Source of the DNA: a virus
Reading direction: 5' to 3' (one strand)
IMG/VR virus record: IMGVR_UViG_3300042535_000023
Location: 1 to 64,000 of that record
Length of the DNA: 64,000 nucleotides
The notes under the pieces are model-generated. The model was not told where the DNA came from. It saw only the letters and a list, made by a program, of their open reading frames with translations, and did no database searches. Numbering within the stretch: the stretch's first letter is position 1; every line of letters starts with the position of its first letter. Below are positions 1 through 64,000 of the stretch, piece by piece. Both the position numbers and the translations under genes were made by a program.

Positions 1-182
1 GATTTTTTAATTTCTTTAATGGCTTCATTTAAATCACCTGTTAAATCATCTTTAACTTCATACAGCTCATCAGAAAGTTTATCCACACTTTCATCTAGTT
101 TAACTAAAGAGTTAAGAACATGTTGGTACCAAGTGCGTCTTAATACATCAACTTCGGAGTTGTCTTTGGCTTCGTCTGTCAA
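1..182 (-). CDS. Partial hypothetical coiled-coil protein running off the left edge
   Basis: Read manually: TTG start at 182 after a GGGGA RBS, open to position 1 (MTDEAKDNSEVDVLRRTWYQHVLNSLVKLDESVDKLSDEL...); heptad-like composition. Confidence 0.6.
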   Translation of the reverse strand, partial: MTDEAKDNSEVDVLRRTWYQHVLNSLVKLDESVDKLSDELYEVKDDLTGDLNEAIKEIKK

Positions 183-186
183 TTTA

Positions 187-384
187 TTAATCCCCTGGTG
201 TTAATTTATTTCCACAAAAAGGACAAAAATTAATGCTTACGCCATAATTGTGTATTTGATGGTGGCTACGTTCTTCAGTCAATTCGATCCAGGAAATTAC
301 CCAGCCATAAGTTTCATGCCATTTAAAAATACTTGGATTACTATCTTTAATTCCTAACCAATCCTCACAATCACAAAATACCAT
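187..384 (-). CDS. Small Cys-containing hypothetical protein
   Basis: 65 aa, CxC near the N-terminus and C-terminal INFCPFCG typical of small phage Zn-binding proteins. Confidence 0.7.
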   Translation of the reverse strand: MVFCDCEDWLGIKDSNPSIFKWHETYGWVISWIELTEERSHHQIHNYGVSINFCPFCGNKLTPGD

Positions 385-401
385 AAAACACCAGAAAGTA
401 T

Positions 402-421
402 AGGGGCCTTGGTAGGCCCCT
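402..421 (-). terminator. Probable intrinsic terminator hairpin
   Basis: Perfect 8-bp stem AGGGGCCT-tggt-AGGCCCCT just downstream of ORF 436..921; only a weak U-tract follows. Confidence 0.65.
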
Positions 422-435
422 TACCTTTAATTTAA

Positions 436-921
436 TTATAGATTACGTGTTCCTGGAGGAGTATAACCGAACGGACCAGCAGTCCTGCCACCGAAAGTAG
501 ACCAACCCTCAGCTGGGAACTGTTTCGGGACGTTTGTGCCATCGTCAACAGAGTATCGGGTGTCAGTAACATCAAACTTAGGTGCGTCTGTGGCACTATT
601 TGACCTACGATTGCCCATCCCCATAATAGCAAATTCGTCATTACGGGTTCTCTTAACAGTTGAACCCCATACGAAAGGATTCTCAGAGTAGTCCCCTTCC
701 ATAACAAAAGGAGGAACTCCTGGATTCATAAGGGTATCTTTATCGGCGAAGCCCAAACTTGTTTGTGTATAGTCAGCAGAGCTTCTTACTCCACCAACCA
801 AAGCACCAAAATTAGACATACGCATACCAAAATTCCTACCTTGAGCTGTGATACCACCAGTCATCGTGTCGCCCAAACCAGTATGATTGATTTGAAAATT
901 ATCAAAATTATATACCGCCAT
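436..921 (-). CDS. Gly-rich hypothetical protein, possibly an abundant virion protein
   Basis: 161 aa, AGAGGAG RBS, own promoter and terminator; no family recognised. Confidence 0.75.
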   Translation of the reverse strand: MAVYNFDNFQINHTGLGDTMTGGITAQGRNFGMRMSNFGALVGGVRSSADYTQTSLGFADKDTLMNPGVPPFVMEGDYSENPFVWGSTVKRTRNDEFAIMGMGNRRSNSATDAPKFDVTDTRYSVDDGTNVPKQFPAEGWSTFGGRTAGPFGYTPPGTRNL

Positions 922-974
922 AGTTAATCTCCTCTTTTAATTTTTATAAGTTAAGTTACAAAACCTTTACTTAT

Positions 975-1003
975 ATTATAGGACACAAAATCAGATTTGT
1001 TAA
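975..1003 (-). promoter_or_regulatory. Sigma70-like promoter
   Basis: TTAACA-N17-TATAAT on the minus strand upstream of ORF 436..921. Confidence 0.6.
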
Positions 1004-1013
1004 ATTTTTATTT

Positions 1014-1304
1014 TTAAATTTCTTCTATTCCTAATTCATCCTGAATTATTTGTGCCATTAGAAATGGGTGCTCAACAAATAGACTTCTTTTCTTCTCTGA
1101 ATAATACTTAATCATATCATTGATTTTCTCATGTATTTCATCCTCAATTTCTTGATCGACAGTCAAGTTAATTACTTTCTTGTTTAAGTCAATTTGCTTT
1201 ACTTCACCGCCAGCACCATCTACAAGCTCGTGGATTTCATTAAGCATTTTTGAATCAATTTTTTCATAAAGAACCCTCAATCTTTCTTGCATATTTATCC
1301 TCAC
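1014..1304 (-). CDS. Hypothetical protein
   Basis: 96 aa ORF, ATGA overlap with upstream gene. Confidence 0.7.
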   Translation of the reverse strand: MRINMQERLRVLYEKIDSKMLNEIHELVDGAGGEVKQIDLNKKVINLTVDQEIEDEIHEKINDMIKYYSEKKRSLFVEHPFLMAQIIQDELGIEEI

Positions 1305-1537
1305 TCTATTTCATTTTTTAAAATTAAGGCCCATGAAACGTCTTCATTTTGGGTATTAGTTGTTAAGGTAATGCTCTCTCTATCATTGCACATAGGACAC
1401 TGTAGCTCTAAAATAATATTTGCACTTTCTTTCATCGGGCGAAAAAAACATCGCCCTATAGTGCCACAATCACATTTGTAGGAAATACTTGTCATATTAT
1501 TTTGTAGTATTTGCATTATTTTCCCCCAACATCGCAT
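1301..1537 (-). CDS. Small zinc-ribbon protein
   Basis: CDCG ... CPMC; true start probably the second Met (1516). Confidence 0.65.
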   Translation of the reverse strand: MRCWGKIMQILQNNMTSISYKCDCGTIGRCFFRPMKESANIILELQCPMCNDRESITLTTNTQNEDVSWALILKNEIE

Positions 1538-2469
1538 TTTAATTCATTTAAGGTGCATCCAGGTAATTGATGAACTTCGTGATGGCAGTTAACGCATAGG
1601 GTTATGCCGTTGTCCACATCACAACTTTCTATGGGATTGTTAATTACTGGGTCGATGTGGTGGGCGTGAAGTTCCGTTTCAATGTTGCTCTCCTTATTTA
1701 TACCACATTTTTGGCAGGTCCAATTATCCCTTTCTAAAACCATCTTTCTAAATTGAGGTTGCATCTCACGGGAGGTTGCTGGGGCGTAGCCTTCTGGCCA
1801 CTCTGTTTTCCAAAAAATTGGGCACGCTTGTTTACAACCATCAGAACAATAAAATCTGGCCTGGCCGGCGCCGATAACACCCTCTATAGCTCTTATACGA
1901 TTTCTAACATGGGTTTGTTTTGGTACTAATATTTTATTACAATACAAACAATTTACCCCAAGTAAATATAAGTCGCCCTGTTGTATAATATGAACCTGCT
2001 CATACTTTTCAAGTTGATGTGCGTAGGTTTTATATAAAGGTAGATTTAATTTTTTAACTCCACCCTTATATGTAGGACTTCTTTCTCCAAATTTACTTTT
2101 CCAATAACAAACCGGGCACCCGTGGTTATTTATAAAAGTATCCCAAGCTATACTATGAATATTACTACATTTTTTACACCTGTATTCTAATTTTGTTTTA
2201 CTATTAATATACTCTGTGGAAAGTAACTCTAAATTCTTTTCAAAAAATTTTTGTTTAATAAAAATTAAAGTCGGTTTAACATCCTCATTATAACAATAAA
2301 AACACCCAGTATCCTTTTTAATATTATTAAAACTCATAGAGTGGCTATGCCCTCTATCACAAATAAAATCTAATTTAATATCACTACTAACATATTCTTT
2401 AGAAAGTAGTTTCCACCCTTTCTTTTCAAACTTCCCCTTTACAAACTCATATGTCAATTTTTTGCCCAT
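1516..2469 (-). CDS. Free-standing HNH homing endonuclease with N-terminal Zn-binding repeats
   Basis: C-terminal VLERDNWTCQKCG...HAHHI...NGITLCVNCHHEVH; two N-terminal LLSxEY...C..H...GCxxC repeats. Confidence 0.85.
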   Translation of the reverse strand: MGKKLTYEFVKGKFEKKGWKLLSKEYVSSDIKLDFICDRGHSHSMSFNNIKKDTGCFYCYNEDVKPTLIFIKQKFFEKNLELLSTEYINSKTKLEYRCKKCSNIHSIAWDTFINNHGCPVCYWKSKFGERSPTYKGGVKKLNLPLYKTYAHQLEKYEQVHIIQQGDLYLLGVNCLYCNKILVPKQTHVRNRIRAIEGVIGAGQARFYCSDGCKQACPIFWKTEWPEGYAPATSREMQPQFRKMVLERDNWTCQKCGINKESNIETELHAHHIDPVINNPIESCDVDNGITLCVNCHHEVHQLPGCTLNELKCDVGGK

Positions 2470-2481
2470 AATATCTCCAAC

Positions 2482-3732
2482 TTAAAGGTCAAGTCTAAGC
2501 CTCATCATTCTAGGAAAACGCATTCTCCCATTATTTCCAAATTTTTGGTGCCTTATCTCCACAATTTTATCAATCAAATCATTTTTATCTTTATAAGTTC
2601 TTCTAAATTTTAAATCAAAGCCTGATCCTACTTTACATTCTATCCCGTTATTTTGCTCAACAACTAAAGCCAGTAACATTTCCTCAGTAAACATCCTACC
2701 ATTTTCTATCACAGGGAAATTTCCTACCACAATATTTTTTATAACACAGTCCGACTCTATTTCCTCAGAGTTGTAATTAAGGTTCCTTTTTAACTTTACT
2801 ATAGCATCCGAACGTTTGAAGTCATAGGATTTCTTGGGATCGCGTAGCATGCATCCTTCATATCCCATATCAAAATAATCACTCAGAACTTCATAAACAT
2901 GCTCATTACTTATGACTCTTTGTTCCACAGGTTTTATAAACTTTGTTTCTTCAATAGTCCAATTAGCTACTACTATTGATTTATTTTTCTGAGATAAGAA
3001 GTCTTCTGCTTGCCCAACTACAAATACGTGGTATTCAATACCTTCGGCATCTCCAGACGTAAAACTCATTACCGGACCTTGAATATCTTCAAACTTTAGC
3101 CCGTGTTTGTAGAGCTCGCCATCAAAGAATGTATATCCATACTTATTATAAAGAAATTCTAAATCTTCTTTAATATAATCTACCGTAACAAACTCATGGC
3201 CCTTTCTTGATAACATTTTCCAACTTCCATCCAATCTTAAAGCAATATTTCTAAGACCATCGAGCTTAGGGGACACTATCCACTTAGAATTCTTATATTT
3301 TTTATCTGGTGAATAGGTGTTTGCCAGCTGCACTTCAAAAATTGGAAAAATTCCTGGGTATGCTTCTAAAATTAGTTTGGAACTTATACCGCTCTGCCAA
3401 CTTTTATTAAGGATACCAACTACTAAATCTTGTGATCCCTTATCAAGTAAGGCCAACAGTTCTAAAACCCTACTCTTATTCTGCTTTGGTGATAAACAGC
3501 CCAAGCAGTCTACTATTACTGAAGTTACTTTATTATAAATTTCTTCGAAGCTAAAAGGTCCTGGTTCAGGAATATCTTGCTCTTTAATTTTAATATGATA
3601 CATAGCAAAAGGGTTGTACGTGCTCTCAATTACCCATCTCAACATATCACTATCATGACTCAGCAGTATAGCTTGCTTTTCAGCAGGCTTAGACGTGCCT
3701 TTTATTTCTTTTAATAGTGTTGATAAACTCAT
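2482..3732 (-). CDS. lig: ATP-dependent DNA ligase
   Basis: Motifs SPKLDGLR (adenylated Lys), FDGELY, YEGCMLR, KLK, KVGSGF, RFPR. Confidence 0.95.
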   Translation of the reverse strand: MSLSTLLKEIKGTSKPAEKQAILLSHDSDMLRWVIESTYNPFAMYHIKIKEQDIPEPGPFSFEEIYNKVTSVIVDCLGCLSPKQNKSRVLELLALLDKGSQDLVVGILNKSWQSGISSKLILEAYPGIFPIFEVQLANTYSPDKKYKNSKWIVSPKLDGLRNIALRLDGSWKMLSRKGHEFVTVDYIKEDLEFLYNKYGYTFFDGELYKHGLKFEDIQGPVMSFTSGDAEGIEYHVFVVGQAEDFLSQKNKSIVVANWTIEETKFIKPVEQRVISNEHVYEVLSDYFDMGYEGCMLRDPKKSYDFKRSDAIVKLKRNLNYNSEEIESDCVIKNIVVGNFPVIENGRMFTEEMLLALVVEQNNGIECKVGSGFDLKFRRTYKDKNDLIDKIVEIRHQKFGNNGRMRFPRMMRLRLDL

Positions 3733-3884
3733 TTTTTAAGTTCCTCATATCTTTTATAAATTGCTCTACGAAAATCCATATAATATCTGTCAATTAAGTA
3801 TTCAGGGTTTTCCATAACCAGGGTCAACAACCTATCTGAATCCATCTCACCTATCCATTCTATAAAATCGTCGTCATCACTCAT
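3729..3884 (-). CDS. Small hypothetical protein (51 aa), absent from the ORF track
   Basis: Read manually: MSDDDDFIEWIGEMDSDRLL...; GGAGG RBS; ATGA overlaps at both ends fill the gap exactly. Confidence 0.7.
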   Translation of the reverse strand: MSDDDDFIEWIGEMDSDRLLTLVMENPEYLIDRYYMDFRRAIYKRYEELKK

Positions 3885-4309
3885 TTAATCACCTCCAAAG
3901 TATCCCTTCTTCTCCAAATTGGTTTTATTTCTTCTAACTCTTCTGACGGAGGTGGCGGAGTATATGATTCCCTAATTGGCTCCCTACCTGCAGGCTCTAT
4001 TTCTTCCCTACTAAATAGATTTATAAACTTTTTACAGTCGCTACAATACACATCGTATATACTTGTCGTATGATATACACCAACCTCACGTGGATAGCCT
4101 ATAGGAACCCAATCTTTATGTATGCATGTCGTATCACCCACCATTACCGAAGAATCCCAAGGCTTTATACCTCTACTTTCTTCTTCGGGAGATACTAATC
4201 TACCAACTAAATTATCACATCCTCCAAAATGGCCACACTTTTTACAAATCCAACAACTGTGACAGCCTTCTTTGCTGTACTCTTTTTCTGGCTCTTTACA
4301 TTGGCACAT
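3881..4309 (-). CDS. Cys-rich hypothetical protein
   Basis: 142 aa with several CxC/CxxC motifs. Confidence 0.65.
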   Translation of the reverse strand: MCQCKEPEKEYSKEGCHSCWICKKCGHFGGCDNLVGRLVSPEEESRGIKPWDSSVMVGDTTCIHKDWVPIGYPREVGVYHTTSIYDVYCSDCKKFINLFSREEIEPAGREPIRESYTPPPPSEELEEIKPIWRRRDTLEVIK

Positions 4310-4325
4310 TTTTTATAGCCTCAAA

Positions 4326-4529
4326 CTAAAATTTAGTAATAGAATTATATTCTTCTTTAACAGCTTTAACAGCCTTTTTTAGTTCCTCGAATGTTAAAAT
4401 TATTTCAGTCCCACCGTATCCATACCCCTGTCCTGCAACAAGTAAAGATATACCAACAGTTCTATCTTTTCCATCTTGAACACATACTATCTCTTGGTCT
4501 ACTATTGAATAATCGCTAAATATATCCAT
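4326..4529 (-). CDS. Hypothetical protein
   Basis: 67 aa, GGAG RBS. Confidence 0.6.
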   Translation of the reverse strand: MDIFSDYSIVDQEIVCVQDGKDRTVGISLLVAGQGYGYGGTEIILTFEELKKAVKAVKEEYNSITKF

Positions 4530-4540
4530 AATTAAATCTC

Positions 4541-4876
4541 CTATACTAAAATTTTATGTAAAAAATATTTCGCGCTATAAAGGGATAACAAAAACTTATC
4601 GTTCCATTTAATAGTAACTCCTATTGTAACACGCCTATACTTTAATGTCAAGTAAATTAATATGCTGGTAATAATAACACAAGTTATATTGGTAATAAAT
4701 ACTGGTAAGTCTTTGATATAGTAACCGTAGTATGTATACCATAACTGGCCATGCAACACTATTAACCACATAATTAAACTTACTTCTTTGCTGGTTTTAC
4801 TTTTTATTAGCTTGTATATTTGGGGACAGCCAGATAAGGCCATACTAATTCCTACAAGTAGCATCCATGTTTTCAT
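4541..4876 (-). CDS. SemiSWEET / PQ-loop membrane transporter
   Basis: Three hydrophobic helices, PQ motif (GCPQIYK), KxSKEVS, conserved W-xx-YG and P-xxxx-N. Confidence 0.85.
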   Translation of the reverse strand: MKTWMLLVGISMALSGCPQIYKLIKSKTSKEVSLIMWLIVLHGQLWYTYYGYYIKDLPVFITNITCVIITSILIYLTLKYRRVTIGVTIKWNDKFLLSLYSAKYFLHKILV

Positions 4877-5064
4877 TTTAATTCTCCATCATCTTTTATA
4901 ACCCCAGACCTTGTTAAAATAAAACTTGCGTCAAATATACCTCGTTCAAAATCTTCTACTTCCCACACCTTATCTTCAAGACTTTGTGGAGTTTCTTCCC
5001 CACGAAGTAAAGCTCCAGCAGCATAATCATAACCAGCTATGTATTGTTTTGAGTTGGCATTCAT
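4873..5064 (-). CDS. Hypothetical protein
   Basis: 63 aa, ATGA-coupled to neighbours. Confidence 0.6.
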   Translation of the reverse strand: MNANSKQYIAGYDYAAGALLRGEETPQSLEDKVWEVEDFERGIFDASFILTRSGVIKDDGELK

Positions 5065-5246
5065 TTTGTTTTCCTCATATAATACATTAATGCTTCTGCG
5101 GCCAACAGTCTTTCATACTCAGTAAGAGTGACTGTAAAATCCTCATCCTTACCATATCTGTACAGTTTCTTCCAGGCAGAGTCTGCTGTATCAAGACGCT
5201 CTTTATGAAAATCTTCGCAATGCTTATGGTATTGTTCTGTATTCAT
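5061..5246 (-). CDS. Hypothetical protein
   Basis: 61 aa, tightly packed. Confidence 0.6.
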   Translation of the reverse strand: MNTEQYHKHCEDFHKERLDTADSAWKKLYRYGKDEDFTVTLTEYERLLAAEALMYYMRKTK

Positions 5247-5247
5247 T

Positions 5248-6024
5248 TTAGTTCCTCGATAAATTATAAAAATCTAAAATATTAACCATCACTATATTTT
5301 CTACTATATCATATTTTGGATGTTCTGTCAATGGTGAGTTTGTATTTGCATCTTCTAGCCCCGCGAAAAGTTTTTCCGCCTCGGACTTTACCTGTTCTAA
5401 AGTCCATAAACCATTCTTAACTTCAAGAAACTTCTGCGCGTCTGGCCTAAAAACTACAAGCTCGCCAGTCTTTAAGAACTCTATCCCCATAGTTAGGAGC
5501 CTAAGACAGTGGGCAGCGTTCTTTAAATCATAACCATATTTTTCTACTATGGCCTTACGCTTAGCTCCCATGTAGCCTTCGTAAACTTGTCCCTGAGACA
5601 TTTTCTTTAACTGAGAAAATGCGTAACCTGCAAAACTTTCGTAGGCTAATTTAGAAGAAAAGGCTTTTCTATTCCTAATCAATCTTTTACCAAATAGGGT
5701 TTGCATTAAGTAGTGCTCTTCATTAATCCATAACATACTCAAAACATTTGGGTTAGACTTGAGCAATAAATTAACAAACTTACGAAGTTCATAGGACACG
5801 GTATCAAATCTGCCAACAAACTTATCTATTGACTTATCATACCTTCTACCAGCTCCAAGGCCTACATAATACTTTAGGGGAGCTATATAAATGGACATAA
5901 TATCTATATCATCGATAGAATTTGGGTCTGGGTTATGCATGCCATGGGCTATACTCCCTCTATAGCCTGATAGAATAGTATTATCTGGAAACACTTCTGA
6001 TGGTATATCTTTTAATTCTAACAT
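5248..6024 (-). CDS. Pol-beta superfamily nucleotidyltransferase (RlaP/YcgL-like)
   Basis: GSIAHG...SIDDID, ELRKFVNLLLKSNPNVL, YDLKNAAHCLRLL. Confidence 0.85.
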   Translation of the reverse strand: MLELKDIPSEVFPDNTILSGYRGSIAHGMHNPDPNSIDDIDIMSIYIAPLKYYVGLGAGRRYDKSIDKFVGRFDTVSYELRKFVNLLLKSNPNVLSMLWINEEHYLMQTLFGKRLIRNRKAFSSKLAYESFAGYAFSQLKKMSQGQVYEGYMGAKRKAIVEKYGYDLKNAAHCLRLLTMGIEFLKTGELVVFRPDAQKFLEVKNGLWTLEQVKSEAEKLFAGLEDANTNSPLTEHPKYDIVENIVMVNILDFYNLSRN

Positions 6025-6034
6025 TTTAATCCTC

Positions 6035-6649
6035 CTAAATATATTCCTTTACCCCGCCAAAAGTTTTTCTATGCAAAGGACTTGGCCCATGAAGTGCTAT
6101 TGCAATTCTATGCTCTTTAGTCCCGTATCCGTGGTGTTTTTCTAATGAATACTTATCATATTTCTTAGCAAGATCTTCTATAATAGTGTCACGAGTTACC
6201 TTAGCCAATACACTTGCTGCTGCTATAGAAAGAACTAATGAATCCCCTTTAATAACTTGTTCCTGAGGAGCCTCAATATTTTCTAACAATACTGGCCCAT
6301 CTACAAAGACATAATCATATTGTTTAAGATCGTAAAGAGCTAACTTCATAGCTAATTTTGCAGCCTCACGTACATTAATCTCCTCTATAATCTTATTATC
6401 AATTATACCTATACCACAATCACAAATTGTTAAAATATCTTTTGCTAACTCCTTCCTTTTTTCGGCCGAAAGCTTTTTTGAGTCATTTACTCTACCCAAA
6501 AAAGCTTTAGCAGCATAGAAAGGTATATGAACTGCCGCGGCCACTATTGGGCCAAACAATGACCCTTCTCCAACACAATCAGTCCCAGCTACATACTTAT
6601 ACCCTTTACTTATAACTGCCTTCTCAAAATCATAAGAGGGATAATTCAT
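6035..6649 (-). CDS. rnhB: Ribonuclease HII-like protein with altered first catalytic motif
   Basis: GP(I)VAAAV, DSKKLS, VDG, KGD...IAAASVLAKVTRD, GYGT, HRKTF; DEVGRG is replaced by DCVGEG. Confidence 0.9.
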   Translation of the reverse strand: MNYPSYDFEKAVISKGYKYVAGTDCVGEGSLFGPIVAAAVHIPFYAAKAFLGRVNDSKKLSAEKRKELAKDILTICDCGIGIIDNKIIEEINVREAAKLAMKLALYDLKQYDYVFVDGPVLLENIEAPQEQVIKGDSLVLSIAAASVLAKVTRDTIIEDLAKKYDKYSLEKHHGYGTKEHRIAIALHGPSPLHRKTFGGVKEYI

Positions 6650-6676
6650 AAATTACTCCTTTTAAATACAAAAACT

Positions 6677-6766
6677 TATTAACAAATCACTTAAGTTGAC
6701 CGCGAGAAGCGCTGTTCAGTTTTCTGCCAAGCTGTGGGCGCGGCAACTTAGTTCTAAACGTTAATT
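6677..6766 (+). other. Solitary integron attC-like recombination site
   Basis: TATTAAC-AAATC-ACTTAAGT-TG-A-CCGCG...CGCGG-CA-ACTTAGT-TCTAAAC-GTTAATT: R''/L''/L'/R' layout with two extrahelical bases. Confidence 0.7.
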
Positions 6767-6773
6767 TAAAACA

Positions 6774-6802
6774 ATTATATCATATTTGTGAACCAAAGCC
6801 AA
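6774..6802 (-). promoter_or_regulatory. Sigma70-like promoter with extended -10
   Basis: TTGGCT-N17-TATAAT with TGn before the -10; would start transcription at the edge of the attC-like hairpin. Confidence 0.55.
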
Positions 6803-6849
6803 TAACTATCTGCAAATTTTTGTTAAATTCAAAAGTATATTATTGCACA

Positions 6850-7179
6850 TTACTCCGTAACTGTAGACCTAAATTGCGCCAAACAATCTGGGGCATCTAA
6901 AGAAACTGCTGGTGTAGCTACTCTATCTGCCATACGATCTGATTGTTTTGATAAAGCCTTCTTTAGTTTACTTACTGTTTTCTTACGTGTCCAATAATCA
7001 TCTGGTCGCATTGACGTTTGAACTTTTGGTCTTACGTTAACTTTTTCTGGCGCGAAAATAAAATCTTTACAAGCGCGAGACTTATTAACTTTAACTTTAC
7101 TATTTGGTTTAAGTCTACAAAAACTAGCATTTTCATAGGCACAAACTACACATTTAACTTTACCTTTAAAATCTTCCAT
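6850..7179 (-). CDS. Basic Cys-containing hypothetical protein
   Basis: Start moved to MEDFKG after AAGGAG RBS; CxxC...C...C. Confidence 0.65.
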   Translation of the reverse strand: MEDFKGKVKCVVCAYENASFCRLKPNSKVKVNKSRACKDFIFAPEKVNVRPKVQTSMRPDDYWTRKKTVSKLKKALSKQSDRMADRVATPAVSLDAPDCLAQFRSTVTE

Positions 7180-7192
7180 ATTAATTCTCCTT

Positions 7193-7378
7193 TTATTTAG
7201 CAACTATATTAAGCCAACACTCTTCTGGATGAAAATGGAGCCTTGTTAAATTAAGGCCCTCTAACTCTTTTTGAACTATAGGGAGCTGGACCATCTTCCA
7301 TCTGTTTCTTACCCAATCCTCACTTTCATCCGCTACGGAAACAATAAACTTATCATTTATAGACACCTTAATATCCAT
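7193..7378 (-). CDS. Hypothetical protein
   Basis: 61 aa, GAGGAG RBS. Confidence 0.6.
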   Translation of the reverse strand: MDIKVSINDKFIVSVADESEDWVRNRWKMVQLPIVQKELEGLNLTRLHFHPEECWLNIVAK

Positions 7379-7524
7379 TAATTCTCCTCATCATCATAAT
7401 CATCATCTTCTTCCATATCATCAAAGGATTCCCAACCACATCTCTTGCAACGAACGGCTTCCCACAAATCATTATCAACTACACTTAAACTAGGATTTCC
7501 ACACATTGGGCATTCTTCAAACAT
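7378..7524 (-). CDS. Zinc-ribbon microprotein with acidic tail (48 aa), absent from the ORF track
   Basis: Read manually: MFEECPMCG...RCKRCGWESFDDMEEDDDYDDEEN; GGAGG RBS. Confidence 0.75.
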   Translation of the reverse strand: MFEECPMCGNPSLSVVDNDLWEAVRCKRCGWESFDDMEEDDDYDDEEN

Positions 7525-7533
7525 AGTTACCTC

Positions 7534-8097
7534 CTATAATATCTCGTTCAAAGTTTTTATTTTTTTAACTCTCTTATCACTATACCAGATTCCCCAAGGT
7601 TTTGCAAGTAAAAAGTTTTGAGTTCCTGGGCTATGCTCCAACATACTTTCAATATTAGGAACATAATCATCTACAAATATATCTAAAGATAATTCTTTTC
7701 CTATTAGTCCTTTTGATTGCCCGCGAGAAATATGTGTAACACTATCAACTTTTAATTTATGCTTTTTAAGCCAAGCTTTAGTATTATTTTCTTCTCCTTG
7801 GGTGCGGGCAGTTACTATGTGTATACTATGCCCTCTTGATTTAAGTTCAGACAATGTCTTTTTTACGCCCACAAACGGTTTTGCTGACAACAAAAAGGAA
7901 GTATCTCTTGTTATAGCATCAAGGTATTCAGCTATATTTCTATTATGATATTTATTCTCTGTATAACTACACTCATAAAAATTGTAATTTTCAAAATCCT
8001 CTAAAGTTAGTTCTACCCCATAATCATTTCTTAATGAGGATAGGGCACTAGCCATTAAGGCGCAGCATACTTCATCCAAATCCAAACCTATATTCAT
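7534..8097 (-). CDS. HAD-family 5'(3')-deoxyribonucleotidase-like protein
   Basis: IGLDLDEV, IVTAR, K...IFVDD. Confidence 0.85.
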   Translation of the reverse strand: MNIGLDLDEVCCALMASALSSLRNDYGVELTLEDFENYNFYECSYTENKYHNRNIAEYLDAITRDTSFLLSAKPFVGVKKTLSELKSRGHSIHIVTARTQGEENNTKAWLKKHKLKVDSVTHISRGQSKGLIGKELSLDIFVDDYVPNIESMLEHSPGTQNFLLAKPWGIWYSDKRVKKIKTLNEIL

Positions 8098-8100
8098 ACT

Positions 8101-8316
8101 TTAATTTCCTATTAAATGCAGATACTGCTTCTCTTGTCGCTTGTTCTCCTCACTCATAGTAGGGTGTGAAGACATCACCCAACCATCCTTCTCTACTCCG
8201 GAAATAATTGACCAATCATCTTCAGAGATAATCTCATAATCACTATATCTACTATTAATTATTTCCATATCATCTGGGTACTTCTCGAGCATTTTCTTCA
8301 ATTCGGCCACATTCAT
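8101..8316 (-). CDS. Hypothetical phage protein
   Basis: 71 aa; MNVAELKKMLEKYPDDMEI is a common phage small-protein N-terminus. Confidence 0.7.
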   Translation of the reverse strand: MNVAELKKMLEKYPDDMEIINSRYSDYEIISEDDWSIISGVEKDGWVMSSHPTMSEENKRQEKQYLHLIGN

Positions 8317-8330
8317 ACTTTAATCTCCTA

Positions 8331-8501
8331 TTAATAAATACAATCACAGCGCATATAACCATAAACGTATCTGTCAATTATAGCCTCTGGTTTTGGTTTA
8401 TCGTAAATACGTTCCTTCCACTGATCAACTACTCCACAGTCAGGACACTCTTCGTAATGAAATAAATACCAATAAGACTTTTTTATTTTATTCTTTTTCA
8501 T
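8331..8501 (-). CDS. Small Zn-binding protein (56 aa), absent from the ORF track
   Basis: Read manually: MKKNKIKKSYWYLFHYEECPDCG...MRCDCIY; AAGGAG RBS. Confidence 0.65.
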   Translation of the reverse strand: MKKNKIKKSYWYLFHYEECPDCGVVDQWKERIYDKPKPEAIIDRYVYGYMRCDCIY

Positions 8502-8531
8502 ATTAATTCTCCTTATTTAATTATTTAATAC

Positions 8532-8559
8532 ATTATACCAAAAATTAAATAAAAGTCAA
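8532..8559 (-). promoter_or_regulatory. Sigma70-like promoter with extended -10
   Basis: TTGACT-N16-TATAAT with TGn; heads the small-gene cluster. Confidence 0.7.
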
Positions 8560-8560
8560 A

Positions 8561-9133
8561 CTATTTTATAATTATTGTTACTACAGCTGGCGAAGAGACT
8601 CCTTTGTTATTAGATGCTTTAAATTTAAAAGAGTCTATCATATTTGGCGGAGTATATCTATTAGTGTAATTAAAGTTCCCAGTAAAATTATCTAAAGTAA
8701 GCCTACCATATGGAGGAATAGTAACTAGTGAATATTTTGTAACGTCCCCGTTAGCAGTAAGTTTTCCAGAGACAGTTCCCTTTTTTAACACCGAAATACT
8801 TAAATCGTTGGCTACTGGTATGGTAGGTATGTCTGGAACAACGTATGTATAGTTGAAAGCATTGGAATGTGCAGATTCATTCCCAGCAATATCAACAGCA
8901 GTCAGGGTAAACTTATTAGTCCCTACAACTAAATCCACTGGACAGGCTAAATTCCTAGCCATAGGGTCTTTAGTTTCACACAGAATAGGATCCCCAGGCT
9001 TGGCCCAGTTATTATAAAGTCTAAATCCAGACACCCCTATTCCAGAATTATAATCCCAATTTATACTTACCGTTTTAGCATTTACTACAGCAGGTATAAG
9101 TATAAATAATAATAATTTTAAAATTGTTTTCAT
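8561..9133 (-). CDS. Exported protein: signal peptide + fibronectin type III-like + Ig/cadherin-like domain
   Basis: MKTILKLLLFILIPAVVNA signal; W...GFRLY...FTLTAVDIAGNES; PPYGRLTL...GNFNYT...DSFKFKA. Start reassigned to 9133 (AGAGG RBS). Confidence 0.8.
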   Translation of the reverse strand: MKTILKLLLFILIPAVVNAKTVSINWDYNSGIGVSGFRLYNNWAKPGDPILCETKDPMARNLACPVDLVVGTNKFTLTAVDIAGNESAHSNAFNYTYVVPDIPTIPVANDLSISVLKKGTVSGKLTANGDVTKYSLVTIPPYGRLTLDNFTGNFNYTNRYTPPNMIDSFKFKASNNKGVSSPAVVTIIIK

Positions 9134-9144
9134 ATTAACCTCTA

Positions 9145-9801
9145 TTATTTTATAGGTGTATAACCATATTGAGTTATTGTGCCCCAATCTATTGAGGCTG
9201 TAACTCGCTGCACCGTATCCAATGGATAAATTGGGGCCTGATTTATATAATACAAACGACTTTCCTTTTCAAATTTCTCTGTACATCTTACATTTTTAGG
9301 AAAGACTACCTCATCATTACCAAATACTATATTAAAAGCTTCTGATATGTCTAATAATACCTTTAGAGGATCTATTAATAAATCTTCGTACCTAACTAAA
9401 ATTATTTTCTTATATATCTCATTATTAGTTCCGTTTATAAAAGGTAAGTGGCCTCTATATAAGTCGTTATACTTAATAAAAATTTTTTCTGGTGTATCAT
9501 CTTCTACTATAAAATCATGTTTGTTATCTACAAGCCAGTTTAATATAGAAGTGTACCATGTATATGGATTTTTTATTATAACTATACAATACACATTTGA
9601 TTCCAAAGCCTTACGTGCTAATGCGCTCCTTGGATCATCTTTAAATAAATCAAACCATTCTGGCATATCTATATTAATAGGCCCATGCTTCCAGCCAAAC
9701 TCATGCGTTAGTACATCAACATCACAGAAATTACGTAATATAATGTTGGCTAGGTAAGTTGTACCGGTACGCTGTATTCCAAATATCTTTATATAATCCA
9801 T
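9145..9801 (-). CDS. Sulfotransferase-fold protein
   Basis: 5'-PSB loop GIQRTGTTY, 3'-PB IIKNPYTWYTS, VRYEDL. Confidence 0.8.
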   Translation of the reverse strand: MDYIKIFGIQRTGTTYLANIILRNFCDVDVLTHEFGWKHGPINIDMPEWFDLFKDDPRSALARKALESNVYCIVIIKNPYTWYTSILNWLVDNKHDFIVEDDTPEKIFIKYNDLYRGHLPFINGTNNEIYKKIILVRYEDLLIDPLKVLLDISEAFNIVFGNDEVVFPKNVRCTEKFEKESRLYYINQAPIYPLDTVQRVTASIDWGTITQYGYTPIK

Positions 9802-9810
9802 GATGGTTCC

Positions 9811-12321
9811 TTATCCACATTTAGAATATGCACATTCAGAGCAGGAAATGCATCCCTCTTTTCTTATTAAAAGGCCTTCGCCACATTGTGGGCATTTTTG
9901 TTCCTTGCTATATTTATACTCTTTAACATAAGAGCTAAGAACTCTTGCTATAACTGTGGAGTAAGCTGTGATATCGCCGTTAGCTTTCTTCAACTGATCT
10001 ACTATGAACTCCAAAGGTGTTCCATGACGCATAGCCAGCGATAGTAACCTTGTAATGGAACGTTGTTCGCTATCCATAAGGGTGTGAGCTAAGTCTTTAT
10101 ATTCTATTTCTTGATTTCTAACCATAATCTCAAGTGAATATTTTCCACCATCTCGTTTAATAATCTTTCCAGACTTACAAGTTTTAGGAATATATAAACC
10201 ACTATCATCATTAACTTGCCCGCAGAACAGTTCATATGGCTGATTTTCTAAAAGACCTACTAAAACTAACCAAGCTTGTCCTTTAATAGAACAGTGGTGA
10301 ATATTGCACGAAAGCTCATTTAATCTTTTTGGTGCACACACTGGAGTAATAAATTTTGGTCTATTATCTTTACATAACTGTGTCTTACCGGCCCCCTCAA
10401 ACTTAGCCTTATTAGTAATAGGATCTTCAAAAATAAGGATGCCTTGACGGGAACCATCTCGATAAACAGATACTGCCCTAACGTCATTCTTATAGGCCTG
10501 CATATAAATATTCTCAACATCCTCTATTGTAGCTGATGCTGGTAAATTATAGGTGCAAGAAATAGAGGCATCCATCCATTTATAGACAGCGCTCATAAGC
10601 TTAATCTTTTGCATAGGATTAATTTCATGAGCTGGCTTAAAAAATCCAGCAGGTATATATTTATTAATTATCTCTATCAAAGCTTTACCAATCTTACCAT
10701 CCTCGTCCTGAATTGAGCCTTGAAAACTACTCATTACCTCATAGTCATTGGAGGCCTTATCAATCTTATTCAAAATATATTCCAAAAGTCTTTGAGGAAT
10801 AGTAAAGTAATAAATATAATTACCCTTATCTATTGCACGAGTTCTGCGCCAGTAGTAAAGTCCAATTACAGGCTCTATTCCTGAAGAAATACAAGGCGAT
10901 GGAAATATAGATGACAAAGACCCCGCAGGAGCAATACTCATATGTGCCATATTACGCATAGTTTTAATAGCTGAAGCGTCACCATTATAGAACTCATTAA
11001 CTATATTTCTAAAATAAGTTGTTCCCATAAAAACAGTTTTATCTTCAACCAGCTCGAACGCTGGAGCGCTACCTTTCTCCAAACCCAATGCTACAGAAGT
11101 CCTGAATACAATAGAAGCATATATTTTCATAAAATTTTCTACAGCTTTTACGGCATCATCAGAATCATAAGCTACGTCCTGCTTTAATAACCAACCATGA
11201 ACATTGGTTATACCCATACCTACTTCACGTAACTGCTCAATGATCCAACGTTGCTGAGATAGCGGGCTTAAATTCTTATCTAGTTCATAAGCTACAACAT
11301 TATCAGCCATCCTTACTATAGCAGGAACTATTTCATTAAGTTGCTCTACATACTCTTTTGGCGCCGTCGAAAAATGCTCCATATTTAAAGAAGAGAGATT
11401 GCAAACTGAGTAGGGTGCCATAAACTTTTCACTGCATGCATTCGAAGAATGAGGTAAAAAGCGGTCATCATTAAAATGATCTGCTATTGCCTTATACATC
11501 ACACTATTCTGAAGAAGATTTCTATACTGAATACCAGGCTCTGCTGTTTTCCAAGCCCGATCCGCTATAAGCCTAAATAATTTTTTGGCTTTAATTGTTT
11601 TCTTAATAACTTCTCCAGAATCTCTAACTGTAAAACTCATTTCCCAATCAGCATCTTTTTCTACAGCTTCCATAAAATCGTTGGTAATTTGGACTGAGAT
11701 ATTGGCATTGTTAATCTTGGTAATATCATCTTTACAGGTAATAAACTCCTCAATATCTGGATGACTGATAATTAAAGACTCAAGAAGTGCTGGCTTACGT
11801 CCTTGCTGACCTACGTAATCACCGATTCTATTAAGCTTATCCATCCATGGAATTACGCCTGTGGATTCAATAGCCGCGTTACCTAACTTGCTACCTCGTG
11901 GGCGTAGTTTTGAAAAATCTATACCGATCCCTTGTCGGTATGCAGCGCACTTCATCACATCATATTCGCACTGAGCAATAGCTTCTAGAGTATCATCACC
12001 TAAAGGGATAGTAGTGCAGTTCATAGTAGAACTTTTTCTGCCTAAACCTATACTGGATAAGATGCTACCACCAGGTCTGAACCAGCCATTCCACATAAGA
12101 GTGAACCACGCAGCGGTACAGTTATCTTGTGACTCTTGGCTAAGTTCATAAACAGATAAGCCTTTGGCTACCCTATAGAATACCTCGGCAGGAGTTTCCT
12201 TAGTTCCATCAGTTTTAATCATAGCATACTTAGTATTGAAAATGTCTACGGCGTACTTATCACCTGAAAAGTAACCTTCTGCTGTTACAGATTTAACATC
12301 CTCAAAATTAATAATTTCCAT
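9811..12321 (-). CDS. nrdJ: Class II (B12-dependent) ribonucleotide reductase
   Basis: GIGIDFSKLRPRG, NANISV, AEPG, SNACSE, CNLSSLN, SIAPAGS, SSGIEP, YRDGSR; C-terminal TSCPD-like domain and CPQCG...CxxC...SKC; no beta subunit nearby. Confidence 0.92.
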   Translation of the reverse strand: MEIINFEDVKSVTAEGYFSGDKYAVDIFNTKYAMIKTDGTKETPAEVFYRVAKGLSVYELSQESQDNCTAAWFTLMWNGWFRPGGSILSSIGLGRKSSTMNCTTIPLGDDTLEAIAQCEYDVMKCAAYRQGIGIDFSKLRPRGSKLGNAAIESTGVIPWMDKLNRIGDYVGQQGRKPALLESLIISHPDIEEFITCKDDITKINNANISVQITNDFMEAVEKDADWEMSFTVRDSGEVIKKTIKAKKLFRLIADRAWKTAEPGIQYRNLLQNSVMYKAIADHFNDDRFLPHSSNACSEKFMAPYSVCNLSSLNMEHFSTAPKEYVEQLNEIVPAIVRMADNVVAYELDKNLSPLSQQRWIIEQLREVGMGITNVHGWLLKQDVAYDSDDAVKAVENFMKIYASIVFRTSVALGLEKGSAPAFELVEDKTVFMGTTYFRNIVNEFYNGDASAIKTMRNMAHMSIAPAGSLSSIFPSPCISSGIEPVIGLYYWRRTRAIDKGNYIYYFTIPQRLLEYILNKIDKASNDYEVMSSFQGSIQDEDGKIGKALIEIINKYIPAGFFKPAHEINPMQKIKLMSAVYKWMDASISCTYNLPASATIEDVENIYMQAYKNDVRAVSVYRDGSRQGILIFEDPITNKAKFEGAGKTQLCKDNRPKFITPVCAPKRLNELSCNIHHCSIKGQAWLVLVGLLENQPYELFCGQVNDDSGLYIPKTCKSGKIIKRDGGKYSLEIMVRNQEIEYKDLAHTLMDSEQRSITRLLSLAMRHGTPLEFIVDQLKKANGDITAYSTVIARVLSSYVKEYKYSKEQKCPQCGEGLLIRKEGCISCSECAYSKCG

Positions 12322-12412
12322 CTTTAACCCCCTTCAAAAATTTCATGGCGCGCTGAAAAGCGTCCCAATCTCTAATGTTTAATATAGTGTATTTAGCAAA
12401 TGAAAGTTCCAT
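12308..12412 (-). CDS. Possible 34-aa microprotein upstream of nrdJ
   Basis: ATG directly after the previous stop (TAA ATG), MELSFAKYTILNIRDWDAFQRAMKFLKGVKDGNY; overlaps the nrdJ start. Confidence 0.4.
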   Translation of the reverse strand: MELSFAKYTILNIRDWDAFQRAMKFLKGVKDGNY

Positions 12413-12901
12413 TTAATCTTCTCCAGCAGCTACAACTTTGGTATTCATTTCAAAATCCTCATCAAAAATACTTTTATGTGATTTAACAAAAACACCTACA
12501 AAGGACTCATCGTTAGATAAATAAATTGGCATATTCCATTGCTTAGTAAGAACCCCTTCTTCATCAACATCTTCATGATTGGGCAGTGCAAAAGCTACAA
12601 TCTCTCTCCGCATCTCTGATGTATAACTACCATCTGATTCTATTTCTAATCTTAACTGTCTGTCTGCCTCAAAACTTTTCTTGGCGGACGAAGTAAGTAT
12701 GGACATTTCTTGTTTACCTAATACTAATACCCTATCATCACAATCTGGATAATTTTTTTTATAAAATAATAATTGAGCATTTATTTCACTTGTCAACAAA
12801 GAAGCTTCTGCTTCAAATCTATCTTTAGGGTCAGAACTATCAATAATATCTTCTAACCTTTTGTCCATCATATTACATCGTTTAATATTTTCCATATTCA
12901 A
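12413..12901 (-). CDS. Hypothetical acidic protein
   Basis: 162 aa, AAGGAG RBS. Confidence 0.7.
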   Translation of the reverse strand: MNMENIKRCNMMDKRLEDIIDSSDPKDRFEAEASLLTSEINAQLLFYKKNYPDCDDRVLVLGKQEMSILTSSAKKSFEADRQLRLEIESDGSYTSEMRREIVAFALPNHEDVDEEGVLTKQWNMPIYLSNDESFVGVFVKSHKSIFDEDFEMNTKVVAAGED

Positions 12902-12916
12902 TTCTCCTTTAAAATT

Positions 12917-13354
12917 TTATCGACCTGAACTCCCAAATCCATTAGTTCCTCTAACTGTTTCTTCTAAATTAGTAGTCTCAATAAAGTGTGCTGTATAAAC
13001 AGGACTAAACTTCATCTGTGCTACTCGCTCGCCCTTTTCAATATTAAGCTCTTCTTGCCCGAGGTTGATAAGTGCTACTTTAATATTGTTTCTATAATGA
13101 CTATCAATGGTGCCTGGTGAATTCACTACTGTAAGTCCTCGCTTCCATGCTTGTCCACTACGTGGCCTAATTTGAGCCTCAAAGCCCTCAGGCATGGCGA
13201 TTTGTAATCCTGTGTCTGCCAGGTAACGTTCCCCTGGTTTAATCGTGAAGGCCTCTACAGTGGCTAAATCACAACAAGCGTCTCCTGGGTAAGCGTAAGT
13301 TGGAACTACTGCGTCTTCATGCACCTTCTTTAAATAAACTCTGATGTCGTTCAT
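12917..13354 (-). CDS. dut: Trimeric dUTPase
   Basis: Motifs DL, IRPRSG, NSPGTIDSHYR, ERVAQ, RGTNGFGSSG. Confidence 0.97.
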   Translation of the reverse strand: MNDIRVYLKKVHEDAVVPTYAYPGDACCDLATVEAFTIKPGERYLADTGLQIAMPEGFEAQIRPRSGQAWKRGLTVVNSPGTIDSHYRNNIKVALINLGQEELNIEKGERVAQMKFSPVYTAHFIETTNLEETVRGTNGFGSSGR

Positions 13355-13365
13355 ATTTGATTCTC

Positions 13366-15273
13366 CTATTTAATTATTCCATTGCATTTAATACAAGTTA
13401 AATCCTTTCCTCTAAACTCAAATTCTATTCCTCCACATTTTCCACCTTCTACATCATAGTCACATTTTTCCTTCATCCAACAAGGCGAAATTAAAGCGGT
13501 AGTTTCCATAACAATATGATCAAAATAATAACCGAAACCTTTAATAATAGATTCTTCTACTATTTTTGCTACCTCATAACGTTTTTCATAGATTGTCTGT
13601 ATAATCAATTCGTCATGGACTGTAAGAATTAACTCCGCATCATAATCCAATTGTTCGAGGGCTTCAACTACATACACCATGGCCTTCTTAATAGTGTCAG
13701 CGTTGGACCCCTGAATAGGTGCATTCTTAGCCTGCCTCTCTATACCCCTGGATATCTTTTTATAATCTGGAGATGACGGATAAGGAACATTATAAAATCT
13801 TTTTCTACCAGAAATTGATCTACTATAACCTAACCTTACAGCGTCCCTGCCAGATTTAGTTAAATATTCATAAATGAGGGGATACGCTTGGAAGTAGCCG
13901 TTGATTACTTTATCGGCCTCCTTCTCTGATATTTTTAATCTCCTTGATAGTCCATATTTAGACATACCATATACGATTCCGAACCCAATGGCCTTAGCAG
14001 GCTTCCTATATTTATTGTTGGCAGCTTCTTCCATAGATACCTTATATACTTCAGAGGCTGTCTTTGTATGTATATCCACCCCATGGTCGTAACAGTATTT
14101 AAATGCTGGCTCTTTGGATAAATTACCAAGTATACGAAGCTCAGCACCTGACATGTCTGCTGTGATTAATACGTACCCATCTTTGGCTATAAACCTACTC
14201 CTAAACTTTTGTTTCCCAGGAATATTCTGGAGGTTCGGGTTATTGCTTGACATGCGCCCCGTGCTGACCATCTGCTTAAAACTTGTGTGTAATCGACCAG
14301 TTACTGGATTTATCTGAGCAAGCAGTGTTTCCCCATAAGTAGATAATAACTTTTGTGTTTTCCTATAATCTAACAACGCATCTATAGCAGGATGGCCGGC
14401 ATAGTCTTCAAGAACCTCTACACCAGTACTCTCTAGATTAAATCCAAACTTATTCAGCTCTACTAAAAGCTGTTTGTTGCTATTAATATTTACTTTTGAT
14501 ACACCAAACAAAGTGGTTTGGTCTGCTTTAGTAGAGAGAATACTATGCAATGTTTTCTCATGCTCAAACTGCTCCTTCTCTACATCCGCCATTAATTCTC
14601 TCCACCTTTCTACATCCATAGTGATGCCATTTAATTCCATTTCACAAAGAGCTTTTACAAAATCAAACTCAAGTTGAACAACATCAGCAAGCCCATGCTT
14701 TTCTATCTCTGAAGCTTGCATATCTCTAATCATAGTTAAAATAGTAACATCTACTGCAGCATAATCTAATTGGTATTGTTGAAATTCTTGATAGTAATCC
14801 TCAAAAGTTCCTCGTGGCTCCTTATCCATCTCTAATCCAAGATACTTTTTAACAAGTAGTTGTAAGTTAGCTTTAGTAAATAGGCCCAAATTTAATAACT
14901 GCTCCACAAGCATTGTATCATAGATATTCTGAATATAATACCCAGCGTTAGCTTTAATCATTTCCATATCATAAGAAGCATTCTGTAATAACTTCTTTAT
15001 CTTTTTGTTAGTTAAAATATCTTTAAAGAATAGTAAATCTACTTCGCTCTTACTAATATCTTTTCTAACATCGAATATACATACTCTTCCTTCCGCGCCA
15101 AATTGCAATAATACTACCTTTGAGGTATAAGGATCAAGGCCTGTGCCCTCAGTGTCTACTTCAAACTCTGATAATGAAGAAAAATACTCTAAAGCTTCAG
15201 TAGCTTCATCAACGGTTCTAATGTATTCATAGGTTGGTATTGGTAAAAATCTTCTGCTCTCAACTAATTCCAT
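13366..15273 (-). CDS. polA: Family A DNA polymerase with 3'-5' exonuclease, no 5'-3' exonuclease
   Basis: DTEGTGL (ExoI), YAAVD (ExoIII), TGRMSSNNPNLQNIP, ADMSGAELRIL (motif A), RKPAKAIGFGIVYG (motif B), VHDEL (motif C). Confidence 0.96.
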   Translation of the reverse strand: MELVESRRFLPIPTYEYIRTVDEATEALEYFSSLSEFEVDTEGTGLDPYTSKVVLLQFGAEGRVCIFDVRKDISKSEVDLLFFKDILTNKKIKKLLQNASYDMEMIKANAGYYIQNIYDTMLVEQLLNLGLFTKANLQLLVKKYLGLEMDKEPRGTFEDYYQEFQQYQLDYAAVDVTILTMIRDMQASEIEKHGLADVVQLEFDFVKALCEMELNGITMDVERWRELMADVEKEQFEHEKTLHSILSTKADQTTLFGVSKVNINSNKQLLVELNKFGFNLESTGVEVLEDYAGHPAIDALLDYRKTQKLLSTYGETLLAQINPVTGRLHTSFKQMVSTGRMSSNNPNLQNIPGKQKFRSRFIAKDGYVLITADMSGAELRILGNLSKEPAFKYCYDHGVDIHTKTASEVYKVSMEEAANNKYRKPAKAIGFGIVYGMSKYGLSRRLKISEKEADKVINGYFQAYPLIYEYLTKSGRDAVRLGYSRSISGRKRFYNVPYPSSPDYKKISRGIERQAKNAPIQGSNADTIKKAMVYVVEALEQLDYDAELILTVHDELIIQTIYEKRYEVAKIVEESIIKGFGYYFDHIVMETTALISPCWMKEKCDYDVEGGKCGGIEFEFRGKDLTCIKCNGIIK

Positions 15274-15277
15274 TTAA

Positions 15278-16357
15278 TTACCTCTTCCTTTGAATATTCT
15301 CTACTACTTTGAAAATATAATTATAAAAAATATGCATGCCTGGTTTGCCAGCCTGATAAATTGGGGTGGTAACTATATCTAAAATATTTGAGTATATTTT
15401 TCCCTCTGGTATACTGCCTGCTTTCTTAAGACATCCCACAAAATAACCTGCTACTGCTATTCTTAAAGCCTCTACCGGATATTTTTTTGATAGTGACTCA
15501 AACAACTCGTTGGCTTGTCTAAACTTCCCACTAAACATTGCTCTACTTAATTCTATAACCTCAGGATTTTCCTCATCAATTAAAACACCCAATAACTGTT
15601 TAGTAGATTCCATAGTCCAAGATTTTTCATTGATAACATCATTAAGCAACATCAATGCTTTTCTTGGAACACCTTTTGTTTCCTCGGCTATGAAGGTGAG
15701 AATGTCTACATCATAATTTTCACCCTCGTATTCTACTACATTTATAAGCATTTCTAATACTTCGTTGGTGCTTAGAGGATCAAAGTGCATCCTCTTACAT
15801 CTATCTAGAAAGGCATTACCCTCCTCTTTCTTTTTACTTTCTAAAGCCTCGGGCTTATTTGTGCAGAATATGAAATACACATGCGAATATCCATCCTCCA
15901 TATCCTTTAACAGAAGATTTTTGGCTGCATCTGTTAGCTCATGTGCCTCATCAAAAATTATTACTTTACTTCTGGACATAAATGGTGCGCTAGGAAGATC
16001 TTTTACTATAGACTCTGCCGCATCCTTACCTCCTGCGCGAGCCACATTACACTCTATAACATCCACGCTATTTCTATTAATGATTGATTTACAAGAGGTG
16101 CACTCCATACAAGGCGTAGATGTTGGGCCTGAGCCACTTTGACAATTCAACCCCAAGGCTACTATACGTGCCATAGTAGTCTTACCACAACCAGGTTGGC
16201 CTGTAAACAACTGGGTATGAGGGACTTTATTTGAATCTAGGTTATTTTTAACTACTCTTTTGTTTATATCATTTCCCAAAAATTCGTCGGCAGAACAAGG
16301 ACGATATACTGTATTTAAATCATTACTTCCATTAAGACTCTTTCTTTTTACAAGCAT
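15278..16357 (-). CDS. dnaX: Clamp-loader AAA+ subunit (DnaX gamma/tau-like)
   Basis: YRP, GQPGCGKTT, Zn module LNC...PCMECTSC, DEAH, NLLLKDMED. Confidence 0.92.
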   Translation of the reverse strand: MLVKRKSLNGSNDLNTVYRPCSADEFLGNDINKRVVKNNLDSNKVPHTQLFTGQPGCGKTTMARIVALGLNCQSGSGPTSTPCMECTSCKSIINRNSVDVIECNVARAGGKDAAESIVKDLPSAPFMSRSKVIIFDEAHELTDAAKNLLLKDMEDGYSHVYFIFCTNKPEALESKKKEEGNAFLDRCKRMHFDPLSTNEVLEMLINVVEYEGENYDVDILTFIAEETKGVPRKALMLLNDVINEKSWTMESTKQLLGVLIDEENPEVIELSRAMFSGKFRQANELFESLSKKYPVEALRIAVAGYFVGCLKKAGSIPEGKIYSNILDIVTTPIYQAGKPGMHIFYNYIFKVVENIQRKR

Positions 16358-16372
16358 AGTTAATTCTCCAAA

Positions 16373-16894
16373 TTAATTCTCTAATTCATTTGTCTGTCTC
16401 GACACAATCTCCGCCATTACTAAATCACAAAGTTCACTTAATACTCCCATACCACTTATTGAACTTAAAACAAAAGAAGCATACTTCTTTATAACATCTA
16501 CACTATCCAATGGACAGATAGATAAAGGTATCATTTGAACACACTCTAAGTCTGAATAAGTGCTGCCTATAAATAGAACTTCGTCTGGTGTCACGCTGTA
16601 GTATTGTAATATCTGAACTATAACGTCCTTCTTTTTCTTCTGCGCCCAATAAAATGGGATACACTTTTTTCTGAATAAGTTGTAGGATATAGCGTTATCT
16701 GAAGACATAAAAACAAACTTAAACCCTTTCTTAAGCTCATTAATAGCCTCAAAATCCTTTAGATGATAAGTTTTAAAAGGAACATTCTGTAACTCATCAT
16801 AGTTTACTAAGCCTTCTGTTATTATACCATCAACTTCAGAAATAATCAACTTAATTTTCTTCATTTTCTCTAAAAACTCTTTCATACTATTCAC
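16373..16894 (-). CDS. KdsC/YrbI-like HAD protein with degenerate catalytic motifs
   Basis: IKLIISEVDGIITEG (canonical DVDGVLTDG), FIGSTYSD (canonical GDDxxD). Confidence 0.8.
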   Translation of the reverse strand: MNSMKEFLEKMKKIKLIISEVDGIITEGLVNYDELQNVPFKTYHLKDFEAINELKKGFKFVFMSSDNAISYNLFRKKCIPFYWAQKKKKDVIVQILQYYSVTPDEVLFIGSTYSDLECVQMIPLSICPLDSVDVIKKYASFVLSSISGMGVLSELCDLVMAEIVSRQTNELEN

Positions 16895-17699
16895 CTCTAA
16901 GTGTTGGCCCGTACTCCTTTAATTTCTCAAGTTGCTGTTTCAATGGTGGTATGTCTAACTTAGGAGCACTATAAATAGAAGATAAAGTCCTATCACATTT
17001 CACAATAGTTTTATATTCATTAACTACAACATCCAAACTAAAAACGTCTGAAATTAATTTTGTTAGTTCATATTTATTAAATGAATCTGGAGAATGGAGG
17101 TGCTTCACTCCTTCCCAATATAAATTTTCTTTTATTATTATATCACAAATCTTTGCAAATGTCAAGCAAGTTATACCATTCCAAAAATGATTTGTATATC
17201 CATTAACTGTTTTACCTTCATTACTTTTTACCCACTCAAGTAAAGATACTTTATTTCTAAGCTCCTCCCCTATAATAGATGTCCTTATGACGCAACAGTT
17301 ATCTGGCTCTCCTAAAGATTTTGTTCTTCCATAAATATCGATGGCATCATGCAAAGACTCTTCATTATATGCACCTTTAGCGCCCGAAAAAACACAGTCG
17401 GTAGTGACGTGAATGAATTTAGCCCCAACATGTTCACAATGGTTTGCTACCCTCCAAGGAAAAGCAGAGTTTGCTAAAATAAAATCTACTGGATTAATTT
17501 TATTTCTTTGTTTTATTACTCCTATACAGTTAATAACCACATCCCCTTTAACTATAGAAGTAAAACTATTACCTCGTACTTTGGTAGCATCTACCATCTT
17601 CCTTGTTACACCAACAACATCATATTTTTTTAAAGAATTTAGATATGTAAAAACATATCTCCCTAACATACCTGTGCTACCTAATACAAATATTCTCAT
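16887..17699 (-). CDS. RmlD-like NDP-4-keto-6-deoxysugar reductase (SDR)
   Basis: GSTGMLG, VINCIG, TTDCVFSG, YGRTKSLGE. Confidence 0.9.
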   Translation of the reverse strand: MRIFVLGSTGMLGRYVFTYLNSLKKYDVVGVTRKMVDATKVRGNSFTSIVKGDVVINCIGVIKQRNKINPVDFILANSAFPWRVANHCEHVGAKFIHVTTDCVFSGAKGAYNEESLHDAIDIYGRTKSLGEPDNCCVIRTSIIGEELRNKVSLLEWVKSNEGKTVNGYTNHFWNGITCLTFAKICDIIIKENLYWEGVKHLHSPDSFNKYELTKLISDVFSLDVVVNEYKTIVKCDRTLSSIYSAPKLDIPPLKQQLEKLKEYGPTLRGE

Positions 17700-18712
17700 A
17701 ATAAAAACCCTCCGTCTGACAGTAACTGCGCCAAAAATTCATAATCTTTTATATCATCTGAAGAAGAAAAGTCTTTAAAAGTTGTCTTAGTAAGACCTAC
17801 AACATGTTCGTAATCCCTATTAATATTCAACTCAGGAAGTATAACATAATAATCATCGTCAAAAATGTAGGTTCTTGGCGCCTCATGCTCTGATACCAAT
17901 ACCTCATCCATCTTTTCCCCCTCTCTTATACCTATTTCTTTTATAGATGTATTTTTATTTCCGTAGTGTTTTATTAAAACTTCAGCAAGAGTCTCTATAA
18001 AAAATGCTGGCATATTCATCACGTATGTTTCACCACCAACACTTTTTTCAGTGGCTTTAAAAAGTAAAGTAATAGCTTCAGGAAGAGTCAAAAAGAATCT
18101 GGTCATCTTTCCTGATGTAACAGTAATTTCATTAAACCTTTTTATCTGATCTATAAATAAAGGCACTACACTACCATTAGACCCCAGCACGTTACCACCA
18201 CGAATACAAACAAAATCGGTGTCGTCAGTTAAATTATTAGCCTGAATAACTATCTTCTCTCCTACAGCCTTAGTAAAACCATATAGATTGGTTGGAGCTA
18301 CCGCTTTGTCCGTACTAACATCAATAAACTTTTTAATCTTATGTCTAATAGCAGCATTAACCAGATTGGTGGTTCCTATTATATTAGTTTTAATGGCCTC
18401 TTGGGGTTGATTCTCACACACAGGGACATGTTTTAAGGCGGCCAAATGATATACATAATCTATACCACGTTCGAATACCCTCTCTACAGCATCGGCATCT
18501 CTAACATCACCTATAATAAACTCTATTCGTTTATCTTTGAACTTACGCTCCATAACTACTTGAGCAAGTTCTCCCCTTGAAAATATAATAATTTTCTTTG
18601 GGTCTTTTTCAAGTAACTGCTTGGTTAGTTCGTTTCCCCAGCTCCCAGACCCACCACTTAAAAGGATTACCCTATTTTTAAACATTATTATTTCTCCTAA
18701 TTTAATTTCCAT
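17696..18712 (-). CDS. UDP-GlcNAc 4,6-dehydratase (FnlA/CapE/PseB-like)
   Basis: GGSGSWG, FSRGE, GDVRD, HLAALKHVP, STDKAVAPTNLYGFTK, RGGNVLGSNGSVVP, MTRF, GIREGEK. Confidence 0.93.
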   Translation of the reverse strand: MEIKLGEIIMFKNRVILLSGGSGSWGNELTKQLLEKDPKKIIIFSRGELAQVVMERKFKDKRIEFIIGDVRDADAVERVFERGIDYVYHLAALKHVPVCENQPQEAIKTNIIGTTNLVNAAIRHKIKKFIDVSTDKAVAPTNLYGFTKAVGEKIVIQANNLTDDTDFVCIRGGNVLGSNGSVVPLFIDQIKRFNEITVTSGKMTRFFLTLPEAITLLFKATEKSVGGETYVMNMPAFFIETLAEVLIKHYGNKNTSIKEIGIREGEKMDEVLVSEHEAPRTYIFDDDYYVILPELNINRDYEHVVGLTKTTFKDFSSSDDIKDYEFLAQLLSDGGFLL

Positions 18713-19326
18713 AGGGACATTTGTTTATTATGCCCAGCATCATAATATCTCCATACATCTTCGTCATGTACTTCTAATGGCGCGCCAAGATTAAAAGGCT
18801 CTATCTCCAAATTAATATGCTTATAACCAGCTTCGACTGCTAATTCTTGTTTAGTTAACTCCCTGTTGACTTTTAACCAATTATGCTCGGTAGCTAGTAG
18901 GTATTTAGAACCACTTGCATAAAAATTCTTTAGGGCGCTTGAAACAAAAGAGTTAGGTAAATGAAAAAGACAATCCCTACATATAATTAAGTCTGTTTTT
19001 GGTAGCAATTCATTAACCATATCCAACTCAACGAAAGATATATTAGGATAAGTATCTAAATTTCTTTTTATAGCCAAATCATTTATATCATACCCTGTAT
19101 AAACTACATTTGTCAAATCCACAAGGTGCATCCAATTCTCAAACAACCCACAAGGGCAATCACTGATAGATTTTATGCCATATTTTTTAATTATACTATT
19201 TATAAACTCTATAGTTCCTGCCTGTTTAACTTGCTCAGGTTCGCTTCCAGGACCACAAGAACATCTACCATTACTCACCTCAAGATTGTAATGATATTTA
19301 AAAGTTTCTTTATTTTTTATACCCAT
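18697..19326 (-). CDS. Class I SAM-dependent methyltransferase
   Basis: SCGPGS, SISDCPCG, YTGYDI, DLIICRDCLFHL. Confidence 0.8.
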   Translation of the reverse strand: MGIKNKETFKYHYNLEVSNGRCSCGPGSEPEQVKQAGTIEFINSIIKKYGIKSISDCPCGLFENWMHLVDLTNVVYTGYDINDLAIKRNLDTYPNISFVELDMVNELLPKTDLIICRDCLFHLPNSFVSSALKNFYASGSKYLLATEHNWLKVNRELTKQELAVEAGYKHINLEIEPFNLGAPLEVHDEDVWRYYDAGHNKQMSLWKLN

Positions 19327-19895
19327 TATAACACCAATTCATTTAAAATTTGCTCAATAGCATAGGTCCTTTGCTCTGCCACGCATTCATAAAAACCCTT
19401 TTTATTGATCTCTTCTAATTTCTGAATAAGGTATTTCTCCACACGATCACTAAGTGCTTGACAAGAATCAGTCATATGTTGGGACCTATCATTAACACGG
19501 AAGTCTTCACGCTTAATAGTCTCTATAGAAAGTCTATCCATCATTTCCCCAATACTGTAGACTACATCGTCGCTGACCCAAGATATTGCTTCTGTAGGTT
19601 CTTTAACAGACTTAACCGTAGCAATATATTTATTAATATGAGCTTTAGACGCAACACGATATTCCCCTACTGACCTGGCAACCCACTCTAAATCTGCTAT
19701 TAATTTATTATCTACAGTGTCTTTTTTACGCTCAGCTATCACAAGTGCATTCGCTTTATAGCAACGAAAATTAGCGTCAGCAAGAATCTCTACAAACTCC
19801 ATAATTCTTTGGGTCTCTTCAGCTGAAAAATGGTTGTTAAAAATACTTTCTACGTGTTCAAAAAATGGTTTAAAATCTATAGTTTCTAATATCAT
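19326..19895 (-). CDS. DUF4254-like helical protein
   Basis: SIGEMMDRLSIETIK signature and C-terminal G.....EQRTY resemble DUF4254, a family seen near glycosyltransferases. Confidence 0.6.
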   Translation of the reverse strand: MILETIDFKPFFEHVESIFNNHFSAEETQRIMEFVEILADANFRCYKANALVIAERKKDTVDNKLIADLEWVARSVGEYRVASKAHINKYIATVKSVKEPTEAISWVSDDVVYSIGEMMDRLSIETIKREDFRVNDRSQHMTDSCQALSDRVEKYLIQKLEEINKKGFYECVAEQRTYAIEQILNELVL

Positions 19896-19897
19896 AC

Positions 19898-20465
19898 TTA
19901 TCTCTCCTTTATAGCTAAAAATGCGGGACCAAATATAAATATTTCGTAGCCCCTTTCTTTATAAAAATCAGGCCAAAGACTAATCAAATGTTTTTGGTGA
20001 ACATTGCCAGTTTTTTTTCATACAGGAATCATTACCACTTTCTCCTATAGGACCACCAATTATTGCGTACTTACTAAATGAATTTTCTATAAGTTCAAAA
20101 ACAATATCGTGAGCCTCTTGTGTTAAATGCTCTAACATATGATGACATAAAACAACATCATACTTCTTTTCTGGCTTAAAGTCAAGTATATTCATACATA
20201 AATACTCACCTTCAGGCCCATTATTTTTTCTCCAGTCAACATCTTTTTCAAATATATCTATACCTGTTATAGCTTTACCATTAAAAACATTAAATAAAAT
20301 ATCATAATTGTGAAAATTATCTATAGGCTGTCCATCAAAAGAACTACTTCCTAAATCCAAAACTGTAGTTATATTAGAAGAACTTATTTTATCTTTTAAT
20401 GTCTTTATCACTTGTTTAATTGGCCAGGTGTTATCTTTTGGTGCTTCAACTTTCTTTCTCCTCAT
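19898..20465 (-). pseudogene. SAM-dependent methyltransferase interrupted by a single-base frameshift in an A8 run
   Basis: VLDLGS, GIDI, YDVVLCHHMLEHL; removing one A at 20011-20018 restores KKTGNVHQKHLISLWPDFYKERGY...KER* ending at 19898, 2 nt before the next ATG. Confidence 0.8.
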
Positions 20466-20474
20466 AAAAATCTC

Positions 20475-21230
20475 CTATTCTTGCGCCATATTTTTAGCAT
20501 CTTCTGGTCTGCTACCACTTCTGCGCTCTACTGCCTCATGATGATATACTATAGAGGATCTACTCATGGTAAAATGGGCCCCTGCTCTACTACAGCGACC
20601 AAAGAATCGTGCGTCAGGAGTATCCCCACCTCTGAATATCAGTTCCCAAGGACCAGCTATTTCCCAATATTTTTTTGGAATAAGATAGGGCATAGTATTA
20701 GTGGCCTTCCATCCTCCACGCTCTTCTTCAGAAACTAATCTATCCTCAAATATCCTATCATACATTTCAAGGAACCCAACTATATTAAATTTTCCATATT
20801 CAGGTATACCAAAATCGGCAGTATCAATATTTGGTCCTCTAATGGGGGAGATGTGTGCGGAATTAACTATATCATTTTCATTAGCGTACTTTACAAGATT
20901 CAATAACCAATCCTTACCGAAATACATATCAGTATTAACTAAACCACAGTAATTATTTAGTTTAAACCCATAATCAAAACCACAATTCATCATGCCCCTT
21001 AGATTAGGCACGTAAGGAACAGCGTGATTTGTTTTATACTCAACGATATGTACATTACTATGCTTAGTCTTTAAATCAATTAAATAATCAGAAACCTCTT
21101 TTGTTGGTCCCCAAGTTACAACAATATAGTCAAAATTATCATAACCAGAATTAATAAGAATAGCATCTGTCGAAAAACGTAACATCTCAAATGCTGTTGA
21201 AACACAATTAAAAATAGACACTCTTTCCAT
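20475..21230 (-). CDS. GT2-like glycosyltransferase
   Basis: GT-A pattern: NCGF...LVNTDMYFGKDWL, AGPW, D..F..R, IVYH. Confidence 0.75.
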   Translation of the reverse strand: MERVSIFNCVSTAFEMLRFSTDAILINSGYDNFDYIVVTWGPTKEVSDYLIDLKTKHSNVHIVEYKTNHAVPYVPNLRGMMNCGFDYGFKLNNYCGLVNTDMYFGKDWLLNLVKYANENDIVNSAHISPIRGPNIDTADFGIPEYGKFNIVGFLEMYDRIFEDRLVSEEERGGWKATNTMPYLIPKKYWEIAGPWELIFRGGDTPDARFFGRCSRAGAHFTMSRSSIVYHHEAVERRSGSRPEDAKNMAQE

Positions 21231-21241
21231 AATTAGCTCCT

Positions 21242-21859
21242 TTAATACATATTTTTAAATAAATCTTGTTGAGGGTTAATAAAAGTAGTGATTTCTTTTA
21301 TTTTTTGGGCTACAGCCCACATAACTATGCTAGGCTGAGTAGGACTAAAAACTGAAGGTATTGATACTTCTTCTCCTGAAAGTCCGCTAACTTTAAAGTA
21401 TAACACTTCAAAACCATTACTACTAAGGGCGACTTTAATTACCTCAGGACTAAAGGCGTAAAAACCATGCTGATATAGACCATTAGCTACGGTATGCAAC
21501 ATATAAAAACCGCCTAGTTTTATCATACTAAAACTTGTTGCTAAAACCTGTTTAACATCGAACACGTGTTCTATTGTACCTATATCAATAACTGCATGAT
21601 ATTTATTAACATGCTCTATAGGTGCTGGATTATTAAGATCAAAATTATAATTAGCAGACTTATCGAATAAATCTAGAGTATAAGCCTCTATCTCTTTCTT
21701 CTTTCTAAACCAATCAGCAAAATCATATACCCCTTTATACCTATCTGGCATTTTTTGTTCGGCTACATTTTTATGAACACCATATATTAATACAGGGCCC
21801 TCAGTAATGTAATTAAACATCTCATCGTAATACTTAAAATAGTCTGGGCTCATTGTCAT
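21242..21859 (-). CDS. Methyltransferase-fold protein
   Basis: LDL...DLN...YHAVIDIGTIEHVFD...GG...HGFYAFSP. Confidence 0.75.
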   Translation of the reverse strand: MTMSPDYFKYYDEMFNYITEGPVLIYGVHKNVAEQKMPDRYKGVYDFADWFRKKKEIEAYTLDLFDKSANYNFDLNNPAPIEHVNKYHAVIDIGTIEHVFDVKQVLATSFSMIKLGGFYMLHTVANGLYQHGFYAFSPEVIKVALSSNGFEVLYFKVSGLSGEEVSIPSVFSPTQPSIVMWAVAQKIKEITTFINPQQDLFKNMY

Positions 21860-21862
21860 TTT

Positions 21863-22531
21863 TTATATACCATAACCTAAAATTTTAATATAATTTTCTA
21901 ACTCTGGGGTAAGTACTTCTTTAACTCTTTCAATATGTTCTTCTTTTTTCCAATTATTTATAGAGTTTTTATCTATAGGTCTAGGTGAATTTAACGACTG
22001 ATTTTTTTTCAATTTTGCTTGAGGTAAATTATAAAAATTATTAAAAGTGTCGTTAAAAGGGCAGCCTATAAAATCAGAAACTCTACTTAATTCCGCTCTA
22101 GGATCTTCTACTAAATTCTCATATCTAACAAATATTACATTAGTATTATCTAAGTTATCAACATAGCATTGACTACCAGTAATGATTCTTTCAGGCTCCA
22201 CCCAGTAAATACTTGGATTAAATTTGTGCCTCGATACTAAAACATCTAAAGGATGCCTTACCATAAATATAATTTTATACCCGTATTGTTCTGTTAGAAG
22301 TCTACAAGTGTACTCTGGTGTAAATATGTCTGAATAGCCTATAGGTTGCTTTATAACAAAATATTTATAAGTATTCGGGACAACAACCCTACCAGGCCTT
22401 TCTAAAGGGTGGCGCTCCTCTTTAGAAAAAACAAAACAATCGTCAAAATAAGTCATAAGTAAACACATCATAGTTGTGCCTGCCCTAGGAAACCCACTTA
22501 TAAATACACCAGGTTTTCTAACTCTACCCAT
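21863..22531 (-). CDS. Sulfotransferase
   Basis: GFPRAGTT (5'-PSB), MVRHPLDVLVS (3'-PB), VRYENLVEDP. Confidence 0.88.
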   Translation of the reverse strand: MGRVRKPGVFISGFPRAGTTMMCLLMTYFDDCFVFSKEERHPLERPGRVVVPNTYKYFVIKQPIGYSDIFTPEYTCRLLTEQYGYKIIFMVRHPLDVLVSRHKFNPSIYWVEPERIITGSQCYVDNLDNTNVIFVRYENLVEDPRAELSRVSDFIGCPFNDTFNNFYNLPQAKLKKNQSLNSPRPIDKNSINNWKKEEHIERVKEVLTPELENYIKILGYGI

Positions 22532-22535
22532 TAAA

Positions 22536-23063
22536 CTAGGCCCCCACCCACTCGTAACAACCTATAGCTACTAAACCATTATCATTAACACTTACATTTA
22601 ACAGAGTAAATCCAAGTTCGTATCTAATTTCTTTATCGCTCCAATGGTAATGATGTGTCTCAAATGGATTACCTATAGCATTACCGTCTTGAATACAAAC
22701 AGTTACAGGTATAGTTAAGTATATTCTACTCACATTGGTTTTCAGTTTATTTAAAAATTCTAAGGCGTCTTCTCTGGATAAATGTTCCAATACATCACCT
22801 AGAACCGCAACTGTATATTTTTTATTAAATTCAAATTGCCTCAAGTCTATGTTATATAATTCATTATAAAATTGAGGTAAATTATACTTAATTATATAAG
22901 GTTTCCAAGCCTCTATACCTTCTATCCAAGATACCCTACCTTTAAGTAATTTTCCCCATTTGCCCTCACCAATGCCTATATCTAAAACAACGTTGTTTGG
23001 ATTAGAAATAATCTTTCTAACTATGATATTGGTACCTAAATCTGATTGCTGTGATTGTGGCAT
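22536..23063 (-). CDS. Class I SAM-dependent methyltransferase
   Basis: VLDIGIGEGKWG, GIEAW, GDVLEHL, GNPFETHHYHW. Confidence 0.85.
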   Translation of the reverse strand: MPQSQQSDLGTNIIVRKIISNPNNVVLDIGIGEGKWGKLLKGRVSWIEGIEAWKPYIIKYNLPQFYNELYNIDLRQFEFNKKYTVAVLGDVLEHLSREDALEFLNKLKTNVSRIYLTIPVTVCIQDGNAIGNPFETHHYHWSDKEIRYELGFTLLNVSVNDNGLVAIGCYEWVGA

Positions 23064-23902
23064 AAAACCTCCCTCATTTTAATAGTGATAGTATTATCGA
23101 ATATATGTACATTTTCTTCATTAAGCATATTATTAAACTTCTGTGTCAATGGCGCTCCACCGTACCAATGTATTCCTGCTGAATCTTTATGTAATTTATC
23201 AGCATGATTTCCTATATATAACATATTTATTCCAATTTGCCAAGGAAAATTTATCAATGGAAAAACTATAGCGTCATGGAGCTTTGCTACAACTAGATCT
23301 TTAAAATTATCTTTAACCTCAGATATATTTTTTTCCTCTATACTCATAGTACCAAAACATTCATATACCTTAGGATCATAGTTTGTGAGCGCTTTATTAT
23401 AAACTTTAGTGAAAAATGCGTTGGCTCCCGCACTATACATAAAGGATACTGGAATGTAATCTTTCTTTGGGTAACCGTCAAAACAAATTAACCCTACATC
23501 AGCGCCTTCAAAAACAGACTCGTCTATAGACTTTGTAAATAAAATATCCATATCAGCTACTATACCACCACAGGTACTTAGAAGCTTCCAATTTAATAAA
23601 TCCTTTATATGAACGTCGGACATAGAATTAACTATATCTCTTGGTAGATCTAACATGTTGGGGTTAAACTCTATAATAGTTATAGGAAGTTTCTGTACCA
23701 TCTCAGAATAATCTGGACCACTATACTCTGTCTTATCTTGTTTCTCTACTATTACTTCATCTTGTACTCTATCTGATTGTAGGCAGTTCTTTATTAAATA
23801 TACTCCCCACCCTTTATTTAGCGCGCAAAAAGAAAAAAGGGTCATGTAGCGCATATAAGACATAGTCTCATTACCCCAATAAAAATAAATATCTTTTTTC
23901 AT
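23036..23902 (-). CDS. GT32-like DxD glycosyltransferase
   Basis: IYFYWG...MRYMTLFSF...N, HIKDLLNW..L...GGIVADMD, IHWYGG. Confidence 0.8.
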   Translation of the reverse strand: MKKDIYFYWGNETMSYMRYMTLFSFCALNKGWGVYLIKNCLQSDRVQDEVIVEKQDKTEYSGPDYSEMVQKLPITIIEFNPNMLDLPRDIVNSMSDVHIKDLLNWKLLSTCGGIVADMDILFTKSIDESVFEGADVGLICFDGYPKKDYIPVSFMYSAGANAFFTKVYNKALTNYDPKVYECFGTMSIEEKNISEVKDNFKDLVVAKLHDAIVFPLINFPWQIGINMLYIGNHADKLHKDSAGIHWYGGAPLTQKFNNMLNEENVHIFDNTITIKMREVLCHNHSNQI

Positions 23903-23903
23903 A

Positions 23904-24974
23904 TTACTTCCCTAATAAAATATTAATAACTATATCAGATACATTTTCCACCAAATAATCTGCTGGAGGTATCCATTTATTATCCCTCTTCTGAATAAGA
24001 TTAAATGATTCTAACATATTTTCATACTTTGTACCAGTTAAAATTGATGAGCCACACTCAATTAGTTCTTGTCTCTCTGTTGATTCACGAATTATTAATG
24101 AAGGGATACCAAATAAACAGGAGATTTCTGGATTAGAGCCTGAATCACTTACTAATAAATCAGCCGTTTTACTTAATTTATTAAACTCAAAAAACCCTAG
24201 TGAACTACTCACTATAACATTTTTTGGATGGAATATCAAATCATATTTTGACATTTTATCTTTTGTTCTTGGATGTAGCGACACCACTACTTTATATTGC
24301 TCTGACATCTTGTTTACTAACCTAACAATATTAGTTAAACTTTCTCTATTATCCACATTTTCCGCGCGGTGAAAAGTTACTAATACAAATGGAACAGCAT
24401 TTAGTCCTAAATCATTAACAACATTACTTGAGTCTATTTCATCTTTCCAATAGTTTAATACCTCATAAATAGGATTACCGGTTTTAAATATATAATTCTT
24501 ACAGTAACCTTCATTTATAAGGTTTTGTTTACTATTCTCTGTGTAAGGAAGATTGTAGGTAGATAACATATCGATAATTTTACGATTAGTTTCTTCAGGA
24601 ACTCTAGGATCAAAAGCGCGACTCCCAGCCTCCATATGGATTATTGGTATTTTATATCTATTAGCAACTAAAGCCAACAATCCTGAGTTGGTGTCCCCCA
24701 AAATCAATATTTTATCGGGTTTTTCTTTTAGAAGTATACGTTCAAAATCAAATATAGCTGCACCTAAAAATTCTCCAAAAGAACCACACGGTCCAGGCAA
24801 AGTATAGTCTGGTTCTCGTATTTTTAAATCTTTAAAAAACCTACCACTTAAATCGTAATCAAAATTTTGGTTGGTATATAGCAGGAAGTGCTGTACTAAT
24901 TCATCTAACTTTTTAATTATCAAATGTAGGCGAATCAGCTCCGGGCGGGTTCCAACGACGGTTAAAATCTTCAT
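23904..24974 (-). CDS. Non-hydrolysing UDP-HexNAc 2-epimerase (FnlC/WbjD/CapG-like)
   Basis: VGTRPELI, TNQNFDYDL, LGDTNS, HMEAGSRAFDPRVPEETNR, TGNP, HRAENVD, SDSG, TERQE. Confidence 0.93.
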   Translation of the reverse strand: MKILTVVGTRPELIRLHLIIKKLDELVQHFLLYTNQNFDYDLSGRFFKDLKIREPDYTLPGPCGSFGEFLGAAIFDFERILLKEKPDKILILGDTNSGLLALVANRYKIPIIHMEAGSRAFDPRVPEETNRKIIDMLSTYNLPYTENSKQNLINEGYCKNYIFKTGNPIYEVLNYWKDEIDSSNVVNDLGLNAVPFVLVTFHRAENVDNRESLTNIVRLVNKMSEQYKVVVSLHPRTKDKMSKYDLIFHPKNVIVSSSLGFFEFNKLSKTADLLVSDSGSNPEISCLFGIPSLIIRESTERQELIECGSSILTGTKYENMLESFNLIQKRDNKWIPPADYLVENVSDIVINILLGK

Positions 24975-24976
24975 TT

Positions 24977-25801
24977 TTAACTCCTTATAAGTCTATTAGT
25001 GATCACTTTATAATCTGGAGATGCCGACTTAATTTCATATAAACTCTTATTTAACTGCTCTTTGGCTCTAAGATTAGGAATTTGTTCTAAGGACGAGGTG
25101 TGATATTGATGCAAACAAAACGGTGACGCAACCATCTCTATATCCATATTCTTTTTAACTATACGCATAGCAAAATCAGTATCATCGTAAGCAAAACCGT
25201 TAGCATACTCCTCATCGAAACCACCCAAATCATATAGGTCCTCTTTAGTTATAGCTGTAAGGAAATTAAAAAAGCATTTTCTATATTCTGGATGAGAAAA
25301 CCAGGACTCAAATCTACTACCTTCATCGCAACTACGAGGTAAAAAGCCACCTAAAGCGCTGCTCACGTTTGTTACTAACTCTTCTATTGAAGTATTTAGA
25401 TTGATTTGTCGAAGTTTGTTGGTCGAAGCTTGTCCAAGCGAGTAGCACGCAAAAACCAGATACTTATTAAGAGTTAGTTTATCATTTACATAACTAAGTA
25501 CGTCACCCATATTAACACACTCCGGGTTTTGTATAATTATATAATCACCTTTGGCCTGGCTAAAACCAATATTAAAAGGTACACAAGGATTAGTCCAAGT
25601 TTTTTCTTTAGGATTTATTCTTATCAATTTGATAAAGGGATATAGTGACGCAAAATCTTCTATCCGATGCTCATCATCACTGGCATCATCCACTAGCACA
25701 TACTCAAAGTCTTTGAAATTAGAAGCTTTTATAGACATGATGGAACGCCACAGCAAGTCTTTCCTATTATAATAGGCTGATACTATAGATATTTTAGGCA
25801 T
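24977..25801 (-). CDS. GT2 glycosyltransferase with GT7-like C-terminal motif
   Basis: ISIVSAYYNR, VDDASD, NIGFSQAKGD, GGFDEEYANGFAYDDTDF, HQYH. Confidence 0.88.
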   Translation of the reverse strand: MPKISIVSAYYNRKDLLWRSIMSIKASNFKDFEYVLVDDASDDEHRIEDFASLYPFIKLIRINPKEKTWTNPCVPFNIGFSQAKGDYIIIQNPECVNMGDVLSYVNDKLTLNKYLVFACYSLGQASTNKLRQINLNTSIEELVTNVSSALGGFLPRSCDEGSRFESWFSHPEYRKCFFNFLTAITKEDLYDLGGFDEEYANGFAYDDTDFAMRIVKKNMDIEMVASPFCLHQYHTSSLEQIPNLRAKEQLNKSLYEIKSASPDYKVITNRLIRS

Positions 25802-25810
25802 ATAATTCCT

Positions 25811-26689
25811 TTATTCTAATACCAAAGTTCCATCCCAGGCATCGATCTCTGGAATAAATTCTGTGTAGTCAGTGTATGTACCATCTAACGCAGATAAAAG
25901 TTCAGCGTTAAACATATTCTCTTCTAAAAATTTAATCCTATCTTCAAAGGTAGATAAATTTTCAGGGAATTTACCGCCGTGCCTATTGAAGCCAAAAAAT
26001 CCTATATGTAATAGTCTATTACACACAGAGGAGTAACCCCTTACCCCATTTTTATATGAAGTATAATCAACCAAACGATTCATCAGCCCGTCCCAATCAA
26101 GATGAGTAAAAGCACCTCTCTCTTTATTATATTTAGCATTGGGATTATTACTGTTCATTAAATTAATTTTATGAATAGTAGCCGTCCAATTTTTATAATA
26201 ATCAACAGTAGCGTGTTCTAACATGTAATTATTAAAAAAGTTTTTATTTATCATTACTCCTGGGCCATTTGAATAATCGGTAGTTCTAAGTATAGAAGGG
26301 CTTCCCGTATTATTGTAACCCCAACTTGTTATTACAGAGTAATTACCATTAGTTAATTTATGAGCTTTATTTACAAATTCAAAATAAGTTTTATGTAAAA
26401 TAAGGTCGTCTTCCATATTTATAACGTACTCTATATCCTGACTAAAGGCCTGCTTTAAAGCTTCCATAATATTAGCACATACCCCATATCTAACTTTACG
26501 TTGCATTACTATCTTTTTAAAAGGATAGGCATCCACTATTTCAAGACATTTTGGATCTGCTCCTCCCTCAATTGCAAATAACGTTGTATAGTCGTCATCA
26601 GGAAAATACTCCCTTGCTATAGTCTCATATTTAATTGAAAGTTGCAACATCTCAGGTCTATTAAACAAAGGCCTTAAAATTATATTCAT
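25811..26689 (-). CDS. GT-A fold glycosyltransferase
   Basis: PLFNRPEML, MEDDLIL, DWDG, RLLHIG. Confidence 0.7.
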   Translation of the reverse strand: MNIILRPLFNRPEMLQLSIKYETIAREYFPDDDYTTLFAIEGGADPKCLEIVDAYPFKKIVMQRKVRYGVCANIMEALKQAFSQDIEYVINMEDDLILHKTYFEFVNKAHKLTNGNYSVITSWGYNNTGSPSILRTTDYSNGPGVMINKNFFNNYMLEHATVDYYKNWTATIHKINLMNSNNPNAKYNKERGAFTHLDWDGLMNRLVDYTSYKNGVRGYSSVCNRLLHIGFFGFNRHGGKFPENLSTFEDRIKFLEENMFNAELLSALDGTYTDYTEFIPEIDAWDGTLVLE

Positions 26690-26698
26690 TCTGTCTCC

Positions 26699-27817
26699 TT
26701 ATAATACTTCTTCTATCTCAGAAATTAATCTTTTGCCTATGGCTTCGTAAGAGAAATTTTCTCTAATATATGATTGGAGTTTTAATCCTTTTTCTTTTGC
26801 CTGGGCTTGATTTTCAAATACTTCTCTCATAAGTCTGGAGGCATGCTCCTGATCAGCATTGGCCCACATTTGATCTCCACGGTGCCAAGGACTGTAGGGC
26901 ATACCAAAAGCAAACTCTTTAGTAAAATCAACAAGGTAGGAATTATCTGGTTTTGCATACTCTGTGCTACCGCCCCAACCTGTTAAAATAATAGGTTTGC
27001 CAAAAGATCCAGCTGTCAGAGGACCGATACCAACCCCCTCACCTTTATCAAGGGATATATAACAATCAAATCTTGAATGTAATGCTTTTACTTGGTTATC
27101 AGATAGCATGTCCAATATTAAGTATATTGGTGGATAATAATCTAAAGGAGAAAAATTCTTCATTCTTTTTATAGTGTCTCTAATTACATTCTTCTCTACA
27201 TCACTAAAATCATTTCTATATGTCTTAAGGACTAGGGCTACATTATCTTCTTTTTTAAATGTTGCCCAATAAGTTTTAAGAAGACCGCCAGGATTCTTTT
27301 TTTCAACCCACTGAAAGATGTCTCCAAAAACAAAAGTATCATCTGATAACCCTGATATTTTATAGTTATCTATATTTTTAGGAACATCATCAGCGCAATG
27401 TGAACAAACTCCTACTGGTATTGTCACACCACTATCTTCAAATACTTTCTTTCCCCACTCTGATCCAGTGATAACTTTGTCCAACGTATTAATAAAACCT
27501 GGCCAAGTTGGGAATAAGCGGTCATTCTCCCACACTGTAAAAGCAATAGTTTTTTCAGTCTTTTTTTGATAGATAGGAAAATGTTCTGGGGTAAGTTGAA
27601 TAAAATGGGCATCATAATCATCAAATCTGTTAACTAAACTCCTAAGCAACTCCCCATCTTCCCCTATACTAGGTTTATTCTTTTCAAATGAAATTGGATT
27701 TAATGTTAATTCTACTCCCATTTTATGCATAGCTAACGCATTTTGACGCGAGGCTTTTCCGTAGCCACTTGGGTCAAAAAAAGGAGCAGTAAATTTTAAT
27801 CTTTTAAGCTTTCCCAT
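26699..27817 (-). CDS. GT4 (GT-B) glycosyltransferase
   Basis: SGYGKASR, TVWE, KKN, KGEGVGIGPLTA...GKPIILTGWGG. Confidence 0.88.
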   Translation of the reverse strand: MGKLKRLKFTAPFFDPSGYGKASRQNALAMHKMGVELTLNPISFEKNKPSIGEDGELLRSLVNRFDDYDAHFIQLTPEHFPIYQKKTEKTIAFTVWENDRLFPTWPGFINTLDKVITGSEWGKKVFEDSGVTIPVGVCSHCADDVPKNIDNYKISGLSDDTFVFGDIFQWVEKKNPGGLLKTYWATFKKEDNVALVLKTYRNDFSDVEKNVIRDTIKRMKNFSPLDYYPPIYLILDMLSDNQVKALHSRFDCYISLDKGEGVGIGPLTAGSFGKPIILTGWGGSTEYAKPDNSYLVDFTKEFAFGMPYSPWHRGDQMWANADQEHASRLMREVFENQAQAKEKGLKLQSYIRENFSYEAIGKRLISEIEEVL

Positions 27818-27827
27818 CTATAACTCC

Positions 27828-28721
27828 TTAATTAGTAAACTCTTTTCCACAATTAGAACAAATCCATTTACCTTCATACATAATAGCATTTCCACCACAT
27901 TTATCACAATAACGTGAATAATCATAATTAACCATAGGTTTGTCTCCTTCTGATTTTAGAGCTTCCGCTTTTACTTTCTTTCGCCCGCAGCAACGGCTTT
28001 TTGCTTCTGGACAGTATCCCAACATCTCACATCTACTATCAACCTTATTAAATACACAAGGAAGCTTTAGTCTACAAATACGTAACATCTCTTTGGCTAA
28101 ATTTCTAATTTCCCATTGGGCGGCCGTGCAAAGTCTCAGGCTAAGAAAATGTGTCAAACTAACACAATTCATGGTGATAACTATACGAGTAGTAACTCCA
28201 TTAGGCATAACATAACGAGCGTCTTCGCTAGGGATTCCTAAGGCTTTAAGCTGATTATATGCTTTTTGAATTTCTTCTAAGATATTCACATAAATATTGA
28301 GTGCTTTAGCATCTGCGTTGCCCTCATTCTTTTCATTATCAACTATGCTTGGCGGAAAAACGTAATCGCTAAGCATAAACTCCCCAGCATTGCTCACATA
28401 ACGTTGTGACTGCTGAGAGTAACTCGCTATACGGTGACGCACTAACTGATGGCTAAGGGCACGAGAGATGCCATCTACAGCAAATGTAAACTTAACATGT
28501 TCAAATACTGAGGTGTGTCCTGATGTATGGAGATGCTTTAAAAGATTGTCCATCTCTTTATCAGTAGAGGGCTCATTCTTTTCGAGGTCCATAACTGTTA
28601 CTAAACCAGTTTCATCCTCCTGCCACATATCACCTGTCCAACCATCTGCGTAACACTGTCTAGCCGACGCAAAGATTAACTCCTTAGCATTGGGTGTCAT
28701 TGATAATAATTTAACTCTCAT
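27828..28721 (-). CDS. thyX: FAD-dependent thymidylate synthase with C-terminal Zn-ribbon
   Basis: GHTSVFEH, RHRIASYSQQSQRY (RHRx7SxR), EDARYVMPN, AQWEIR. Confidence 0.96.
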   Translation of the reverse strand: MRVKLLSMTPNAKELIFASARQCYADGWTGDMWQEDETGLVTVMDLEKNEPSTDKEMDNLLKHLHTSGHTSVFEHVKFTFAVDGISRALSHQLVRHRIASYSQQSQRYVSNAGEFMLSDYVFPPSIVDNEKNEGNADAKALNIYVNILEEIQKAYNQLKALGIPSEDARYVMPNGVTTRIVITMNCVSLTHFLSLRLCTAAQWEIRNLAKEMLRICRLKLPCVFNKVDSRCEMLGYCPEAKSRCCGRKKVKAEALKSEGDKPMVNYDYSRYCDKCGGNAIMYEGKWICSNCGKEFTN

Positions 28722-28762
28722 ATGTAATCCTCCTTAATTCAGATTAATGTTCTACTACACTT

Positions 28763-28834
28763 TAGCGGAGGGTAGATTCGAACTACCGTGCTCAAGTTTA
28801 TGGGACTTGGGAGAAACCCCTTCTCTACTCCGCA
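28763..28834 (-). tRNA. tRNA with CAT anticodon (Met, initiator-like but atypical); CCA not encoded
   Basis: Cloverleaf: T-GCGGAG/CTCCGC-T acceptor, GAGA/TCTC D-stem, CAAGT-CCCATAA-ACTTG anticodon arm, GGTAG-TTCGAAT-CTACC T-arm. Confidence 0.88.
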
Positions 28835-28844
28835 ACAAAACTTT

Positions 28845-30128
28845 TTAGAAGGTTTCAGCTTCGATTACTTTGTTTGTGTTTTCTATTGTAACATTTTTCT
28901 TTGGGTTTGTCAAGTTTAAATAAGCATTGTCAAAAGCATTGACCCAGGCTTGTCCAATCTTGCCCTGCCAATCAAGTTCACTACGAACCCAGTTATAAGC
29001 CGTCTCTGCTTTTTTGGCTGCTTCCTCTCTATTATAATAGACGTGAAGCATTTTGTCAACCATATCCTCAACATCAACAAGAGGGCGACGCACTTCATTA
29101 TCATTTGGAAGAACGGTCCAAAGGCTTGGATTTGTTCCACTTTTTACAAGATAGCCTTTGTCTTCAGTAATGAACTCAGTCATAGCTGTATTATTTGGCA
29201 TAATAACTGGTGTCTTTGTGGCCATGGATTCTACCCACTGAAGACCAAAACCCTCACCAAGATTTGTGCTAACAGAAACGTCAGCACAGTTATAGAGTGC
29301 ATTAACGATATTTTTCGGATACCCAGAATTAACTGAAAAATTCTCTGGGAAAATAACATCCTCAGAAGTGCTTAGCCCAAATGAACGGCATACTTCTAAA
29401 AGATTCCAGCCCTGATCCTTCTGTGCCATATGTAAGTAAAGAATTGAGTCTTTAACTTGCTTCCGAAACTCTACAAATGCTTGAATAGTTCGTGGAATAT
29501 CCTTACGTTGCTGATTACGATTAAGGTTCATAACAATAAACTTGTCCGCATGCTTACCAAAATACTGCTTCTTAAATGGCATTAACTTCTCTTTAGGAAT
29601 AACATTATAGTCATTAAGATTAACACCATGAGGAATTACTTTAATATCTTCAAGAGATGGTAGGGCTTTGATAGCTTCAGCCTTACCATGCTCAGTATAA
29701 GCAAAAATTTCATCAGCATAACTAATGTTAACTGCCCACTCCGGCTTTAAAATAGAGTCCACTGGAAAATAAACTATTGATCGGAACGGTTTCTTCATAT
29801 TCTGTTTTAAATGTGGCATTAGTTCTGGAAGGAAGTCCATAATAAAAGTGTCCTGCAGAAGAAATAAAATATCAAAATCCATTCTTGGGGTCATTTGGCA
29901 GAATTTTCTCCTACCATAAGGATCCCTCTCTCCATTTGTACCAGCCGGGAAAATCTTATATGGAAATTCATGAGGGTCGCCCCAGTAATTAATACCAAAA
30001 TTACTAATCTCATAACGACCTGTCCTGTGCAAAGCCTCGAAAATATTACGAGAAACTGTTGAAAACCCTGTTGCGCTTGTTGGGCTGTCCATATAGGCCC
30101 ATACTTTAATTTTTTTGTCCATAAACAT
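28845..30128 (-). CDS. GT4 (GT-B) glycosyltransferase
   Basis: DSP..ATGF, IPHGV, NRNQQRKD, LYNCADV, GEGFGLQWVESMATKTPVI. Confidence 0.9.
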   Translation of the reverse strand: MFMDKKIKVWAYMDSPTSATGFSTVSRNIFEALHRTGRYEISNFGINYWGDPHEFPYKIFPAGTNGERDPYGRRKFCQMTPRMDFDILFLLQDTFIMDFLPELMPHLKQNMKKPFRSIVYFPVDSILKPEWAVNISYADEIFAYTEHGKAEAIKALPSLEDIKVIPHGVNLNDYNVIPKEKLMPFKKQYFGKHADKFIVMNLNRNQQRKDIPRTIQAFVEFRKQVKDSILYLHMAQKDQGWNLLEVCRSFGLSTSEDVIFPENFSVNSGYPKNIVNALYNCADVSVSTNLGEGFGLQWVESMATKTPVIMPNNTAMTEFITEDKGYLVKSGTNPSLWTVLPNDNEVRRPLVDVEDMVDKMLHVYYNREEAAKKAETAYNWVRSELDWQGKIGQAWVNAFDNAYLNLTNPKKNVTIENTNKVIEAETF

Positions 30129-30147
30129 CTCCTTTAATTAATTTTAA

Positions 30148-30582
30148 TTATACTGTCCTATACCCACACGAATTACAATACCACTTATCCAATTTGTACC
30201 ACGCCGGTTTCTTGCAGTTTGGGCATAAATGACCCTTAAAAGCCCCACATGCTGTGCAGGATTTAACTTCAAATCTATATTTTTTAGAGGGATAATACAG
30301 AATTTTTTGTTTGTATTCGTAACTCTCTCTACAATCACAAAACTTTTTGTTATCCGCAAACCAAAAGTAATTCTCCTTGTCAGGTTTTATTTCAAAACTA
30401 TCCTTCTCACATATAGAACAGGATACATAAATCTCTGCAACTATCTCATCAGAACCACATATACCACAATTCCCAAACCCTCTTCTTTTATCTCTACATT
30501 CTGTAGCCCGCTTAACTTTTTTGCCAGCATGTCTTGGGGTTTCTTGAACTTCATCTTTATGCGTATCAGGCGATTTAATCAT
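30148..30582 (-). CDS. Multi-CxxC zinc-binding hypothetical protein
   Basis: 144 aa with five CxxC pairs plus CxC. Confidence 0.7.
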   Translation of the reverse strand: MIKSPDTHKDEVQETPRHAGKKVKRATECRDKRRGFGNCGICGSDEIVAEIYVSCSICEKDSFEIKPDKENYFWFADNKKFCDCRESYEYKQKILYYPSKKYRFEVKSCTACGAFKGHLCPNCKKPAWYKLDKWYCNSCGYRTV

Positions 30583-30583
30583 A

Positions 30584-31729
30584 TTACTTCACTTTCTTTG
30601 TCGCCAAAAATGGGTTTGTAAAGCTATTTGAACAGGCGTTAGCAATTCTATCTCTAAGTGCTGGATTCCTATCCATATAATTAACTACTGCTTTTTGATT
30701 AAGGTCTACCATCTCAAGAAGATGTTCTTTAGGAACTACCTTTGACACCATACCAAAATCAAATGACTTCCTAGACATCTGTCTAAGGTAGAGTTCTTGA
30801 TTACCTACTCTAAGATTATCTCCACCATACTTTACCTTATCCATTAATACTGATGCTAACTCTTTTTCTCTTTCGCCGATTGTTTTCTGTAAATCTCTTA
30901 CATACTGCCACTCATTAAATACTTGTTCATTATCCAAGGCACTAATATCTTTAAAAGCAAAATCAAACTTTGTGCAAGCATCTTTAAAACATTCGCAATA
31001 GTCGCGGAAATCGCACCAGCCACAAAACGTCGTAAGTGCTGGTTTTGCTTCACTTTCTTTCAAAGCACACATCTGGTCATACACTTCTTTTAAATACAAA
31101 GAAAACTCTTCGCGCTCTTCTTTAGTTCTATAAGAATAAATCATGTCGTGCTTCAACATATCTAAGGATACAATAATACGGGAATACTGTGGGAACAACA
31201 TACTACCCACCAAGTCGTAAATAGACAACTGCTTGTCGGTCTTAAGCTGGTCTGGCGTAGGAGCGGTCTTAGAGGTCTTGTAATCAACGATTAGTAGTGT
31301 ATCCTCATCTACCTCTATGGCCTTATCAATTGCACCGACCAGAGGAACTCCGTGCTCCGTAACTATCATATTGGTATCGTTCATACCGAACTCTATTTCT
31401 AATCCTATAATCTTTTTACCCATATCAAAATCGTTGATACGTTTCTTTACTAAGTCTTTACCTTCAAGATGGATAGACATTTCCTCTATCCCTTCTTTAA
31501 TGGCTACTTCCTCATAACGTTTCAGGATGTTCTTTTTATCTTCCGCCGAAAATTCTCCCTTCTCCATCCATATTTTTCCTGCCAACTCTAAAGCTTCGTG
31601 GCATGCAAGACCTAATCGAAATACAGGATTAGAAACCTTTGGAAGATGCTTCATGTAATTAAACCAATATTTCTGCTTACATTGTAAAAAAGTATTAATT
31701 CTTGTAGCACTAATTTTTATATCTGCCAT
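30584..31729 (-). CDS. PD-(D/E)XK RecB/AddB-like exonuclease
   Basis: SATRINTFLQC, G..CH, GAIDK...IVDYKT, QLSIY, CGWCDFRDYC. Confidence 0.9.
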   Translation of the reverse strand: MADIKISATRINTFLQCKQKYWFNYMKHLPKVSNPVFRLGLACHEALELAGKIWMEKGEFSAEDKKNILKRYEEVAIKEGIEEMSIHLEGKDLVKKRINDFDMGKKIIGLEIEFGMNDTNMIVTEHGVPLVGAIDKAIEVDEDTLLIVDYKTSKTAPTPDQLKTDKQLSIYDLVGSMLFPQYSRIIVSLDMLKHDMIYSYRTKEEREEFSLYLKEVYDQMCALKESEAKPALTTFCGWCDFRDYCECFKDACTKFDFAFKDISALDNEQVFNEWQYVRDLQKTIGEREKELASVLMDKVKYGGDNLRVGNQELYLRQMSRKSFDFGMVSKVVPKEHLLEMVDLNQKAVVNYMDRNPALRDRIANACSNSFTNPFLATKKVK

Positions 31730-31739
31730 TGTAACTCCT

Positions 31740-32042
31740 TTAATTTAAATACGTATTTTTTATGGTATGAATTAATTCTTTGGGGATTTTTTCACAAGAT
31801 ATGTTTCCCAAAGCAGGCCCGCCATTAGCAAAACCGGTATGAAAATATATAAAACATTCTTTCGTAATATCTTCTTGTATAAAGAAATAATTCTTGGATA
31901 GATCATGAGTCTGTCTCCAAACCTCATCTTTAAAAATATTTTTTTGTAAAATATCTTCTGTTTTAATTTGTTCTGAGGATGAAGGCTTTGAACAACTGAT
32001 CATAAACAAAAGAAACACGAAATAGACTATTTTTAAATTCAT
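31740..32042 (-). CDS. Putative lipoprotein
   Basis: Start moved to MNLKIVYFVFLLFMISC after GGAGG; hydrophobic stretch and lipobox-like Cys. Confidence 0.65.
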   Translation of the reverse strand: MNLKIVYFVFLLFMISCSKPSSSEQIKTEDILQKNIFKDEVWRQTHDLSKNYFFIQEDITKECFIYFHTGFANGGPALGNISCEKIPKELIHTIKNTYLN

Positions 32043-32043
32043 G

Positions 32044-32559
32044 CTAACCTCCGAAATAAGAGAACCCATAGGTCTCTTCATTTCTATATTTTTTAACTCC
32101 TAAAATTAAATCTGCGTAACACATAGCCATTGAGTATGCATCTACTATATCATTATTTTGTTTAAATGTCAAGTTTAAATTTAAGCTTTCGTTAACAAAC
32201 TCAAATAATTCTTCTTTTGTTTTCACTTTAAAATAGGCCTTGACTGTGTTGTTGCTGATAACGTAAGGATCTATCTTTAAAACATCTTGACATACCTCTT
32301 TTGCTACTCCTGCAAACTCTGCCAACATTTTTAAAGTCCCAACATTTATCTTACTGAAATTATCTTCCACAATTATAGCAGTTATTTTATAATTTGTCAA
32401 GACATTTTTGAGTTCGTTTCTAAAAATATTAAGTCTTTCTGACCTATTAAACTTCGGTAAAGTTTTAATTACTCCTGTAGTAGTTGTGTCTTTAGTTAAA
32501 ATACACCAACCAGTAGAAGCACCAGAAATATCAAGACTTAATATTGACCAATCACTCAT
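32044..32559 (-). CDS. ruvC: RuvC-like Holliday junction resolvase
   Basis: [21 protein letters not shown]. Confidence 0.82.
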
Positions 32560-33334
32560 AACTTAATCCATTCAACACAGCTATCTGCTCCTCAGTCATC
32601 TTTTCTACTTTAGGTAATGTCATCCTTAACTTGATAAAAATATTCCCACTTGGTCCTCCATTCAAACCTATACCACCTTGGCCAGGCAATGAAACTACTA
32701 CACCATCCTCCCCACCTTTTGGAACATCTACAACAATATCTTTATTTTTAGTTACGTGACTATTACCAGAACAAACCTCACATGGATCTGAACCTATCTC
32801 ACCAGCCCCTCTACAAGCGTGACAGGGATGTGTTGACATCATACGTGAGTTACCATTAACATGGGTTTGTGTGACCATTCCTGAGCCTCCACAGACACCA
32901 CAATGACGTGAGGTTTTAAATCCTCTACCTTTACATGCGACGCACCCTTCCTGATAAGTTACGTTTATACTTTTTTGGCCCCCAAAAATAAACATATGCA
33001 TAGGAACATCCACTACATACTTTAGGTCATTACCTTTCATAGGTCTATTAGGATCTGGTCTCTGCTGGCGCATACCTCCCATTGGACCATGGCCAAATCC
33101 CATATTACGTAGGAAATCATTTATATCCAGCCCAGGATTATCGTATTGGGAACGTTTAGAATCGTCGGATAAATGTTCATAAGCCTCATTTATCTGCTTA
33201 AACTTTTCTTCAGCTTCTTTATTCCCTTGATTTCTATCAGGATGATACTGCATAGCTAGTTTTCTATAAGCTTTTTTAATCTCTTCAGGCGAAGCTTCTC
33301 TGCCTACACCTAAAGTTTCATAATAATTCGCCAT
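32552..33334 (-). CDS. dnaJ: DnaJ co-chaperone with shortened C-terminus
   Basis: J-domain with HPD, G/M-rich linker, four CxxCxG repeats. Confidence 0.93.
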
Positions 33335-33659
33335 CTATAACCTCCCACTCAAATCCACAAAGACTACATTTATACATATCAAAACCTACTTCATAACAAA
33401 CGGAATTACATTTGACACACTTATGAATTAATCCTCCCATAGTGGTGGGGGACTCTGAAACTTGAAAACCATTTTCATCCTCAAGTGTATCGGGGAGCAT
33501 CAAAGAATCCTTAACATACTCTCCATCTAAAGCCCGCCAAAGAGCGCCACATTCAAAGCAAGCTAAATACTCTATACTAATAGTGTCACCACATTTGCAT
33601 GGGTAATGTTCCACCAACATCGTTTCCACATGGCCATCTTTACAAGCTACACAATTCAT
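33318..33659 (-). CDS. Multi zinc-ribbon hypothetical protein
   Basis: Several CxxC motifs. Confidence 0.7.
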
Positions 33660-34051
33660 GACTTACCTCCCTTCTTAGGAACGTCCTGCATCTCAATAAT
33701 TTGACCAAAAATATCTACTGTGTCTACATTAAATTTCAAAGCTACTGGAGCAAACAGTTGATTAGACTTCAAATCTGGATACTGTTTGGTAGCAAAAAGA
33801 ACTTTAGTTATAGATGGCATATACAAAGTATCGTTATCAAGCAAATTAAACTCCCCCTCATCCTCAGAAAAAAATTCGGGATCAAGATCATGATATTTAC
33901 CTGCCCGCGGTATAGTTATTTTATAGGTCTCTGATGAGGCTTTAAAATAATAATTTCTTGAAGGCAATAACACTGCTGTTGGTGTTCCTACTTGTGATGG
34001 GGTTTCCGCCCACGCCGCTAAATCTGTCATTTCATTTATCTCCTTTTTCAT
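33656..34051 (-). CDS. Hypothetical protein
   Basis: 131 aa, AAGGAG RBS. Confidence 0.7.
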   Translation of the reverse strand: MKKEINEMTDLAAWAETPSQVGTPTAVLLPSRNYYFKASSETYKITIPRAGKYHDLDPEFFSEDEGEFNLLDNDTLYMPSITKVLFATKQYPDLKSNQLFAPVALKFNVDTVDIFGQIIEMQDVPKKGGKS

Positions 34052-34060
34052 AAAAACTCC

Positions 34061-35110
34061 TTAATAGTATGTCTTTAGGTAACTACAAATAACCTCTTTA
34101 CTTAAATCCGCTGGATCTAGTCCCTTACCTGTATCGTCCTCTTCTGTTACAAATACTGTGTGTATACTTTTAATATGCTTTTTTAAATCTAATTCTGCTC
34201 TTATCGTCCCTTTTACCCCGGCCAAATCATTATCAAACATTATCACTACACCATTAAAAGCGTATGTGCTTAAAAGATTTCTCTGTCCTTCTGTAACTGT
34301 GGCCCCCATCACTGCAACTACATTGTAAATACCATATTCGTATAAACGCCATACAGATTTAAACCCTTCCACTAATATTAATGGTTTATCTACACAATAT
34401 TTTTGAGCATTATTAAGATTATATAGAGTATTATCTTTATTAAATCCAGGAGTTAGTATATATTTAGATACATCTTTATCTAAAAAACCTCTTACATCCC
34501 TTAAACTATAAGCTAATAACTCTCCATTCTCGCTACGAATAGGTATAATATCCCGAGTCACTCCATCTACACCAACGTGTCCACCAGCCACCTCAAAGTA
34601 ATCTAAAGTTTCTGGTTTAAATCCGTCTTTTAAAAACTTGTCGGATCTAAAATATTTAAACTTGGCCAGACACTCATCACACACAAATGCTGGGATTTTG
34701 TGGCCAGCCCCATATTCCTCTATAAAAGCTTCGTTGGCTCTTTTTCTTTTATAGGCTGAATATTTGTGATCTATACTACTTATATCGCCAACCAATTGTC
34801 TTAAGTAATTTACAGAGTCGGTAAATCCATAACCTAGAGTGGCTTTAATTAACCCAATAATATCATAACCATATTGCTCCTGGCATCCTTTTGTAAAACA
34901 TACCCAAGTTTTTTTATCTTTATTGAAACTAAACCCTGTTTTATTATCCCCGCCATGTATTCTACAAGGACCTTGTATCCATTTATATGACTCATGATGA
35001 ATGCTAAATCCAAGACTCTCTAGTAAGAATCTTGGGTCTACGCTTGCCTTGAGATACTCTAGTTCCTCTTTTTGGGCATCATTATTTTTACTCAAGGTTG
35101 ATACTTGCAT
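34061..35110 (-). CDS. dnaG: DnaG-type primase (CHC2 Zn finger + TOPRIM)
   Basis: CRIHGGD...WVCFTKGC, IIPI, LYNL, LVEG, MFDNDLAG, DPAD; start moved to MQVSTL (GAGG RBS). Confidence 0.92.
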   Translation of the reverse strand: MQVSTLSKNNDAQKEELEYLKASVDPRFLLESLGFSIHHESYKWIQGPCRIHGGDNKTGFSFNKDKKTWVCFTKGCQEQYGYDIIGLIKATLGYGFTDSVNYLRQLVGDISSIDHKYSAYKRKRANEAFIEEYGAGHKIPAFVCDECLAKFKYFRSDKFLKDGFKPETLDYFEVAGGHVGVDGVTRDIIPIRSENGELLAYSLRDVRGFLDKDVSKYILTPGFNKDNTLYNLNNAQKYCVDKPLILVEGFKSVWRLYEYGIYNVVAVMGATVTEGQRNLLSTYAFNGVVIMFDNDLAGVKGTIRAELDLKKHIKSIHTVFVTEEDDTGKGLDPADLSKEVICSYLKTYY

Positions 35111-36521
35111 ATTCAATATCCTCTTTATCTTCATCTGAACTATCATTATTAACCACTTTACCACTATAATCAGTTACTTGCTGTAGTAAATCAACCTCAT
35201 TTATTATTAATTTCTTTTTATGGAACTTATAAGCTATACCAGATTCAGGAGTAGAACCTCCGCGCCTTGTATCTCTAATTATTAACTTGTGAGATCCGCC
35301 AGTATTATTTTCTGGTCCTCCAGTTTTAGATATATCATCCTCTGTTCTTGTAGTCCAGAATGCTACGATGTCCCCGTATCTTGCTACTCTATCACTATCT
35401 GCCACATCTCCTGCGCGATTTAATTGCACTGCAGCCAACATCGGTATGTTTAATGTGCCAGCTAGATCTTTAAGCTTGGTAGTTACATCCCCAAGGATTT
35501 GGTGCTCCTGCCTTTGCTTATCTATACTGGAAGATTCTGGCTCTTTAATGTAGTCAAAGATACCAAAACCTATATTCTCCTTCACTTTATATTTCTTATA
35601 CAAGGTTACAAGTTTTTCTACAGTATAACCAGGCATACGTTCATGGAACAATTTACCTCTTTCTATCTTATCAGCTGCTTTGGATATTCTTTCATACTCC
35701 TCTTTTGTGTAGCCTCCGTGCTTGATTATCCTCTCTTCAGTGCTACTCATTGCTGCTAAAAGCCTATCTCTCCATTCCTCAAACGACATTTCTGTATCCA
35801 CGTAGAGTAGAGGAAGTTTCTCTGTATAAGCTATTCTGGCTGCTATATTAGTAAGTAAAGCACTTTTTCCCATCTTCTTGCGCGCGGCTATAATCATTAA
35901 TGTGCCTGGAACCATACCATCTATTTGCTTATCAAGAATTGGGTAATGGGTTCTGACGCCAGTCATCTCTACCCTGTGCTCTTTCTTTTCTTCTATATAT
36001 TCTCTAAGCCCATCAGCAAGATTCCTTGGCTCATTTATTGCTTTACTTGTGGTGGACAAACTCAATACTGAATTCTCCACACCGCCTATAAGATCTGACG
36101 CGCTGAGTGACCCTTCAACATTATTCTCTATCACAAGCTCTGAGTGCTCGTGAAGGGACTGAAATAATCTGAACTTAGTACTAGCCTCTAAAACATAGAT
36201 CAAAGCTTTATCAAAGATACCCAGGGCTACAGGCATAGTTTTGATGGCATTCAACATCCTAACGCCGCCAATATCTTGAAGATTACCACCTATTTCAAGC
36301 TCTCTTGCTACTATAGGAATATCAAACGACCTATGGTCTTTCAGATATAAAGACTTTAAAGCATTGTATATTACAGCATGGTCTGGGTGCAAAAAATCTG
36401 TATCATTAAGTTTGGTCATCATGGAATAAAAATGGTCCATGTTGTTTAAAGCACAACAAAGTAATGCCTTTTCGTATGTGAATTGCGAGAGCTCGACTCT
36501 TGCCTTTTCTAAATTCAGCAT
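35088..36521 (-). CDS. dnaB: DnaB-type replicative helicase
   Basis: IAARKKMGKS, DTEMS, FDYIK, AVQLNR. Confidence 0.93.
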   Translation of the reverse strand: MLNLEKARVELSQFTYEKALLCCALNNMDHFYSMMTKLNDTDFLHPDHAVIYNALKSLYLKDHRSFDIPIVARELEIGGNLQDIGGVRMLNAIKTMPVALGIFDKALIYVLEASTKFRLFQSLHEHSELVIENNVEGSLSASDLIGGVENSVLSLSTTSKAINEPRNLADGLREYIEEKKEHRVEMTGVRTHYPILDKQIDGMVPGTLMIIAARKKMGKSALLTNIAARIAYTEKLPLLYVDTEMSFEEWRDRLLAAMSSTEERIIKHGGYTKEEYERISKAADKIERGKLFHERMPGYTVEKLVTLYKKYKVKENIGFGIFDYIKEPESSSIDKQRQEHQILGDVTTKLKDLAGTLNIPMLAAVQLNRAGDVADSDRVARYGDIVAFWTTRTEDDISKTGGPENNTGGSHKLIIRDTRRGGSTPESGIAYKFHKKKLIINEVDLLQQVTDYSGKVVNNDSSDEDKEDIEYASINLE

Positions 36522-36989
36522 CTATGATTCCTTTCTGGTTTGCCATTGTTCATTTTCTCTACGGGTAAGTTCGCGTTTAAACGTCGAAATATAGTCACTT
36601 ATTGTCTTATCAATCCCTTCGATGAGCAGCAACTCATCCTGCATACTGTCTATATCTTCCTGCATAGAATTCAGGGTTGCTGACCCACTAATTATAATTA
36701 AGGCGGCGTCCTTCTTAGTTTTATACTGCTTAAGTAAATCACTAGTCATTAATTGAAATACTGCTCCGTCCAATGATCTCTCTTTGGCCACGATGGATGC
36801 TTTTGTCTTATTAGTCTGAGACTTAATATAGATCGAATATTGAGATAAAGCAAGAGAAAACTTACTTATATCTAAACTCGATGTTTGCTCTAGTTTAGAA
36901 ACATCATAAGCAAAAATGTCGTCTACCAGGCTGTGGTTTATTTTAACATTTTCAAAAGCAAATACATCTTTATTCATTATGATTACCAT
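36522..36989 (-). CDS. Helical hypothetical protein, possibly a UvsY-like recombination mediator
   Basis: 155 aa all-helical, located between recA and dnaB; function inferred from context only. Confidence 0.5.
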   Translation of the reverse strand: MVIIMNKDVFAFENVKINHSLVDDIFAYDVSKLEQTSSLDISKFSLALSQYSIYIKSQTNKTKASIVAKERSLDGAVFQLMTSDLLKQYKTKKDAALIIISGSATLNSMQEDIDSMQDELLLIEGIDKTISDYISTFKRELTRRENEQWQTRKES

Positions 36990-37626
36990 TAAACATTTTG
37001 TTATTTAATGAAAAAGCCTGCCTGAATGCTATAGGGTCAAACATATAACAACCTCTACATCCTATTTCCTCTGTTCTTATAGAATCCCCCTCTATCCAGC
37101 CCTCGGTATGGCCAATTTTTCTGGCATCATACCTATATCCAGTGTTTTTACATGTCTTACAACTTTCACGTTTTTTACTATTCATATTTCTATTAATAGG
37201 CTGATAATTATTTGGATCCGATTTATCAATTTCTGGATAAGTTCCATCTTTATGGTCTATTTCAATATCAGAATATGTTCCTAAAAAAGCACATGGCTGG
37301 CTAGCAAAAAAAGCCCTAATAGAAGAAGGGATATATCTAGTAGCACTCTTACAATCAGCTAATGATTCATACCCCTTAAACCCTTTGGTTCTTACAGCAT
37401 AAACTTTATTACCAGAGTAACTCTTCTCTATCTGATATTTTTTACCGATACCTCTATCGTCTTGAATTAGGGCGCAGCCATTACCATTTAATGAAAAGCC
37501 TACTTTATCCACGAGATCTTCTAAAAGCGCCCAATCTGATATACCAAGTATGTTAGGATTAAGAGCCATCTCAAGTAACTGTGACTGTGTTTGTTTACCA
37601 AATCTAATGCTTATATTTTTTGCCAT
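36970..37626 (-). CDS. IceA/NlaIII-family HNH restriction endonuclease
   Basis: IEIDHKDG...YQP...NSKKRESCKTCKNTGYRYDA...GCRGCYMFDPIAFR matches the IceA1/NlaIII pattern. Confidence 0.8.
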   Translation of the reverse strand: MAKNISIRFGKQTQSQLLEMALNPNILGISDWALLEDLVDKVGFSLNGNGCALIQDDRGIGKKYQIEKSYSGNKVYAVRTKGFKGYESLADCKSATRYIPSSIRAFFASQPCAFLGTYSDIEIDHKDGTYPEIDKSDPNNYQPINRNMNSKKRESCKTCKNTGYRYDARKIGHTEGWIEGDSIRTEEIGCRGCYMFDPIAFRQAFSLNNKMFNGNHNE

Positions 37627-38363
37627 AATTCTTCTCCTTTATAATACTTATTAATTCGTGCATTTGCCTTAACACACATTTCCTTGTCTAAATCACTACC
37701 AAGAGCTTTTCTTCTGTTTTGAAGTGCCGCTAAAACAGTTGTTCCTGACCCACTAAAAGGGTCTACAACTAAATCACCCTCATTAGAATGAATTTCAATT
37801 AGCTCCCTCATCAAATCGAGCGACTTTTGTGTAGGATGTATTCGTTTGCCGCCGTCACGGTGTATTGGGTAACTAAATACACCGTCATTATACTTGGAAT
37901 TAAAGGTAGGCTTACTACCTTTAACAGCTACTAAAGCTACTTCTCTTGCATTTGATAAGTAAGTAGCTTTACTATTTATAGGAACTGGGTTAGTTTTTAA
38001 CATTTCAATGAATCTAAACATGCCGTAGCCTTTATTGGCCGCTTCCATAATACCTCGTAAAGACTCTAGTTTCCAAAGGTCATACCAAACTATAATGGTT
38101 CCGCCTTTTCTAAGCTTCATATAAGCTATTTTAAAAAAATCAAGCAGCATACTGTTATGAGTAGCAATGTCTACATTATCCCAGTCACCAAAATCAATAT
38201 CAATCATAAAACGGGCTACACCTTTCTTACCTTTAGATTTAAAGCCCGACTTCTTAGAAATAATATAAGGAGGGTCAGTCAATATTAAATCTATTGAAGC
38301 GTCGTCAAAGGACTTTAAAAACTCCTCGGCACTACAATTATTTATAAATGGCTTACTACTCAT
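37611..38363 (-). CDS. Beta-class N6-adenine/N4-cytosine DNA methyltransferase
   Basis: TDPPY precedes HPTQK and DPFSGSGTT. Confidence 0.93.
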   Translation of the reverse strand: MSSKPFINNCSAEEFLKSFDDASIDLILTDPPYIISKKSGFKSKGKKGVARFMIDIDFGDWDNVDIATHNSMLLDFFKIAYMKLRKGGTIIVWYDLWKLESLRGIMEAANKGYGMFRFIEMLKTNPVPINSKATYLSNAREVALVAVKGSKPTFNSKYNDGVFSYPIHRDGGKRIHPTQKSLDLMRELIEIHSNEGDLVVDPFSGSGTTVLAALQNRRKALGSDLDKEMCVKANARINKYYKGEELWQKI

Positions 38364-38623
38364 CGAGCTACCTCATCTATTTCCATTTCATTCTTCTGAA
38401 ACAAAATTCCACAACAAAGGTACTCATGATTAATTATTTTACCTGTTTTAGGATCTTCTAATTGAACATAGTCACTTTTATACCCGATCTGTCTACAGTC
38501 AAAGGATTTCGCACAATACTTCCACTCTCCTACTACAGTGTGATCGTCCATAGGCTCGAAATCTCTACAATCTTTTTTTAATTTTAATCTGCAAATACTA
38601 TCTGGTGTTATTATTAGGGACAT
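38360..38623 (-). CDS. Cys-containing hypothetical protein
   Basis: 87 aa, tightly coupled to neighbours. Confidence 0.65.
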   Translation of the reverse strand: MSLIITPDSICRLKLKKDCRDFEPMDDHTVVGEWKYCAKSFDCRQIGYKSDYVQLEDPKTGKIINHEYLCCGILFQKNEMEIDEVAR

Positions 38624-38973
38624 ATAGGCTCCTTATTTTGGGCTTCTAATATTCTTTGTAAGACTAATTGTTCGGTTATTATATCATTATAATAAAACAA
38701 AGTCAAGCATAATTTATTTTCTTCACAATATTCAACTTTCAAATTATCTCTTTTCTTCTGAGCACGGAAATTAGAAACATCATTATCATGCATATGTCTA
38801 TTAAAGGTGAAGTGCTGCTGGCCCTGAACCTCTATTAAAACTGATAAATCTCTTACAAAAAAATCAAAAAATAAACGAGCACCTTTATATTTTATATAGT
38901 GTTCCTTTATAATATGACTAAAAGGAAATAATACCTTAAGTATAGCGCCCACATCTTCAGCTATTTGACTCAT
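38614..38973 (-). CDS. Vsr/DUF559-like PD-(D/E)XK endonuclease
   Basis: LFFDFF...LIEVQGQQHF...QKKRDNLKVEYC. Confidence 0.8.
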   Translation of the reverse strand: MSQIAEDVGAILKVLFPFSHIIKEHYIKYKGARLFFDFFVRDLSVLIEVQGQQHFTFNRHMHDNDVSNFRAQKKRDNLKVEYCEENKLCLTLFYYNDIITEQLVLQRILEAQNKEPICP

Positions 38974-40031
38974 ACTAATCCTTGCTTCTTATATCCTTCT
39001 TCCAAACCTAAAGCTTTTATAACTGCCTCACGGATTATTAAATATATATCCATATTATCCTTCATAAATTGTATGGCCTTAGCTTCACCTTGTGCTATAT
39101 TCTTTCCCTCATAAGCATACCAAGCTCCAGATTTATCAAGGATACCTAAATCGGTGGCCAAAGTTACACATTCCCATATAGAGTCGTAACCTTTACCATA
39201 AACCAAAGGCACAACACAAGATCTAAAAGGCTTACTTAACTTGTTCTTTTTGATAACAAAATTAGTTAGATGCCCCATAACCTCGCCGGATTCAGGATCA
39301 ACTATATGTGAGCTCTTTGCTTCCCCACCATCTACTTTTATTCTACCAGTCGCACTAAAATCGAGCGCTATTCCTCCAGTTGTTACTTCCGGATTTCCGT
39401 AGCCACCTATCTTACTTCTAACTTGGTTAATAAATATTAAAAGTGTATTGGTTTCACCAGCTAAGGGAACAAACTTTCTCATAGCCTTAGACATAAGCCT
39501 TGCGAGAAGGCCCATAAATTGATCCTCCATGTCAGCATCAGCCTCAGATTGCGGAATTAGAGAGGACACACTATCAACTACAGCGACATCAATTTCTCCC
39601 GTGGCCATTATTTTTTCCAATACATCCAAATTCTCTTCTCCTGAAAATGCCCTGACAAGAAGTAGGTCATCAATATTAACACCCATAGCCGCAAATAACT
39701 TTGCGTCAGCTGCTCTTTCTGCATCGACAAAACAACAACGCTTGCCCTGTTTTTGGGCCTGTGCAATAATGCTCATGGTCAAAGTTGTCTTGCCTCCAGA
39801 TGGAGGACCATAGACCTCATACACCCTCCCAAAAGCTAAACCAGCTCGACCAAGTGCCGCATCAAGACCAAGTGATCCTGTGGATATAGTAGGGATAATA
39901 ACATCCTTCTGGTCACCCATAGAAGTTAATACCTTACCATACTTCTTCTCAATTGCTTTTTTGACTATGTCCAACGAATCTACCTTTCTATCCTTACCTT
40001 CCTCTTCCTTTACTTCCTTTTTCTTTGCCAT
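38970..40031 (-). CDS. recA: RecA recombinase
   Basis: ISTGSLGLDAALG, GPPSGGKTT, VDAE, VVDSV, ARLMSKAMRK, FINQVR, GAWY. Confidence 0.97.
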   Translation of the reverse strand: MAKKKEVKEEEGKDRKVDSLDIVKKAIEKKYGKVLTSMGDQKDVIIPTISTGSLGLDAALGRAGLAFGRVYEVYGPPSGGKTTLTMSIIAQAQKQGKRCCFVDAERAADAKLFAAMGVNIDDLLLVRAFSGEENLDVLEKIMATGEIDVAVVDSVSSLIPQSEADADMEDQFMGLLARLMSKAMRKFVPLAGETNTLLIFINQVRSKIGGYGNPEVTTGGIALDFSATGRIKVDGGEAKSSHIVDPESGEVMGHLTNFVIKKNKLSKPFRSCVVPLVYGKGYDSIWECVTLATDLGILDKSGAWYAYEGKNIAQGEAKAIQFMKDNMDIYLIIREAVIKALGLEEGYKKQGLV

Positions 40032-40040
40032 ATTCTCTCC

Positions 40041-40610
40041 TTAATCAAGTGATATTCCCATATCGTCGTTATCTAATTCTCCTGATCTATCTATACATTC
40101 ATTTAACTTATCAATATGTTTTGCTTCTGTTTTCTTATAAAGTAATTCTACTGCTTTATTTGTTATCCATACTGCTTTTCCTTGGCCGAAAATTGTAAAT
40201 CCTACTGGGGGTTTTAGTTGAAACTCTTCCATATTATCAAAGAATGAATCTATTATATCCATACATTCTTGGAAGGCTACTTTTTTATTGACTCCATTTT
40301 TTTGGCGCGAGGCTAAAAAATGCTTCGCCACTACTCTATCTCTAGTCTTATCTTCAGAACAAAGAACCTTTGGGTAACGATGTCTCAAAATATTATAGAA
40401 ATAACTTGGAAGATCATCTAACCTTGTTGTAATAGGCTTCTCTTTTACTTTATCTGATACCCTATAACCACGAAAAATAAGATAATCTTTACAAACAGCA
40501 TCAAGTTCATCGTAAACAACGTCATCAAACCCAAACACAGGGTTAGTAGAAAATTTATTTATAACATAATTTAAATCTTCCGTCAATGAATTTAATGTAA
40601 CCTTCTTCAT
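40041..40610 (-). CDS. Hypothetical protein
   Basis: 189 aa between dnaN and recA. Confidence 0.7.
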   Translation of the reverse strand: MKKVTLNSLTEDLNYVINKFSTNPVFGFDDVVYDELDAVCKDYLIFRGYRVSDKVKEKPITTRLDDLPSYFYNILRHRYPKVLCSEDKTRDRVVAKHFLASRQKNGVNKKVAFQECMDIIDSFFDNMEEFQLKPPVGFTIFGQGKAVWITNKAVELLYKKTEAKHIDKLNECIDRSGELDNDDMGISLD

Positions 40611-40615
40611 AATTC

Positions 40616-41770
40616 TTATCTCTTTGTTAATTTAGTAATCAATGCCCTATGACTTTCTAAATTACCTGAATCAAATACCAACCAATTAGTATCATCTGAA
40701 AATTTAAAATTTAATTTGGCGTCCTTTATAACCGAAATAGTATTGATCATATGAGCACCATTTACGTCGACCGAAAAAGATTTATCATAATTAACTTCGG
40801 AATCACTATCAACCGTGGCCTGATTATTTGAGAATGTAATCTTTTTATCTTGGATTGTCAAGGATAATCTTTTGTTATCGTCTGGATCTAAAAGGTCCCT
40901 GAAAGGTGTAAGGCATTCCATTAACATATCTCTATCCAATTCTATTGAGCCCGAAAAATTTTCAAGAAGTGGTTGGTAGTCTGGGAAGGCACATCCAATA
41001 ACCATGCGCCCATAAACATTCACATTATCAATCTTAACCTCAATCTTGGCCCCCTCGATATTAAAAAATACCTGTGAATTATCTCCAAGTATTTTCCTTA
41101 GTCCCTGGGCAAAATCCATCTTAAATAAGAAACTTCCTACTTTAAGGTTACCCCTATTCTCGACCCTATACTCTGAAAGAGTTACAGCGTTAGAACCAAC
41201 AAAAATTATATGCTTGTCAGTAAATGTAATGCAAGGCCCCTGAAGGTATGTTCGAGTTTCTTTGGGATCAATGGCATAACTAATTTTTTCGATTGCTTCT
41301 TTTAGCAACTGTGAATGCATTATGAAGGTTGTTTTTTCTACAGGAATGGGTCTGTTGATTCCGAAGTTGTCAAAGTGGGTAAGTTTAATTTTACCTTTTG
41401 TTTCTTTACCATTACCATGAACATTACTAACATAAAGAAAGGTGCTGTCTTTAACTTCTTTAAGATGAAATTCTTTGGCGCCTACCGACCCATCATATGG
41501 TGCAAAAGAAGAAACAAAAGAACGCATATCTCCATAAGACACTGTTACATGTCCTGGAACTAAAATTTCTGCCTGGTCTACAGTAATATCTACCCCCATA
41601 GTTCCAAGGTTTGATATAAATATTAACTTATTATCCTCGGTAGACTCGATGTAAACTCTTCCTGATGACTCCTCTGTCCCTATCTTGGCCGTGATTCCTA
41701 AAACTTTAACTACTCTTTGAAACTCCATAGTATTCAATTTAAATTCCATAATACTTTCTCCTTTAAACAA
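40616..41770 (-). CDS. dnaN: DNA polymerase III beta-type sliding clamp
   Basis: About 380 aa three-domain length; RTYLQG, VGSNAVTLS, FPDYQ, VN...IN pattern of DnaN. Confidence 0.85.
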   Translation of the reverse strand: MFKGESIMEFKLNTMEFQRVVKVLGITAKIGTEESSGRVYIESTEDNKLIFISNLGTMGVDITVDQAEILVPGHVTVSYGDMRSFVSSFAPYDGSVGAKEFHLKEVKDSTFLYVSNVHGNGKETKGKIKLTHFDNFGINRPIPVEKTTFIMHSQLLKEAIEKISYAIDPKETRTYLQGPCITFTDKHIIFVGSNAVTLSEYRVENRGNLKVGSFLFKMDFAQGLRKILGDNSQVFFNIEGAKIEVKIDNVNVYGRMVIGCAFPDYQPLLENFSGSIELDRDMLMECLTPFRDLLDPDDNKRLSLTIQDKKITFSNNQATVDSDSEVNYDKSFSVDVNGAHMINTISVIKDAKLNFKFSDDTNWLVFDSGNLESHRALITKLTKR

Positions 41771-41803
41771 TTAATAAAAACTATTATTCCTTTTTATTCT
41801 TCC

Positions 41804-41832
41804 TTTATACACTATTTTTTAATTCTTGTCAA
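41804..41832 (-). promoter_or_regulatory. Near-consensus sigma70 promoter for the replication operon
   Basis: TTGACA-N17-TATAAA upstream of dnaN. Confidence 0.78.
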
Positions 41833-41838
41833 GGTATT

Positions 41839-44800
41839 TTAACCGAAGATTAATAAATTATCTCTTGTTGAATAGTTGGTTGCTTTAGTCCAAGCACCTG
41901 ACCTTTGAATATTTGATATACGTGTCTCATCTAAATATCCCTTATAAGTATATCCTGTTCTAATATCTAAACCACTAAATATAATAGAAGTTCCACTTGC
42001 TACGGTAAAACCTGAAACGGAGAATTGATCATGAAGGGCCCCATTCTTATATGTCTTTGCAACACTTCCATCATAGTTAATACTAACATGTGCCAGCTCT
42101 AACTCTTGAATAGTAAATGTGGTTTCTGGAGTTAGCCCCGATATTGTTTTTGTGCTGGACGCTCCGTGCCAATTATAATGTATAATATACTTTGTTGGTG
42201 TTGCTGAAATCACGTTATTACCCCAAGCCCCATCTCCCTGCAAAGGCTTCATAAATGTTTCTACTGTGCAAGAAGTGAATCCTGGGAAATTATTTACCTG
42301 ACCTTCAGCATAAGATCCATCACAATATAAAGATCCGCCTCCATTAATTATTCCACTAACAAACTCAGGTGTTCCATACACACAAGGTCTATTAGAAGAA
42401 CTCTCAACAAACGATCCATCAAAGTGCCATACCCCTAAATAATTATCATCCCAAACGTCTTGTGCTATAGTAGAGCCACTATCATCTATCAAATTACTAT
42501 CTATGTCTATATTATACCACAAATAAATTTCGGTGTCAACAGAAGAACTTATAAAAGGCACCTTTACCCACATATGGGCTGAACCTAAAGTATGGTTCCA
42601 ATAAGAAATTTCAGCAGGGCAGGTTACTTGAGAACCAAAAGCATTAGCTATAAATCTTATTTTCTTCCTATTATCATAACTTTCTCCTGATCCATCAGAA
42701 AGAATTTCAAACAAAGAAGTAGAATCATAGTCACTACTTCCTGAAGTTAGCCCTATATTAACAAGTATTGGAAAATTTGTCAAGTCAGAATCTATCTTAG
42801 TATGATCTATCCTTATTCTAATACTATTTCCTTCATTAAATTCCCCATATGTGCCCACTATAACGGATCCTATGTCTTCTGTCAACTTATTTCTTTCACC
42901 AGTTATATATGAAATCAATTCATGTTGATAATTTGATCTTGAAGTTACATCCATTCTGCTTGGTAAATCTCTGAAACCTTTATATTTATAACCAACACTT
43001 AAAACTCTAGCACTTATATCTTTGTAACCACCCACCGCATTTATTAATGACTCTAAATTATATTTTCTTAAAATACTAACACGATCTATGACATCCCTCA
43101 TAGCTTCATCTATTGTAGAATAATCTCTTAAATCAAATATATATTTTTTCTTTACTTGTGCTCTATCTATTGTATTATCAGTTACTTTTTTAAATCCTTC
43201 TATTCTTATAGACCATTTAGAATTCCTATCTGCTTTATACACTTTTTCTTCGCCCGAAAAAAAGTAATATTGATCTACTGCTTCTCTAAAAGCAAACTCG
43301 ACCTCCCTTTGCCAGAAAGGTTCACCAGGAATAACATTTACAACTATATCTCTAGACTTAACTTCATCAAATCTATCTTTCATTGTATATGAAAGATTAA
43401 TAGTAGCTATTATACTAGCCCCTAAATCCATATACAAAGGCTGCCCATAAATATAGGAGTAAAAATCAAAGGTGTTTTGTCGTTTATAACGAACGGTAAA
43501 GTAATTGTAAGTGTAACTCGGCTGTCTAACACTAAATGACAATGGTATCCTTGTAACTTCTCTTCTATTATACCTTATTGTTATAGAATCTTCAACTAAA
43601 TATTGTTCAGAATTAATATATGATTTAATATCAAACATATTATCAACTATGCTCGAATAAATATAACCCCTCAAATCAAATTTAACTTTTGGATTTATAT
43701 AGGCATTTAAATCTTTATACCCAGAGCCAAAACACGCGGCGTTTATTACACCTTTTATATCTATATGAGACAGCAAAGCAATATTTATAAAGTTTTTTAC
43801 TAAAGTTATTTTTGGAACCAGCTGAGATGGTATATTTATTAACTTACCAACTGAAAAGATATAAGCCCCTAAATTAAAGGGCTCTATAGTTTCAATATAT
43901 GAGTTTATATTTTGTTCGCCATAACTTGTCACATAACCAGGTAAATCTAAAGATACCTTAAGCCCAAGCATACATTTTAAATATGCTTTTAAATCCACAG
44001 GCTGAACCACATTAATATAAGCCCTAATATCATTAGCTCCATACTCAGCTAACATATAGGCAGGTAAATCAAATATGTGCCAAACATCAATACTACTTGA
44101 TATATCTACAGGTCTTACAGCTTGTAAATAAGCACCCAAATCCTTAGGCGGGGCTTTAATTCCTAATTTACCCCACAAAAGAAATGAATTATAAATATGA
44201 GGAACAATACCTGGTAAATCATACTCCGCCCAACCATGTAAAAAAGCGGCCACATTTTTTATAACATTACGAGCATACACCCGCATTATATGGTTTATAT
44301 CTATAGATAATCTAAAATTAACTTTTAAATAATTTGGTATATTATGAGTGGCAGGAGTCCAACCGCGTATGGCTACTTTTAAATTCTTTTGATTTAATCT
44401 ATGCCAAGGTCTTATAGTTTGAAAATAATCATATTGTTCTGGATAAGTAGGTTTTAAATACTCTGCTACATCTTTTTCTAATCTAAAATTAGGTTTTAAA
44501 TAGTTTGGTATATCACGCTGTCCTGGTTTCCAACCTCTAATAGTATTAAAAATATCCTTACTATTATCACGGGAATAACCTCTAATAAGATTAGAAACAT
44601 TATATTGGTCTTTGCCCCACATTCTTATGGTTGAAAATACATCTTTAATATTACCAACAGAATACATTTTAATTACTGAGTTAACATCCAAAAAGGAATT
44701 AATAGCTGGTTTTATGTAATGTATTAAATCTACTGTATCTTTTATTGTGGGTTTAACATAATTTTTTAAATCTTTAATATACCATTTACCGTTAATAGTT

Positions 44801-45288
44801 CCACGCAAATCAAAATGAGGTGGATTTACCTTTAAATAGCCACCTATATCCCTTATACCACCATATCTACAAGGTAATTTTAAAGTTTTTGGTCCTCTAC
44901 TATCATAACCTACTATAATTGTAGGACAATCTTTTAAATAAGTATAATCACTGTTCTGATAAATACCCATAGCAGTCATAATTGAAGATATGTCTAAAAC
45001 TTCTTTAAACACGCCACGAATTGTATTTTTTATATTTATGTAAAATGGAGAATATAGATAGGCATTTAAATCATAAGAACTTTTAAACTTTATACCGGTA
45101 ATATCTGAAGATACATTTTCTTGGCCGGGAGCAAAAACCTTAATTATAGAATTAAGATTAACGGTCCCCTCACTAACAACCCCATAAGAAAATTTAAATT
45201 GAAGATCATCGTTTGAAGGAGGAGTATAACCTACATCCGAAAACTTAAAAAAGAGGTTATTTGAATTTGGTGGATTATAATCTGCCAA
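41839..45288 (-). CDS. Large virion/fibre protein: short-period repeats + DUF2341 + LamG
   Basis: TTG start after GGAGG; many 12-15 aa repeats; IDHTKIDSDLTNFPILV...MWVKVP...VWDDNYLGVWHF; GYLDETRIS. Confidence 0.8.
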   Translation of the reverse strand: MADYNPPNSNNLFFKFSDVGYTPPSNDDLQFKFSYGVVSEGTVNLNSIIKVFAPGQENVSSDITGIKFKSSYDLNAYLYSPFYINIKNTIRGVFKEVLDISSIMTAMGIYQNSDYTYLKDCPTIIVGYDSRGPKTLKLPCRYGGIRDIGGYLKVNPPHFDLRGTINGKWYIKDLKNYVKPTIKDTVDLIHYIKPAINSFLDVNSVIKMYSVGNIKDVFSTIRMWGKDQYNVSNLIRGYSRDNSKDIFNTIRGWKPGQRDIPNYLKPNFRLEKDVAEYLKPTYPEQYDYFQTIRPWHRLNQKNLKVAIRGWTPATHNIPNYLKVNFRLSIDINHIMRVYARNVIKNVAAFLHGWAEYDLPGIVPHIYNSFLLWGKLGIKAPPKDLGAYLQAVRPVDISSSIDVWHIFDLPAYMLAEYGANDIRAYINVVQPVDLKAYLKCMLGLKVSLDLPGYVTSYGEQNINSYIETIEPFNLGAYIFSVGKLINIPSQLVPKITLVKNFINIALLSHIDIKGVINAACFGSGYKDLNAYINPKVKFDLRGYIYSSIVDNMFDIKSYINSEQYLVEDSITIRYNRREVTRIPLSFSVRQPSYTYNYFTVRYKRQNTFDFYSYIYGQPLYMDLGASIIATINLSYTMKDRFDEVKSRDIVVNVIPGEPFWQREVEFAFREAVDQYYFFSGEEKVYKADRNSKWSIRIEGFKKVTDNTIDRAQVKKKYIFDLRDYSTIDEAMRDVIDRVSILRKYNLESLINAVGGYKDISARVLSVGYKYKGFRDLPSRMDVTSRSNYQHELISYITGERNKLTEDIGSVIVGTYGEFNEGNSIRIRIDHTKIDSDLTNFPILVNIGLTSGSSDYDSTSLFEILSDGSGESYDNRKKIRFIANAFGSQVTCPAEISYWNHTLGSAHMWVKVPFISSSVDTEIYLWYNIDIDSNLIDDSGSTIAQDVWDDNYLGVWHFDGSFVESSSNRPCVYGTPEFVSGIINGGGSLYCDGSYAEGQVNNFPGFTSCTVETFMKPLQGDGAWGNNVISATPTKYIIHYNWHGASSTKTISGLTPETTFTIQELELAHVSINYDGSVAKTYKNGALHDQFSVSGFTVASGTSIIFSGLDIRTGYTYKGYLDETRISNIQRSGAWTKATNYSTRDNLLIFG

Positions 45289-45301
45289 AACTTAAACCTC
45301 C

Positions 45302-45601
45302 TTAAAATATTACGTTTATGTCTACAACATTCGAACTATCCAAAGTTTCTTGAGCTCTTCCTGCCTGAGTTGTTGAATAAAAATCATACAAAGATCTGGT
45401 AGAACTATTTATTACACTAACTGTTCCTGATGAGGCTAAATAAAAATTACCTTTATTTATTCCAGCTGATGGATCCGCCCAAATAGAAGTAAGATTAGAA
45501 GAACCTTTCAGTATAAAACCATAAAAAGTTCCTATAGGAGCAAAATCAAAGTCTAAATTATAAACCTCTATGGGGTCATCAAAGTTAAAATCTGTGGCCA
45601 T
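45302..45601 (-). CDS. Small virion-associated hypothetical protein
   Basis: 99 aa in the structural block, GGAG RBS. Confidence 0.7.
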   Translation of the reverse strand: MATDFNFDDPIEVYNLDFDFAPIGTFYGFILKGSSNLTSIWADPSAGINKGNFYLASSGTVSVINSSTRSLYDFYSTTQAGRAQETLDSSNVVDINVIF

Positions 45602-45610
45602 AATTAGCTC

Positions 45611-46234
45611 CTAAGAAGTTTCTGGTATAATCCAATCATGAACTATTGTATTAAAGTCTAAATTATTTTCATTAAAACAAACAATATAATAAGGAGTTGT
45701 TAGACTCACAGAAGTCTCAAAAGTATAATGTCCAGTAACATCGCTCCACGTTTCACTTAATAACTTTCCGGTATCTCTATGATAAAGACGTAACATTCTG
45801 GAAACTGGATTTATGCCCTTTTTTGTTACATGCCCTGTCACAAAACCCCTTTGCTCCATTTGCCAATCACCATGCATTAATAAATTTTCTTGCATGGTGG
45901 AGCCAAAAAAAGAAACTTGTGGTCTATTATTTATAGTAAAAGTAGGTGTATTTTTTATACCATTACCAGTCAATCTGCCTTGCTGTGGATCTAACTTATA
46001 AATAGAAGATATAACCTGTGGGGGTTTAATATTAATATCATCTGTTGATGATAAATCTACCACACCATAATAAACACTGTTATCTCTTATTATGGGGGAC
46101 ATAACATGAATATCATCTACAAAGGTCTCTATGGTAAGGTATAACTTATTATCTCTTAACACGGGCGACGTGATGTGTATATCATCCGCAGTATTTGAAG
46201 GTATTCCGACAACTACATTTCCAAGATCTGCCAT
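45611..46234 (-). CDS. Tail-associated protein with C-terminal beta-sandwich
   Basis: Three DDIxIxxP repeats; RLYHRDTGKLL..TWSD..G.YTF...N..VHD.IIP, similar to the C-terminus of ORF 49703..54856. Confidence 0.7.
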   Translation of the reverse strand: MADLGNVVVGIPSNTADDIHITSPVLRDNKLYLTIETFVDDIHVMSPIIRDNSVYYGVVDLSSTDDINIKPPQVISSIYKLDPQQGRLTGNGIKNTPTFTINNRPQVSFFGSTMQENLLMHGDWQMEQRGFVTGHVTKKGINPVSRMLRLYHRDTGKLLSETWSDVTGHYTFETSVSLTTPYYIVCFNENNLDFNTIVHDWIIPETS

Positions 46235-46242
46235 AGATTATC

Positions 46243-47148
46243 CTATACTATCGGTGTATACCAATCACCGGTTATTTGAAAACATAAATTACCAGTATAA
46301 ATAGGACACATATAAAAAGTATTTCCTGATAATGCCCCTGATCCTTCAAAAGACATAGGATTACGAAATTGAGTAGTTCCTGCTATTATAGGATCAAATA
46401 ACCCAGGTAGGTATCCCAAAAAAGTATAATCATGCATAAGTTTAATTCTATCTATATGCATGGCCCCTGTTAATCTATCGGGATATACTAAATAACCATG
46501 TGATCCTATAGTTGCTCCATCTCCAGTTGTTCTAAAAACACACTGAGTAGAAGGAACAAGTAGATGATTCCAAGCTCTTCTTATATATTTACCGCCGCTG
46601 GTAAATTGTTGGCCTTGTATCTGGGAATTCCAACCATTAGTTGAGTGTTGTTGTGTTACTAAAAGTGTGTTGTAAGGAAAATCGGCCGAAGTGCATAAAT
46701 AATCTCCAAAAAACTGCATATTTCTGTAATCCATATAAGTGGTTGGGTAAGAAGCATAAGAAACACCACTTATAAAATAAAAACTTCTATCCGTAGCATA
46801 AATTTCCCAAGTATTATCTGATGTGACGCTGGTAGCTTTCCAAAACCGACTGTAAATATAACTCTCAGTAACGAAAGGCTCCGTGCCTGTATTTATATCA
46901 GACATTGTAGCGTAGGCATTAACAGACGTATAAGTTTGGGTATCATCTACTCTCAAATAACACCTTCTTCCCGCCGGAGCTCTATATACAGCCAGATTAG
47001 TTCCAGCAAATACTTTTGACCAACCAGCTGAAGGCTTTGAACCATAACCATTAACTAAACAAGCGTCCAAAACTTTTATAAGTTCGCCGGCCACATTACT
47101 CTGAGTTGGAGCTGATGTATCACTCCATCTATAAACAAATACACTCAT
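46243..47148 (-). CDS. Tail/tail-fibre protein, paralog 1
   Basis: AP...G.L..VLDACLVNGYG.K..AGW...VYR...YLRVDD N-terminus known from phage tail proteins. Confidence 0.75.
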   Translation of the reverse strand: MSVFVYRWSDTSAPTQSNVAGELIKVLDACLVNGYGSKPSAGWSKVFAGTNLAVYRAPAGRRCYLRVDDTQTYTSVNAYATMSDINTGTEPFVTESYIYSRFWKATSVTSDNTWEIYATDRSFYFISGVSYASYPTTYMDYRNMQFFGDYLCTSADFPYNTLLVTQQHSTNGWNSQIQGQQFTSGGKYIRRAWNHLLVPSTQCVFRTTGDGATIGSHGYLVYPDRLTGAMHIDRIKLMHDYTFLGYLPGLFDPIIAGTTQFRNPMSFEGSGALSGNTFYMCPIYTGNLCFQITGDWYTPIV

Positions 47149-48759
47149 AATTTTCTCCTAAATTTAATACCAACTGGTGCTGGTATTTATAAAAACCTGC
47201 GCGTTCATTAAAGGAATAACACTCATAACAGTTCCTGACATAGTAACATCCCCATCAACTGTAAATGTATCCATATTTGTATAAGGCTGTCTATGCAATG
47301 GCTCATAAAGTCCTGGCATATCTCCCATATAAGCACCATTGGCCACTAATCTTACTTTATCCATTAATAATTCACCAGTGGCTGGGTTTGGAAAAGTTAT
47401 TGCATTATAATAACCAAGGTTAGTTTTACCAAAATTAAAATAAGCTATGGCTCTATTACCATTACCCTTTAGATAGTCCCAATAACGCCAACAACGTTTT
47501 CCATTAGTATCATAATTAATAGAATTTATATTATAGCCAGCTGAAGCCCTACTAGCATCACCTGTAATACCGTGAGTAAGCATAGTATTATATGGAAACT
47601 CTGTGTCTCTACATTTATAGTCCCCGAAAAAATTTAAAACTCTACTTGTGTAAGAAGCATTACTACACATAACAATATAAAAACTTCTATCTGAAGCATA
47701 AACCTCCCATCTTGCGGTTACACCAGAAACAGTAGAGTCAACCTTCCACCAAACTCTACTTGTGTCATTCCAATCGCTGAAGGGCTCCTCACCTGTGTTT
47801 ATATCAGACATTGTAGCGTAGGCCTGAACTTGAGCAAACCTGTAATCGCCGGCCGAAATCGGAGCATTATCATCAATATATAAATAACAGCCCCTAGAAC
47901 CAGAGAGAGTTGACCTAAATACGGCTTTGCCGGAGCCTACATCCTCATAAGGACATTGCCAGCCAGCACCTGAAATGGTAACTCCAGAAGAAGTGGTCCA
48001 TCCATCCACTAAACACTTTTTTAACACAGTATTTAAAGACCCTTTAGTGTAGTCCAATAAAGGGGCGCCTTGATCCAAATATGTATATTTATGAATTAAA
48101 CTCATCTATGTCTCCTATGTCCAAGGGCCTGTAAGATCTATAACACACATACTATTATAGCAAGGTAAACAATATAAATTTCTTCCTGATAGACTACCTG
48201 AACCAGAAAAAGTTACTGGATATGAAACTGCTGATGATGGGCTATGTATGATGTCGTATAGTCCTGGCATTTTTCCAATTAAACTTGAATTCTGCACCAT
48301 ATTGACAGGCTCTATTACCATGTCCCCCAAAATAGGATCAGGAAAAACTGATAAAGCAGTATGTAGCCCAAGGTAACTAGAATTTCCAACCGTCAGGTAA
48401 GTAAATTGCTGACCTGTCTGTAAAATTTCATTCCAACCACGTCTACAGTATTTTCCAGAAGTATTTATAGTCTGAAGATCATAATTATATTCCATATTAT
48501 CTCTATAAGTGCCATTAACACCATGTATTAAAGCTGTATTATAAACAAAGGCAGTATTCCTAGCTACATAATCTCCAAAAAAGAATATAGCTTTATGTGC
48601 GACAACTGTAGCATGACTACCAACATAGTAAAAAGAAGTGTCTGATGCTATAACTTCCCAAGGATTTGCTGCATTGTCTTGACTTTGGCACCAATTAACT
48701 GCAGCAGAGTTTGTAAACGGCTCAGTTCCCGTATTTATATCAGACATTGTAGCGTAGGC
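46892..48759. repeat. Exact 26-bp direct repeat, 3 copies (46892-46917, 47798-47823, 48734-48759)
   Basis: TTTATATCAGACATTGTAGCGTAGGC, one copy in each tail paralog. Confidence 0.92.
47164..48105 (-). CDS. Tail/tail-fibre protein, paralog 2
   Basis: Same architecture: VLKKCLVDGW, YLYIDD, AYATMSDINTG, FFGDY, MPGLY. Confidence 0.75.
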   Translation of the reverse strand: MSLIHKYTYLDQGAPLLDYTKGSLNTVLKKCLVDGWTTSSGVTISGAGWQCPYEDVGSGKAVFRSTLSGSRGCYLYIDDNAPISAGDYRFAQVQAYATMSDINTGEEPFSDWNDTSRVWWKVDSTVSGVTARWEVYASDRSFYIVMCSNASYTSRVLNFFGDYKCRDTEFPYNTMLTHGITGDASRASAGYNINSINYDTNGKRCWRYWDYLKGNGNRAIAYFNFGKTNLGYYNAITFPNPATGELLMDKVRLVANGAYMGDMPGLYEPLHRQPYTNMDTFTVDGDVTMSGTVMSVIPLMNAQVFINTSTSWY

Positions 48760-48999
48760 CTGAACCACTGCATATCCAGATGCGTTAGAATTATCTACTC
48801 TTAAATAACATCTATTACCAGAAGGTGGGCGATAAACCCTTAGGTTAGCTCCTGTATATACTATAGACCAACCAGCGGAAGCCTTAGAACCATAGCCATT
48901 AACTAAGCATGCATCTAAAACACTAACTAACTGGCCAGCAGTAAAGTTTGTTATTTGTGGGGCACTTGCATCTGTTGAGCTATATTTTGTTATTGCCAT
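48115..48999 (-). CDS. Tail/tail-fibre protein, paralog 3
   Basis: Same architecture: VLDACLVNGYG, YLRVDN, AYATMSDINTG, FFGDY, MPGLY. Confidence 0.75.
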   Translation of the reverse strand: MAITKYSSTDASAPQITNFTAGQLVSVLDACLVNGYGSKASAGWSIVYTGANLRVYRPPSGNRCYLRVDNSNASGYAVVQAYATMSDINTGTEPFTNSAAVNWCQSQDNAANPWEVIASDTSFYYVGSHATVVAHKAIFFFGDYVARNTAFVYNTALIHGVNGTYRDNMEYNYDLQTINTSGKYCRRGWNEILQTGQQFTYLTVGNSSYLGLHTALSVFPDPILGDMVIEPVNMVQNSSLIGKMPGLYDIIHSPSSAVSYPVTFSGSGSLSGRNLYCLPCYNSMCVIDLTGPWT

Positions 49000-49007
49000 A
49001 AAATCTC

Positions 49008-49703
49008 CTATCTCATATGGTAAATACCTACTCTATTTGTTCCTTCATCAATAACAAAAGCCCCTGATGTGGTAGCTACAAATAGAACATTGTTTATTTT
49101 ATTAAGTGATGTTTTTTCAGTTACATAAATATCATTTATTTTTTCATTCTTTGGTAATTTTGAATCATCCGTTAAATATTTATAAGATGACTCTTCCCAA
49201 TTATTTAATTTATTTGTTTGAACATCTATTTCCCAACCAGCTACACCTGAAATAGTATAGTATAACTCACCATAACTTGTAATATGACACTTTTCGGCCC
49301 GGCCTCCGCCGGTTATAGTAGTAATACTTTTATAACCCTGTGGTATGGCCTCAATTAAAGAAACCCTTGTTCCTGAATTAGAGACTATACCTAAAAAATT
49401 ACCATTAGCATTAACATAATTAACATTATTACTTTCTATATAAGGGGAGGTTAAATAATCTTCTAAACAATTATATAAATTATAAGGAGTAATTACACTA
49501 CCACTAATACAAGTCTTGTTTACCCTTTTTAGCCCGCTGTAAGTAGTTCCAATATAAACATAATCTTTGGCCCCAGTTATTGATACGGTATCCTCTAATG
49601 GTATATAAGCACACAAATCATTAGTATCTACTGTGTATATACTTAACTGACTTGCTGCAGCTGCGTAAATATAATTACTATCTGTATATATTTGTTTTAT
49701 CAT
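49008..49703 (-). CDS. Virion-associated beta-propeller-like protein
   Basis: 231 aa, beta-rich: YIYAA, YVYIGT, LFVATTSGAFVI. Confidence 0.65.
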   Translation of the reverse strand: MIKQIYTDSNYIYAAAASQLSIYTVDTNDLCAYIPLEDTVSITGAKDYVYIGTTYSGLKRVNKTCISGSVITPYNLYNCLEDYLTSPYIESNNVNYVNANGNFLGIVSNSGTRVSLIEAIPQGYKSITTITGGGRAEKCHITSYGELYYTISGVAGWEIDVQTNKLNNWEESSYKYLTDDSKLPKNEKINDIYVTEKTSLNKINNVLFVATTSGAFVIDEGTNRVGIYHMR

Positions 49704-52700
49704 TAAGGTATAATCCTATCAAAAATCATAGCATTAAATGTATCTCTTGGTGGTAAAGCTACTACATAATGAGGTTCCCCAGCATAAGGAGAAGATACCA
49801 TGAAAGTCCCACTCTCGGTAGCAGTATTTGTGTAATCTACAACTTCCCCTGTGCTACTTCTATGTAAATAAATAGGCACTCCAGAGGACCTGGTCCCTAA
49901 ATCGGAAGCCCAACCATTAAATGTAAACCTATTATAAAAATTAAAAACTTCGCTTGTATTTGTTACTCCAGTTGTTGTGGTTTCAATATACCACTTATAT
50001 TCAATACCACTTGGAGTATCAAAATCTACATAAACAGTATCGCCACTATGAACACCTGAAACTGTGCTACCTATATGGGCATTATAAATATCATAAAAAT
50101 CAACTGAAAAACTACTATCAGGAAGACCTGACATAGTTACTATTGCAGACAATTGTTTGGTTTGGCCATATACTGTGCTTCCATTTTCTGGTATAATATT
50201 AGAAAAAGCAAAAAACTCAGAAATAGATTGAAGTAGCCCATCATTTAAACTATAATATGTAGCCTTTCTCCAAGCATCTGATCTAGCTATACTCGATATT
50301 CTAACCTCATCTATATGGCCTTTAAATGACTGACTATAACCAACCGAACCGCCTATAGCGTTTGATGTATTAGCTCCTATACTCACCCCACTAACTGATG
50401 TGCTACTATCTTTTTGAACCAAATCCATGTAAGCTATAAGATTTGACCCAGATCTTACTAAATTATAATATTGCCAAGTTCCAGTTACAGTAGCTATATT
50501 ATCTACATAAACTGACCCATTAACAAAAGTTACACCATAAGCAAGCCCAGAATCAACATATAAGGCATGAAACTTATTAGCAGAGGAACTATTACTAAAT
50601 ATGGTATTCGGCCCTACTATATAAATACCGCCTTCTATAGTAAAATCACCTGTTCCAAAGTTAAAATTAGAACTATCCTTCAAAGCTATTAGGTCGTTGG
50701 AACCGTCAAAATCTAAGGCTCGTCCTACTTGTCCATTTACTATAGAATCTGCTTCTATCATTGACCCTTGTGGGGTGCCATGTAATTGATATTTAGTTGA
50801 ATCTTTTATACTATCTGTTCCATATACTGGGTTTTGATTTAAATGATATACAGCACTGTAATTATTAGACCACACTTTTTGCGCGGAAAAATCTCCAACA
50901 TCGCCAATATATTGGGAGGCTGGTTTATTTTTATCATAATAAAGTTTAAGTTGTGTGTAGGAGATGCTATCAACAGTAGGAACTTTTGTCCAAAGTGATG
51001 CCTTATTGACATACTCATATAAACATATTTTACGAATTAAAATATTGGTTCCGCCTCCAGAAATATTATCAGCGACCCTAAAAATATAATATCTAAATGA
51101 CTGATTATTATCTAAATAGAAAAATTGTTTATCTATACGATCTATAGCAACATGGTCTCTGGCTGTAAAGGTGCCCAACAAAGTTAAATCATCTATATTA
51201 GAATAAGTTGTATTAGAAAAAGCAGCACTACTATTAGAACCATAAATAGAAAAGTTCTTTGCACCCATATTAGTAACACCGCCAGAAGAATGTCCATTTT
51301 CTATATAAAATCTTTTTATTATCTTACTTTCACCTAAATCAATATTAAATTTTTGATTGGTTATTTGCCCATTCCCTGATGCCCAGGTGGCGTTTGCATG
51401 ATTACCTAAAACGGTTATGGTTGGATCAACAGCAAACCAAGGTAAATAATTTGAATCATGATAACTTGTGGCTATTACTGTAGTTGTGTTAATTATTTTA
51501 GGATAAACAGAAACATATCTATTTTCCCAATCACTAATTTCTGTATAAAGTTCTGTCTCTATTCCACTCACAGTGGTAGTTACAGCCATACTTTTTCTGT
51601 TATGCCAAGATTTACCATACTCATCTTTGGGGTAATCAAAGCCTATTTTATAGTAATTGGGTATACCTTTAGTTATTCTTGGATAAGCTATGTAGCCGGC
51701 AGTAAATTGAATTATATTATTTTCAGAACTGTTCATTCTTCCACCAACACGTATTGCTTTATTTGTACATCCTAAAGAGGCAGAATGTGTGGTCTTGCTA
51801 AGGAAAAACCCATTTAAATAAAAATACAAATAACCATCCATCCTGACCAAGGCTACATGATGCCATTGGTTAGTAGTAAGTCCTGGGGCCGATACAGCTA
51901 TAAAAGAAGATGCCCCCGAAGCTCTTGTAGCAAAAACTATCTTTACTCCAGAACCCCAAGCGCCGTCTGTACCATATTGAAGTGCCCAGGTTCCGTCTCC
52001 GGCTGCATCCATCGCCCCTTGTGAAAATAAACATTTGGCAACCGATACATCTGTAGGATATACCCAAGCCTCCATAGTAAAGTCGCCGATGCCCAGATTT
52101 ATAGAGGGATCGTATGGAGTGTATAAGTAAGAAGTCGATCCATTAAAATATAAACTCTGCTTAAAAGATAACAATGTACCTATAGGGACAAAATTAGAGG
52201 GTGGAGAATAAGAAAACTCATTAGAATTAAATCTAAAAGTAGCAGTAGAGGTAGTATATAAACCTACTATTGGTTTTACTGGCACCGCTCTATTTTTTAA
52301 AAAAGAGGAGCCCGTAAAAGCTGGATTCTCGCCAGTAGTTGGATTTCCTGATGCTTGCCAAACACCATTTTTAGAAAACCAAACAGAGCCCGTGTAATGA
52401 TCGACAGCAACACCAACCACATCCCCAACAGCAAAAGTATTACCATAAGCTGTTGGTAAGGCATTATAATATGTATTTCCACTATTTCCATAATAACCAT
52501 AACTTGTGGTGTTGTCTCCAGGGTAAAAACCCGTAGGATTGCCTATACCTACCATATGATGGGTACTCGAACCCTGGTCCACTATAACTTCAAAATAGTA
52601 TCTACCAAAATCTGCATGGGCATTTGTAGTAATACTTGCCCAACTATTATAAGCGGCGTAAGATACTGATTTTTTTTCAGTTGTAATAGTGGCATGGTAA

Positions 52701-54856
52701 TTAAAATAATACTTTTTTATTAGATTACCAACAAAAGATACTGGATTTTTATAATTGGAGATGTCACCATCAAAAGATAAAAGTAATTTAGTCCCGCTTG
52801 TTGTTGTATAAGGATAAGTTGGAGGAGTAAAATTAGATGTCCATAAAGCCTCCCCTTTGGTTATTCTTACGCCATACATACTACCAACAAACGGTATTAC
52901 TGTTCCTCCGTCAAGTAAATCTTTTCCTATATTTAAAGGACGAGTTGTAGCGAAATTATTAGAAACGGTCCCAGATGCTGTAGCTATACCATCCTTATAT
53001 ATCTTTGTCTGATTGGTCCCTTCCCTGACAACCGCTATGTGGGTAAAGGTATTACTAGTAGGTGTTCCCCCATTATTTATCATCTCTACTAAACCACTGT
53101 GAAACTCTAACTGGCCGCCAAAAATTTCAAAAGACCACATATCAGCACTAGCACCGGAGCTTGGCCTATTACTAATTAAAGCTCGTCCTGTTCCAATGGC
53201 TGACATATTAACATACATATCTATAGTAAAAGGGCCTGTTCCAAAAGTCCAATCATCGGAACTTGGTAACTGTAAGTAAGAAGTTCCATCAAAATTACAA
53301 CAATAGTTAAAACCACTAACTGTTGTCCCACTTATTGTAGCATTATTATAAAAATTAATTTGTCTTGATGAATCAACATCATCCATGGTAGAATGTATAT
53401 ATAAAATATCCTCTGCTTCCGCTGGAATTTCTTTTTCATTGGTTGGAATAAAAGTATTATCAAACAAACAATTGCCGTTATTGATTCTTAATTCAGATAT
53501 ATATCCGTTTAAGTAATGATCAGAAAAAGTATTACCATTTATGCCTATAATTAGGGGCTGAGTAGAAATACCCAAAATAGGTCCAGCGTAATAAGAATCT
53601 TGTTCACCATTTATATAACAGGACGTTATTTTACCATTATAACATAAACTAATATGATACCATATATTAGCGCTAATGGTTTTTGCCCCTGTTATCAACG
53701 TTCCTGCGCCAGCAAAATATCCTTGTGGATACCAACATATTTTATTTCCTGAGCTAAGATACAAATACCAAGAACCATTAACAGAAGTATTCTGCCAAAC
53801 ATTTAAAAGTGTTTGTTGCGTAGAAACTACGCTAAAATTAACCCAAAAGTCTATAGTAAAATCTTGATTATTAAAATAAAAATCCGATGATGCTGGGATA
53901 GAAATATAAGAACTTAATCCATTAAAATAATAACTTTTTTCAAATATCCCGTACCCTGAGTAAGATTGCACATTAGTAAAAGACATATATTTTACGGGAG
54001 TTGATAAATCCCCCTCTGGTAACAACAATAATCTAGTATCTTTATCAGGAATATATGATCCTATAACCGAATCCAATTGAAAATCCGAGGTCCATTTAGC
54101 CACACCTTTAGTAACCCTAATCAATGCTAAATTACCTTTAAATCTTCTATCTGAGGGATTAGACCCTATGTAAAGATCGGCCGCAACAATAGATGTGGAA
54201 TTATTTGATGACCCAGAAGCTACTCCGTTAATATAAATACTTATTGCCCCACTATTTTTTACCACTGCGACGTGTGACCACTGTCCTGAAGTTAAAGCGG
54301 AAGTAGAGGCCAGCTGAAATGCCCACACAGAACCATTATAATAAATATGAACTCCTATGTAAAGACCGCCTGTAGACCAATCAGAGGCTGTAGAATACCC
54401 CAAAGTTATTTCCAAATAAGCGGCAATTCTAAAAACTATATCACGCTCGTTTGTAGATCCGTATGGCTCTATCCAAAAATCTACTGTAAAATCTTCTGTA
54501 CCAAAAGCCCAATCTGAACTGGAAGGTATAAGCAAATAATCATCTAAACCATCAAAATAATAACAATAATCCGTGTCATTTAAACTAGATGTACCACTTA
54601 TAATCGCCCCACCATAATAAGTAATATTATGCCTAGACCATGAAGAGTCTCCAACACAGTGATTTAATAAGCTTGTACCACTGACATTAGGATCATAATC
54701 TAATTTTGTAAATACGTTAGAAAGGTCATAATTATTTATACCCGTTCCAGATGCTATAGACATTAAGGCAGGAAAATCTACAAGATCTTCATCTATTTTA
54801 CTACTATCAATTACTAAAGTAGTGCTATAATCCCAACCTGTTGGATCAAAGGTCAT
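49703..54856 (-). CDS. 1717-aa multi-lectin virion protein (split DUF2341, several LamG, SPRY, discoidin)
   Basis: Repeated DFTxDFW...WxHxAxV...YING...GxIxExRI units; YYFEV...VGVAVD...WFSKNG (SPRY); NIDLG..KIIKRF (F5/8C). Confidence 0.85.
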   Translation of the reverse strand: MTFDPTGWDYSTTLVIDSSKIDEDLVDFPALMSIASGTGINNYDLSNVFTKLDYDPNVSGTSLLNHCVGDSSWSRHNITYYGGAIISGTSSLNDTDYCYYFDGLDDYLLIPSSSDWAFGTEDFTVDFWIEPYGSTNERDIVFRIAAYLEITLGYSTASDWSTGGLYIGVHIYYNGSVWAFQLASTSALTSGQWSHVAVVKNSGAISIYINGVASGSSNNSTSIVAADLYIGSNPSDRRFKGNLALIRVTKGVAKWTSDFQLDSVIGSYIPDKDTRLLLLPEGDLSTPVKYMSFTNVQSYSGYGIFEKSYYFNGLSSYISIPASSDFYFNNQDFTIDFWVNFSVVSTQQTLLNVWQNTSVNGSWYLYLSSGNKICWYPQGYFAGAGTLITGAKTISANIWYHISLCYNGKITSCYINGEQDSYYAGPILGISTQPLIIGINGNTFSDHYLNGYISELRINNGNCLFDNTFIPTNEKEIPAEAEDILYIHSTMDDVDSSRQINFYNNATISGTTVSGFNYCCNFDGTSYLQLPSSDDWTFGTGPFTIDMYVNMSAIGTGRALISNRPSSGASADMWSFEIFGGQLEFHSGLVEMINNGGTPTSNTFTHIAVVREGTNQTKIYKDGIATASGTVSNNFATTRPLNIGKDLLDGGTVIPFVGSMYGVRITKGEALWTSNFTPPTYPYTTTSGTKLLLSFDGDISNYKNPVSFVGNLIKKYYFNYHATITTEKKSVSYAAYNSWASITTNAHADFGRYYFEVIVDQGSSTHHMVGIGNPTGFYPGDNTTSYGYYGNSGNTYYNALPTAYGNTFAVGDVVGVAVDHYTGSVWFSKNGVWQASGNPTTGENPAFTGSSFLKNRAVPVKPIVGLYTTSTATFRFNSNEFSYSPPSNFVPIGTLLSFKQSLYFNGSTSYLYTPYDPSINLGIGDFTMEAWVYPTDVSVAKCLFSQGAMDAAGDGTWALQYGTDGAWGSGVKIVFATRASGASSFIAVSAPGLTTNQWHHVALVRMDGYLYFYLNGFFLSKTTHSASLGCTNKAIRVGGRMNSSENNIIQFTAGYIAYPRITKGIPNYYKIGFDYPKDEYGKSWHNRKSMAVTTTVSGIETELYTEISDWENRYVSVYPKIINTTTVIATSYHDSNYLPWFAVDPTITVLGNHANATWASGNGQITNQKFNIDLGESKIIKRFYIENGHSSGGVTNMGAKNFSIYGSNSSAAFSNTTYSNIDDLTLLGTFTARDHVAIDRIDKQFFYLDNNQSFRYYIFRVADNISGGGTNILIRKICLYEYVNKASLWTKVPTVDSISYTQLKLYYDKNKPASQYIGDVGDFSAQKVWSNNYSAVYHLNQNPVYGTDSIKDSTKYQLHGTPQGSMIEADSIVNGQVGRALDFDGSNDLIALKDSSNFNFGTGDFTIEGGIYIVGPNTIFSNSSSANKFHALYVDSGLAYGVTFVNGSVYVDNIATVTGTWQYYNLVRSGSNLIAYMDLVQKDSSTSVSGVSIGANTSNAIGGSVGYSQSFKGHIDEVRISSIARSDAWRKATYYSLNDGLLQSISEFFAFSNIIPENGSTVYGQTKQLSAIVTMSGLPDSSFSVDFYDIYNAHIGSTVSGVHSGDTVYVDFDTPSGIEYKWYIETTTTGVTNTSEVFNFYNRFTFNGWASDLGTRSSGVPIYLHRSSTGEVVDYTNTATESGTFMVSSPYAGEPHYVVALPPRDTFNAMIFDRIIP

Positions 54857-54867
54857 ATATTACCTCG

Positions 54868-57597
54868 TTATATTCCCCACCAAACTTTTAATCTAGTGGT
54901 TTCATTTGTGTCGAAAGATTCATTAGGAAAATTAGTCTGAATATATAAAGGCTGGCTTGAATTTGGCTGTATATCTTCCACTTTTACCGCCGGCGGAGAA
55001 AGTATCTCATGAATTATAGGTGTCACAGAAGGATTATTAGTCATCAAATCAAACTTAACTTGGTGATATTTAGTTTTAGGTAAAAAATAACCACTAGCTT
55101 TTACTTTTTGCCAAGCCAAAGTCCCACTAACTCCCCAAACTGGATCATAGGTTGCTGGTAAGACTTGTATATCACTTTTACAATGTGTATCATGTTCTAC
55201 ATGATAAATATCAAAAAATCCTGTAGTAGTATAACCGGTTGTCATAGTTTTAAGTATATTCCCATTATTATTATAAATAATTATGCTATCATTAGAAGCG
55301 CTATAAACTGCTACATACCCTTTTTCTGCGCGAATTTGTGTAGGAGCTGACACAGCAAAAGTAATTCTTCTAACCCCAGAACTATCATGATGGCTAATTT
55401 GATTATTATTAGCCCCCCAAAATCCATCAGAACCATCATTACAAATATAATACATAGAGTGGGTGGCTTGTATGATTCCTAAAGAACTACCATCATCAAT
55501 AAATCGTTTAACAGTATAACCAACAATGTCTGAAACCCAACACCCCCCATCCCCTGTAGAACAAACTGCTCCTGGATCTGTCATAGATGTATCACTAAAC
55601 AAAGAGTTACCTGAACTATCTAAATGAACCAAACTTTTGTTAGATTTGTCTATATACCAAACACCACCTCCATTTATTTCTGGAGAAAAGTTTTTAATAT
55701 AATCAAAAGTCGATTGATAAGACCAAACAACAACAAGACTACCACTACTATAATCTATTAAAACAAATTTTGTGTGACTTTTACAATACGCCCATAAACG
55801 ACCATTCCCATCATAAGATAGTCCCCCATCAAATGCATAATCGTTACCTAAACTAGAAACATTATTTATTAACAATTTACCAGTGTTAATTACCTTTACT
55901 GTCTGCAGTACATAATCCCATGGGGCGGAAATGGAAGTATTAACAAAAACATGTCCTTGTTTTCTACATACAGCTGTTCCTATAGTAGTATAATAATTAT
56001 TATATCCAGGATTTGACCAATTATACCAAATGGCATTTTCTATATTTGTATATAAGTTATATGTATATATAACTGTAGCATATATGGTGCTTGCTTTATA
56101 TCCCCAATAAATTTCATCCACCGCTACAGGCTCTATATTACTACTTCTTACATTTATTGTTCCACCATACACATTTAAATCGTCGCCTATAGTAGTCCCA
56201 CTAACTACTGTGGTGGTAGTTAATAAATAACTTGAAGAATATTGATCTGGAAAATTAAATATTGGTGTAAGATAAGAACCTGAGGCAGTAACTAAACTAC
56301 CAATCGAAACAAATCCTGTAGGAATAGGGTAAGAAAAAAAGGCACTATCAAATCTAAAAGTTACTTTATCATTCTGATGATATAGTGCAGCTGCTGGCCT
56401 AATTGGGGTAGTTTTACTTTTTATGAAAGCCAGATTAGTATAATTAGGAGAAGTATCAGTGGATGGATTACCACTATTTTGCCAAACTCCATTTTTTGAA
56501 AACCAAATAGAACCATAAGTATGATCAACTGCTATACCTATTACATCATTTGTTGTGTATGCTGAACCCATACCAAAAGCACCGTTATTATAATAACCAT
56601 TCCCATCATAACCATAATAAGCTATACTAGTAGAATTGTTTCCTGGGTAAGTATCTATATTATAAGTTATGTTACCTATACCTATCATCATGTGTGTAGG
56701 AGAGGTTAATTGATCCACTTTTACTTCAAAATAATATTTACCATGCATTATAGCGCCGGCCGTTTGGCCGGCTTTCCAAGAATCAGTAACAGTTTTAGTT
56801 AAAGAAAACCCACTTATAGTTATAGCTGAATTAACATTATTACTATCAAAAACAAAAGGCTCTGTTTTATATAATTTAATAGTATTACCTGATACACAAG
56901 TAAAATCTCCAGGAAAAGTTCCTAAATCCCATCTGTAGTCAGTATTTATATTATCACTACCTATAGCAAAACCATCTTCTAAGCCATAAAACTTATTCTG
57001 CTCTCCGTTATAAAGTTTAATATATTTATCAGACTCTTCTCCTGTATAATCAATAGTAATATAAGCATTGGCTACAGTATCACCGCTATTGTATAAATCT
57101 ATATGAGATACATCTCCGGATAACATATTATTAAGAGTTATGTCTGATTCATTTCCTTCCACGCCAAAACTTACTATCTCATCGTTATTTAATGCTTTTA
57201 TTTCCAATAACTCACAAGTAGTATTAGTAATATAAAATCTAATATATCTTGGAGAAAAAGAGTCTGGAAGATTTTCAACATAAAAATATTCGGAATTAAA
57301 ATTTCTTGTAAGATTGGTATAAGAATCAACCTCATAATTTTTATAAGATAGGTTCATATTACCTAAAATGGTTCCAGATGCTGTAGAGCTACTTAAATAT
57401 ATCCTTATATCACTAATATTTATTCTATTAGATAGATCTATATCTAAATATAAAGTCTGGCCTGTTAAGGATGCGCCTGAAGAAGTAGTGTTATTATTTA
57501 CAAGTTTAGCTAATTGATCGTAGGATAAACTAATGCCGACCCCAGAAACTGTGGTTGATTTTATTATCCCATCAAGTATTATATTATCCTTGGGCAT
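54868..57597 (-). CDS. Virion protein with SPRY domain and C-terminal beta-propeller
   Basis: GKYYFEV...DVIGIAVD...WFSKNG; GGVWY/GGCWV/DGFWG blades. Confidence 0.8.
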   Translation of the reverse strand: MPKDNIILDGIIKSTTVSGVGISLSYDQLAKLVNNNTTSSGASLTGQTLYLDIDLSNRINISDIRIYLSSSTASGTILGNMNLSYKNYEVDSYTNLTRNFNSEYFYVENLPDSFSPRYIRFYITNTTCELLEIKALNNDEIVSFGVEGNESDITLNNMLSGDVSHIDLYNSGDTVANAYITIDYTGEESDKYIKLYNGEQNKFYGLEDGFAIGSDNINTDYRWDLGTFPGDFTCVSGNTIKLYKTEPFVFDSNNVNSAITISGFSLTKTVTDSWKAGQTAGAIMHGKYYFEVKVDQLTSPTHMMIGIGNITYNIDTYPGNNSTSIAYYGYDGNGYYNNGAFGMGSAYTTNDVIGIAVDHTYGSIWFSKNGVWQNSGNPSTDTSPNYTNLAFIKSKTTPIRPAAALYHQNDKVTFRFDSAFFSYPIPTGFVSIGSLVTASGSYLTPIFNFPDQYSSSYLLTTTTVVSGTTIGDDLNVYGGTINVRSSNIEPVAVDEIYWGYKASTIYATVIYTYNLYTNIENAIWYNWSNPGYNNYYTTIGTAVCRKQGHVFVNTSISAPWDYVLQTVKVINTGKLLINNVSSLGNDYAFDGGLSYDGNGRLWAYCKSHTKFVLIDYSSGSLVVVWSYQSTFDYIKNFSPEINGGGVWYIDKSNKSLVHLDSSGNSLFSDTSMTDPGAVCSTGDGGCWVSDIVGYTVKRFIDDGSSLGIIQATHSMYYICNDGSDGFWGANNNQISHHDSSGVRRITFAVSAPTQIRAEKGYVAVYSASNDSIIIYNNNGNILKTMTTGYTTTGFFDIYHVEHDTHCKSDIQVLPATYDPVWGVSGTLAWQKVKASGYFLPKTKYHQVKFDLMTNNPSVTPIIHEILSPPAVKVEDIQPNSSQPLYIQTNFPNESFDTNETTRLKVWWGI

Positions 57598-59852
57598 TAT
57601 CTACTCCATTTTATAGACAAATTAATATTTAAATCTTTAGGTTCTTGTATGTTGACCAATTTTACATATATACTTTTACTTTCTCCGGGGGAAATATTTT
57701 CTAATTTTACTGTTGGATAAGTTAATACCCTTCTAATTTTAGTAGAAATATGATCATGCTCAGAAACAAAGGTAAATTTTAATTGGTAATAAGAACTTTT
57801 AGGCAATTCGCCACCATTTTTATTTATAGTATACCAATCTAATTTACTAGTATCTCCCCACACAGGGTCGTAACTTAATGGAAATACCTTATAATCTATT
57901 TTACTTTGATCATCGTAGTCCAAATAAAAAACCGCCGGCTTAGAAGAAGTTACTCCAAAATTCTTAAATGTATTTATTATAACAAGGGTTACTTTATCTA
58001 TAACATAAACTACTCTTAATTTTTCACTATAAATATAAATATTTTTTGGGGATAAACATACATGATCTGCTTTGGATGGCAACATCATTTTAAACATAAG
58101 AACCCCAGAAATATCTATATGTCCTAAAATATCTCCGTTTATATACCAAACAGTGTCATCATCATCTGAATAAATGTAAGAGAGATTAAAATCTAAGGCT
58201 GAGGAAAAAGTAACAGCCCCATTGTGTGATACTCTATGAAGATTCCAACCTATAGACTCGAATACCCAACAACCATTATCAGTTGTTGAGGCTACAGCTG
58301 TAGGAGATGAAAAATATTTTTCATATAGTTTTGTTCCATAAGAATCCCTGTGAACTAGTGACCCCTTTTTTTTATTTGTATACCAAATACCACTACCACG
58401 TTTCTCTACTGAAAAATCATATATATAATCATCTTTATTTAAATTATAGGTCTCTGTAAAATCGGCTGCATTAATAATGTTAATATTAGTTAAAGTTCCT
58501 AAAATTTTACTATAGCCCCAAATAGAAGAACCTGCGTAAGAAAACTCCATCTTATTAAATTGAGAGTTAGTAGCAGAAACATTACTCAATAAAATACCAT
58601 CTTTATTATAAACAGTCAAGTATGTAGATGAATTATAAGCTATTAAATTTCTCAGAGGACTAACAGCCACACAATTAGGAGGAGAATAATAATTAGCAGG
58701 GTTCCAATATATATCTAAACTACCCAAAGTAGTGTTATATTTTTTAAGTCCTACACTGGTGCCCCAGTATAATTCCTCTAAAGCGATAGGTTTTGTATTA
58801 GAACTTCTTATTTCAACATTTTTTTCTAAACCACCAGAAACCTTTATCTCATCAATATCAATATAACTATTTTTTAATTTATCAATTGAATATAATATTG
58901 GTGATATATAAAAAGCATTAAATGGGACTTTATCTAAAATATAATCAGATACATAGGAATAAATAATTGTTTCGCCTACATATGGTAATAAAAAAATATG
59001 ACCTTCACCGGCCTCACAGTTAGCAGTAATTACTGACAAAGGTTGATTAGCGCCAACAATACAAACCATGTTACCGCCACCATAATTAATACTCATTTGT
59101 ATCTGATTAGAGATGGCAGAATAAAAAACCGGAATTATCGGTTGGGTATCTATATGGGGATTAGATATAAAATATGAATTACTAGTAACATCCCTAACAT
59201 AATTTGGATCATAATAACCCCAACCTGGAACAATATCATATATCCCCGCAGCAACAAAAATGGGGGCCTGATCCGCTAAAACAAAATTAATATAGCAACC
59301 ACCCCCAACATGACCATCGCCTGCTACAGCTATCCCAATTTGACAAGGAACACTAAAAGCTAATGATCCAATACTAGTAAAATAGCCCTTATTCTCTAAA
59401 ATAAACTCCAAATTATTAGAAAGATTCCAACTTCTTTCATAAAAAAGCCCAGCTAGATTTTGTAAATAACCACTTATAATATATACACCATTAACTACAT
59501 CTACGGTAAGATCTAAGGCAGTAAATAAACTATAACTACCAATACCGGATGCCAACACAAACAAACTTCCTGAAGTAGTTGTTATATCATCTGAACCTGT
59601 ATAACCTCTATCAACAGCAATGTGCCCATCAGAATCTATATAGGTTCCAGTAAAAGCACCTAAACTTTTATTTAATAATATATTTGTGCCAATTTCTAAA
59701 GAAAAATTGTTTGTTATTGGGGCTATACTAATATAATCATGACTACCATCTTCAGAATATTCTACATAAACATAAGCGTCGGAGGCAGTAGAACCAGAAT
59801 TAGTGATTGGTACCTCATAAACAAAGTCTATATCATCCATAACTATATCCAT
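57597..59852 (-). CDS. Virion protein with beta-propeller, paralog of 54868..57597
   Basis: Shared RSSNxxP..xELYWG, GIWY/GCWV blades, YDPVWG...LPK..YxQxKF, VKxExIxP. Confidence 0.8.
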   Translation of the reverse strand: MDIVMDDIDFVYEVPITNSGSTASDAYVYVEYSEDGSHDYISIAPITNNFSLEIGTNILLNKSLGAFTGTYIDSDGHIAVDRGYTGSDDITTTSGSLFVLASGIGSYSLFTALDLTVDVVNGVYIISGYLQNLAGLFYERSWNLSNNLEFILENKGYFTSIGSLAFSVPCQIGIAVAGDGHVGGGCYINFVLADQAPIFVAAGIYDIVPGWGYYDPNYVRDVTSNSYFISNPHIDTQPIIPVFYSAISNQIQMSINYGGGNMVCIVGANQPLSVITANCEAGEGHIFLLPYVGETIIYSYVSDYILDKVPFNAFYISPILYSIDKLKNSYIDIDEIKVSGGLEKNVEIRSSNTKPIALEELYWGTSVGLKKYNTTLGSLDIYWNPANYYSPPNCVAVSPLRNLIAYNSSTYLTVYNKDGILLSNVSATNSQFNKMEFSYAGSSIWGYSKILGTLTNINIINAADFTETYNLNKDDYIYDFSVEKRGSGIWYTNKKKGSLVHRDSYGTKLYEKYFSSPTAVASTTDNGCWVFESIGWNLHRVSHNGAVTFSSALDFNLSYIYSDDDDTVWYINGDILGHIDISGVLMFKMMLPSKADHVCLSPKNIYIYSEKLRVVYVIDKVTLVIINTFKNFGVTSSKPAVFYLDYDDQSKIDYKVFPLSYDPVWGDTSKLDWYTINKNGGELPKSSYYQLKFTFVSEHDHISTKIRRVLTYPTVKLENISPGESKSIYVKLVNIQEPKDLNINLSIKWSR

Positions 59853-59882
59853 AATCTTTCTCCTATAATATAGATAAGTTAC

Positions 59883-62800
59883 TTAAACAGGGGTTACCCA
59901 AGTGATTTCAAGGTTTGCTGTCTTCTTGCTGCAGGATTTAAAACTTGAGTCCTTATTTGTTCTAATAAATATAGGCACTTTTTCTCCTGCCGGAACTTGT
60001 TCGAATATAAAAGGAAATTGGCCATCAGAAACTTTATAAAAATTTATACCATCTTTAGATAACTCAACAAAACTATTTGGAGTAATGGCACTATCCTCTA
60101 TTGGGGATTGTTTTTCTATATCAAAGAAAGTTTTACAGTAATCGTAAACTCTTAAATTCTCAAAAATAGCACTACCAAAAGCATCATTATTATAAGCCAA
60201 AAATGTATTGGCACCGCCGAGTCTTAAATTAACCGATTTAGCATCCCCAATAGTCCATGGATCTTTGCTGGCTAATACTAAAACACCATTCAAATAAAGA
60301 CGCACTGTGTCCCCATTGTCAGTATTCATGCCATCATTGCTCCAAACTAAAGCCACATGCATTGGAACTTTATAACTAATATAAAATTCTGGTAATATTT
60401 TTTCACTATCATGCAAATAAATAATTTTATAATTTGTTTTAGCGTTACCAACACCAACCTCAAACCAAGAGGCTGATCTTATACCTAAAGAAACAATATC
60501 ATTATTATTATTTACCAAAGTAAATAAAGTTCTTGAATTTATATTCCCATATAAATCCAAACCTTGAGAATCACAATAAGGCTTAAACCAAAATTCTACG
60601 GTACCTTTATTTAATGTTAAATTAGATATAGGAATCTCTAAAAACTCGTTCCAAGTTAAACACAGCCCTTTACCAAAATGAACCGTATCTTCAAAATAGT
60701 TACGTTTAATCTTAAAACTATCTATACACATATAAAATGATTTTCCTACCCCAGAGTAAATCAACCCGATAGATTCAAAAGGCCTGTACATGAAATTTAA
60801 ATTATTATCTAATCTGCCAGTCGAATTATTTTTTGTAGGATTAGTAAAATCAAAATTATTAAAAGGTATCTCTATTTTGTTCCATCCTGTAACCAAATTC
60901 AAATTAGTAAAATCTTTTATATAATAACCTAACGGGGTATTATTTTTAAAAGAGCCGAAGGCTATACCACCGAAGGTAGTATCAATGGCCGTAATGTCAC
61001 TTATATATAACCAAAAAGATAACAAATCCATTTCAGAAAAATTATTATCTATATCAAAATTGTCTCCTTGTAAAAATTCTACTAAATCTATTCCTGAAGA
61101 AGTTGGATAATCTACTCTTAAAGATCTTTTTGATTCTTTAACATTTAAACTATCATTAGACAACGTGCTTAAAACTGACCGCCACCACCAATGATAGCTT
61201 ACTGGGTCAAATTTTTGATCTGAGTATATTCTAATATTCCCAACTGTATGTGGCCCGTAATGATTCGTATTATTATCGTAAGAATAATTAGTAGCCGTGT
61301 CATAAGTCAGGGCTATCCATTTTAATTTGTCTGCCCTCTTTTTTACTACTGGTATACCGACACCCCAAGAATATGGAGTACTTTCATGAATTACTCCTTT
61401 AATTATATAATAACCTTCATTTGAAATATGTAATAAACTATTTTGAGAAACCCAACCGGCACCTAATATAGAAGCTGATAGTTCAATAATATCTTTATTT
61501 CCTATAAATTGTAATCCTATAAAATTGTTTTTTAATGCACCATAAGATTCCCAAGTTACTGTATAAGAACCGACCGGCAAAAAAGTAGACTCGGAAAAAA
61601 TATACTCAATAGAATCAGACATCAGTTGTTTAATAGCAGATGAATAAAAAGTTAAATAATTACCGGCCGAGGTTGCAAAAGAAACTTTATTAGGATTATT
61701 ATTTGCACTATCTGAACAACTAAAAAACTCCCCGTACTCATTCCAAAGTTTATAATAATATAATCTACCTTCCTTAACAAATTGAGATTTACTAATAAGC
61801 TCATAGTTTGTGACACTAAAAAAATCCTTCATATTAATACAAATTATAGGATGGTCCTCGCTACTCATCTCACCGCCTTTAGATGTAGTGTATACTTCAA
61901 ACTCGCTAACAAAACCACCATCTAAGTGTAATGAAACATCTGCATCCGGATTATAAATATAATCATCTCCATGAGCATAATTCAATATCTTCAACCTGAC
62001 ACGCATAGCGTCCACTGGTGAAAAATAATGAGAAGTTATTAAATCTAAATTATCTTCTATATCTAATACTTTTTCAAAATCTTCTCCTGAGGCTGTTGAA
62101 GAAGTCCATACTGCGTAGTCTATATTATAATAAGCCTTATCATTACCTGGACCATGATAAATTACCACACGTTCTATATTTTGTATAGTATCGAATGTTA
62201 ATTCTAAAGTTGGGTCTTCATCAGAAGATAAAAATCCCCAACATGAATCGAAACTTCCAATAGATTTAATACCATCATTAACATTTGCTGGACTTAAGTT
62301 TGTAACAGTATAGGACGAACCACTAACTGTAACATAAGATGAGCCACTTACAGTTGCAGTAAGAGCCACATTTATAGGAGTAATATAATAATTTGTAAGT
62401 TTGCTACCCAAATCCACCCAATTACAATTATAGCCGCCTGCTCTTGTGTAAGGAGTAGTTATGTCTGGATAAACTCCTAGTTTGTCTATACACCTTGTGA
62501 CGCCATCACCGCAGGTTAAATTTATACGTAACCATCTCGCTTCTGGGTCTTCCAAATATGTATACTTTTCAGAAGGAACTGTAAAGGACTCGGTCCAAAG
62601 AGCTGTTCCTCTAATTATGATAATTTCATCTAAATAGCCTTTAAAGTAGTTTTGTGAATTATCTCCCCACATATAGTAGTAACCCACAAGAAAATACTCA
62701 TCAGCAGTACCTTGATGAAAATCTGATATAGCAAAAGCACCAGAATTTTGCAAAATACCATTTTTAAATGCGTATATTTTACCTTCTTTTCTACAAAGTG

Positions 62801-64000
62801 CCCAGTGTGTCCATGTATCGTAAGTAACAGCACCCATAGAAAAGGTATAATGTCCATAACCACCATAATACGATGCTAAATACATAATGTCCGCCGATAC
62901 AATTATTGAATACCCATAATTATTAGAATAAGACATAACAGAAGATATAGCTATACCTTTATTCCCTACTGCTCGCTTTTCCCACCAATGCATAGTAAAA
63001 TCATCGGTCCTCAACATTAATTTTTCTACAGTATTATCTGTAGATTTATATTTTACTTTTAAGTAAGAGGAGCCATTTAAGTAAAGGGAGCCTTCAGGGA
63101 ATTTATAAGTGCTTCCGCTTATTGTTGGGGTACCTACAGTACTAATTTTATAATAGTTTTGAGAAGTATCCACAAAATTAATAGCATCAAACTGTAATAA
63201 TAAAGTTGGTTTTGGATTATTCCATATAACCTTACTTGGTGATTCTACATCACTATTTGAATAATACGTCCTCATGTCCTTTGTTATAAAATACTTATTT
63301 GATAAAGACCCATAATTACGCACTATACTTAGGTTATGTGCTTTCTTTAAATCCACCGCTATCGAATTTTCATAAAAAGTATCATGCTTTCCTATAGTTG
63401 CGCTACCCAATTTTAAATAATTTATATTATTGTTACTTACATAAATATCAAAAGAAGTATTAAAAGTATTAATATGTCTTATTTTTATTGTATCAATTAA
63501 ATCACCACATTTTAAATTAAAAGCCACACTTCTCTGCCCTGATATAGAGTCATTACTTAACATAGGCGCCCCACATATTTTACACGCAAGAGTCCCTATA
63601 TTAGTTATTTTTATTTTTGCTATTTTGGAATCAGTCATATAACCGTTGTATATCTCGGTTCCATCTAATAAACAAACAAGATTTTTATTTTTACGTTTTA
63701 TTATTAATCTACTATTTGTCACGCGTGAAAAAGTAGTAACTTCAAAAGATGGAAAAGTATCCCTATTATTGCTTACAATAGTCATCATCTTATAGCTTGT
63801 GGAAGCATCACTAAAAAGTCTTACTTTACATACTAACTGATTATAAGCATCGTAAAAGTAATAGTTCATGTCTATAGTGGCTGTAGAGATACCTACAGCG
63901 TAAAAATGAACATCAAAAGTAAAATCGGATATTAATTCAACATCAGCTGTTATCTCGCTTAAACCTGTAGAATTAAACTTCGCATAACTATTATTTATAT
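59883..64000 (-). CDS. Very large virion protein (LamG + discoidin-like + LamG-like), 5'-partial
   Basis: Frame stays open from 63869 to the window end, so the true start lies outside; DDFTMHWW...WTHWAL...GYLDEI; GTVEFWFKP...HVALVW...LYLNG. Confidence 0.85.
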   Translation of the reverse strand, partial: INNSYAKFNSTGLSEITADVELISDFTFDVHFYAVGISTATIDMNYYFYDAYNQLVCKVRLFSDASTSYKMMTIVSNNRDTFPSFEVTTFSRVTNSRLIIKRKNKNLVCLLDGTEIYNGYMTDSKIAKIKITNIGTLACKICGAPMLSNDSISGQRSVAFNLKCGDLIDTIKIRHINTFNTSFDIYVSNNNINYLKLGSATIGKHDTFYENSIAVDLKKAHNLSIVRNYGSLSNKYFITKDMRTYYSNSDVESPSKVIWNNPKPTLLLQFDAINFVDTSQNYYKISTVGTPTISGSTYKFPEGSLYLNGSSYLKVKYKSTDNTVEKLMLRTDDFTMHWWEKRAVGNKGIAISSVMSYSNNYGYSIIVSADIMYLASYYGGYGHYTFSMGAVTYDTWTHWALCRKEGKIYAFKNGILQNSGAFAISDFHQGTADEYFLVGYYYMWGDNSQNYFKGYLDEIIIIRGTALWTESFTVPSEKYTYLEDPEARWLRINLTCGDGVTRCIDKLGVYPDITTPYTRAGGYNCNWVDLGSKLTNYYITPINVALTATVSGSSYVTVSGSSYTVTNLSPANVNDGIKSIGSFDSCWGFLSSDEDPTLELTFDTIQNIERVVIYHGPGNDKAYYNIDYAVWTSSTASGEDFEKVLDIEDNLDLITSHYFSPVDAMRVRLKILNYAHGDDYIYNPDADVSLHLDGGFVSEFEVYTTSKGGEMSSEDHPIICINMKDFFSVTNYELISKSQFVKEGRLYYYKLWNEYGEFFSCSDSANNNPNKVSFATSAGNYLTFYSSAIKQLMSDSIEYIFSESTFLPVGSYTVTWESYGALKNNFIGLQFIGNKDIIELSASILGAGWVSQNSLLHISNEGYYIIKGVIHESTPYSWGVGIPVVKKRADKLKWIALTYDTATNYSYDNNTNHYGPHTVGNIRIYSDQKFDPVSYHWWWRSVLSTLSNDSLNVKESKRSLRVDYPTSSGIDLVEFLQGDNFDIDNNFSEMDLLSFWLYISDITAIDTTFGGIAFGSFKNNTPLGYYIKDFTNLNLVTGWNKIEIPFNNFDFTNPTKNNSTGRLDNNLNFMYRPFESIGLIYSGVGKSFYMCIDSFKIKRNYFEDTVHFGKGLCLTWNEFLEIPISNLTLNKGTVEFWFKPYCDSQGLDLYGNINSRTLFTLVNNNNDIVSLGIRSASWFEVGVGNAKTNYKIIYLHDSEKILPEFYISYKVPMHVALVWSNDGMNTDNGDTVRLYLNGVLVLASKDPWTIGDAKSVNLRLGGANTFLAYNNDAFGSAIFENLRVYDYCKTFFDIEKQSPIEDSAITPNSFVELSKDGINFYKVSDGQFPFIFEQVPAGEKVPIFIRTNKDSSFKSCSKKTANLEITWVTPV

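Follow-up and report, generated by a model that had tools for sequence, protein, structure and literature searches.

A solitary attC-type site in an uncultivated jumbo-type phage, probably the relic of an integron gene cassette

A 90-nt element at positions 6677–6766 of the 64-kb stretch of phage DNA analysed here (the window) is, by structure and by descent, probably an integron-type attC site that entered with a gene cassette and is now a solitary relic. The window covers positions 1–64,000 of an IMG/VR virus record of 82,191 bases (G000), for which CheckV gives a completeness of 31% and whose base composition is 34.6% G+C. Of the ORFs kept by a simple caller, 80 of 82 are on the minus strand, and the record encodes a replication set of the large-phage type that includes a DNA polymerase, clamp loader, DnaB-like helicase, UvsX-like recombinase, ligase, and ribonucleotide reductase; G000 is an uncultivated jumbo-type phage. 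Similarity of the DNA polymerase identified the related records G001, G002 (268,764 bases, 100% complete), and G003, with G002 being the closest complete relative. The element lies in the intergenic gap at 6650–6849, one of few such gaps in G000, and the following features are found in or beside this gap:

6035–6649, minus strand: RNase HII gene (rnhB; PF01351, 5.5e-33), its start 27 nt from the R'' box of the element
6656–6661, minus strand: rnhB ribosome-binding sequence AAGGAG, read from the sequence
6774–6802, minus strand: sigma-70-like promoter site TTGGCT-17-TATAAT with a TG extension, a consensus match only
6850–7203, minus strand: 117-aa ORF with no assigned function, upstream of the element, with homologues in G001–G003 at 33–43% identity

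A separate tblastn search gave 41% identity for the 117-aa ORF in G002 and 28% in G003. The RNase HII gene ends 10 nt ahead of the next gene's start, its stop codon being overlapped by the ribosome-binding sequence of that gene, and homologues that are 46–49% identical occur in G001–G003. Given this tight coupling and the presence of homologues in related phages, RNase HII does not resemble imported cargo. No hairpin like the 6677–6766 element is present upstream of RNase HII in G001–G003, and none of the RNase HII relatives of approximately 30% identity in viral and metagenome contigs has a comparable upstream hairpin. Searches of GenBank phages by blastn with the locus and with a G+C-rich island of G002 (described below) returned zero matches, and the best tblastn matches of RNase HII in the same set were at most 43% identical.

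Gene order within the module differs between G000 and G002, and the identities are uneven (85% for RlaP, 48% for RNase HII). The RlaP-family protein (window 5248–6024 versus G002 265022–265786) is 85% identical, with neighbours at 41–53% and in a different order; the uneven identity and changed order around this gene point to probable local mosaicism. Several other features of the record were observed. Three adjoining paralogous minus-strand ORFs (301, 313, and 294 aa) at window 46243–48999 contain direct repeats of 50–132 nt at a spacing of ~900–1850 nt. At 34329–34848 of G000, 520 nt carry no ORF of at least 50 aa by the simple caller, the longest such gap in the record, which includes a stable hairpin at 34582–34651 (minus strand). 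A free-standing HNH endonuclease gene adjoins an ATP-dependent DNA ligase gene at window 1516–2469, and a single tRNA-Met lies at window 28762–28835.

The element itself was divided into the parts expected of an attC site:

6677–6766, plus strand: attC-type site, the only match of covariance model R1 in the window (30.3 bits; 28.7 bits with model R2)
6677–6683, plus strand: R'' box TATTAAC, pairing with R' at 6 of 7 positions
6684–6688, plus strand: unpaired central spacer of the left arm, AAATC (5 nt), read from the sequence
6689–6699, plus strand: L'' region ACT-T-AAGTTG-A, with T6692 and A6699 unpaired and a 6-bp stem between them, from the folds and the model alignment
6700–6743, plus strand: upper stem CCGCG/CGCGG and variable terminal structure, with CCGCG at 6700–6704 pairing with CGCGG at 6739–6743
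6744–6752, plus strand: L' region CAACTT-AGT, pairing with L''
6753–6759, plus strand: unpaired central spacer of the right arm, TCTAAAC (7 nt), with one inserted base in the model alignment
6760–6766, plus strand: R' box GTTAATT, with the crossover expected between G6760 and T6761, as taken from PMC5027507 and PMC9892861

The initial annotation of this DNA had proposed just such an anatomy, and every part that it described (R'', the spacers, L'', L', R', and the extra bases) is present where it had placed it. At 90 nt, the element falls inside the range of 57–141 bp given for attC sites in PMC5027507, where spacers are described as usually 5–6 nt long. Folded as single-stranded DNA, the top strand reaches -14.1 kcal/mol (6 of 200 shuffles equal or better) and the bottom strand -14.5 kcal/mol (4 of 200), and both folds display the R box, the spacer, and two single-base bulges. 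The minus-strand RNA fold has an energy of -27.5 kcal/mol (z -3.2; equalled by 0 of 200 shuffles), and a 70-nt segment over the element ranks third in stability among the 16,426 segments of the 82-kb record. The G+C fraction rises to as much as 0.55 at 6700–6759, compared with 0.345 for G000. The recombinogenic bottom strand of the site is expected to be the minus strand of the window. In the mechanism that we propose, this strand, when single-stranded, folds into a hairpin of the kind recognised by integron integrases, in which the R box carries the AAC/GTT crossover triplet, the central spacer is unpaired, and two extrahelical bases lie 6 bp apart in the L box.

Covariance models for attC sites were home-made, and the E-values that they return are rough. 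The IntI1 coding region of plasmid R100 served as the query for the collection of 80 genome loci around IntI1 homologues, and another 20 stretches adjoining integron integrases in other genomes were added; none of the conclusions depends on genomes flagged as unpublished among these. Sixteen non-redundant bacterial attC sites, chosen by their canonical fold signature after the candidate had been seen, formed the seed of the first model (R1), which was built with R-box and L-box pairs from the aligned sites. On 978 kb of bacterial integron loci, R1 identified 168 sites at E ≤ 1e-3, with scores of 28.1–76.1 bits. For every one of the best 150 of these 168, the strand agreed with that expected from the direction of intI, and the model therefore reads site polarity. 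When R1 was run on both strands of the 64-kb window at E ≤ 10, it returned one match, at 6677–6766 on the plus strand and over the full length of the model (30.3 bits, E 1.7e-5), which lies at the low end of the bacterial range. Scoring with an attC covariance model had been suggested by the initial annotation, and R1 selects exactly the proposed element and nothing else in the window.

A second model (R2) was rebuilt from the best 150 R1 sites and scored the element at 28.7 bits (E 8.9e-5). With filters off, the next best R2 score in window positions 1–20000 was 7.1 bits, and the background in 40 kb of G002 did not exceed 8.2 bits, leaving a gap of 20 bits between the phage attC-like sites and the model background. 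Over 443 kb (G000 and all of G002 and G003) at E ≤ 10, R2 found four matches of 28.7–33.2 bits, all on the plus strand, and R1 returned the same four sites. In the reverse test, a sequence-only profile of the four phage sites was run on 1.26 Mb of integron loci, and known bacterial attC positions were among the top matches that were checked.

The window site was then compared with 137 distinct bacterial attC sites. The AAC of R'' is near-invariant in this set (137, 135, and 136 of 137), and both it and the GTT of R' are present and paired at 6677–6766; the AAC triplet is described as the only part conserved in all attC sites (PMC5027507). The left spacer is 5 nt long in all 137 bacterial sites, as it is in the window site, and it ends in C in 126 of them, as in AAATC. 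Also kept are the near-invariant T15, A18, G22, A23, and C24, as well as the C, T, and A at -22, -18, and -16. According to PMC5027507, the '' arm of an attC site carries two or three extrahelical bases, efficient recombination by IntI1 requires a 6-bp stem separating the first of them from the last, and as read on the bottom strand, G is the usual base at the first unpaired position and T is conserved at the last. The window site carries two extrahelical bases on this arm with the 6-bp stem AAGTTG/CAACTT between them, and the second of these is T on the bottom strand (top-strand A, found in 118 of 137). At the first position the bottom strand has A; the corresponding top-strand T, which the initial annotation had noted in place of the usual C, occurs in 3 of the 137 sites, compared with 113 for C, and an unpaired T occupies this position in two of the four phage sites. 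The R boxes, as also noted there, deviate from RYYYAAC/GTTRRRY outside the triplets, with 5 of 7 and 6 of 7 positions fitting. The bases at R'' positions 1–3 are seen in 7, 1, and 3 of the 137 sites, respectively, the A at position 2 thus in a single one, and no bacterial site in the set has a right spacer of 7 nt (6 nt in 119, 5 nt in 18). The window site has the structure required of an attC site and misses some of the usual base identities.

The three further matches are all located in G002:

G002 41515–41601, plus strand: attC-type site, R2 33.2 bits
G002 42825–42912, plus strand: attC-type site, R2 29.4 bits
G002 43133–43254, plus strand: attC-type site, R2 32.6 bits

This trio lies within 1.7 kb, in an island of 44–50% G+C between flanks of 29–35% (around L159:909–3700, G002 40.9–43.7 kb). 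The sites delimit a cassette encoding RtcB (PF01139, 1.5e-107) and a cassette with a 92-aa ORF that has a lipoprotein-like signal, and they begin 2–4 nt past the stop codons of the upstream genes. Besides the three attC sites and the RtcB and 92-aa lipoprotein-like cassettes, the island contains two small ORFs of 77 and 96 aa that match no family, and its left edge coincides with GTTAGCT. None of its genes has a homologue in G000 or G003.

All four phage sites align end to end, loops included, and the loop sequence of 6700–6743 is common to the G002 site at L159:2825–2912. A search of IMG/VR for the loop motif returned G002 and two GC-rich contigs; the latter are without an R2 score and were set aside as chance matches. 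A 23-nt exact stretch had no match in IMG/VR. In the L-box helix, 10 of 10 pairs are formed in all four sites and 6 of the 10 are changed on both sides; the covariation score was reached by 0 of 500 shuffles, and sliding the partners abolishes the pairing. Compensatory changes in four related sequences, a small number, support the structure, short of proof. The element could also be read as an imperfect palindrome arising by chance in AT-rich intergenic DNA, AAC and GTT triplets being common in AT-rich DNA and the promoter scan as a whole having given no excess over shuffles (81 versus 80.8), but the probability of this reading is close to negligible, as it is already contradicted by the model scores (E 1.7e-5 and 8.9e-5), the 20-bit gap to the background, and the homologous sister sites with their compensatory changes.

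Cassette recombination crosses over inside R', so that the bases past the R' G belong to the next cassette and match its own R''. In G002, R'' of each following site is complementary to R' of the preceding site at all four variable positions, in the one adjacent pair as in the other (GTTATGA/TCATAAC and GTTGGGC/GCCCAAC), whereas R'' fits the R' of its own site at only 1 of 4 and 0 of 4. Among 99 distinct adjacent pairs in bacterial arrays, R'' fits the preceding R' at 4 of 4 positions in 63 and its own R' in 15. On the strength of this match the G002 array looks like the product of an integron integrase, whether the assembly took place in the phage or, ahead of capture, in a bacterial integron.

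The complementarity between R'' and the preceding R' that marks cassette boundaries is found at the G002 sister sites and is lacking at the window site; it is a property of arrays and not of a single site. The partner junction GTTAATA (plus strand) is absent to the left of 6677–6766, the nearest copy being at 17529, and no candidate with one mismatch lies at a gene boundary. The window site is solitary, with no recognisable cassette start or left junction. We propose that the site most likely entered the jumbo-phage lineage with a gene cassette from a bacterial integron; G002 retains a cassette array whose three sites belong to this family of attC, and in G000 the site would have been left as a single attC without an integrase, the start of its cassette no longer recognisable. 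The initial annotation had offered three explanations, namely a cassette scar, a substrate for a host IntI, and a hairpin co-opted as a 5' leader of rnhB, and the cassette scar has become the best supported of these, with the G002 sister sites bounding cassettes by junctions of the integrase type.

Part of the window site has an exact copy elsewhere in the relative:

6680–6699, plus strand: 20-mer (end of R'', spacer, and L''), with an exact copy at G002:61955–61974

This copy is the sole other exact match of the 20-mer in IMG/VR. The flanks of the 20-mer at the window locus and at 61.9 kb of G002 do not align above shuffles, and the G002 locus gave no R2 match and has no scoring right arm. 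The simplest reading of the copy is a decayed sister site, and folded attC sites are described as readily deleted by replication slippage (10.1101/2022.09.11.507474). The surroundings of the copy hold other features. On the minus strand of L017:1508–2097 (G002 ~61.96–62.55 kb), a 53-aa frame overlaps a 152-aa frame without a start codon around TTGAAAAAC, which may reflect either a pseudogene or a frameshift, whether programmed or erroneous, and the 152-aa frame ends within the 20-mer. A tRNA cluster (Gln, Pro, Leu, and a fourth tRNA-like Rfam match; L017:439–1114) lies directly downstream of the 115-aa gene that comes after the 20-mer.

The distribution of the sites was examined in the wider clade. 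A three-polymerase alignment led to 16 further viral contigs, 14 of which were searched with R2 together with G001, leaving out L189 and L190. These 14 contigs and G001 gave no R2 match at E ≤ 0.01, and the same search picked up all four sites already known from G000 and G002, with none in G003. Sites of the attC type are therefore present in 2 of 18 DNA-polymerase-related records, most of which are fragments. This distribution agrees better with sporadic acquisition than with a regulatory element conserved among the phages, sporadic presence being expected of acquired DNA.

Several other identities were considered for the element. It has no second copy in G000 and is not a repeat, and a scan for tRNA and tmRNA found the tRNA-Met at 28762 alone. 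A mobile element of the Y1-transposase type was rejected, as no such transposase (IS200/IS605 or REP-associated) was found in G000, G002, or G003.

The sigma-70-like site at 6774–6802, which the initial annotation had named as a promoter, is present on the minus strand as a consensus match with a TG extension, and the element is located between it and the ribosome-binding site of rnhB. A transcript from the predicted promoter would start about 3 nt before the site, and in the predicted fold of this transcript the hairpin forms independently and leaves the ribosome-binding site free. A stem-loop at the 5' terminus can protect an mRNA, and we infer, solely from this predicted promoter, that the site may be transcribed from it as the 5'-terminal stem-loop of the rnhB mRNA. 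A different reading takes the element as a phage RNA element whose resemblance to attC arose by convergence or precedes an exaptation; it would be a 5'-terminal stem-loop that tunes or stabilises the mRNA of rnhB, a weak terminator, or a processing site, with no present role in DNA recombination. The promoter-like site that ends 7 nt before the element, the self-contained hairpin 3 nt from the predicted 5' end with the ribosome-binding site free, the start of the G002 sites 2–4 nt past upstream stop codons, and the weak terminators said in PMC9892861 to occur in attC sites are all consistent with such an element. Convergence, however, fails to explain the base-level match to the consensus positions of bacterial attC sites, and it leaves unexplained both the junction pattern between R' and the following R'' and the GC-rich island. 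The element is also missing upstream of RNase HII in G001–G003 and from 16 of the 18 related records; it is not among the 15 sites in window positions 1–20000 that resemble intrinsic terminators (a G+C-rich stem followed by a T run), and no Rfam family reaches its gathering score in the window, the three weak matches in 6500–7000 (E ≤ 10) all lying outside the element. We accordingly consider an RNA element of this kind quite improbable and retain the cassette relic as the preferred reading.

The initial annotation had reported that the window contains no integrase and that the genes adjoining the element run opposite to the cassette orientation. Both statements hold: none was found in the whole 82-kb record, G000–G003 contain no match to the TIGR02249 integron integrase or the PF00589 tyrosine recombinase, and the flanking genes are on the minus strand. 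The same orientation is seen at all four phage sites, where every adjoining gene is encoded opposite the attC top strand, which makes the recombinogenic bottom strand the sense strand for the phage genes. In bacterial inter-attC intervals, in contrast, the longest ORF is co-oriented with the sites in 88 of 93 cases by a longest-ORF heuristic. This inversion of genes relative to the phage sites is not predicted by the usual cassette model.

It is plausible that the window site would be a substrate for a host IntI, and we infer that such an enzyme may still be able to recombine it. A rival reading holds that the site is no relic but in use, in which case an SOS-induced IntI of the host would, during infection, recombine the attC sites of the phage among themselves, with cassettes of the host, or with co-infecting relatives. 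The phage would thereby gain and shuffle genes, and the inverted orientation would make the bottom strand the sense (non-template) strand, on which it could fold. The differing gene order near the site in G000 and G002 (RlaP 85%, RNase HII 48%), the exact 20-nt copy of the left arm at another G002 locus, the inverted adjoining genes at all four sites compared with 5 of 93 bacterial intervals, and the ability of IntI1 to recombine phage attC sites as reported in PMC9892861 are in line with present use. On the other side, the one DNA run that covers the region (contigs, probably from the source sample), no RNA run being listed for it, has 0 differences and no alternative joints, although variants could escape contigs; the sites occur in only 2 of 18 related records, and phage mosaicism by itself could account for the shuffled gene order. 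Taken together, these points make present use unlikely. There is a similarly small chance that the lineage keeps inverted attC sites as working points of entry and exchange by borrowing the stress-induced integrase of its host, with the G002 RtcB cassette as an example of a capture; if this were true, the phage genome would be an integrase-less cassette platform that reshuffles its own accessory genes.

Integron cassettes are a major means for bacteria to exchange accessory and resistance genes. Phages have been demonstrated as cassette carriers recently and rarely, and the present case, read as a cassette relic, adds a jumbo-phage lineage. It illustrates that a solitary site of the kind discarded by standard pipelines can be validated through an array in a relative, and the consistent inversion of genes versus sites departs from the usual cassette model. 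The four sites provide a concrete set for recombination assays.

Set against the attC sites of bacteria (59-base elements), the window site has the AAC/GTT boxes, the 5-nt left spacer, two unpaired '' arm bases 6 bp apart, the second of them T on the bottom strand, a length of 90 nt, and a bottom strand that folds slightly better than the top, and it scores with models built from bacterial sites. Unlike them, it has outer R-box bases off consensus, A instead of G as the first unpaired bottom-strand base, and a 7-nt right spacer; it is also AT-rich, is located in an integrase-less phage, and has inverted neighbour genes. T4-type phages reportedly carry promoter/stem-loop (PeSL) cassettes, in which an early-type promoter adjoins a stem-loop between genes. 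Set beside these by description, the window site is similar in combining a promoter with an intergenic stem-loop where gene order shuffles between relatives; to our knowledge, attC-specific features and a score with a bacterial model are not expected of PeSLs.

Single attC sites without an integrase have been named SALINs, 3,400 of which are reported in RefSeq bacterial genomes (10.1101/2022.09.11.507474). Cassette insertion at genomic GWT sites is shown in the same source, which proposes that SALINs originate by such insertion followed by possible decay of the site. The window site resembles a SALIN in being the one attC in an 82-kb record (31% complete) with no TIGR02249 or PF00589 match. 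It differs from SALINs, as described in bacterial genomes, in residing in a phage and in having neither a recognisable left junction nor a clearly imported gene. By default, IntegronFinder 2 reports clusters of at least two sites, and single sites can be true positives according to its description (PMC9024848).

The closest precedent comes from Qi et al. 2023 (PMC9892861), who screened 10,705 phage genomes for at least two sites within 3 kb. As reported there, carriers were rare (21 of 10,705 genomes), 17 attC clusters lacked an integrase, some of them in virulent phages, and five of six phage attC sites assayed were recombined by IntI1. The three-site cluster of G002 lies within that definition, and the window site shares with these clusters its location in a lytic-type phage genome without intI. 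Unlike them, it is single and would be dropped by that pipeline, and the clusters of PMC9892861 are mostly co-oriented arrays, whereas here the phage is an uncultivated jumbo phage and all of the cassette ORFs are inverted. Phage-borne attC clusters were thus already published in 2023, and the window site joins a known, rare kind.

What the first reader, a model, noticed from the sequence alone, without database searches (positions are those of the whole stretch)
16373..30128. Phage-encoded, fully cytoplasmic glycan assembly island: candidate virion glycosylation system
Seen: about 14 kb of contiguous co-oriented genes encoding six glycosyltransferases (GT2 x2, GT32-like, another GT-A, GT4 x2), four SAM methyltransferases, a sulfotransferase, three nucleotide-sugar enzymes, DUF4254 and a KdsC-like protein, placed inside the replication module. 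None has an evident transmembrane segment, and the window has no flippase, polymerase, ligase or undecaprenyl-phosphate transferase. Established: serotype-converting loci such as gtrABC need membrane proteins, whereas chloroviruses and mimiviruses glycosylate their own capsids or fibrils with soluble enzymes, and some mycobacteriophages glycosylate virions with a few GTs. Inference: this phage builds a multi-sugar, methylated and sulfated glycan on a cytoplasmic acceptor, most plausibly its virion proteins (see the T-x-S-G finding).
Basis: partly seen in the sequence, partly recalled or inferred. Interest (0 to 1): 0.88.

Follow-up and report, generated by a model that had tools for sequence, protein, structure and literature searches.

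The report
Swappable sugar-coat locus in giant phages
An uncultured giant phage carries about 14 kb of membrane-free sugar-building enzymes: two are kept in nearly all sampled relatives and the rest are swapped between them, and they probably decorate the phage's own tail proteins, though that target is not proven.

Summary
Window 16373-30128 carries 17 co-oriented genes: six glycosyltransferases, four methyltransferase-like proteins, a sulfotransferase, a three-enzyme UDP-6-deoxy-HexNAc route, a DUF4254-like protein and a KdsC-like HAD protein.

The contig is a 31%-complete piece of a ~265-kb phage and is collinear with a complete 268.8-kb relative. In 80 related IMG/VR loci the same slot lies between a PD-(D/E)XK nuclease and the clamp loader or PolA. 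It opens with two conserved GT4 enzymes. The 427-aa one is the best-conserved gene in the neighbourhood (median 59.5% identity). The 372-aa one carries inteins in some relatives. A hypervariable cassette follows: 533 ORFs fall into 193 clusters.

No multipass membrane protein occurs in the cassettes or in two complete relatives. The closest complete relative lacks the ThyA-family and C5-methylase DNA-acceptor routes; Tet/JBP was also not found, but that search was uninformative.

T-x-S-G is 3.6-5.3-fold enriched in tail and baseplate proteins of three lineage members.

Virion-protein glycosylation is the best reading (about 0.5), but the acceptor is unproven. The scan has already noted similar islands on other DNA, including relatives of this lineage.

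The parts
28845..30128 (-). GT4L: 427-aa soluble GT4 (GT-B) glycosyltransferase. It is the conserved first gene of the locus and the proposed priming enzyme.
   Evidence: Pfam Glycos_transf_1 41.6 bits. 951 homologues were found, and the best 120 are 59-70% identical. Median identity is 59.5% in 73 related loci, the highest of the neighbourhood. The AF2 model has pLDDT 81.2, and its top PDB match is the chlorovirus NY-2A putative GT 3oy2. E292 and E300 are invariant in A1.
28762..28835 (-). tRNA-Met (CAT) in the gap between GT4L and ThyX. It is probably not part of the glycan system.
   Evidence: ARAGORN.
27828..28721 (-). ThyX, an FAD-dependent thymidylate synthase with a Cys-rich C-terminal extension. 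It is an occasional insert in the locus, not a core part.
   Evidence: TIGR02170 193.3 bits against cut-off 87.9. The RHR..S....S motif is present (the motif label is recalled). ThyX sits at this position in only 5 of 75 related loci.
26699..27817 (-). GT4s: 372-aa GT-B protein, the conserved second gene of the locus. It may be a partner of GT4L.
   Evidence: phrog_2170 E 4.5e-20. It is present in 48 of 52 loci that have at least 3.5 kb after GT4L, at median 45.8% identity. Homologues carry intein/LAGLIDADG inserts at three sites. The second Glu of the GT4 E-x7-E signature is absent (the signature is recalled). Complex prediction gives weak support: 0.54 against best control 0.00.
25811..26689 (-). 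GT2b: 292-aa GT-A-like glycosyltransferase (cassette).
   Evidence: Glycos_transf_2 22.3 bits, just under the 23.3 cut-off. Homologues occur in 15 related loci at 31-57% identity.
24977..25801 (-). GT2a: 274-aa GT2 glycosyltransferase (cassette).
   Evidence: Glycos_transf_2 45.6 bits and Glyco_transf_7C 29.9 bits.
23904..24974 (-). Non-hydrolysing UDP-HexNAc 2-epimerase (WecB type).
   Evidence: Epimerase_2 251.9 bits. TIGR00236 220.3 against cut-off 210.15. 65% identical in G001.
23036..23902 (-). GT32-like 288-aa glycosyltransferase (weak assignment).
   Evidence: Caps_synth E 0.0067 and Gly_transf_sug E 0.0095, both below cut-offs. The sequence contains a D-x-D.
22536..23063 (-). 175-aa methyltransferase-like protein (weak).
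   Evidence: Methyltransf_23 23.4 bits against cut-off 27.
21863..22531 (-). 222-aa PAPS-type sulfotransferase.
   Evidence: Sulfotransfer_1 55.7 bits against cut-off 22. An N-terminal P-R-A-G-T-T loop is seen (the motif name is recalled). Sulfotransferases occur in 9 of 150 cassette cluster representatives of relatives.
21242..21859 (-). 205-aa protein, possibly a methyltransferase (very weak).
   Evidence: Methyltransf_12 E 0.021.
20475..21230 (-). 251-aa GT2-like glycosyltransferase.
   Evidence: Pfam E 0.083 only. ESM-Atlas feature score 0.98 to GT2 clusters. 63% identical in G001 and 74% in L047.
19980..20465 (-). 161-aa SAM methyltransferase.
   Evidence: Methyltransf_11 27.6 bits against cut-off 21.2.
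19326..19895 (-). 189-aa DUF4254-like protein of unknown function.
   Evidence: No Pfam hit at E<=0.01. Atlas features 0.82 and structure TM 0.67 to DUF4254 clusters. 61-72% identical in 11 loci, where it sits next to the 2-epimerase.
18697..19326 (-). 209-aa methyltransferase.
   Evidence: phrog_3382 E 1.4e-37.
17696..18712 (-). UDP-GlcNAc 4,6-dehydratase of the inverting PseB/FnlA/CapE class.
   Evidence: Polysacc_synt_2 320.5 bits. PseB 303.5 and FnlA 250.7 bits, both below equivalog cut-offs. The best solved relative is 4j2o, a UDP-GlcNAc 4,6-dehydratase/5-epimerase, at 247.4 bits.
16887..17699 (-). 270-aa RmlD-like 4-reductase.
   Evidence: RmlD_sub_bind 69.2 bits. Weak PDB matches to dTDP-4-dehydrorhamnose reductases.
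16373..16894 (-). 173-aa KdsC-like HAD-fold protein. It is the conserved end gene of the locus, next to the clamp loader, and is probably not an active phosphatase.
   Evidence: KdsC model 61.4 bits against cut-off 208. Motif I reads S-E-V-D-G, with Glu in place of the nucleophile Asp, in the window and in 4 of 4 homologues examined. 46-60% identical in L012, L022, L040 and G001.

Best explanation
The region is this phage's allele of a glycan locus shared by a widespread lineage of uncultured jumbo phages of about 235-300 kb. The locus has a fixed frame. After the PD-(D/E)XK nuclease come two conserved soluble GT4 enzymes, of 427 aa and 372 aa. At the far end a degenerate HAD-fold protein abuts the clamp loader; in the distant branch the locus abuts PolA.

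Between these ends lies a cassette that differs from phage to phage. Here it has four GT-A type glycosyltransferases, four methyltransferase-like proteins, a PAPS-type sulfotransferase, a DUF4254-like protein and a three-enzyme route. That route runs dehydratase, then reductase, then 2-epimerase, from UDP-GlcNAc to a UDP-2-acetamido-2,6-dideoxy-L-hexose.

Proposed mechanism:
1. In the infected cytoplasm, without a lipid carrier or export, the 427-aa GT4 puts a first sugar on Thr/Ser of phage tail, baseplate and fibre proteins. It may work together with the 372-aa GT4. The favoured sites are T-x-S-G.
2. The cassette enzymes extend this into a short hetero-oligosaccharide.
3. They then methylate and sulfate it.

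The result would be a lineage-variable 'glycotype' on the particle.

Shown: gene content, frame conservation, cassette hypervariability, absence of membrane or export genes, absence of two known DNA-acceptor routes in the closest complete relative, and the motif enrichment.

Inferred: the acceptor, the order of steps, and the identity of the sugars.
For: 1. The frame and core are conserved.
- 95 of 100 pattern matches in IMG/VR encode GT4L relatives, and 80 loci were kept.
- The order DnaB, u131, DnaJ, RuvC, PD-(D/E)XK, GT4L, GT4s, cassette, then HAD/clamp loader or PolA recurs.
- GT4L has median 59.5% identity (n=73). That compares with 49.3% for UvsX-like, 45.1% for DnaB and 41.3% for the nuclease.
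- GT4s is present in 48 of 52 loci with enough sequence.

2. GT4s homologues carry inteins at three different sites. Inteins usually sit in conserved, indispensable proteins (established knowledge).

3. The cassette is hypervariable.
- 533 downstream ORFs of 75 loci fall into 193 clusters, 110 of them singletons.
- Locus span ranges from 5.4 to 20.1 kb.
- Among 150 cluster representatives the census gives GT2 10, methyltransferases about 10, sulfotransferase 9, GT1 9, epimerase/dehydratase 7, DegT 4 and hexapeptide transferases 3.

4. No export machinery is encoded.
- 0 of 533 cassette ORFs have more than 2 TM-like segments.
- 0 of 314 ORFs in complete G001 and 0 of 407 in complete G004 have more than 2.

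5. Known DNA-acceptor chemistry is missing.
- There is no ThyA-family gene in G001, G002 or G003.
- There is no C5 DNA methylase in 5 of 5 records, with controls ringing in 9 of 14 genomes.
- The window has a canonical ThyX plus dUTPase and RNR.

6. T-x-S-G is enriched in structural blocks.
- Own structural block: 44 observed against 8.3 +/- 2.7 expected, while seven permuted or neighbouring motifs stay within about two standard deviations of expectation, at 0.7 to 1.6 times it.
- G001: 34 against 8.7 +/- 3.1.
- G004, which has 50% GC and GT4L at 48% identity: 31 against 8.7 +/- 3.0.
- The T4 control reaches only 12 against 6.2.
- An outlier elsewhere in G001 is tail-fibre-like, with 9 against 0.86.
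- 13 of 38 own sites are kept in G001 orthologues with x free.

7. More distant GT4L homologues (25-36% identity) sit in or next to structural or packaging modules in 3 of 4 cultured phage groups examined: S-CBS4, TJE1 and Kitkat, but not S-EIVl.

8. Close GT4L relatives are essentially phage-only. There are 3 hits in 185,579 species genomes, all on 2.9-8.9-kb MAG contigs of unrelated taxa.

9. The GT4L-GT4s pairing has weak support only.
- Score 0.54, best of 3 controls 0.00.
- The mark was reached by 58 of 80 solved complexes and 2 of 110 mismatched pairs. At 0.60 or under it was reached by only 7 of those 80 and by both mismatches that passed.
- The runs agree in at least 56% of contacts, and partner pLDDT is at least 88.
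Against: - No direct evidence for any acceptor exists.
- The locus lies in the replication module, not among structural genes. One distant homologue (S-EIVl) also sits next to a primase.
- T-x-S-G could be a structural beta-strand/turn motif of this lineage's fibre and baseplate folds. In G004 it recurs inside an internal repeat of a 1152-aa protein, which holds 15 sites. A third of sites are positionally conserved.
- S-CBS4 (20 against 9.1) and TJE1 (6 against 2.6) carry GT4L homologues, but their enrichment is no greater than in the T4 control. The motif is therefore not tied to the GT4L family outside this lineage.
- The fold search does not discriminate. After the chlorovirus GT come BshA, MshA, HepE, PimA and PglA, which use small-molecule or lipid-linked acceptors.
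- The Tet_JBP search was uninformative because its control was silent.
- TM prediction was a crude hydropathy scan, and ORFs were called by a simple longest-ORF rule.
- Several of the 80 loci are near-duplicates of each other, so locus counts overstate independence.
Confidence: 0.5

Rival explanations
1. Host-envelope remodelling. The soluble phage glycosyltransferases act at the inner face of the membrane on the host's undecaprenyl-linked O-antigen, capsule or glycoprotein precursors. The host's own flippase, polymerase and ligase then export the altered glycan. This would change the cell surface, for example to block superinfection or to stop progeny re-adsorbing.
For: - The gene content looks like a bacterial surface-polysaccharide locus, and the cassette is hypervariable like host glycan islands.
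- Lack of TM segments is normal for O-antigen GTs (established knowledge).
- The fold neighbours PimA and PglA act on lipid-linked acceptors.
- Published authors read GT-rich hypervariable islands of pelagimyophages this way, as a suggestion (PMC7029224; passages read).
Against: - GT4L is the most conserved gene of the neighbourhood, and GT4s carries inteins. That fits a function the phage itself needs rather than an accessory exclusion trait.
- No initiating transferase, flippase or polymerase is seen among 533 cassette ORFs or in two complete genomes. A wholly new multi-sugar unit would therefore have to pass host exporters that are often substrate-specific.
- Close GT4L relatives were not found in cellular chromosomes.
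- This reading does not explain the T-x-S-G enrichment.
Confidence: 0.2
2. DNA hypermodification. The two conserved GT-B enzymes in the replication module glycosylate a modified base in phage DNA, as T-even, RB69-type or MT/TET-dependent systems do. The cassette then extends the DNA-linked glycan.
For: - The locus sits in the replication module next to a nuclease, polymerase accessory genes and, here, ThyX.
- DNA glycosyltransferases of T4 are GT-B enzymes (established knowledge).
- Phage GTs related to LPS enzymes do put mono- to trisaccharides on 5hmC (10.1101/2023.12.21.572611; abstract read).
- Poly-arabinosylated 5-hydroxycytosine exists (PMC13326640; abstract read).
- Diversifying selection by restriction systems could also drive cassette turnover.
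Against: - All three described routes need a ThyA homologue or a C5-methylase plus a TET-type dioxygenase.
- The complete closest relative G001, and also G002 and G003, have no ThyA-family gene.
- No C5 DNA methylase was found in 5 of 5 records.
- The ThyA genes of G004 and G005 score 362-405 bits to the family model. I take this to indicate ordinary thymidylate synthases; that is an inference.
- The window's ThyX is canonical and is present at this position in only 5 of 75 loci.
- Methylated and sulfated glycans on DNA have no precedent known to me (recall).
- dUTPase, RNR and an N6/N4 DNA methylase paired with an IceA-like nuclease point to ordinary bases. This argument is weak.
Confidence: 0.08
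3. Another soluble acceptor. The glycan is built on a non-virion phage or host protein, on a small molecule (as BshA and MshA do), or as a free cytoplasmic oligosaccharide or metabolite.
For: - The nearest solved bacterial folds, BshA and MshA, use small-molecule acceptors.
- Nothing in the data fixes the acceptor.
- The locus is not next to structural genes.
Against: - A hypervariable multi-enzyme cassette with sulfation and methylation is typical of exposed glycans under diversifying selection (established knowledge for bacterial O-antigens), and less so of an intracellular metabolite.
- This reading does not explain the virion-specific motif.
Confidence: 0.15
4. Artefact. The island is cellular DNA joined to a phage contig by misassembly.
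For: The gene content resembles bacterial polysaccharide loci.
Against: - GC and skew are uniform across the window.
- The contig is collinear with a complete 268.8-kb phage, including the island's end genes.
- The same slot is occupied in 75 related viral loci.
Confidence: 0.01

Closest known systems
Mycobacteriophage virion glycosylation (Freeman et al. 2023, Cell Host Microbe). I know it only through its citation and a one-sentence description in PMC12619734. The paper itself is not held.
   Same: Both have phage-encoded soluble glycosyltransferases with no export machinery, and the proposed acceptor is the phage's own structural proteins.
   Different: As cited, the glycans there sit at the C-termini of capsid and tail-tube subunits, and few GTs are involved (the number is recalled). 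Here the locus has 17 genes, lies in the replication module, and has a conserved two-GT4 core plus a hypervariable cassette with sulfation, methylation and its own nucleotide-sugar route. The candidate sites are internal T-x-S-G motifs of tail, baseplate and fibre proteins. Homology to the mycobacteriophage enzymes was not tested.
Autonomous glycosylation of giant viruses: chlorovirus capsid glycans and Megavirinae fibril glycans. Recalled, and mentioned in passages of PMC12906663.
   Same: Both have clusters of soluble GTs, methyltransferases and virus-encoded nucleotide-sugar enzymes, with cluster content that varies between lineages. The best solved structural match of GT4L is a chlorovirus NY-2A putative GT, 3oy2, at E 6.8e-20 and TM 0.71/0.77.
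   Different: Those viruses infect eukaryotes. Sequence identity to 3oy2 is 15%, and that protein's acceptor is itself unknown. The next hits, BshA and MshA, are nearly as good.
Wzx/Wzy- or ABC-dependent O-antigen and capsule loci of bacteria
   Same: Both have conserved flanks around a hypervariable set of GTs, tailoring enzymes and nucleotide-sugar genes. The dehydratase/reductase/2-epimerase trio is like those that make UDP-L-RhaNAc, L-QuiNAc or L-FucNAc (pathway names recalled; family matches).
   Different: No initiating phosphoglycosyl transferase, flippase, polymerase, ligase or ABC exporter is present in the locus, in 75 related loci, or in two complete relatives.
Phage DNA glycosylation systems: T4 alpha/beta-GT, the RB69/DLP3 arabinosyl-5hoC system (PMC13326640) and MT/5mYOX-dependent GTs (10.1101/2023.12.21.572611)
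   Same: All involve GT-B fold enzymes, placement near replication and nucleotide-metabolism genes, and glycan diversity between phages.
   Different: The ThyA-homologue and C5-methylase routes to the required base were not found in the closest complete relative; the Tet/JBP search was uninformative.
GT-rich hypervariable islands of marine T4-like myophages (pelagimyophages and cyanomyophages, PMC7029224), and the four core GT orthogroups of 'moraphages' (PMC12619734)
   Same: These are also uncultured aquatic large phages with GT-rich variable regions. Moraphages are likewise jumbo, carry DnaJ and PolA, carry multiple homing endonucleases, and have GTs in the core genome.
   Different: Those papers list the genes. 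They offer host O-chain modification, or a list of possibilities, without analysing locus architecture. Whether this phage is a moraphage could not be tested, because their sequences were not at hand.
GtfA-GtfB type priming complex for cytoplasmic O-GlcNAcylation of serine-rich adhesins (recalled)
   Same: Both have two adjacent GT-B proteins. The second lacks part of the catalytic signature, and the pairing has weak predicted support.
   Different: No detectable specific homology was tested. The complex support is weak, and the substrates differ.

Membership tests
Phage virion glycosylation systems (mycobacteriophage type) | Phage-encoded soluble glycosyltransferases without export genes | tested here: met
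   No TM-like segment in the island proteins. No multipass protein in 533 cassette ORFs or in two complete relatives.
Phage virion glycosylation systems (mycobacteriophage type) | GT genes placed within or beside the structural operon | tested here: not met
   The locus lies between the PD-(D/E)XK nuclease and the clamp loader in the replication module. Distant homologues in S-CBS4, TJE1 and Kitkat are in structural or packaging modules.
Phage virion glycosylation systems (mycobacteriophage type) | Glycans demonstrably attached to virion proteins | not testable with these tools
   This needs glycoproteomics. Only indirect evidence exists: T-x-S-G enrichment in structural blocks.
Phage DNA glycosylation | An enzyme that creates a hydroxylated or hydroxymethylated base: a ThyA homologue, or a C5-methylase plus a TET/JBP dioxygenase | tested here: not met
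   PF00303 is absent from G001, G002 and G003. PF00145 is absent from 5 of 5 records. PF12851 is absent, but its control was silent. The window's ThyX is canonical.
Phage DNA glycosylation | A GT-B glycosyltransferase acting on DNA | tested here: inconclusive
   The GT-B fold is confirmed, but no match is specific to DNA GTs. Family pI is mostly 4.9-6.3, which does not discriminate.
Serotype-converting gtrABC / O-antigen modification modules | Membrane proteins GtrA, GtrB and a type-specific Gtr | tested here: not met
   No protein with more than 2 hydrophobic segments in the contig, G001 or G004.
Wzx/Wzy or ABC-dependent surface polysaccharide locus | Initiating transferase, flippase or exporter, and polymerase or ligase | tested here: not met
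   Same hydropathy scans. None of these families appears among the 25 commonest families of the Pfam census of 150 cassette representatives. Rarer families were not listed by that call.
Wzx/Wzy or ABC-dependent surface polysaccharide locus | Conserved flanks around a hypervariable GT, tailoring and nucleotide-sugar cassette | tested here: met
UDP-2-acetamido-2,6-dideoxy-L-hexose pathway (FnlA/WbvB-type dehydratase, reductase, 2-epimerase) | Inverting UDP-GlcNAc 4,6-dehydratase/5-epimerase | tested here: inconclusive
   Family membership is clear: Polysacc_synt_2 at 320.5 bits and 4j2o at 247.4 bits. The protein is below both the PseB (303.5 against 407.75) and FnlA (250.7 against 730) equivalog cut-offs.
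UDP-2-acetamido-2,6-dideoxy-L-hexose pathway (FnlA/WbvB-type dehydratase, reductase, 2-epimerase) | 4-reductase and non-hydrolysing 2-epimerase encoded with it | tested here: met
   RmlD_sub_bind 69.2 bits. WecB equivalog 220.3 against 210.15. The dehydratase and reductase overlap by 4 nt. The product sugar is not determined.
KdsC / YrbI sugar-acid phosphate phosphatases | HAD motif I with a nucleophile Asp (D-x-D; recalled) | tested here: not met
   Motif I reads S-E-V-D-G or S-E-I-D-G, and S-E-V-E-G in G001, in 5 of 5 sequences. The score is 61.4 against cut-off 208. No NeuB or CMP-sugar synthetase was found in 5 records.
Moraphages (PMC12619734) | Jumbo aquatic phage with DnaJ, PolA, multiple homing endonucleases and core GTs | tested here: inconclusive
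   These features are present: estimated size about 265 kb, DnaJ, PolA, and HNH endonuclease copies scattered in relatives. No sequence comparison with published moraphage genomes was possible.

The most novel reading that the evidence does not exclude
A widespread lineage of giant phages has a two-tier protein-glycosylation system of its own. A near-invariant priming pair of GT-B enzymes recognises a short sequon (T-x-S-G) on tail, baseplate and fibre proteins; the pair may be a heterodimer with one degenerate subunit. A horizontally shuffled cassette then writes a phage-specific, often sulfated and methylated glycan. The particles would thus come in 'glycotypes', analogous to bacterial O-serotypes, which tune host recognition or shield the adsorption apparatus.
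Probability: 0.3. Interest if true: 0.85.

Novelty: new variant of a known kind. Interest (0 to 1): 0.7.

Why it matters
Virion glycosylation has been demonstrated for only a few mycobacteriophages and for giant viruses of eukaryotes. If this reading is right, an abundant group of aquatic jumbo phages devotes 5-20 kb to a serotype-like, sulfated and methylated glycan coat. That coat would be built entirely in the cytoplasm, started by an enzyme more conserved than the phage's recombinase or helicase, and possibly directed by a four-residue sequon.

This would give three things:
- a testable sequon-enzyme pair;
- a new source of soluble protein glycosyltransferases and sulfotransferases for glyco-engineering;
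- a new variable to consider in phage host range, particle stability and environmental fate.

Even if the acceptor turns out to be the host envelope or DNA, the architecture is a clear comparative result that the literature I could search does not describe. That architecture is an invariant GT4 pair, intein-bearing in some relatives, next to a swappable cassette.

Tried and rejected
- Megablast of the island against 50,697 phage records found no match.
- Single-protein scans of IMG/VR with the clamp loader and the nuclease found no confirmed relative. The alignment-based scan succeeded.
- The T-x-S-G test in two cultured phages with GT4L homologues gave S-CBS4 20 against 9.1 and TJE1 6 against 2.6. 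This looked supportive until the T4 control gave 12 against 6.2, with other S/T/G patterns also raised. I therefore do not count S-CBS4 or TJE1 as support.
- The Tet_JBP search found nothing anywhere, controls included, so it is uninformative.
- Searches for a phage-encoded Kdo or nonulosonate route that would explain the KdsC-like gene (CTP_transf_3, NeuB) were negative in 5 of 5 records. Together with the missing nucleophile, this led me to drop the idea that the HAD protein feeds a sugar-acid pathway.
- Isoelectric points of the GT4 families do not discriminate, because PolA is acidic too.
- The sigma-70 promoter and terminator scan gave no more sites than shuffles: 67 against 72.9 +/- 8.1, and 5 against 8.1 +/- 3.3.
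- A genome-contig scan with the 2-epimerase, run to look for a host or donor, found no relative. The host is not determined here.
- Fold searches of the GT4L model do not separate protein, lipid or small-molecule acceptors.
- I did not run RNA or read mapping, the second structure job, or the representative-library search. None of them would have settled the acceptor.
- Freeman et al. 2023 could not be read.
- Supplementary files of papers were closed. The orthogroup tables of PMC12619734 and the gene-cluster tables of the Pyle preprint might show whether this GT4 family was already catalogued.
- Literature searches that found no description of this locus architecture are.

Full report
WHAT IS THERE

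The window is bases 1-64000 of an 82,191-bp IMG/VR virus record that CheckV rates 31% complete, which implies a genome of roughly 265 kb. Every sizeable ORF is on the minus strand, and GC and skew are uniform.

Region 16373-30128 holds 17 tightly packed ORFs. In transcription order they are:
1. A 427-aa GT4 ('GT4L').
2. After a 123-nt gap containing a tRNA-Met, a canonical ThyX.
3. A 372-aa GT-B protein ('GT4s').
4. Two GT2-type proteins (292 and 274 aa).
5. A WecB-type 2-epimerase.
6. A GT32-like protein.
7. A 175-aa methyltransferase-like protein.
8. A sulfotransferase.
9. A 205-aa possible methyltransferase.
10. A 251-aa GT2-like protein.
11. A 161-aa methyltransferase.
12. A 189-aa DUF4254-like protein.
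13. A 209-aa methyltransferase.
14. A PseB/FnlA-class UDP-GlcNAc 4,6-dehydratase.
15. An RmlD-like reductase.
16. A KdsC-like HAD protein.

About half are strong. The GT32-like protein, one GT2, the 251-aa GT-A and two methyltransferase-like proteins rest on sub-threshold or language-model matches.

No island protein has a hydrophobic 19-mer above 1.6 on the Kyte-Doolittle scale. The flanks are replication genes. It omitted ThyX and the tRNA.

THE REGION IS ONE ALLELE OF A LINEAGE-WIDE LOCUS

GT4L has 951 homologues in the 5.8-billion-protein collection, and the best 120 are 59-70% identical, on contigs up to 276 kb. The adjacent clamp loader's best 120 relatives are only 50-63% identical.

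An alignment of 15 GT4L sequences retrieved 80 IMG/VR loci with 10-kb flanks. BLASTP of their ORFs against the window's proteins shows a fixed gene order: DnaB, two small ORFs, DnaJ, RuvC, PD-(D/E)XK nuclease, GT4L, GT4s, a block of mostly unmatched genes, and then HAD plus clamp loader, or PolA in the distant branch. ThyX follows GT4L in 5 loci.

Over alignments that cover at least 70% of the window protein, median identities are as follows:

| Protein | Median identity | n |
|---|---|---|
| GT4L | 59.5% | 73 |
| small ORF u131 | 50.0% | 69 |
| UvsX-like recombinase | 49.3% | 63 |
| GT4s | 45.8% | 53 |
| DnaB | 45.1% | 79 |
| PD-(D/E)XK nuclease | 41.3% | 79 |

GT4s is present in 48 of the 52 loci that extend at least 3.5 kb beyond GT4L.

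In some relatives the GT4s gene is 725-1198 aa long. Comparison with the window protein shows inserts of about 350 aa at residues ~171, ~265 or ~309. The Pfam census finds Intein_splicing in 3 and LAGLIDADG_3 in 5 of the 150 cassette representatives.

Downstream of GT4L, 533 ORFs from 75 loci fall into 193 clusters at 30% identity and 60% coverage, and 110 of these are singletons. The span from GT4L to the boundary gene ranges from 5.4 kb to 10.2 kb in the six loci that reach the boundary. It is 13.8 kb here and 20.1 kb in G001.

One representative of each of 150 clusters was scanned against Pfam. The commonest families, as counts of 150, were:
- Glycos_transf_2: 10
- Methyltransferase families: 7-10
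- Sulfotransfer_1: 9
- Glycos_transf_1: 9
- Epimerase: 7
- GDP_Man_Dehyd: 6
- RmlD_sub_bind: 5
- DegT aminotransferase: 4
- Hexapeptide transferases: 3
- Radical SAM: 3
- ATP-grasp: 3

Several loci are near-duplicates of each other (for example L010/L011 and L013/L014), so these counts are not independent samples. The pattern is still plain: an invariant two-GT4 head, a swappable glycan cassette in which sulfation recurs, and a conserved end gene.

COMPLETE RELATIVES

G001 is 268,764 bp, 100% complete by CheckV, and 34.3% GC. It is collinear with the window's contig from the structural genes through the island to RNR. It shares GT4L (63%), ThyX (81%), GT4s (47%), the 2-epimerase (65%), the DUF4254-like protein (68%), the 251-aa GT (63%), the dehydratase (72%), the reductase (66%) and HAD (60%). 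Other genes lie in between. This excludes a chimeric assembly.

None of its 314 ORFs has more than two hydrophobic segments. The same holds for the 407 ORFs of G004, which is 295,848 bp with terminal repeats, 49.7% GC, and has GT4L at 48% identity. The lineage therefore encodes no flippase-, polymerase- or WecA-like protein. This rests on a crude hydropathy criterion.

TESTING THE DNA RIVAL

The described routes to glycosylated DNA start in one of two ways. One is a ThyA-homologue that makes 5-hydroxymethyl- or 5-hydroxy-pyrimidine nucleotides. The other is a C5-cytosine methylase plus a TET-type dioxygenase. I read only the abstracts of PMC13326640 and 10.1101/2023.12.21.572611.

- The ThyA family is absent from G001, G002 and G003. 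It is present in G004 and G005 at 362-405 bits, which I take to mean ordinary thymidylate synthases.
- C5 DNA methylase is absent from 5 of 5 records, while the control rang in 9 of 14 genomes.
- Tet_JBP was also absent, but its control was silent, so that search says nothing.
- The window's ThyX passes the equivalog cut-off and keeps the ThyX signature.
- dUTPase, RNR and an N6/N4 DNA methylase next to an IceA-like nuclease complete a conventional picture.

I therefore rank DNA glycosylation low. It is not excluded, because an unknown acceptor chemistry is possible.

THE T-x-S-G MOTIF

Expected counts come from residue shuffles within each protein. The table gives observed against expected counts.

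| Protein set | T-x-S-G observed | Expected |
|---|---|---|
| Own contig, structural block (41839 to contig end) | 44 | 8.3 +/- 2.7 (maximum 17 in 100 shuffles) |
| Own contig, non-structural ORFs | 4 | 2.2 +/- 1.6 |
| G001, homologous block | 34 | 8.7 +/- 3.1 |
| G004, homologous block | 31 | 8.7 +/- 3.0 |
| T4, 30 virion proteins (control) | 12 | 6.2 +/- 2.2 |

- In the own contig, S-x-T-G, T-x-T-G, S-x-S-G, G-S-x-T, T-x-S-A, T-x-S-N and T-x-S-D all lie within about two standard deviations of expectation, at 0.7 to 1.6 times it.
- In G001 the excess outside the block comes from further virion-type proteins. One is a 733-aa tail-fibre-like protein with 9 sites against 0.86 expected.
- In G004, S-x-T-G and T-x-T-G are mildly raised, at 16 against about 8.6.
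- In T4, other patterns are equally raised.

The enrichment in this lineage is therefore specific and survives a 15-point shift in GC.

In 11 orthologue pairs, 13 of 38 window sites align with a site in G001, and the x residue differs. Others are replaced by near-motifs or by unrelated residues.

Two readings remain: a glycosylation sequon, or a fold-specific strand-turn motif. The second is favoured by a G004 fibre protein in which the motif recurs within an internal repeat. It is also favoured by the failure of S-CBS4 and TJE1, which carry GT4L homologues, to exceed the T4 baseline.

OTHER CLUES TO THE ACCEPTOR

- In cultured phages, GT4L homologues of 25-36% identity sit in varied places. 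In S-CBS4 the homologue lies between portal and head protease, with a GT2 and a methyltransferase. In TJE1 it lies just upstream of the terminase genes, with a nucleotidyltransferase, an epimerase and a methyltransferase. In Kitkat-type Arthrobacter phages it lies between the tail terminator and the tail chaperones. In S-EIVl it lies next to the primase.
- Close GT4L relatives were found in only 3 of 185,579 species genomes. All three are on short contigs of MAGs from unrelated phyla, which are most simply mis-binned phage DNA.
- The AF2 model of GT4L (pLDDT 81.2) is a GT-B fold. Its best solved match is a chlorovirus putative glycosyltransferase, followed closely by BshA, MshA, HepE, PimA and PglA. 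This does not fix the acceptor.
- GT4L keeps both Glu residues of the GT4 signature, while GT4s lacks the second. The signature itself is recalled.
- A complex prediction for the pair gave weak support: score 0.54, best of 3 controls 0.00. The mark was reached by 58 of 80 solved complexes and 2 of 110 mismatched pairs. At 0.60 or under it was reached by only 7 of the 80 and by both mismatches that passed. The runs agree in at least 56% of contacts, and partner pLDDT is at least 88.

THE SUGAR ROUTE AND THE END GENE

The dehydratase's nearest solved relatives are a UDP-GlcNAc 4,6-dehydratase/5-epimerase (4j2o), CapD, FlaA1 and CapE. With the overlapping RmlD-like reductase and the WecB-type 2-epimerase, this matches the logic of the bacterial routes to UDP-L-RhaNAc, L-QuiNAc or L-FucNAc (recalled). 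The exact product is not determined.

The KdsC-like protein scores far below the KdsC cut-off. It has Glu where HAD phosphatases have the nucleophile Asp, in all five sequences examined. No nonulosonate synthase or CMP-sugar synthetase is encoded in five records. Its role is unknown. It may belong to the replication side of the boundary.

LITERATURE AND EARLIER NOTES

- PMC12619734 (sections 12 and 13 read) describes 'moraphages'. These are aquatic jumbo phages with predicted Bacteroidota hosts, DnaJ/DnaK, many homing endonucleases and four GT orthogroups in the core genome. The paper lists DNA glucosylation, serotype conversion and virion glycosylation as possibilities without choosing. The present phage shares these traits, but I could not compare sequences.
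- PMC7029224 (passages read) reports GT-rich hypervariable islands in pelagimyophages and suggests host O-chain modification.
- I found no paper describing the architecture reported here. Supplements were closed.
- The scan's own notes show that similar islands were flagged on many other genomes. Relatives of this lineage were flagged too, with one follow-up reaching the same 'different sugar genes at the same spot, acceptor not shown' conclusion. I tested the claims I reuse on my own data.

VERDICT

The best-supported statement is architectural. This is a conserved, phage-restricted, membrane-free glycan locus with an invariant GT4 pair and a serotype-like cassette.

My estimates for what it decorates:

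| Acceptor | Estimate |
|---|---|
| Virion tail, baseplate and fibre proteins | about 0.5 |
| Host envelope | about 0.2 |
| Another soluble acceptor | about 0.15 |
| DNA | about 0.08 |
| Artefact | about 0.01 |

It is a new variant of known virus-encoded glycosylation, not a new category. It offers a directly testable enzyme-sequon hypothesis.

Noticed in passing
window 28762-28835 (-): A tRNA-Met (anticodon CAT) lies in the 123-nt gap between GT4L and ThyX. It is the only tRNA ARAGORN finds in the window. An earlier first-reader note calls it chimeric; I did not examine its structure.
   Followed up: partly
window 27828-28721 (-): ThyX keeps the canonical signature but has a C-terminal extension of about 70 residues with two Cys-x-x-Cys pairs, like a zinc ribbon. 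ThyX occupies this slot in only 5 of 75 related loci.
   Followed up: partly
window 16373-16894 (-); L012:20498-20998, L022:19630-20139, L040:18767-19270, G001:254212-254730: The KdsC-like HAD protein has Glu in place of the motif I nucleophile Asp in all five sequences. G001 also has Glu at the second Asp. It is probably a pseudo-phosphatase, conserved beside the clamp loader.
   Followed up: partly
L045:11342-13528, L051:12078-14318, L078:14250-17759: GT4s homologues carry intein-like inserts of about 350 aa with LAGLIDADG features at three different positions. L078 has two of them.
   Followed up: partly
L064:11278-13455: In this minimal 5.4-kb version of the locus, the GT4s domain is the C-terminal half of a 725-aa protein. 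The N-terminal ~360 residues are unidentified.
   Followed up: no
window 1516-2469 (-), and scattered positions in L006, L008, L012, L015, L021-L026, L046-L048, L056, L071, L079, L084 and G001: A 317-aa HNH/CapR-domain endonuclease has 25-46% identical copies at varying places in relatives' loci, including between the nuclease and GT4L and inside cassettes. This is behaviour typical of a mobile homing endonuclease.
   Followed up: partly
window 36970-38363 (-): An IceA-like endonuclease (PF05315) lies next to an N6/N4 DNA methyltransferase. This is a restriction-modification-like pair inside the replication module.
   Followed up: no
G004:7441-10899 (-): A 1152-aa protein has 15 T-x-S-G sites against 1.76 expected. 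Many lie in a recurring T-(V/I)-S-G-H-L-Q or T-(V/I)-S-G-F context, so here the motif is part of an internal repeat.
   Followed up: partly
G004 (whole record) compared with G000 and G001: Members of one collinear phage lineage differ by about 15 points in GC: 49.7% against 34-35%.
   Followed up: no
L120, L121, L122 (genome contigs): Three short contigs (2.9-8.9 kb) in MAGs labelled Saccharibacteria, Woesearchaeota and Altiarchaeales encode GT4L at 50-62% identity. They are most simply phage contigs binned into cellular genomes.
   Followed up: no
window 46243-48999 (-): Three tandem paralogues (294-313 aa, phrog_9600 'tail assembly protein') differ sharply in T-x-S-G count: 5 in the middle copy, at least 1 in the 294-aa copy, the 301-aa copy not examined.
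   Followed up: partly
window 32552-33334 (-): A full-length DnaJ homologue (J domain, Cys-rich domain and C-terminal domain) lies in the replication module and is conserved in 60 related loci.
   Followed up: no

Follow-up and report, generated by a model that had tools for sequence, protein, structure and literature searches.

Why are the external virion proteins of an uncultivated phage so rich in the four-residue motif T-x-S-G (T.SG), and could this motif be an acceptor site for glycosyltransferases (GTs) that the phage itself encodes? The locus that raises this question is a 64,000-nt stretch of viral DNA (IMGVR_UViG_3300042535_000023:1-64000), hereafter called the window, which lies on an 82,191-bp contig from a genome that may reach or exceed 260 kb. 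A preliminary description of the window had placed about 31 copies of the motif in structural ORFs, where four to five would be expected at random, and about two elsewhere. It proposed that T-x-S-G is the acceptor for a neighbouring GT/sulfotransferase island, giving the virion a proteoglycan-like coat. We recounted the motif, compared it across related phages and weighed this proposal against its alternatives. The features concerned are listed in Table 1.

Table 1. Virion-protein ORFs and sugar-related features of the window
Feature	Coordinates	Strand	Remarks
Virion protein with LamG_3 and F5/8-type-C domains	59883..64000	-	C-terminal 1,371 codons in window
751-aa virion protein, no family match	57597..59852	-	2 T.SG
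909-aa SPRY-domain virion protein	54868..57597	-	5 T.SG
1,717-aa protein, five LamG_3 stretches and one SPRY	49703..54856	-	9 T.SG
231-aa beta-propeller protein, WD40/BamB-like	49008..49703	-	3 T.SG; model pLDDT 86.9
294-aa baseplate paralogue	48115..48999	-	1 T.SG
313-aa baseplate paralogue	47164..48105	-	5 T.SG; model pLDDT 86.3
301-aa baseplate paralogue	46243..47148	-	0 T.SG
ORF of the window structural set without T.SG	45611..46234	-	0 T.SG
1,149-aa virion protein, C-terminal LamG_3	41839..45288	-	1 T.SG
GT4-family (GT-B) glycosyltransferase, 427 aa	28845..30128	-	Candidate protein O-glycosyltransferase
GT1-like glycosyltransferase, 372 aa	26699..27817	-	44–53% identity in G001–G003
Variable sugar island	16373..26689	-	Sugar, methyl, sulfate and GT genes

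Enrichment and specificity of the motif

The recount gave exactly 31 T.SG in the structural ORFs of the window (7,200 aa) and reproduced the copy numbers first reported for single proteins (9, 5, 5, 5 and 3 in the 1,717-, 909-, 1,328-, 313- and 231-aa proteins). The 1,328-aa entry (59883–63869) is the window-cut part of a 2,502-aa ORF (59883–67391 on the contig), which holds five motifs inside the window and six in total. Per-protein, composition-preserving shuffles gave an expectation of 4.67 ± 2.04 (z 12.9), as had been estimated by eye, and none of the 500 shuffles reached the observed count. In a scan of gapped tripeptides that covered six shapes (21,683 in all), T.SG ranked first (Poisson P 8e-16), nine orders of magnitude ahead of the runner-up (2.5e-6). 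The control motifs of the same ORFs, including the permuted form T.GS that had been suggested for comparison, showed no excess (T.GS 7 versus 4.6 expected, S.SG 7 versus 5.8, T.TG 4 versus 4.0). The 49 non-structural ORFs of the window (12,800 aa) hold three copies where 2.6 are expected: a Big_9 protein (8561–9187) has TVSG, the DNA polymerase TKSG and the 2-epimerase TNSG. The scarcity outside the structural genes is as described, although the number is three rather than about two. Over the whole contig the figures are 44 versus 8.1 in structural ORFs and 3 versus 2.5 in the others.

The structural proteins are rich in the three residues concerned (T 7.9%, S 10.0%, G 8.0%), which could favor an origin by chance or composition bias; that none of the shuffles reproduces the count and that the motif leads the ranking argue against it. 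A signal at the DNA level would not draw on both serine codon families, yet the Ser of the 31 motifs is encoded by 20 TCN and 11 AGY codons, with a mixture of codons for Thr and Gly as well, which places the signal at the protein level. Internal repeats account for one pair of motifs, held in the short tandem duplication TVSGSSYVTVSGSSY, so these two copies are not independent. Across 185 instances from four genomes, the information is restricted to positions −1 to +4 and the flanks carry at most 0.17 bit; the motif thus does not belong to any longer repeat or domain. As the excess also recurs in every related locus compared (see below), we reject chance, composition, DNA-level and repeat origins, whose joint probability we consider negligible.

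The full form of the motif is [T/A/V/P]-T-[V/A/I]-S-G-[T/I/V/S]. Substituting one position at a time in the contig structural ORFs, only the exact triad exceeds expectation clearly. At the first position, T occurs 44 times, compared with 11 S (9.7 expected) and 10 V (6.4 expected). The third position gives 44 S against 6 T (7.0 expected), 8 N (5.7) and 5 D (5.3), and at the fourth position all residues other than the 44 G are near expectation. The T, S and G of the triad are not exchangeable for S, T/D/N or other residues.

Conservation and structural setting

The lineage consists of large phages known from metagenomes only, and its conserved 533-aa protein falls into 548 protein clusters. T.SG is in excess in all 43 related IMG/VR loci gathered around this protein, with ratios of 1.6 to 6.7 and a total of 559 versus 139 expected. 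Counts for single related loci run from 19 versus 3.3 (L028), 23 versus 4.1 (L031) and 23 versus 5.9 (L002) to 28 versus 3.5 (L029) and 38 versus 5.0 (L030), and in 38 further loci T.SG is again the top motif (437 versus 110). No excess was found in 22 unrelated phage loci with SPRY/LamG proteins (90 versus 72.7). The related genome G001 (175 kb, estimated 66% complete) has the excess in its tail/baseplate/fibre block (23 versus 6.0 and 10 versus 1.9); none was observed in its replication and GT block (3 versus 2.6) or its 7,570-aa PhageMin_Tail protein (2 versus 3.2), and its putative major head protein has no T.SG. Judged from these loci, the enrichment is a lineage trait.

Comparing orthologues of G000 and G001, the exact triad is kept at 22 of 42 sites (52%), whereas the controls [STDN].[DN]G and [^T].SG are kept at 9 of 46 (20%, P 0.0017) and 14 of 90 (P 2e-5), and T.[DNT]G and T.S[^G] at none of 19 and none of 65, respectively. 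The x residue varies freely between orthologues. By this comparison the exact triad is under purifying selection, and T-x-S-G is, on present alignments, a short linear motif maintained by selection in external tail, baseplate and fibre proteins.

Individual proteins illustrate both retention and gain. The 1,717-aa protein resembles "baseplate wedge / virion structural" families; four T.SG in its C-terminal 150 residues are kept in G001 and three of them in G003, and L028 has T.SG at all four columns. All three copies in the 231-aa propeller lie at blade hairpin turns and are kept in the G001 orthologue. The 2,502-aa protein has an orthologue in G001 (38% identity over 2,081 aa), and the 909-aa protein, with three motifs in its N-terminal 75 residues and two flanking the SPRY domain, has one in L002 (33% identity). 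Among the baseplate paralogues, the contrast between five copies in one and none in another, noted earlier for two tail paralogues, holds for the 313- and 301-aa proteins; the 294-aa protein has a single copy, located at the one column where T.SG recurs in the family (21 of 109 unrelated homologues). The model of the 313-aa protein matches chains G and K of the JBD30 baseplate structure 8rk3. All five of its motifs are lineage-specific, with T.SG in only 0 to 3 of the 109 family homologues at these columns. Residues 38–47 form an insertion, and two motifs occupy an inserted loop that the paralogues lack. In this protein, as the family alignment indicates, loops that already existed have acquired T.SG sites.

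In two AlphaFold (AF2) models, those of the 231- and 313-aa proteins, the motif Ser is in coil in seven of eight motifs (background coil 52%, P 0.04, from secondary structure alone), and both models place the motif where a strand passes into a turn. The linker or loop location proposed in the preliminary description is thus borne out in these two models at the level of secondary structure, as coil or turn. Such a setting would also be expected if T-x-S-G were purely a tight beta-hairpin sequence, kept for folding or stability without covalent modification. Distant homologues indeed fill the same turns with other sequences, S-D-D-G, S-D-E-G and S-T-N-G in the propeller (S.DG or S.NG) and T-D-G in G003 at a T.SG column of the 1,717-aa C-terminal domain; a structural role is therefore real for at least some sites. 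The recurrent baseplate column outside the clade points the same way, and proteins that are alpha-helical or internal, the giant PhageMin_Tail protein among them, have no excess of the motif, as this explanation expects. However, a generic turn should also tolerate D, N or S, and the counts of S.SG, T.DG, T.NG and T.TG all lie at expectation. The beta-branched V or I favored at x are atypical turn residues. Beta-sandwich proteins of unrelated phages, both homologous and analogous, lack the excess, retention of the exact triad exceeds that of comparable turn motifs by a factor of 2.6 to 3.4, and sites arise in inserted loops. Physics alone would leave unexplained why the same three residues stand at at least 40 sites per genome, in unrelated folds and in one clade. 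We therefore regard a purely structural origin as unlikely, though worth keeping in mind.

Glycosyltransferases and the candidate acceptor site

Because the enrichment is real, confined to external virion proteins, located mostly in loops or turns and accompanied by GT genes in every relative searched for them, the best single explanation is that a cytoplasmic protein O-glycosyltransferase encoded by the phage uses T-x-S-G as its acceptor. We put the probability of this reading at roughly 0.45; we infer the modification of the Ser (or Thr), its sugar nature and the enzyme responsible. The GT4 enzyme would be the best candidate, possibly together with the 372-aa GT. GT4 was detected at 53–68% identity in every relative searched with it, including all five contigs with low motif ratios, and no GT4-less relative was found among them. 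Since all these relatives have both motif and GT4, the link is one of co-occurrence, inseparable from common descent. In G007 the GT4 contains an intein with a LAGLIDADG domain. For both GTs the best PDB sequence match, a weak one, is chlorovirus B736L (3oy2; E 2.4e-7 for GT4 and 1e-4 for the 372-aa GT), a putative glycosyltransferase for which a review proposes a part in building the chlorovirus glycan, its activity being unconfirmed (PMC4691112).

The sugar genes around GT4 vary among relatives. In the window, the island encodes a KdsC-like phosphatase, an RmlD-like reductase, a PseB/FnlA-like 4,6-dehydratase and a WecB-family 2-epimerase, a set that looks like a 6-deoxy-N-acetylhexosamine type pathway, along with methyltransferases, a sulfotransferase (21863–22531), two GT2 enzymes and several ORFs without a family. 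If T-x-S-G is an acceptor, this island, variable from phage to phage, may supply and decorate a 6-deoxy-N-acetylhexosamine-type glycan, which in this phage would include methylation and perhaps sulfation, and the outcome would be a strain-specific sugar coat on the tail. The assignment of T-x-S-G to a GT/sulfotransferase island is thus supported in part, its acceptor half being the best single reading. The sulfotransferase half is not supported, as this gene is sporadic: BLAST found no homologue in G001–G003, and one weak match (27% identity) was obtained among five relatives searched.

The partner that recognises the motif could instead be something other than a GT: another modifying enzyme (a kinase or an acyl-, phosphoglycosyl- or ADP-ribosyl-transferase), a chaperone or decoration protein of the phage, or a ligand on the host surface. 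The sugar island would then serve to hypermodify DNA or to alter the surface of the host. T-x-S-G behaves as a selected short linear motif that nothing ties chemically to a sugar, other enzymes may be encoded in the genome beyond the 82 kb seen here, and G001 has genes for a hybrid histidine-kinase/receiver protein, ClpP and DnaJ. Yet neither a Ser/Thr kinase nor another protein-modifying enzyme was found in the window. As to DNA, GT4 sits in a replication/nucleotide module next to an exonuclease, and GT4 and the 372-aa GT flank ThyX. Clusters of several GTs that glycosylate phage DNA have been described, with HAD-like and sugar-activating genes near nucleotide metabolism as here, adjoining either a C5-cytosine methyltransferase and 5mYOX or ThyS-type enzymes (10.1101/2023.12.21.572611). 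These usual partners (C5-methyltransferase with 5mYOX, or a ThyS-type hydroxymethylase) were not found in the window, the contig being a fragment of a larger genome; the methyltransferase of the window is of N6/N4 type and paired with an IceA-like nuclease, and its thymidylate synthase is ThyX rather than ThyA-like. Such clusters, moreover, would not explain a protein motif.

In isolated phages, GT4 homologues lie among head and tail genes, inside morphogenesis modules: between portal and head protease in S-CBS4, and after the capsid gene in Mae-JY09. The annotated structural proteins of GT4-bearing isolates have a weaker T.SG excess (6 versus 2.6, 20 versus 8.7, 7 versus 3.2 and 12 versus 4.1), which depends on the annotated CDS sets, since naive ORF calling gives 5 versus 4.8 for TJE1 and 3 versus 3.0 for Mae-JY09. 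Six of the 12 copies in S-EIVl are in one protein. Taken with the gene content of the window, the gene order in these isolates leads us to consider a non-GT partner improbable, and more so than a structural origin.

Relation to known systems and implications

To our knowledge, no defined acceptor motif exists for phage virion glycosylation, which is documented in very few phages, and our literature search on phage virion glycosylation sequons found no paper describing one. Ser-Gly is the xylosylation site of proteoglycans, to which sulfated glycosaminoglycans (GAGs) are attached, and xylosyltransferases act in an acidic context. The proposed acceptor shares the Ser-Gly pair, and this one phage encodes a sulfotransferase. 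Unlike proteoglycan sites, T.SG has uncharged, beta-branched flanks and a strict Thr at −2: among the 44 motifs, position −1 has one D and no E, x no D and one E, and +4 no D and one E, and both residues are depleted in the 185 instances. Proteoglycan-type xylosylation is not supported by this context. No GAG polymerase was seen among the annotated sugar genes, the pathway is 6-deoxy-HexNAc-like, and the sulfotransferase is missing from most relatives while all of them are enriched in the motif; the claim of a proteoglycan-like or sulfated-GAG coat is not supported on these grounds. The general O-glycosylation sequon of Bacteroidota, D-(S/T)-(A/I/L/V/M/T), belongs to a periplasmic system. It does not fit either, as D precedes the Thr in one of 44 motifs and the Ser in none, and virions assemble in the cytoplasm.

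Closer parallels come from viruses that carry their own GTs. In mycobacteriophages, virion proteins are believed to receive O-glycans from the phage's own GTs within the cytoplasm, and the glycans are reported from the C-terminal ends of capsid and tail-tube subunits (Freeman et al. 2023, cited in PMC12619734). As in mycobacteriophages, the GT genes of some GT4-bearing isolates are located within structural modules or close to them. In contrast, the candidate sites here are an internal four-residue motif across tail, baseplate and fibre proteins, and hosts and phage lineage are unrelated; given this internal position and the motif-free head protein of G001, C-terminal glycosylation of the mycobacteriophage type does not match the sites. 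Chloroviruses and giant viruses likewise encode GTs and nucleotide-sugar enzymes and decorate their own particles with unusual, strain-variable glycans, but these viruses infect eukaryotes and bear N-linked capsid glycans or glycosylated fibrils (PMC4691112; PMC9614988).

We tentatively propose that T-x-S-G may be the first defined sequon of cytoplasmic phage O-glycosylation. Glycan synthesis would begin on hairpins at the surface of tail, baseplate and fibre proteins, through a core GT4 of sufficient importance to harbour an intein, and fast-evolving islands would diversify the glycan with methyl, formyl and sulfate groups and 6-deoxy-HexNAc sugars. A strong and specific four-residue motif is an experimental handle, providing peptides for in vitro GT assays, Ser-to-Ala controls and a search mask for metaproteomes. 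Should the role be structural, it would remain unusual for a whole lineage to have converged on a single hairpin sequence across unrelated folds. As a sequon, the motif would make glycosylated virions predictable from metagenome sequence, would explain the large and variable sugar islands of big phages and might offer a portable tag to glyco-engineer phage particles. The tails of a widespread lineage of uncultivated large phages would in that case be coated with sugars specific to each strain, a counterpart to the glycan shields that eukaryotic viruses have.

Occurrence and anatomy of the motif

The motif Thr-x-Ser-Gly (T-x-S-G) occurs 31 times in the 7,200 aa of structural ORFs in the window and 3 times in the 12,800 aa of its remaining ORFs. 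Per-protein shuffling of the structural ORFs gave an expectation of 4.67 ± 2.04, none of 500 shuffles reached 31, and the permuted or variant controls T-x-G-S, S-x-T-G, G-x-S-T, G-S-x-T, S-x-S-G and T-x-T-G all remained at expectation. Among 21,683 tripeptides in six gap shapes, T-x-S-G ranked first, with a P of 8e-16 against 2.5e-6 for the second-ranked. The preliminary description, which had counted the motif by eye, gave per-protein numbers that we reproduced exactly, and its observation is confirmed in a stronger and broader form. The contig, 82,191 bp long, has the window as its first 64 kb. On it, the last window ORF extends past the window edge to 2,502 aa, and motif-bearing proteins of 533, 490 and 1,123 aa follow, as does a 1,888-aa protein lacking the motif. 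Over the whole contig, the 19 structural ORFs contain 44 T-x-S-G against 8.1 expected, and the 52 others 3 against 2.5. Of the motif serines in the window, 20 have TCN codons and 11 have AGY codons; since both codon families are used, the constraint acts at the protein level, and a DNA-level motif was dismissed.

None of the three fixed residues can be replaced. On the contig, threonine at the first position is found 44 times against 8.1 expected and serine 11 times against 9.7; at the third position serine (44) is accompanied by threonine (6 against 7.0), asparagine (8 against 5.7) and aspartate (5 against 5.3) near their expectations; and glycine is the sole enriched residue at the fourth. 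The neighboring positions favor small or beta-branched uncharged residues (T, V, A, S and P at -1; V, I, A, T and S at x; T, V, S and I at +4), with charged residues nearly missing. Outside -1 to +4 the information is at most 0.17 bit (185 instances, four genomes), which excludes a longer repeat or domain signature. What is left is a linear motif of six residues that recurs in otherwise unrelated contexts.

All long ORFs of the window lie on the minus strand, and the features discussed here are collected in the table. One of the three non-structural T-x-S-G copies is in a 208-aa Big_9 protein, which may itself be exported or decorate the virion and has no homologue in the related contigs G001-G003. 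The gapped tripeptide most over-represented in the non-structural proteins of the window is C-x-x-C-G (11 against 0.54; 67 against 5.9 in related loci), probably reflecting zinc-ribbon or DnaJ-type CxxCxG motifs. The IceA-like nuclease/methyltransferase pair has no full-length homologue in G001-G003, with a 49-aa partial methyltransferase match in G002 only, and the 349-aa endonuclease has no counterpart in these three contigs.

Coordinates of the features discussed (positions refer to the window unless another contig or locus is named; G-numbers other than the contig itself are related IMG/VR contigs, L-numbers are loci cut from contigs)
Feature	Position	Strand	Remarks
Replication and nucleotide-metabolism genes	1-41770	-	Ligase, RNase HII, class II RNR, dUTPase, family A polymerase, clamp loader, ThyX, exonuclease, RuvC, DnaJ, primase, DnaB, UvsX, sliding clamp
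MtN3/SWEET (PQ-loop) membrane protein, 111 aa	4541-4876	-	SemiSWEET-type sugar transporter; G001 copy 53% identical
RlaP-family nucleotidyltransferase	5248-6024	-	85% identical to G001
Big_9 Ig-like protein, 208 aa	8561-9187	-	TVSG at residue 138
RNR	9811-12321	-	88% identical; like the RlaP protein, far more conserved than the structural proteins (31-66%)
Sugar island	16373-30128	-	Embedded in the replication/nucleotide stretch
Glycosyltransferase, 372 aa	26699-27817	-	
Glycosyltransferase GT4, 427 aa	28845-30128	-	
IceA-like nuclease (PF05315, E 6e-26) overlapping an N6/N4 DNA methyltransferase	36970-38363	-	Inside the replication block; predicted restriction-modification-like pair
Large beta-rich proteins	41839-64000	-	LamG_3, SPRY and F5/8-type-C domains; "baseplate wedge / virion structural protein" PHROGs; three paralogues of a "tail assembly" PHROG
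Endonuclease, 349 aa (Phage_endo_I and double zinc ribbon)	Contig 73782-74831 (L001:11591-12640)	-	Between structural genes; probably a mobile homing nuclease
GT4 gene of G007, with its insert	L122 (G007:C1:63300-66200), ORF 130-2682		Insert, Pfam: Intein_splicing 41.9 bits (cut-off 35.8), LAGLIDADG_3 31.8 (cut-off 22.5)
Giant ORF, 7,570 aa	G001 57168-79880 (L037-L039)		PhageMin_Tail domain near residue 3,600
Giant ORF, 8,048 aa	G003 32474-56620		
Giant ORF, 4,530 aa	G002 5331-18923		
MazZ-like protein (dATP/dGTP diphosphohydrolase N-terminal domain); intein-bearing large terminase; Mom-family protein in the sugar island	G001: L036:2807-3139; L036:5618-8674; L042:6583-8181		

Placement in predicted structures

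The 313-aa baseplate paralogue was modeled with confidence from a 110-sequence alignment (pLDDT 86.3, pTM 0.89), and the model resembles two baseplate chains of phage JBD30 (8rk3 G and K). All five of its motifs are predicted in loops adjoining strands, two of them in tandem within residues 38-47, an insertion relative to its two paralogues. Across 109 aligned family homologues, the five motif columns hold T-x-S-G in 0, 0, 0, 0 and 3 sequences. The model of the 231-aa protein (pLDDT 86.9) is a beta-propeller, whose three motifs are at or beside tight hairpin turns between blade strands; the serine falls within the turn in two of them, and the third (residue 150) is wholly at a strand end just before the turn. 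At one of the three positions, more distant homologues have S-D-D-G, S-D-E-G or S-T-N-G instead. Over the two models, seven of eight motif serines are in coil, against a coil background of 52%, suggesting that the motifs sit on pre-existing turns or added loops. The placement of many copies in linkers or loops, noted in the preliminary description, is in line with the secondary structure of these two models.

Distribution and turnover in one viral lineage

A full-length relative of the 909-aa SPRY protein (33% identity) was found on the syntenic 175-kb contig G001, a stretch also present in a 269-kb record; the surrounding locus has 23 T-x-S-G against 5.9. The 22 other loci sharing only the SPRY domain with the query gave a pooled 90 against 72.7; at this ratio of 1.24, the enrichment is not something that LamG, SPRY or beta-sandwich phage proteins share in general. 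Outside the clade, the baseplate family shows a 2.2-fold excess, largely from one recurrent column occupied in 21 of the 109 aligned homologues (21 of 62 T-x-S-G). Four further relatives, reached via the 231-aa protein, have 19 against 3.3, 28 against 3.5, 38 against 5.0 and 23 against 4.1, and the replication genes adjoining their motif loci have none. The 533-aa structural protein has 548 clusters in a large protein collection, and the profile search with it covered the best 120 of the 548 matches, all of at least 50% identity. All 43 loci around this protein (48-66% identity), a set that includes a few duplicate stretches of one phage, are enriched by 1.6- to 6.7-fold (median 3.5; 559 against 139 in total). 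An unbiased scan of 38 of them again placed T-x-S-G first (437 against 110), with a P value that overstates independence as the sequences are related. In the search for near-identical or isolated relatives among 50,697 deposited phage records, neither tblastn of the 533-aa protein nor megablast of 12 kb returned a match. From these searches, the lineage appears abundant and uncultivated, with no cultured member among those records. The "moraphage" lineage has four core glycosyltransferases (PMC12619734); its T4-like markers (gp19, gp25, gp6 and sheath) were not detected here by PHROGs, and identity with it is not supported.

Within G001, the excess is found in the block orthologous to window positions 41839-64000 (23 against 6.0) and around the 533-aa protein (10 against 1.9), and is weaker, at 10 against 4.6, where the terminase and a putative major head protein are encoded. 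No excess is seen in early genes (1 against 1.4), in the replication and glycosyltransferase block (3 against 2.6) or in the 7,570-aa protein (2 against 3.2), whose PhageMin_Tail domain is of the tape-measure type. Giant single ORFs occur in G001, G002 and G003 (see the table); directly before the baseplate genes lies another protein, of roughly 1,900 aa and with no family match.

Aligned with their G001 orthologues, 11 of 23 window motifs have T-x-S-G in the partner, whereas independent conservation of T, S and G predicts about 5%; the x residue is free to change (e.g. V/S, Y/S, I/F, M/L, P/I and E/A). Counted in both directions, 22 of 42 motifs are retained, compared with 9/46 for [STDN]-x-[DN]-G (Fisher P 0.0017), 14/90 for x-S-G preceded by a residue other than T (P 2e-5), 0/19 for T-x-[DNT]-G and 0/65 for T-x-S followed by a residue other than G. 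Roughly one site in two turns over while density remains high, which is how functional short motifs behave, in contrast to residues set by the fold. A purely structural preference for hairpins would account for where the motif lies; however, it leaves the residue specificity, the restriction to one lineage and the extra conservation unaccounted for, and we consider it rather unlikely.

Glycosyltransferases and the possible role of the motif

Two glycosyltransferases are conserved across the contig and G001-G003, the 427-aa GT4 (59-63% identity) and the 372-aa enzyme (44-53%). GT4 was also found in sixteen further viral loci at 52-68% identity; no relative lacking it was found among those searched, and the five contigs with the lowest T-x-S-G ratios all carry it. 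Two further related contigs, G007 and G008, have an in-frame insertion in their GT4 gene; the one in G007, near residue 296/297 of the 427-aa protein, is an intein that includes a LAGLIDADG homing-endonuclease domain. An intein is, to our knowledge, an unusual finding in a glycosyltransferase. For both enzymes, the closest PDB sequence is the chlorovirus putative glycosyltransferase B736L, which a review assigns without proof to viral glycan building (PMC4691112).

The remaining island genes vary. The contig has a sulfotransferase and several methyltransferases, and G001 instead has a GT17-like enzyme, a DXD-type glycosyltransferase, a formyltransferase, a deacetylase, a C-methyltransferase and a Mom-like protein. 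The sugar genes in common, a PseB/FnlA-like 4,6-dehydratase, an RmlD-like reductase and a WecB-family 2-epimerase, suggest a 6-deoxy-N-acetylhexosamine. The proteoglycan-like sulfated coat proposed in the preliminary description was not borne out: the motif flanks are non-acidic, the sulfotransferase is missing from G001-G003 with a weak match in one of five contigs searched, and the sugar genes are not GAG-like. Separately, the MazZ-like, intein-bearing terminase and Mom-family genes of G001 hint at DNA base modification in the lineage.

GT4 homologues occur in a few isolated phages at 25-36% identity, including four at 29-36%. The gene lies between the portal and head protease in Synechococcus phage S-CBS4, with a second glycosyltransferase and a methyltransferase adjoining; after the capsid gene in Microcystis phage Mae-JY09; within a small group of sugar genes upstream of the terminase in Tetrasphaera phage TJE1; and beside the primase in S-EIVl. 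Their annotated structural proteins contain T-x-S-G 20 times against 8.7 expected (P 7e-4), 7 against 3.2 (P 0.044), 6 against 2.6 (P 0.046) and 12 against 4.1 (P 1e-3; six of the 12 in one protein), respectively, and the pooled 45 against 18.5 exceeds the control loci (binomial P 3e-4). This supports a link between GT4 and the motif in a suggestive way only, because isolate and control protein sets were defined differently, naive ORF calling erases the excess in TJE1 and Mae-JY09, and Xp12 (3 against 2.6) is the sole GT4-free isolate added as a control. A tail protein query for GT-free relatives of S-CBS4 returned S-CBS4 alone.

The reading we favor, with a probability of roughly 0.45, is that T-x-S-G serves as the acceptor in an O-glycosylation of the tail directed by the phage. 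A compact and strict motif has arisen again and again on loops and turns of external virion proteins that are unrelated to each other. It is held by purifying selection yet turns over, and it is confined to one lineage, which also retains a core glycosyltransferase alongside a sugar island that changes fast. Less probable still than the hairpin preference is that the motif serves another modification or binding partner, with the island acting in DNA or host-surface chemistry. This reading keeps some weight because the contig is a fragment, GT4 lies in the replication block, and phage glycosyltransferase clusters can glycosylate DNA (10.1101/2023.12.21.572611). O-glycosylation is a plausible mechanism on the genomic evidence and, if true, would be a variant of the virion glycosylation that viruses encode themselves and would give phages their first explicit sequon.
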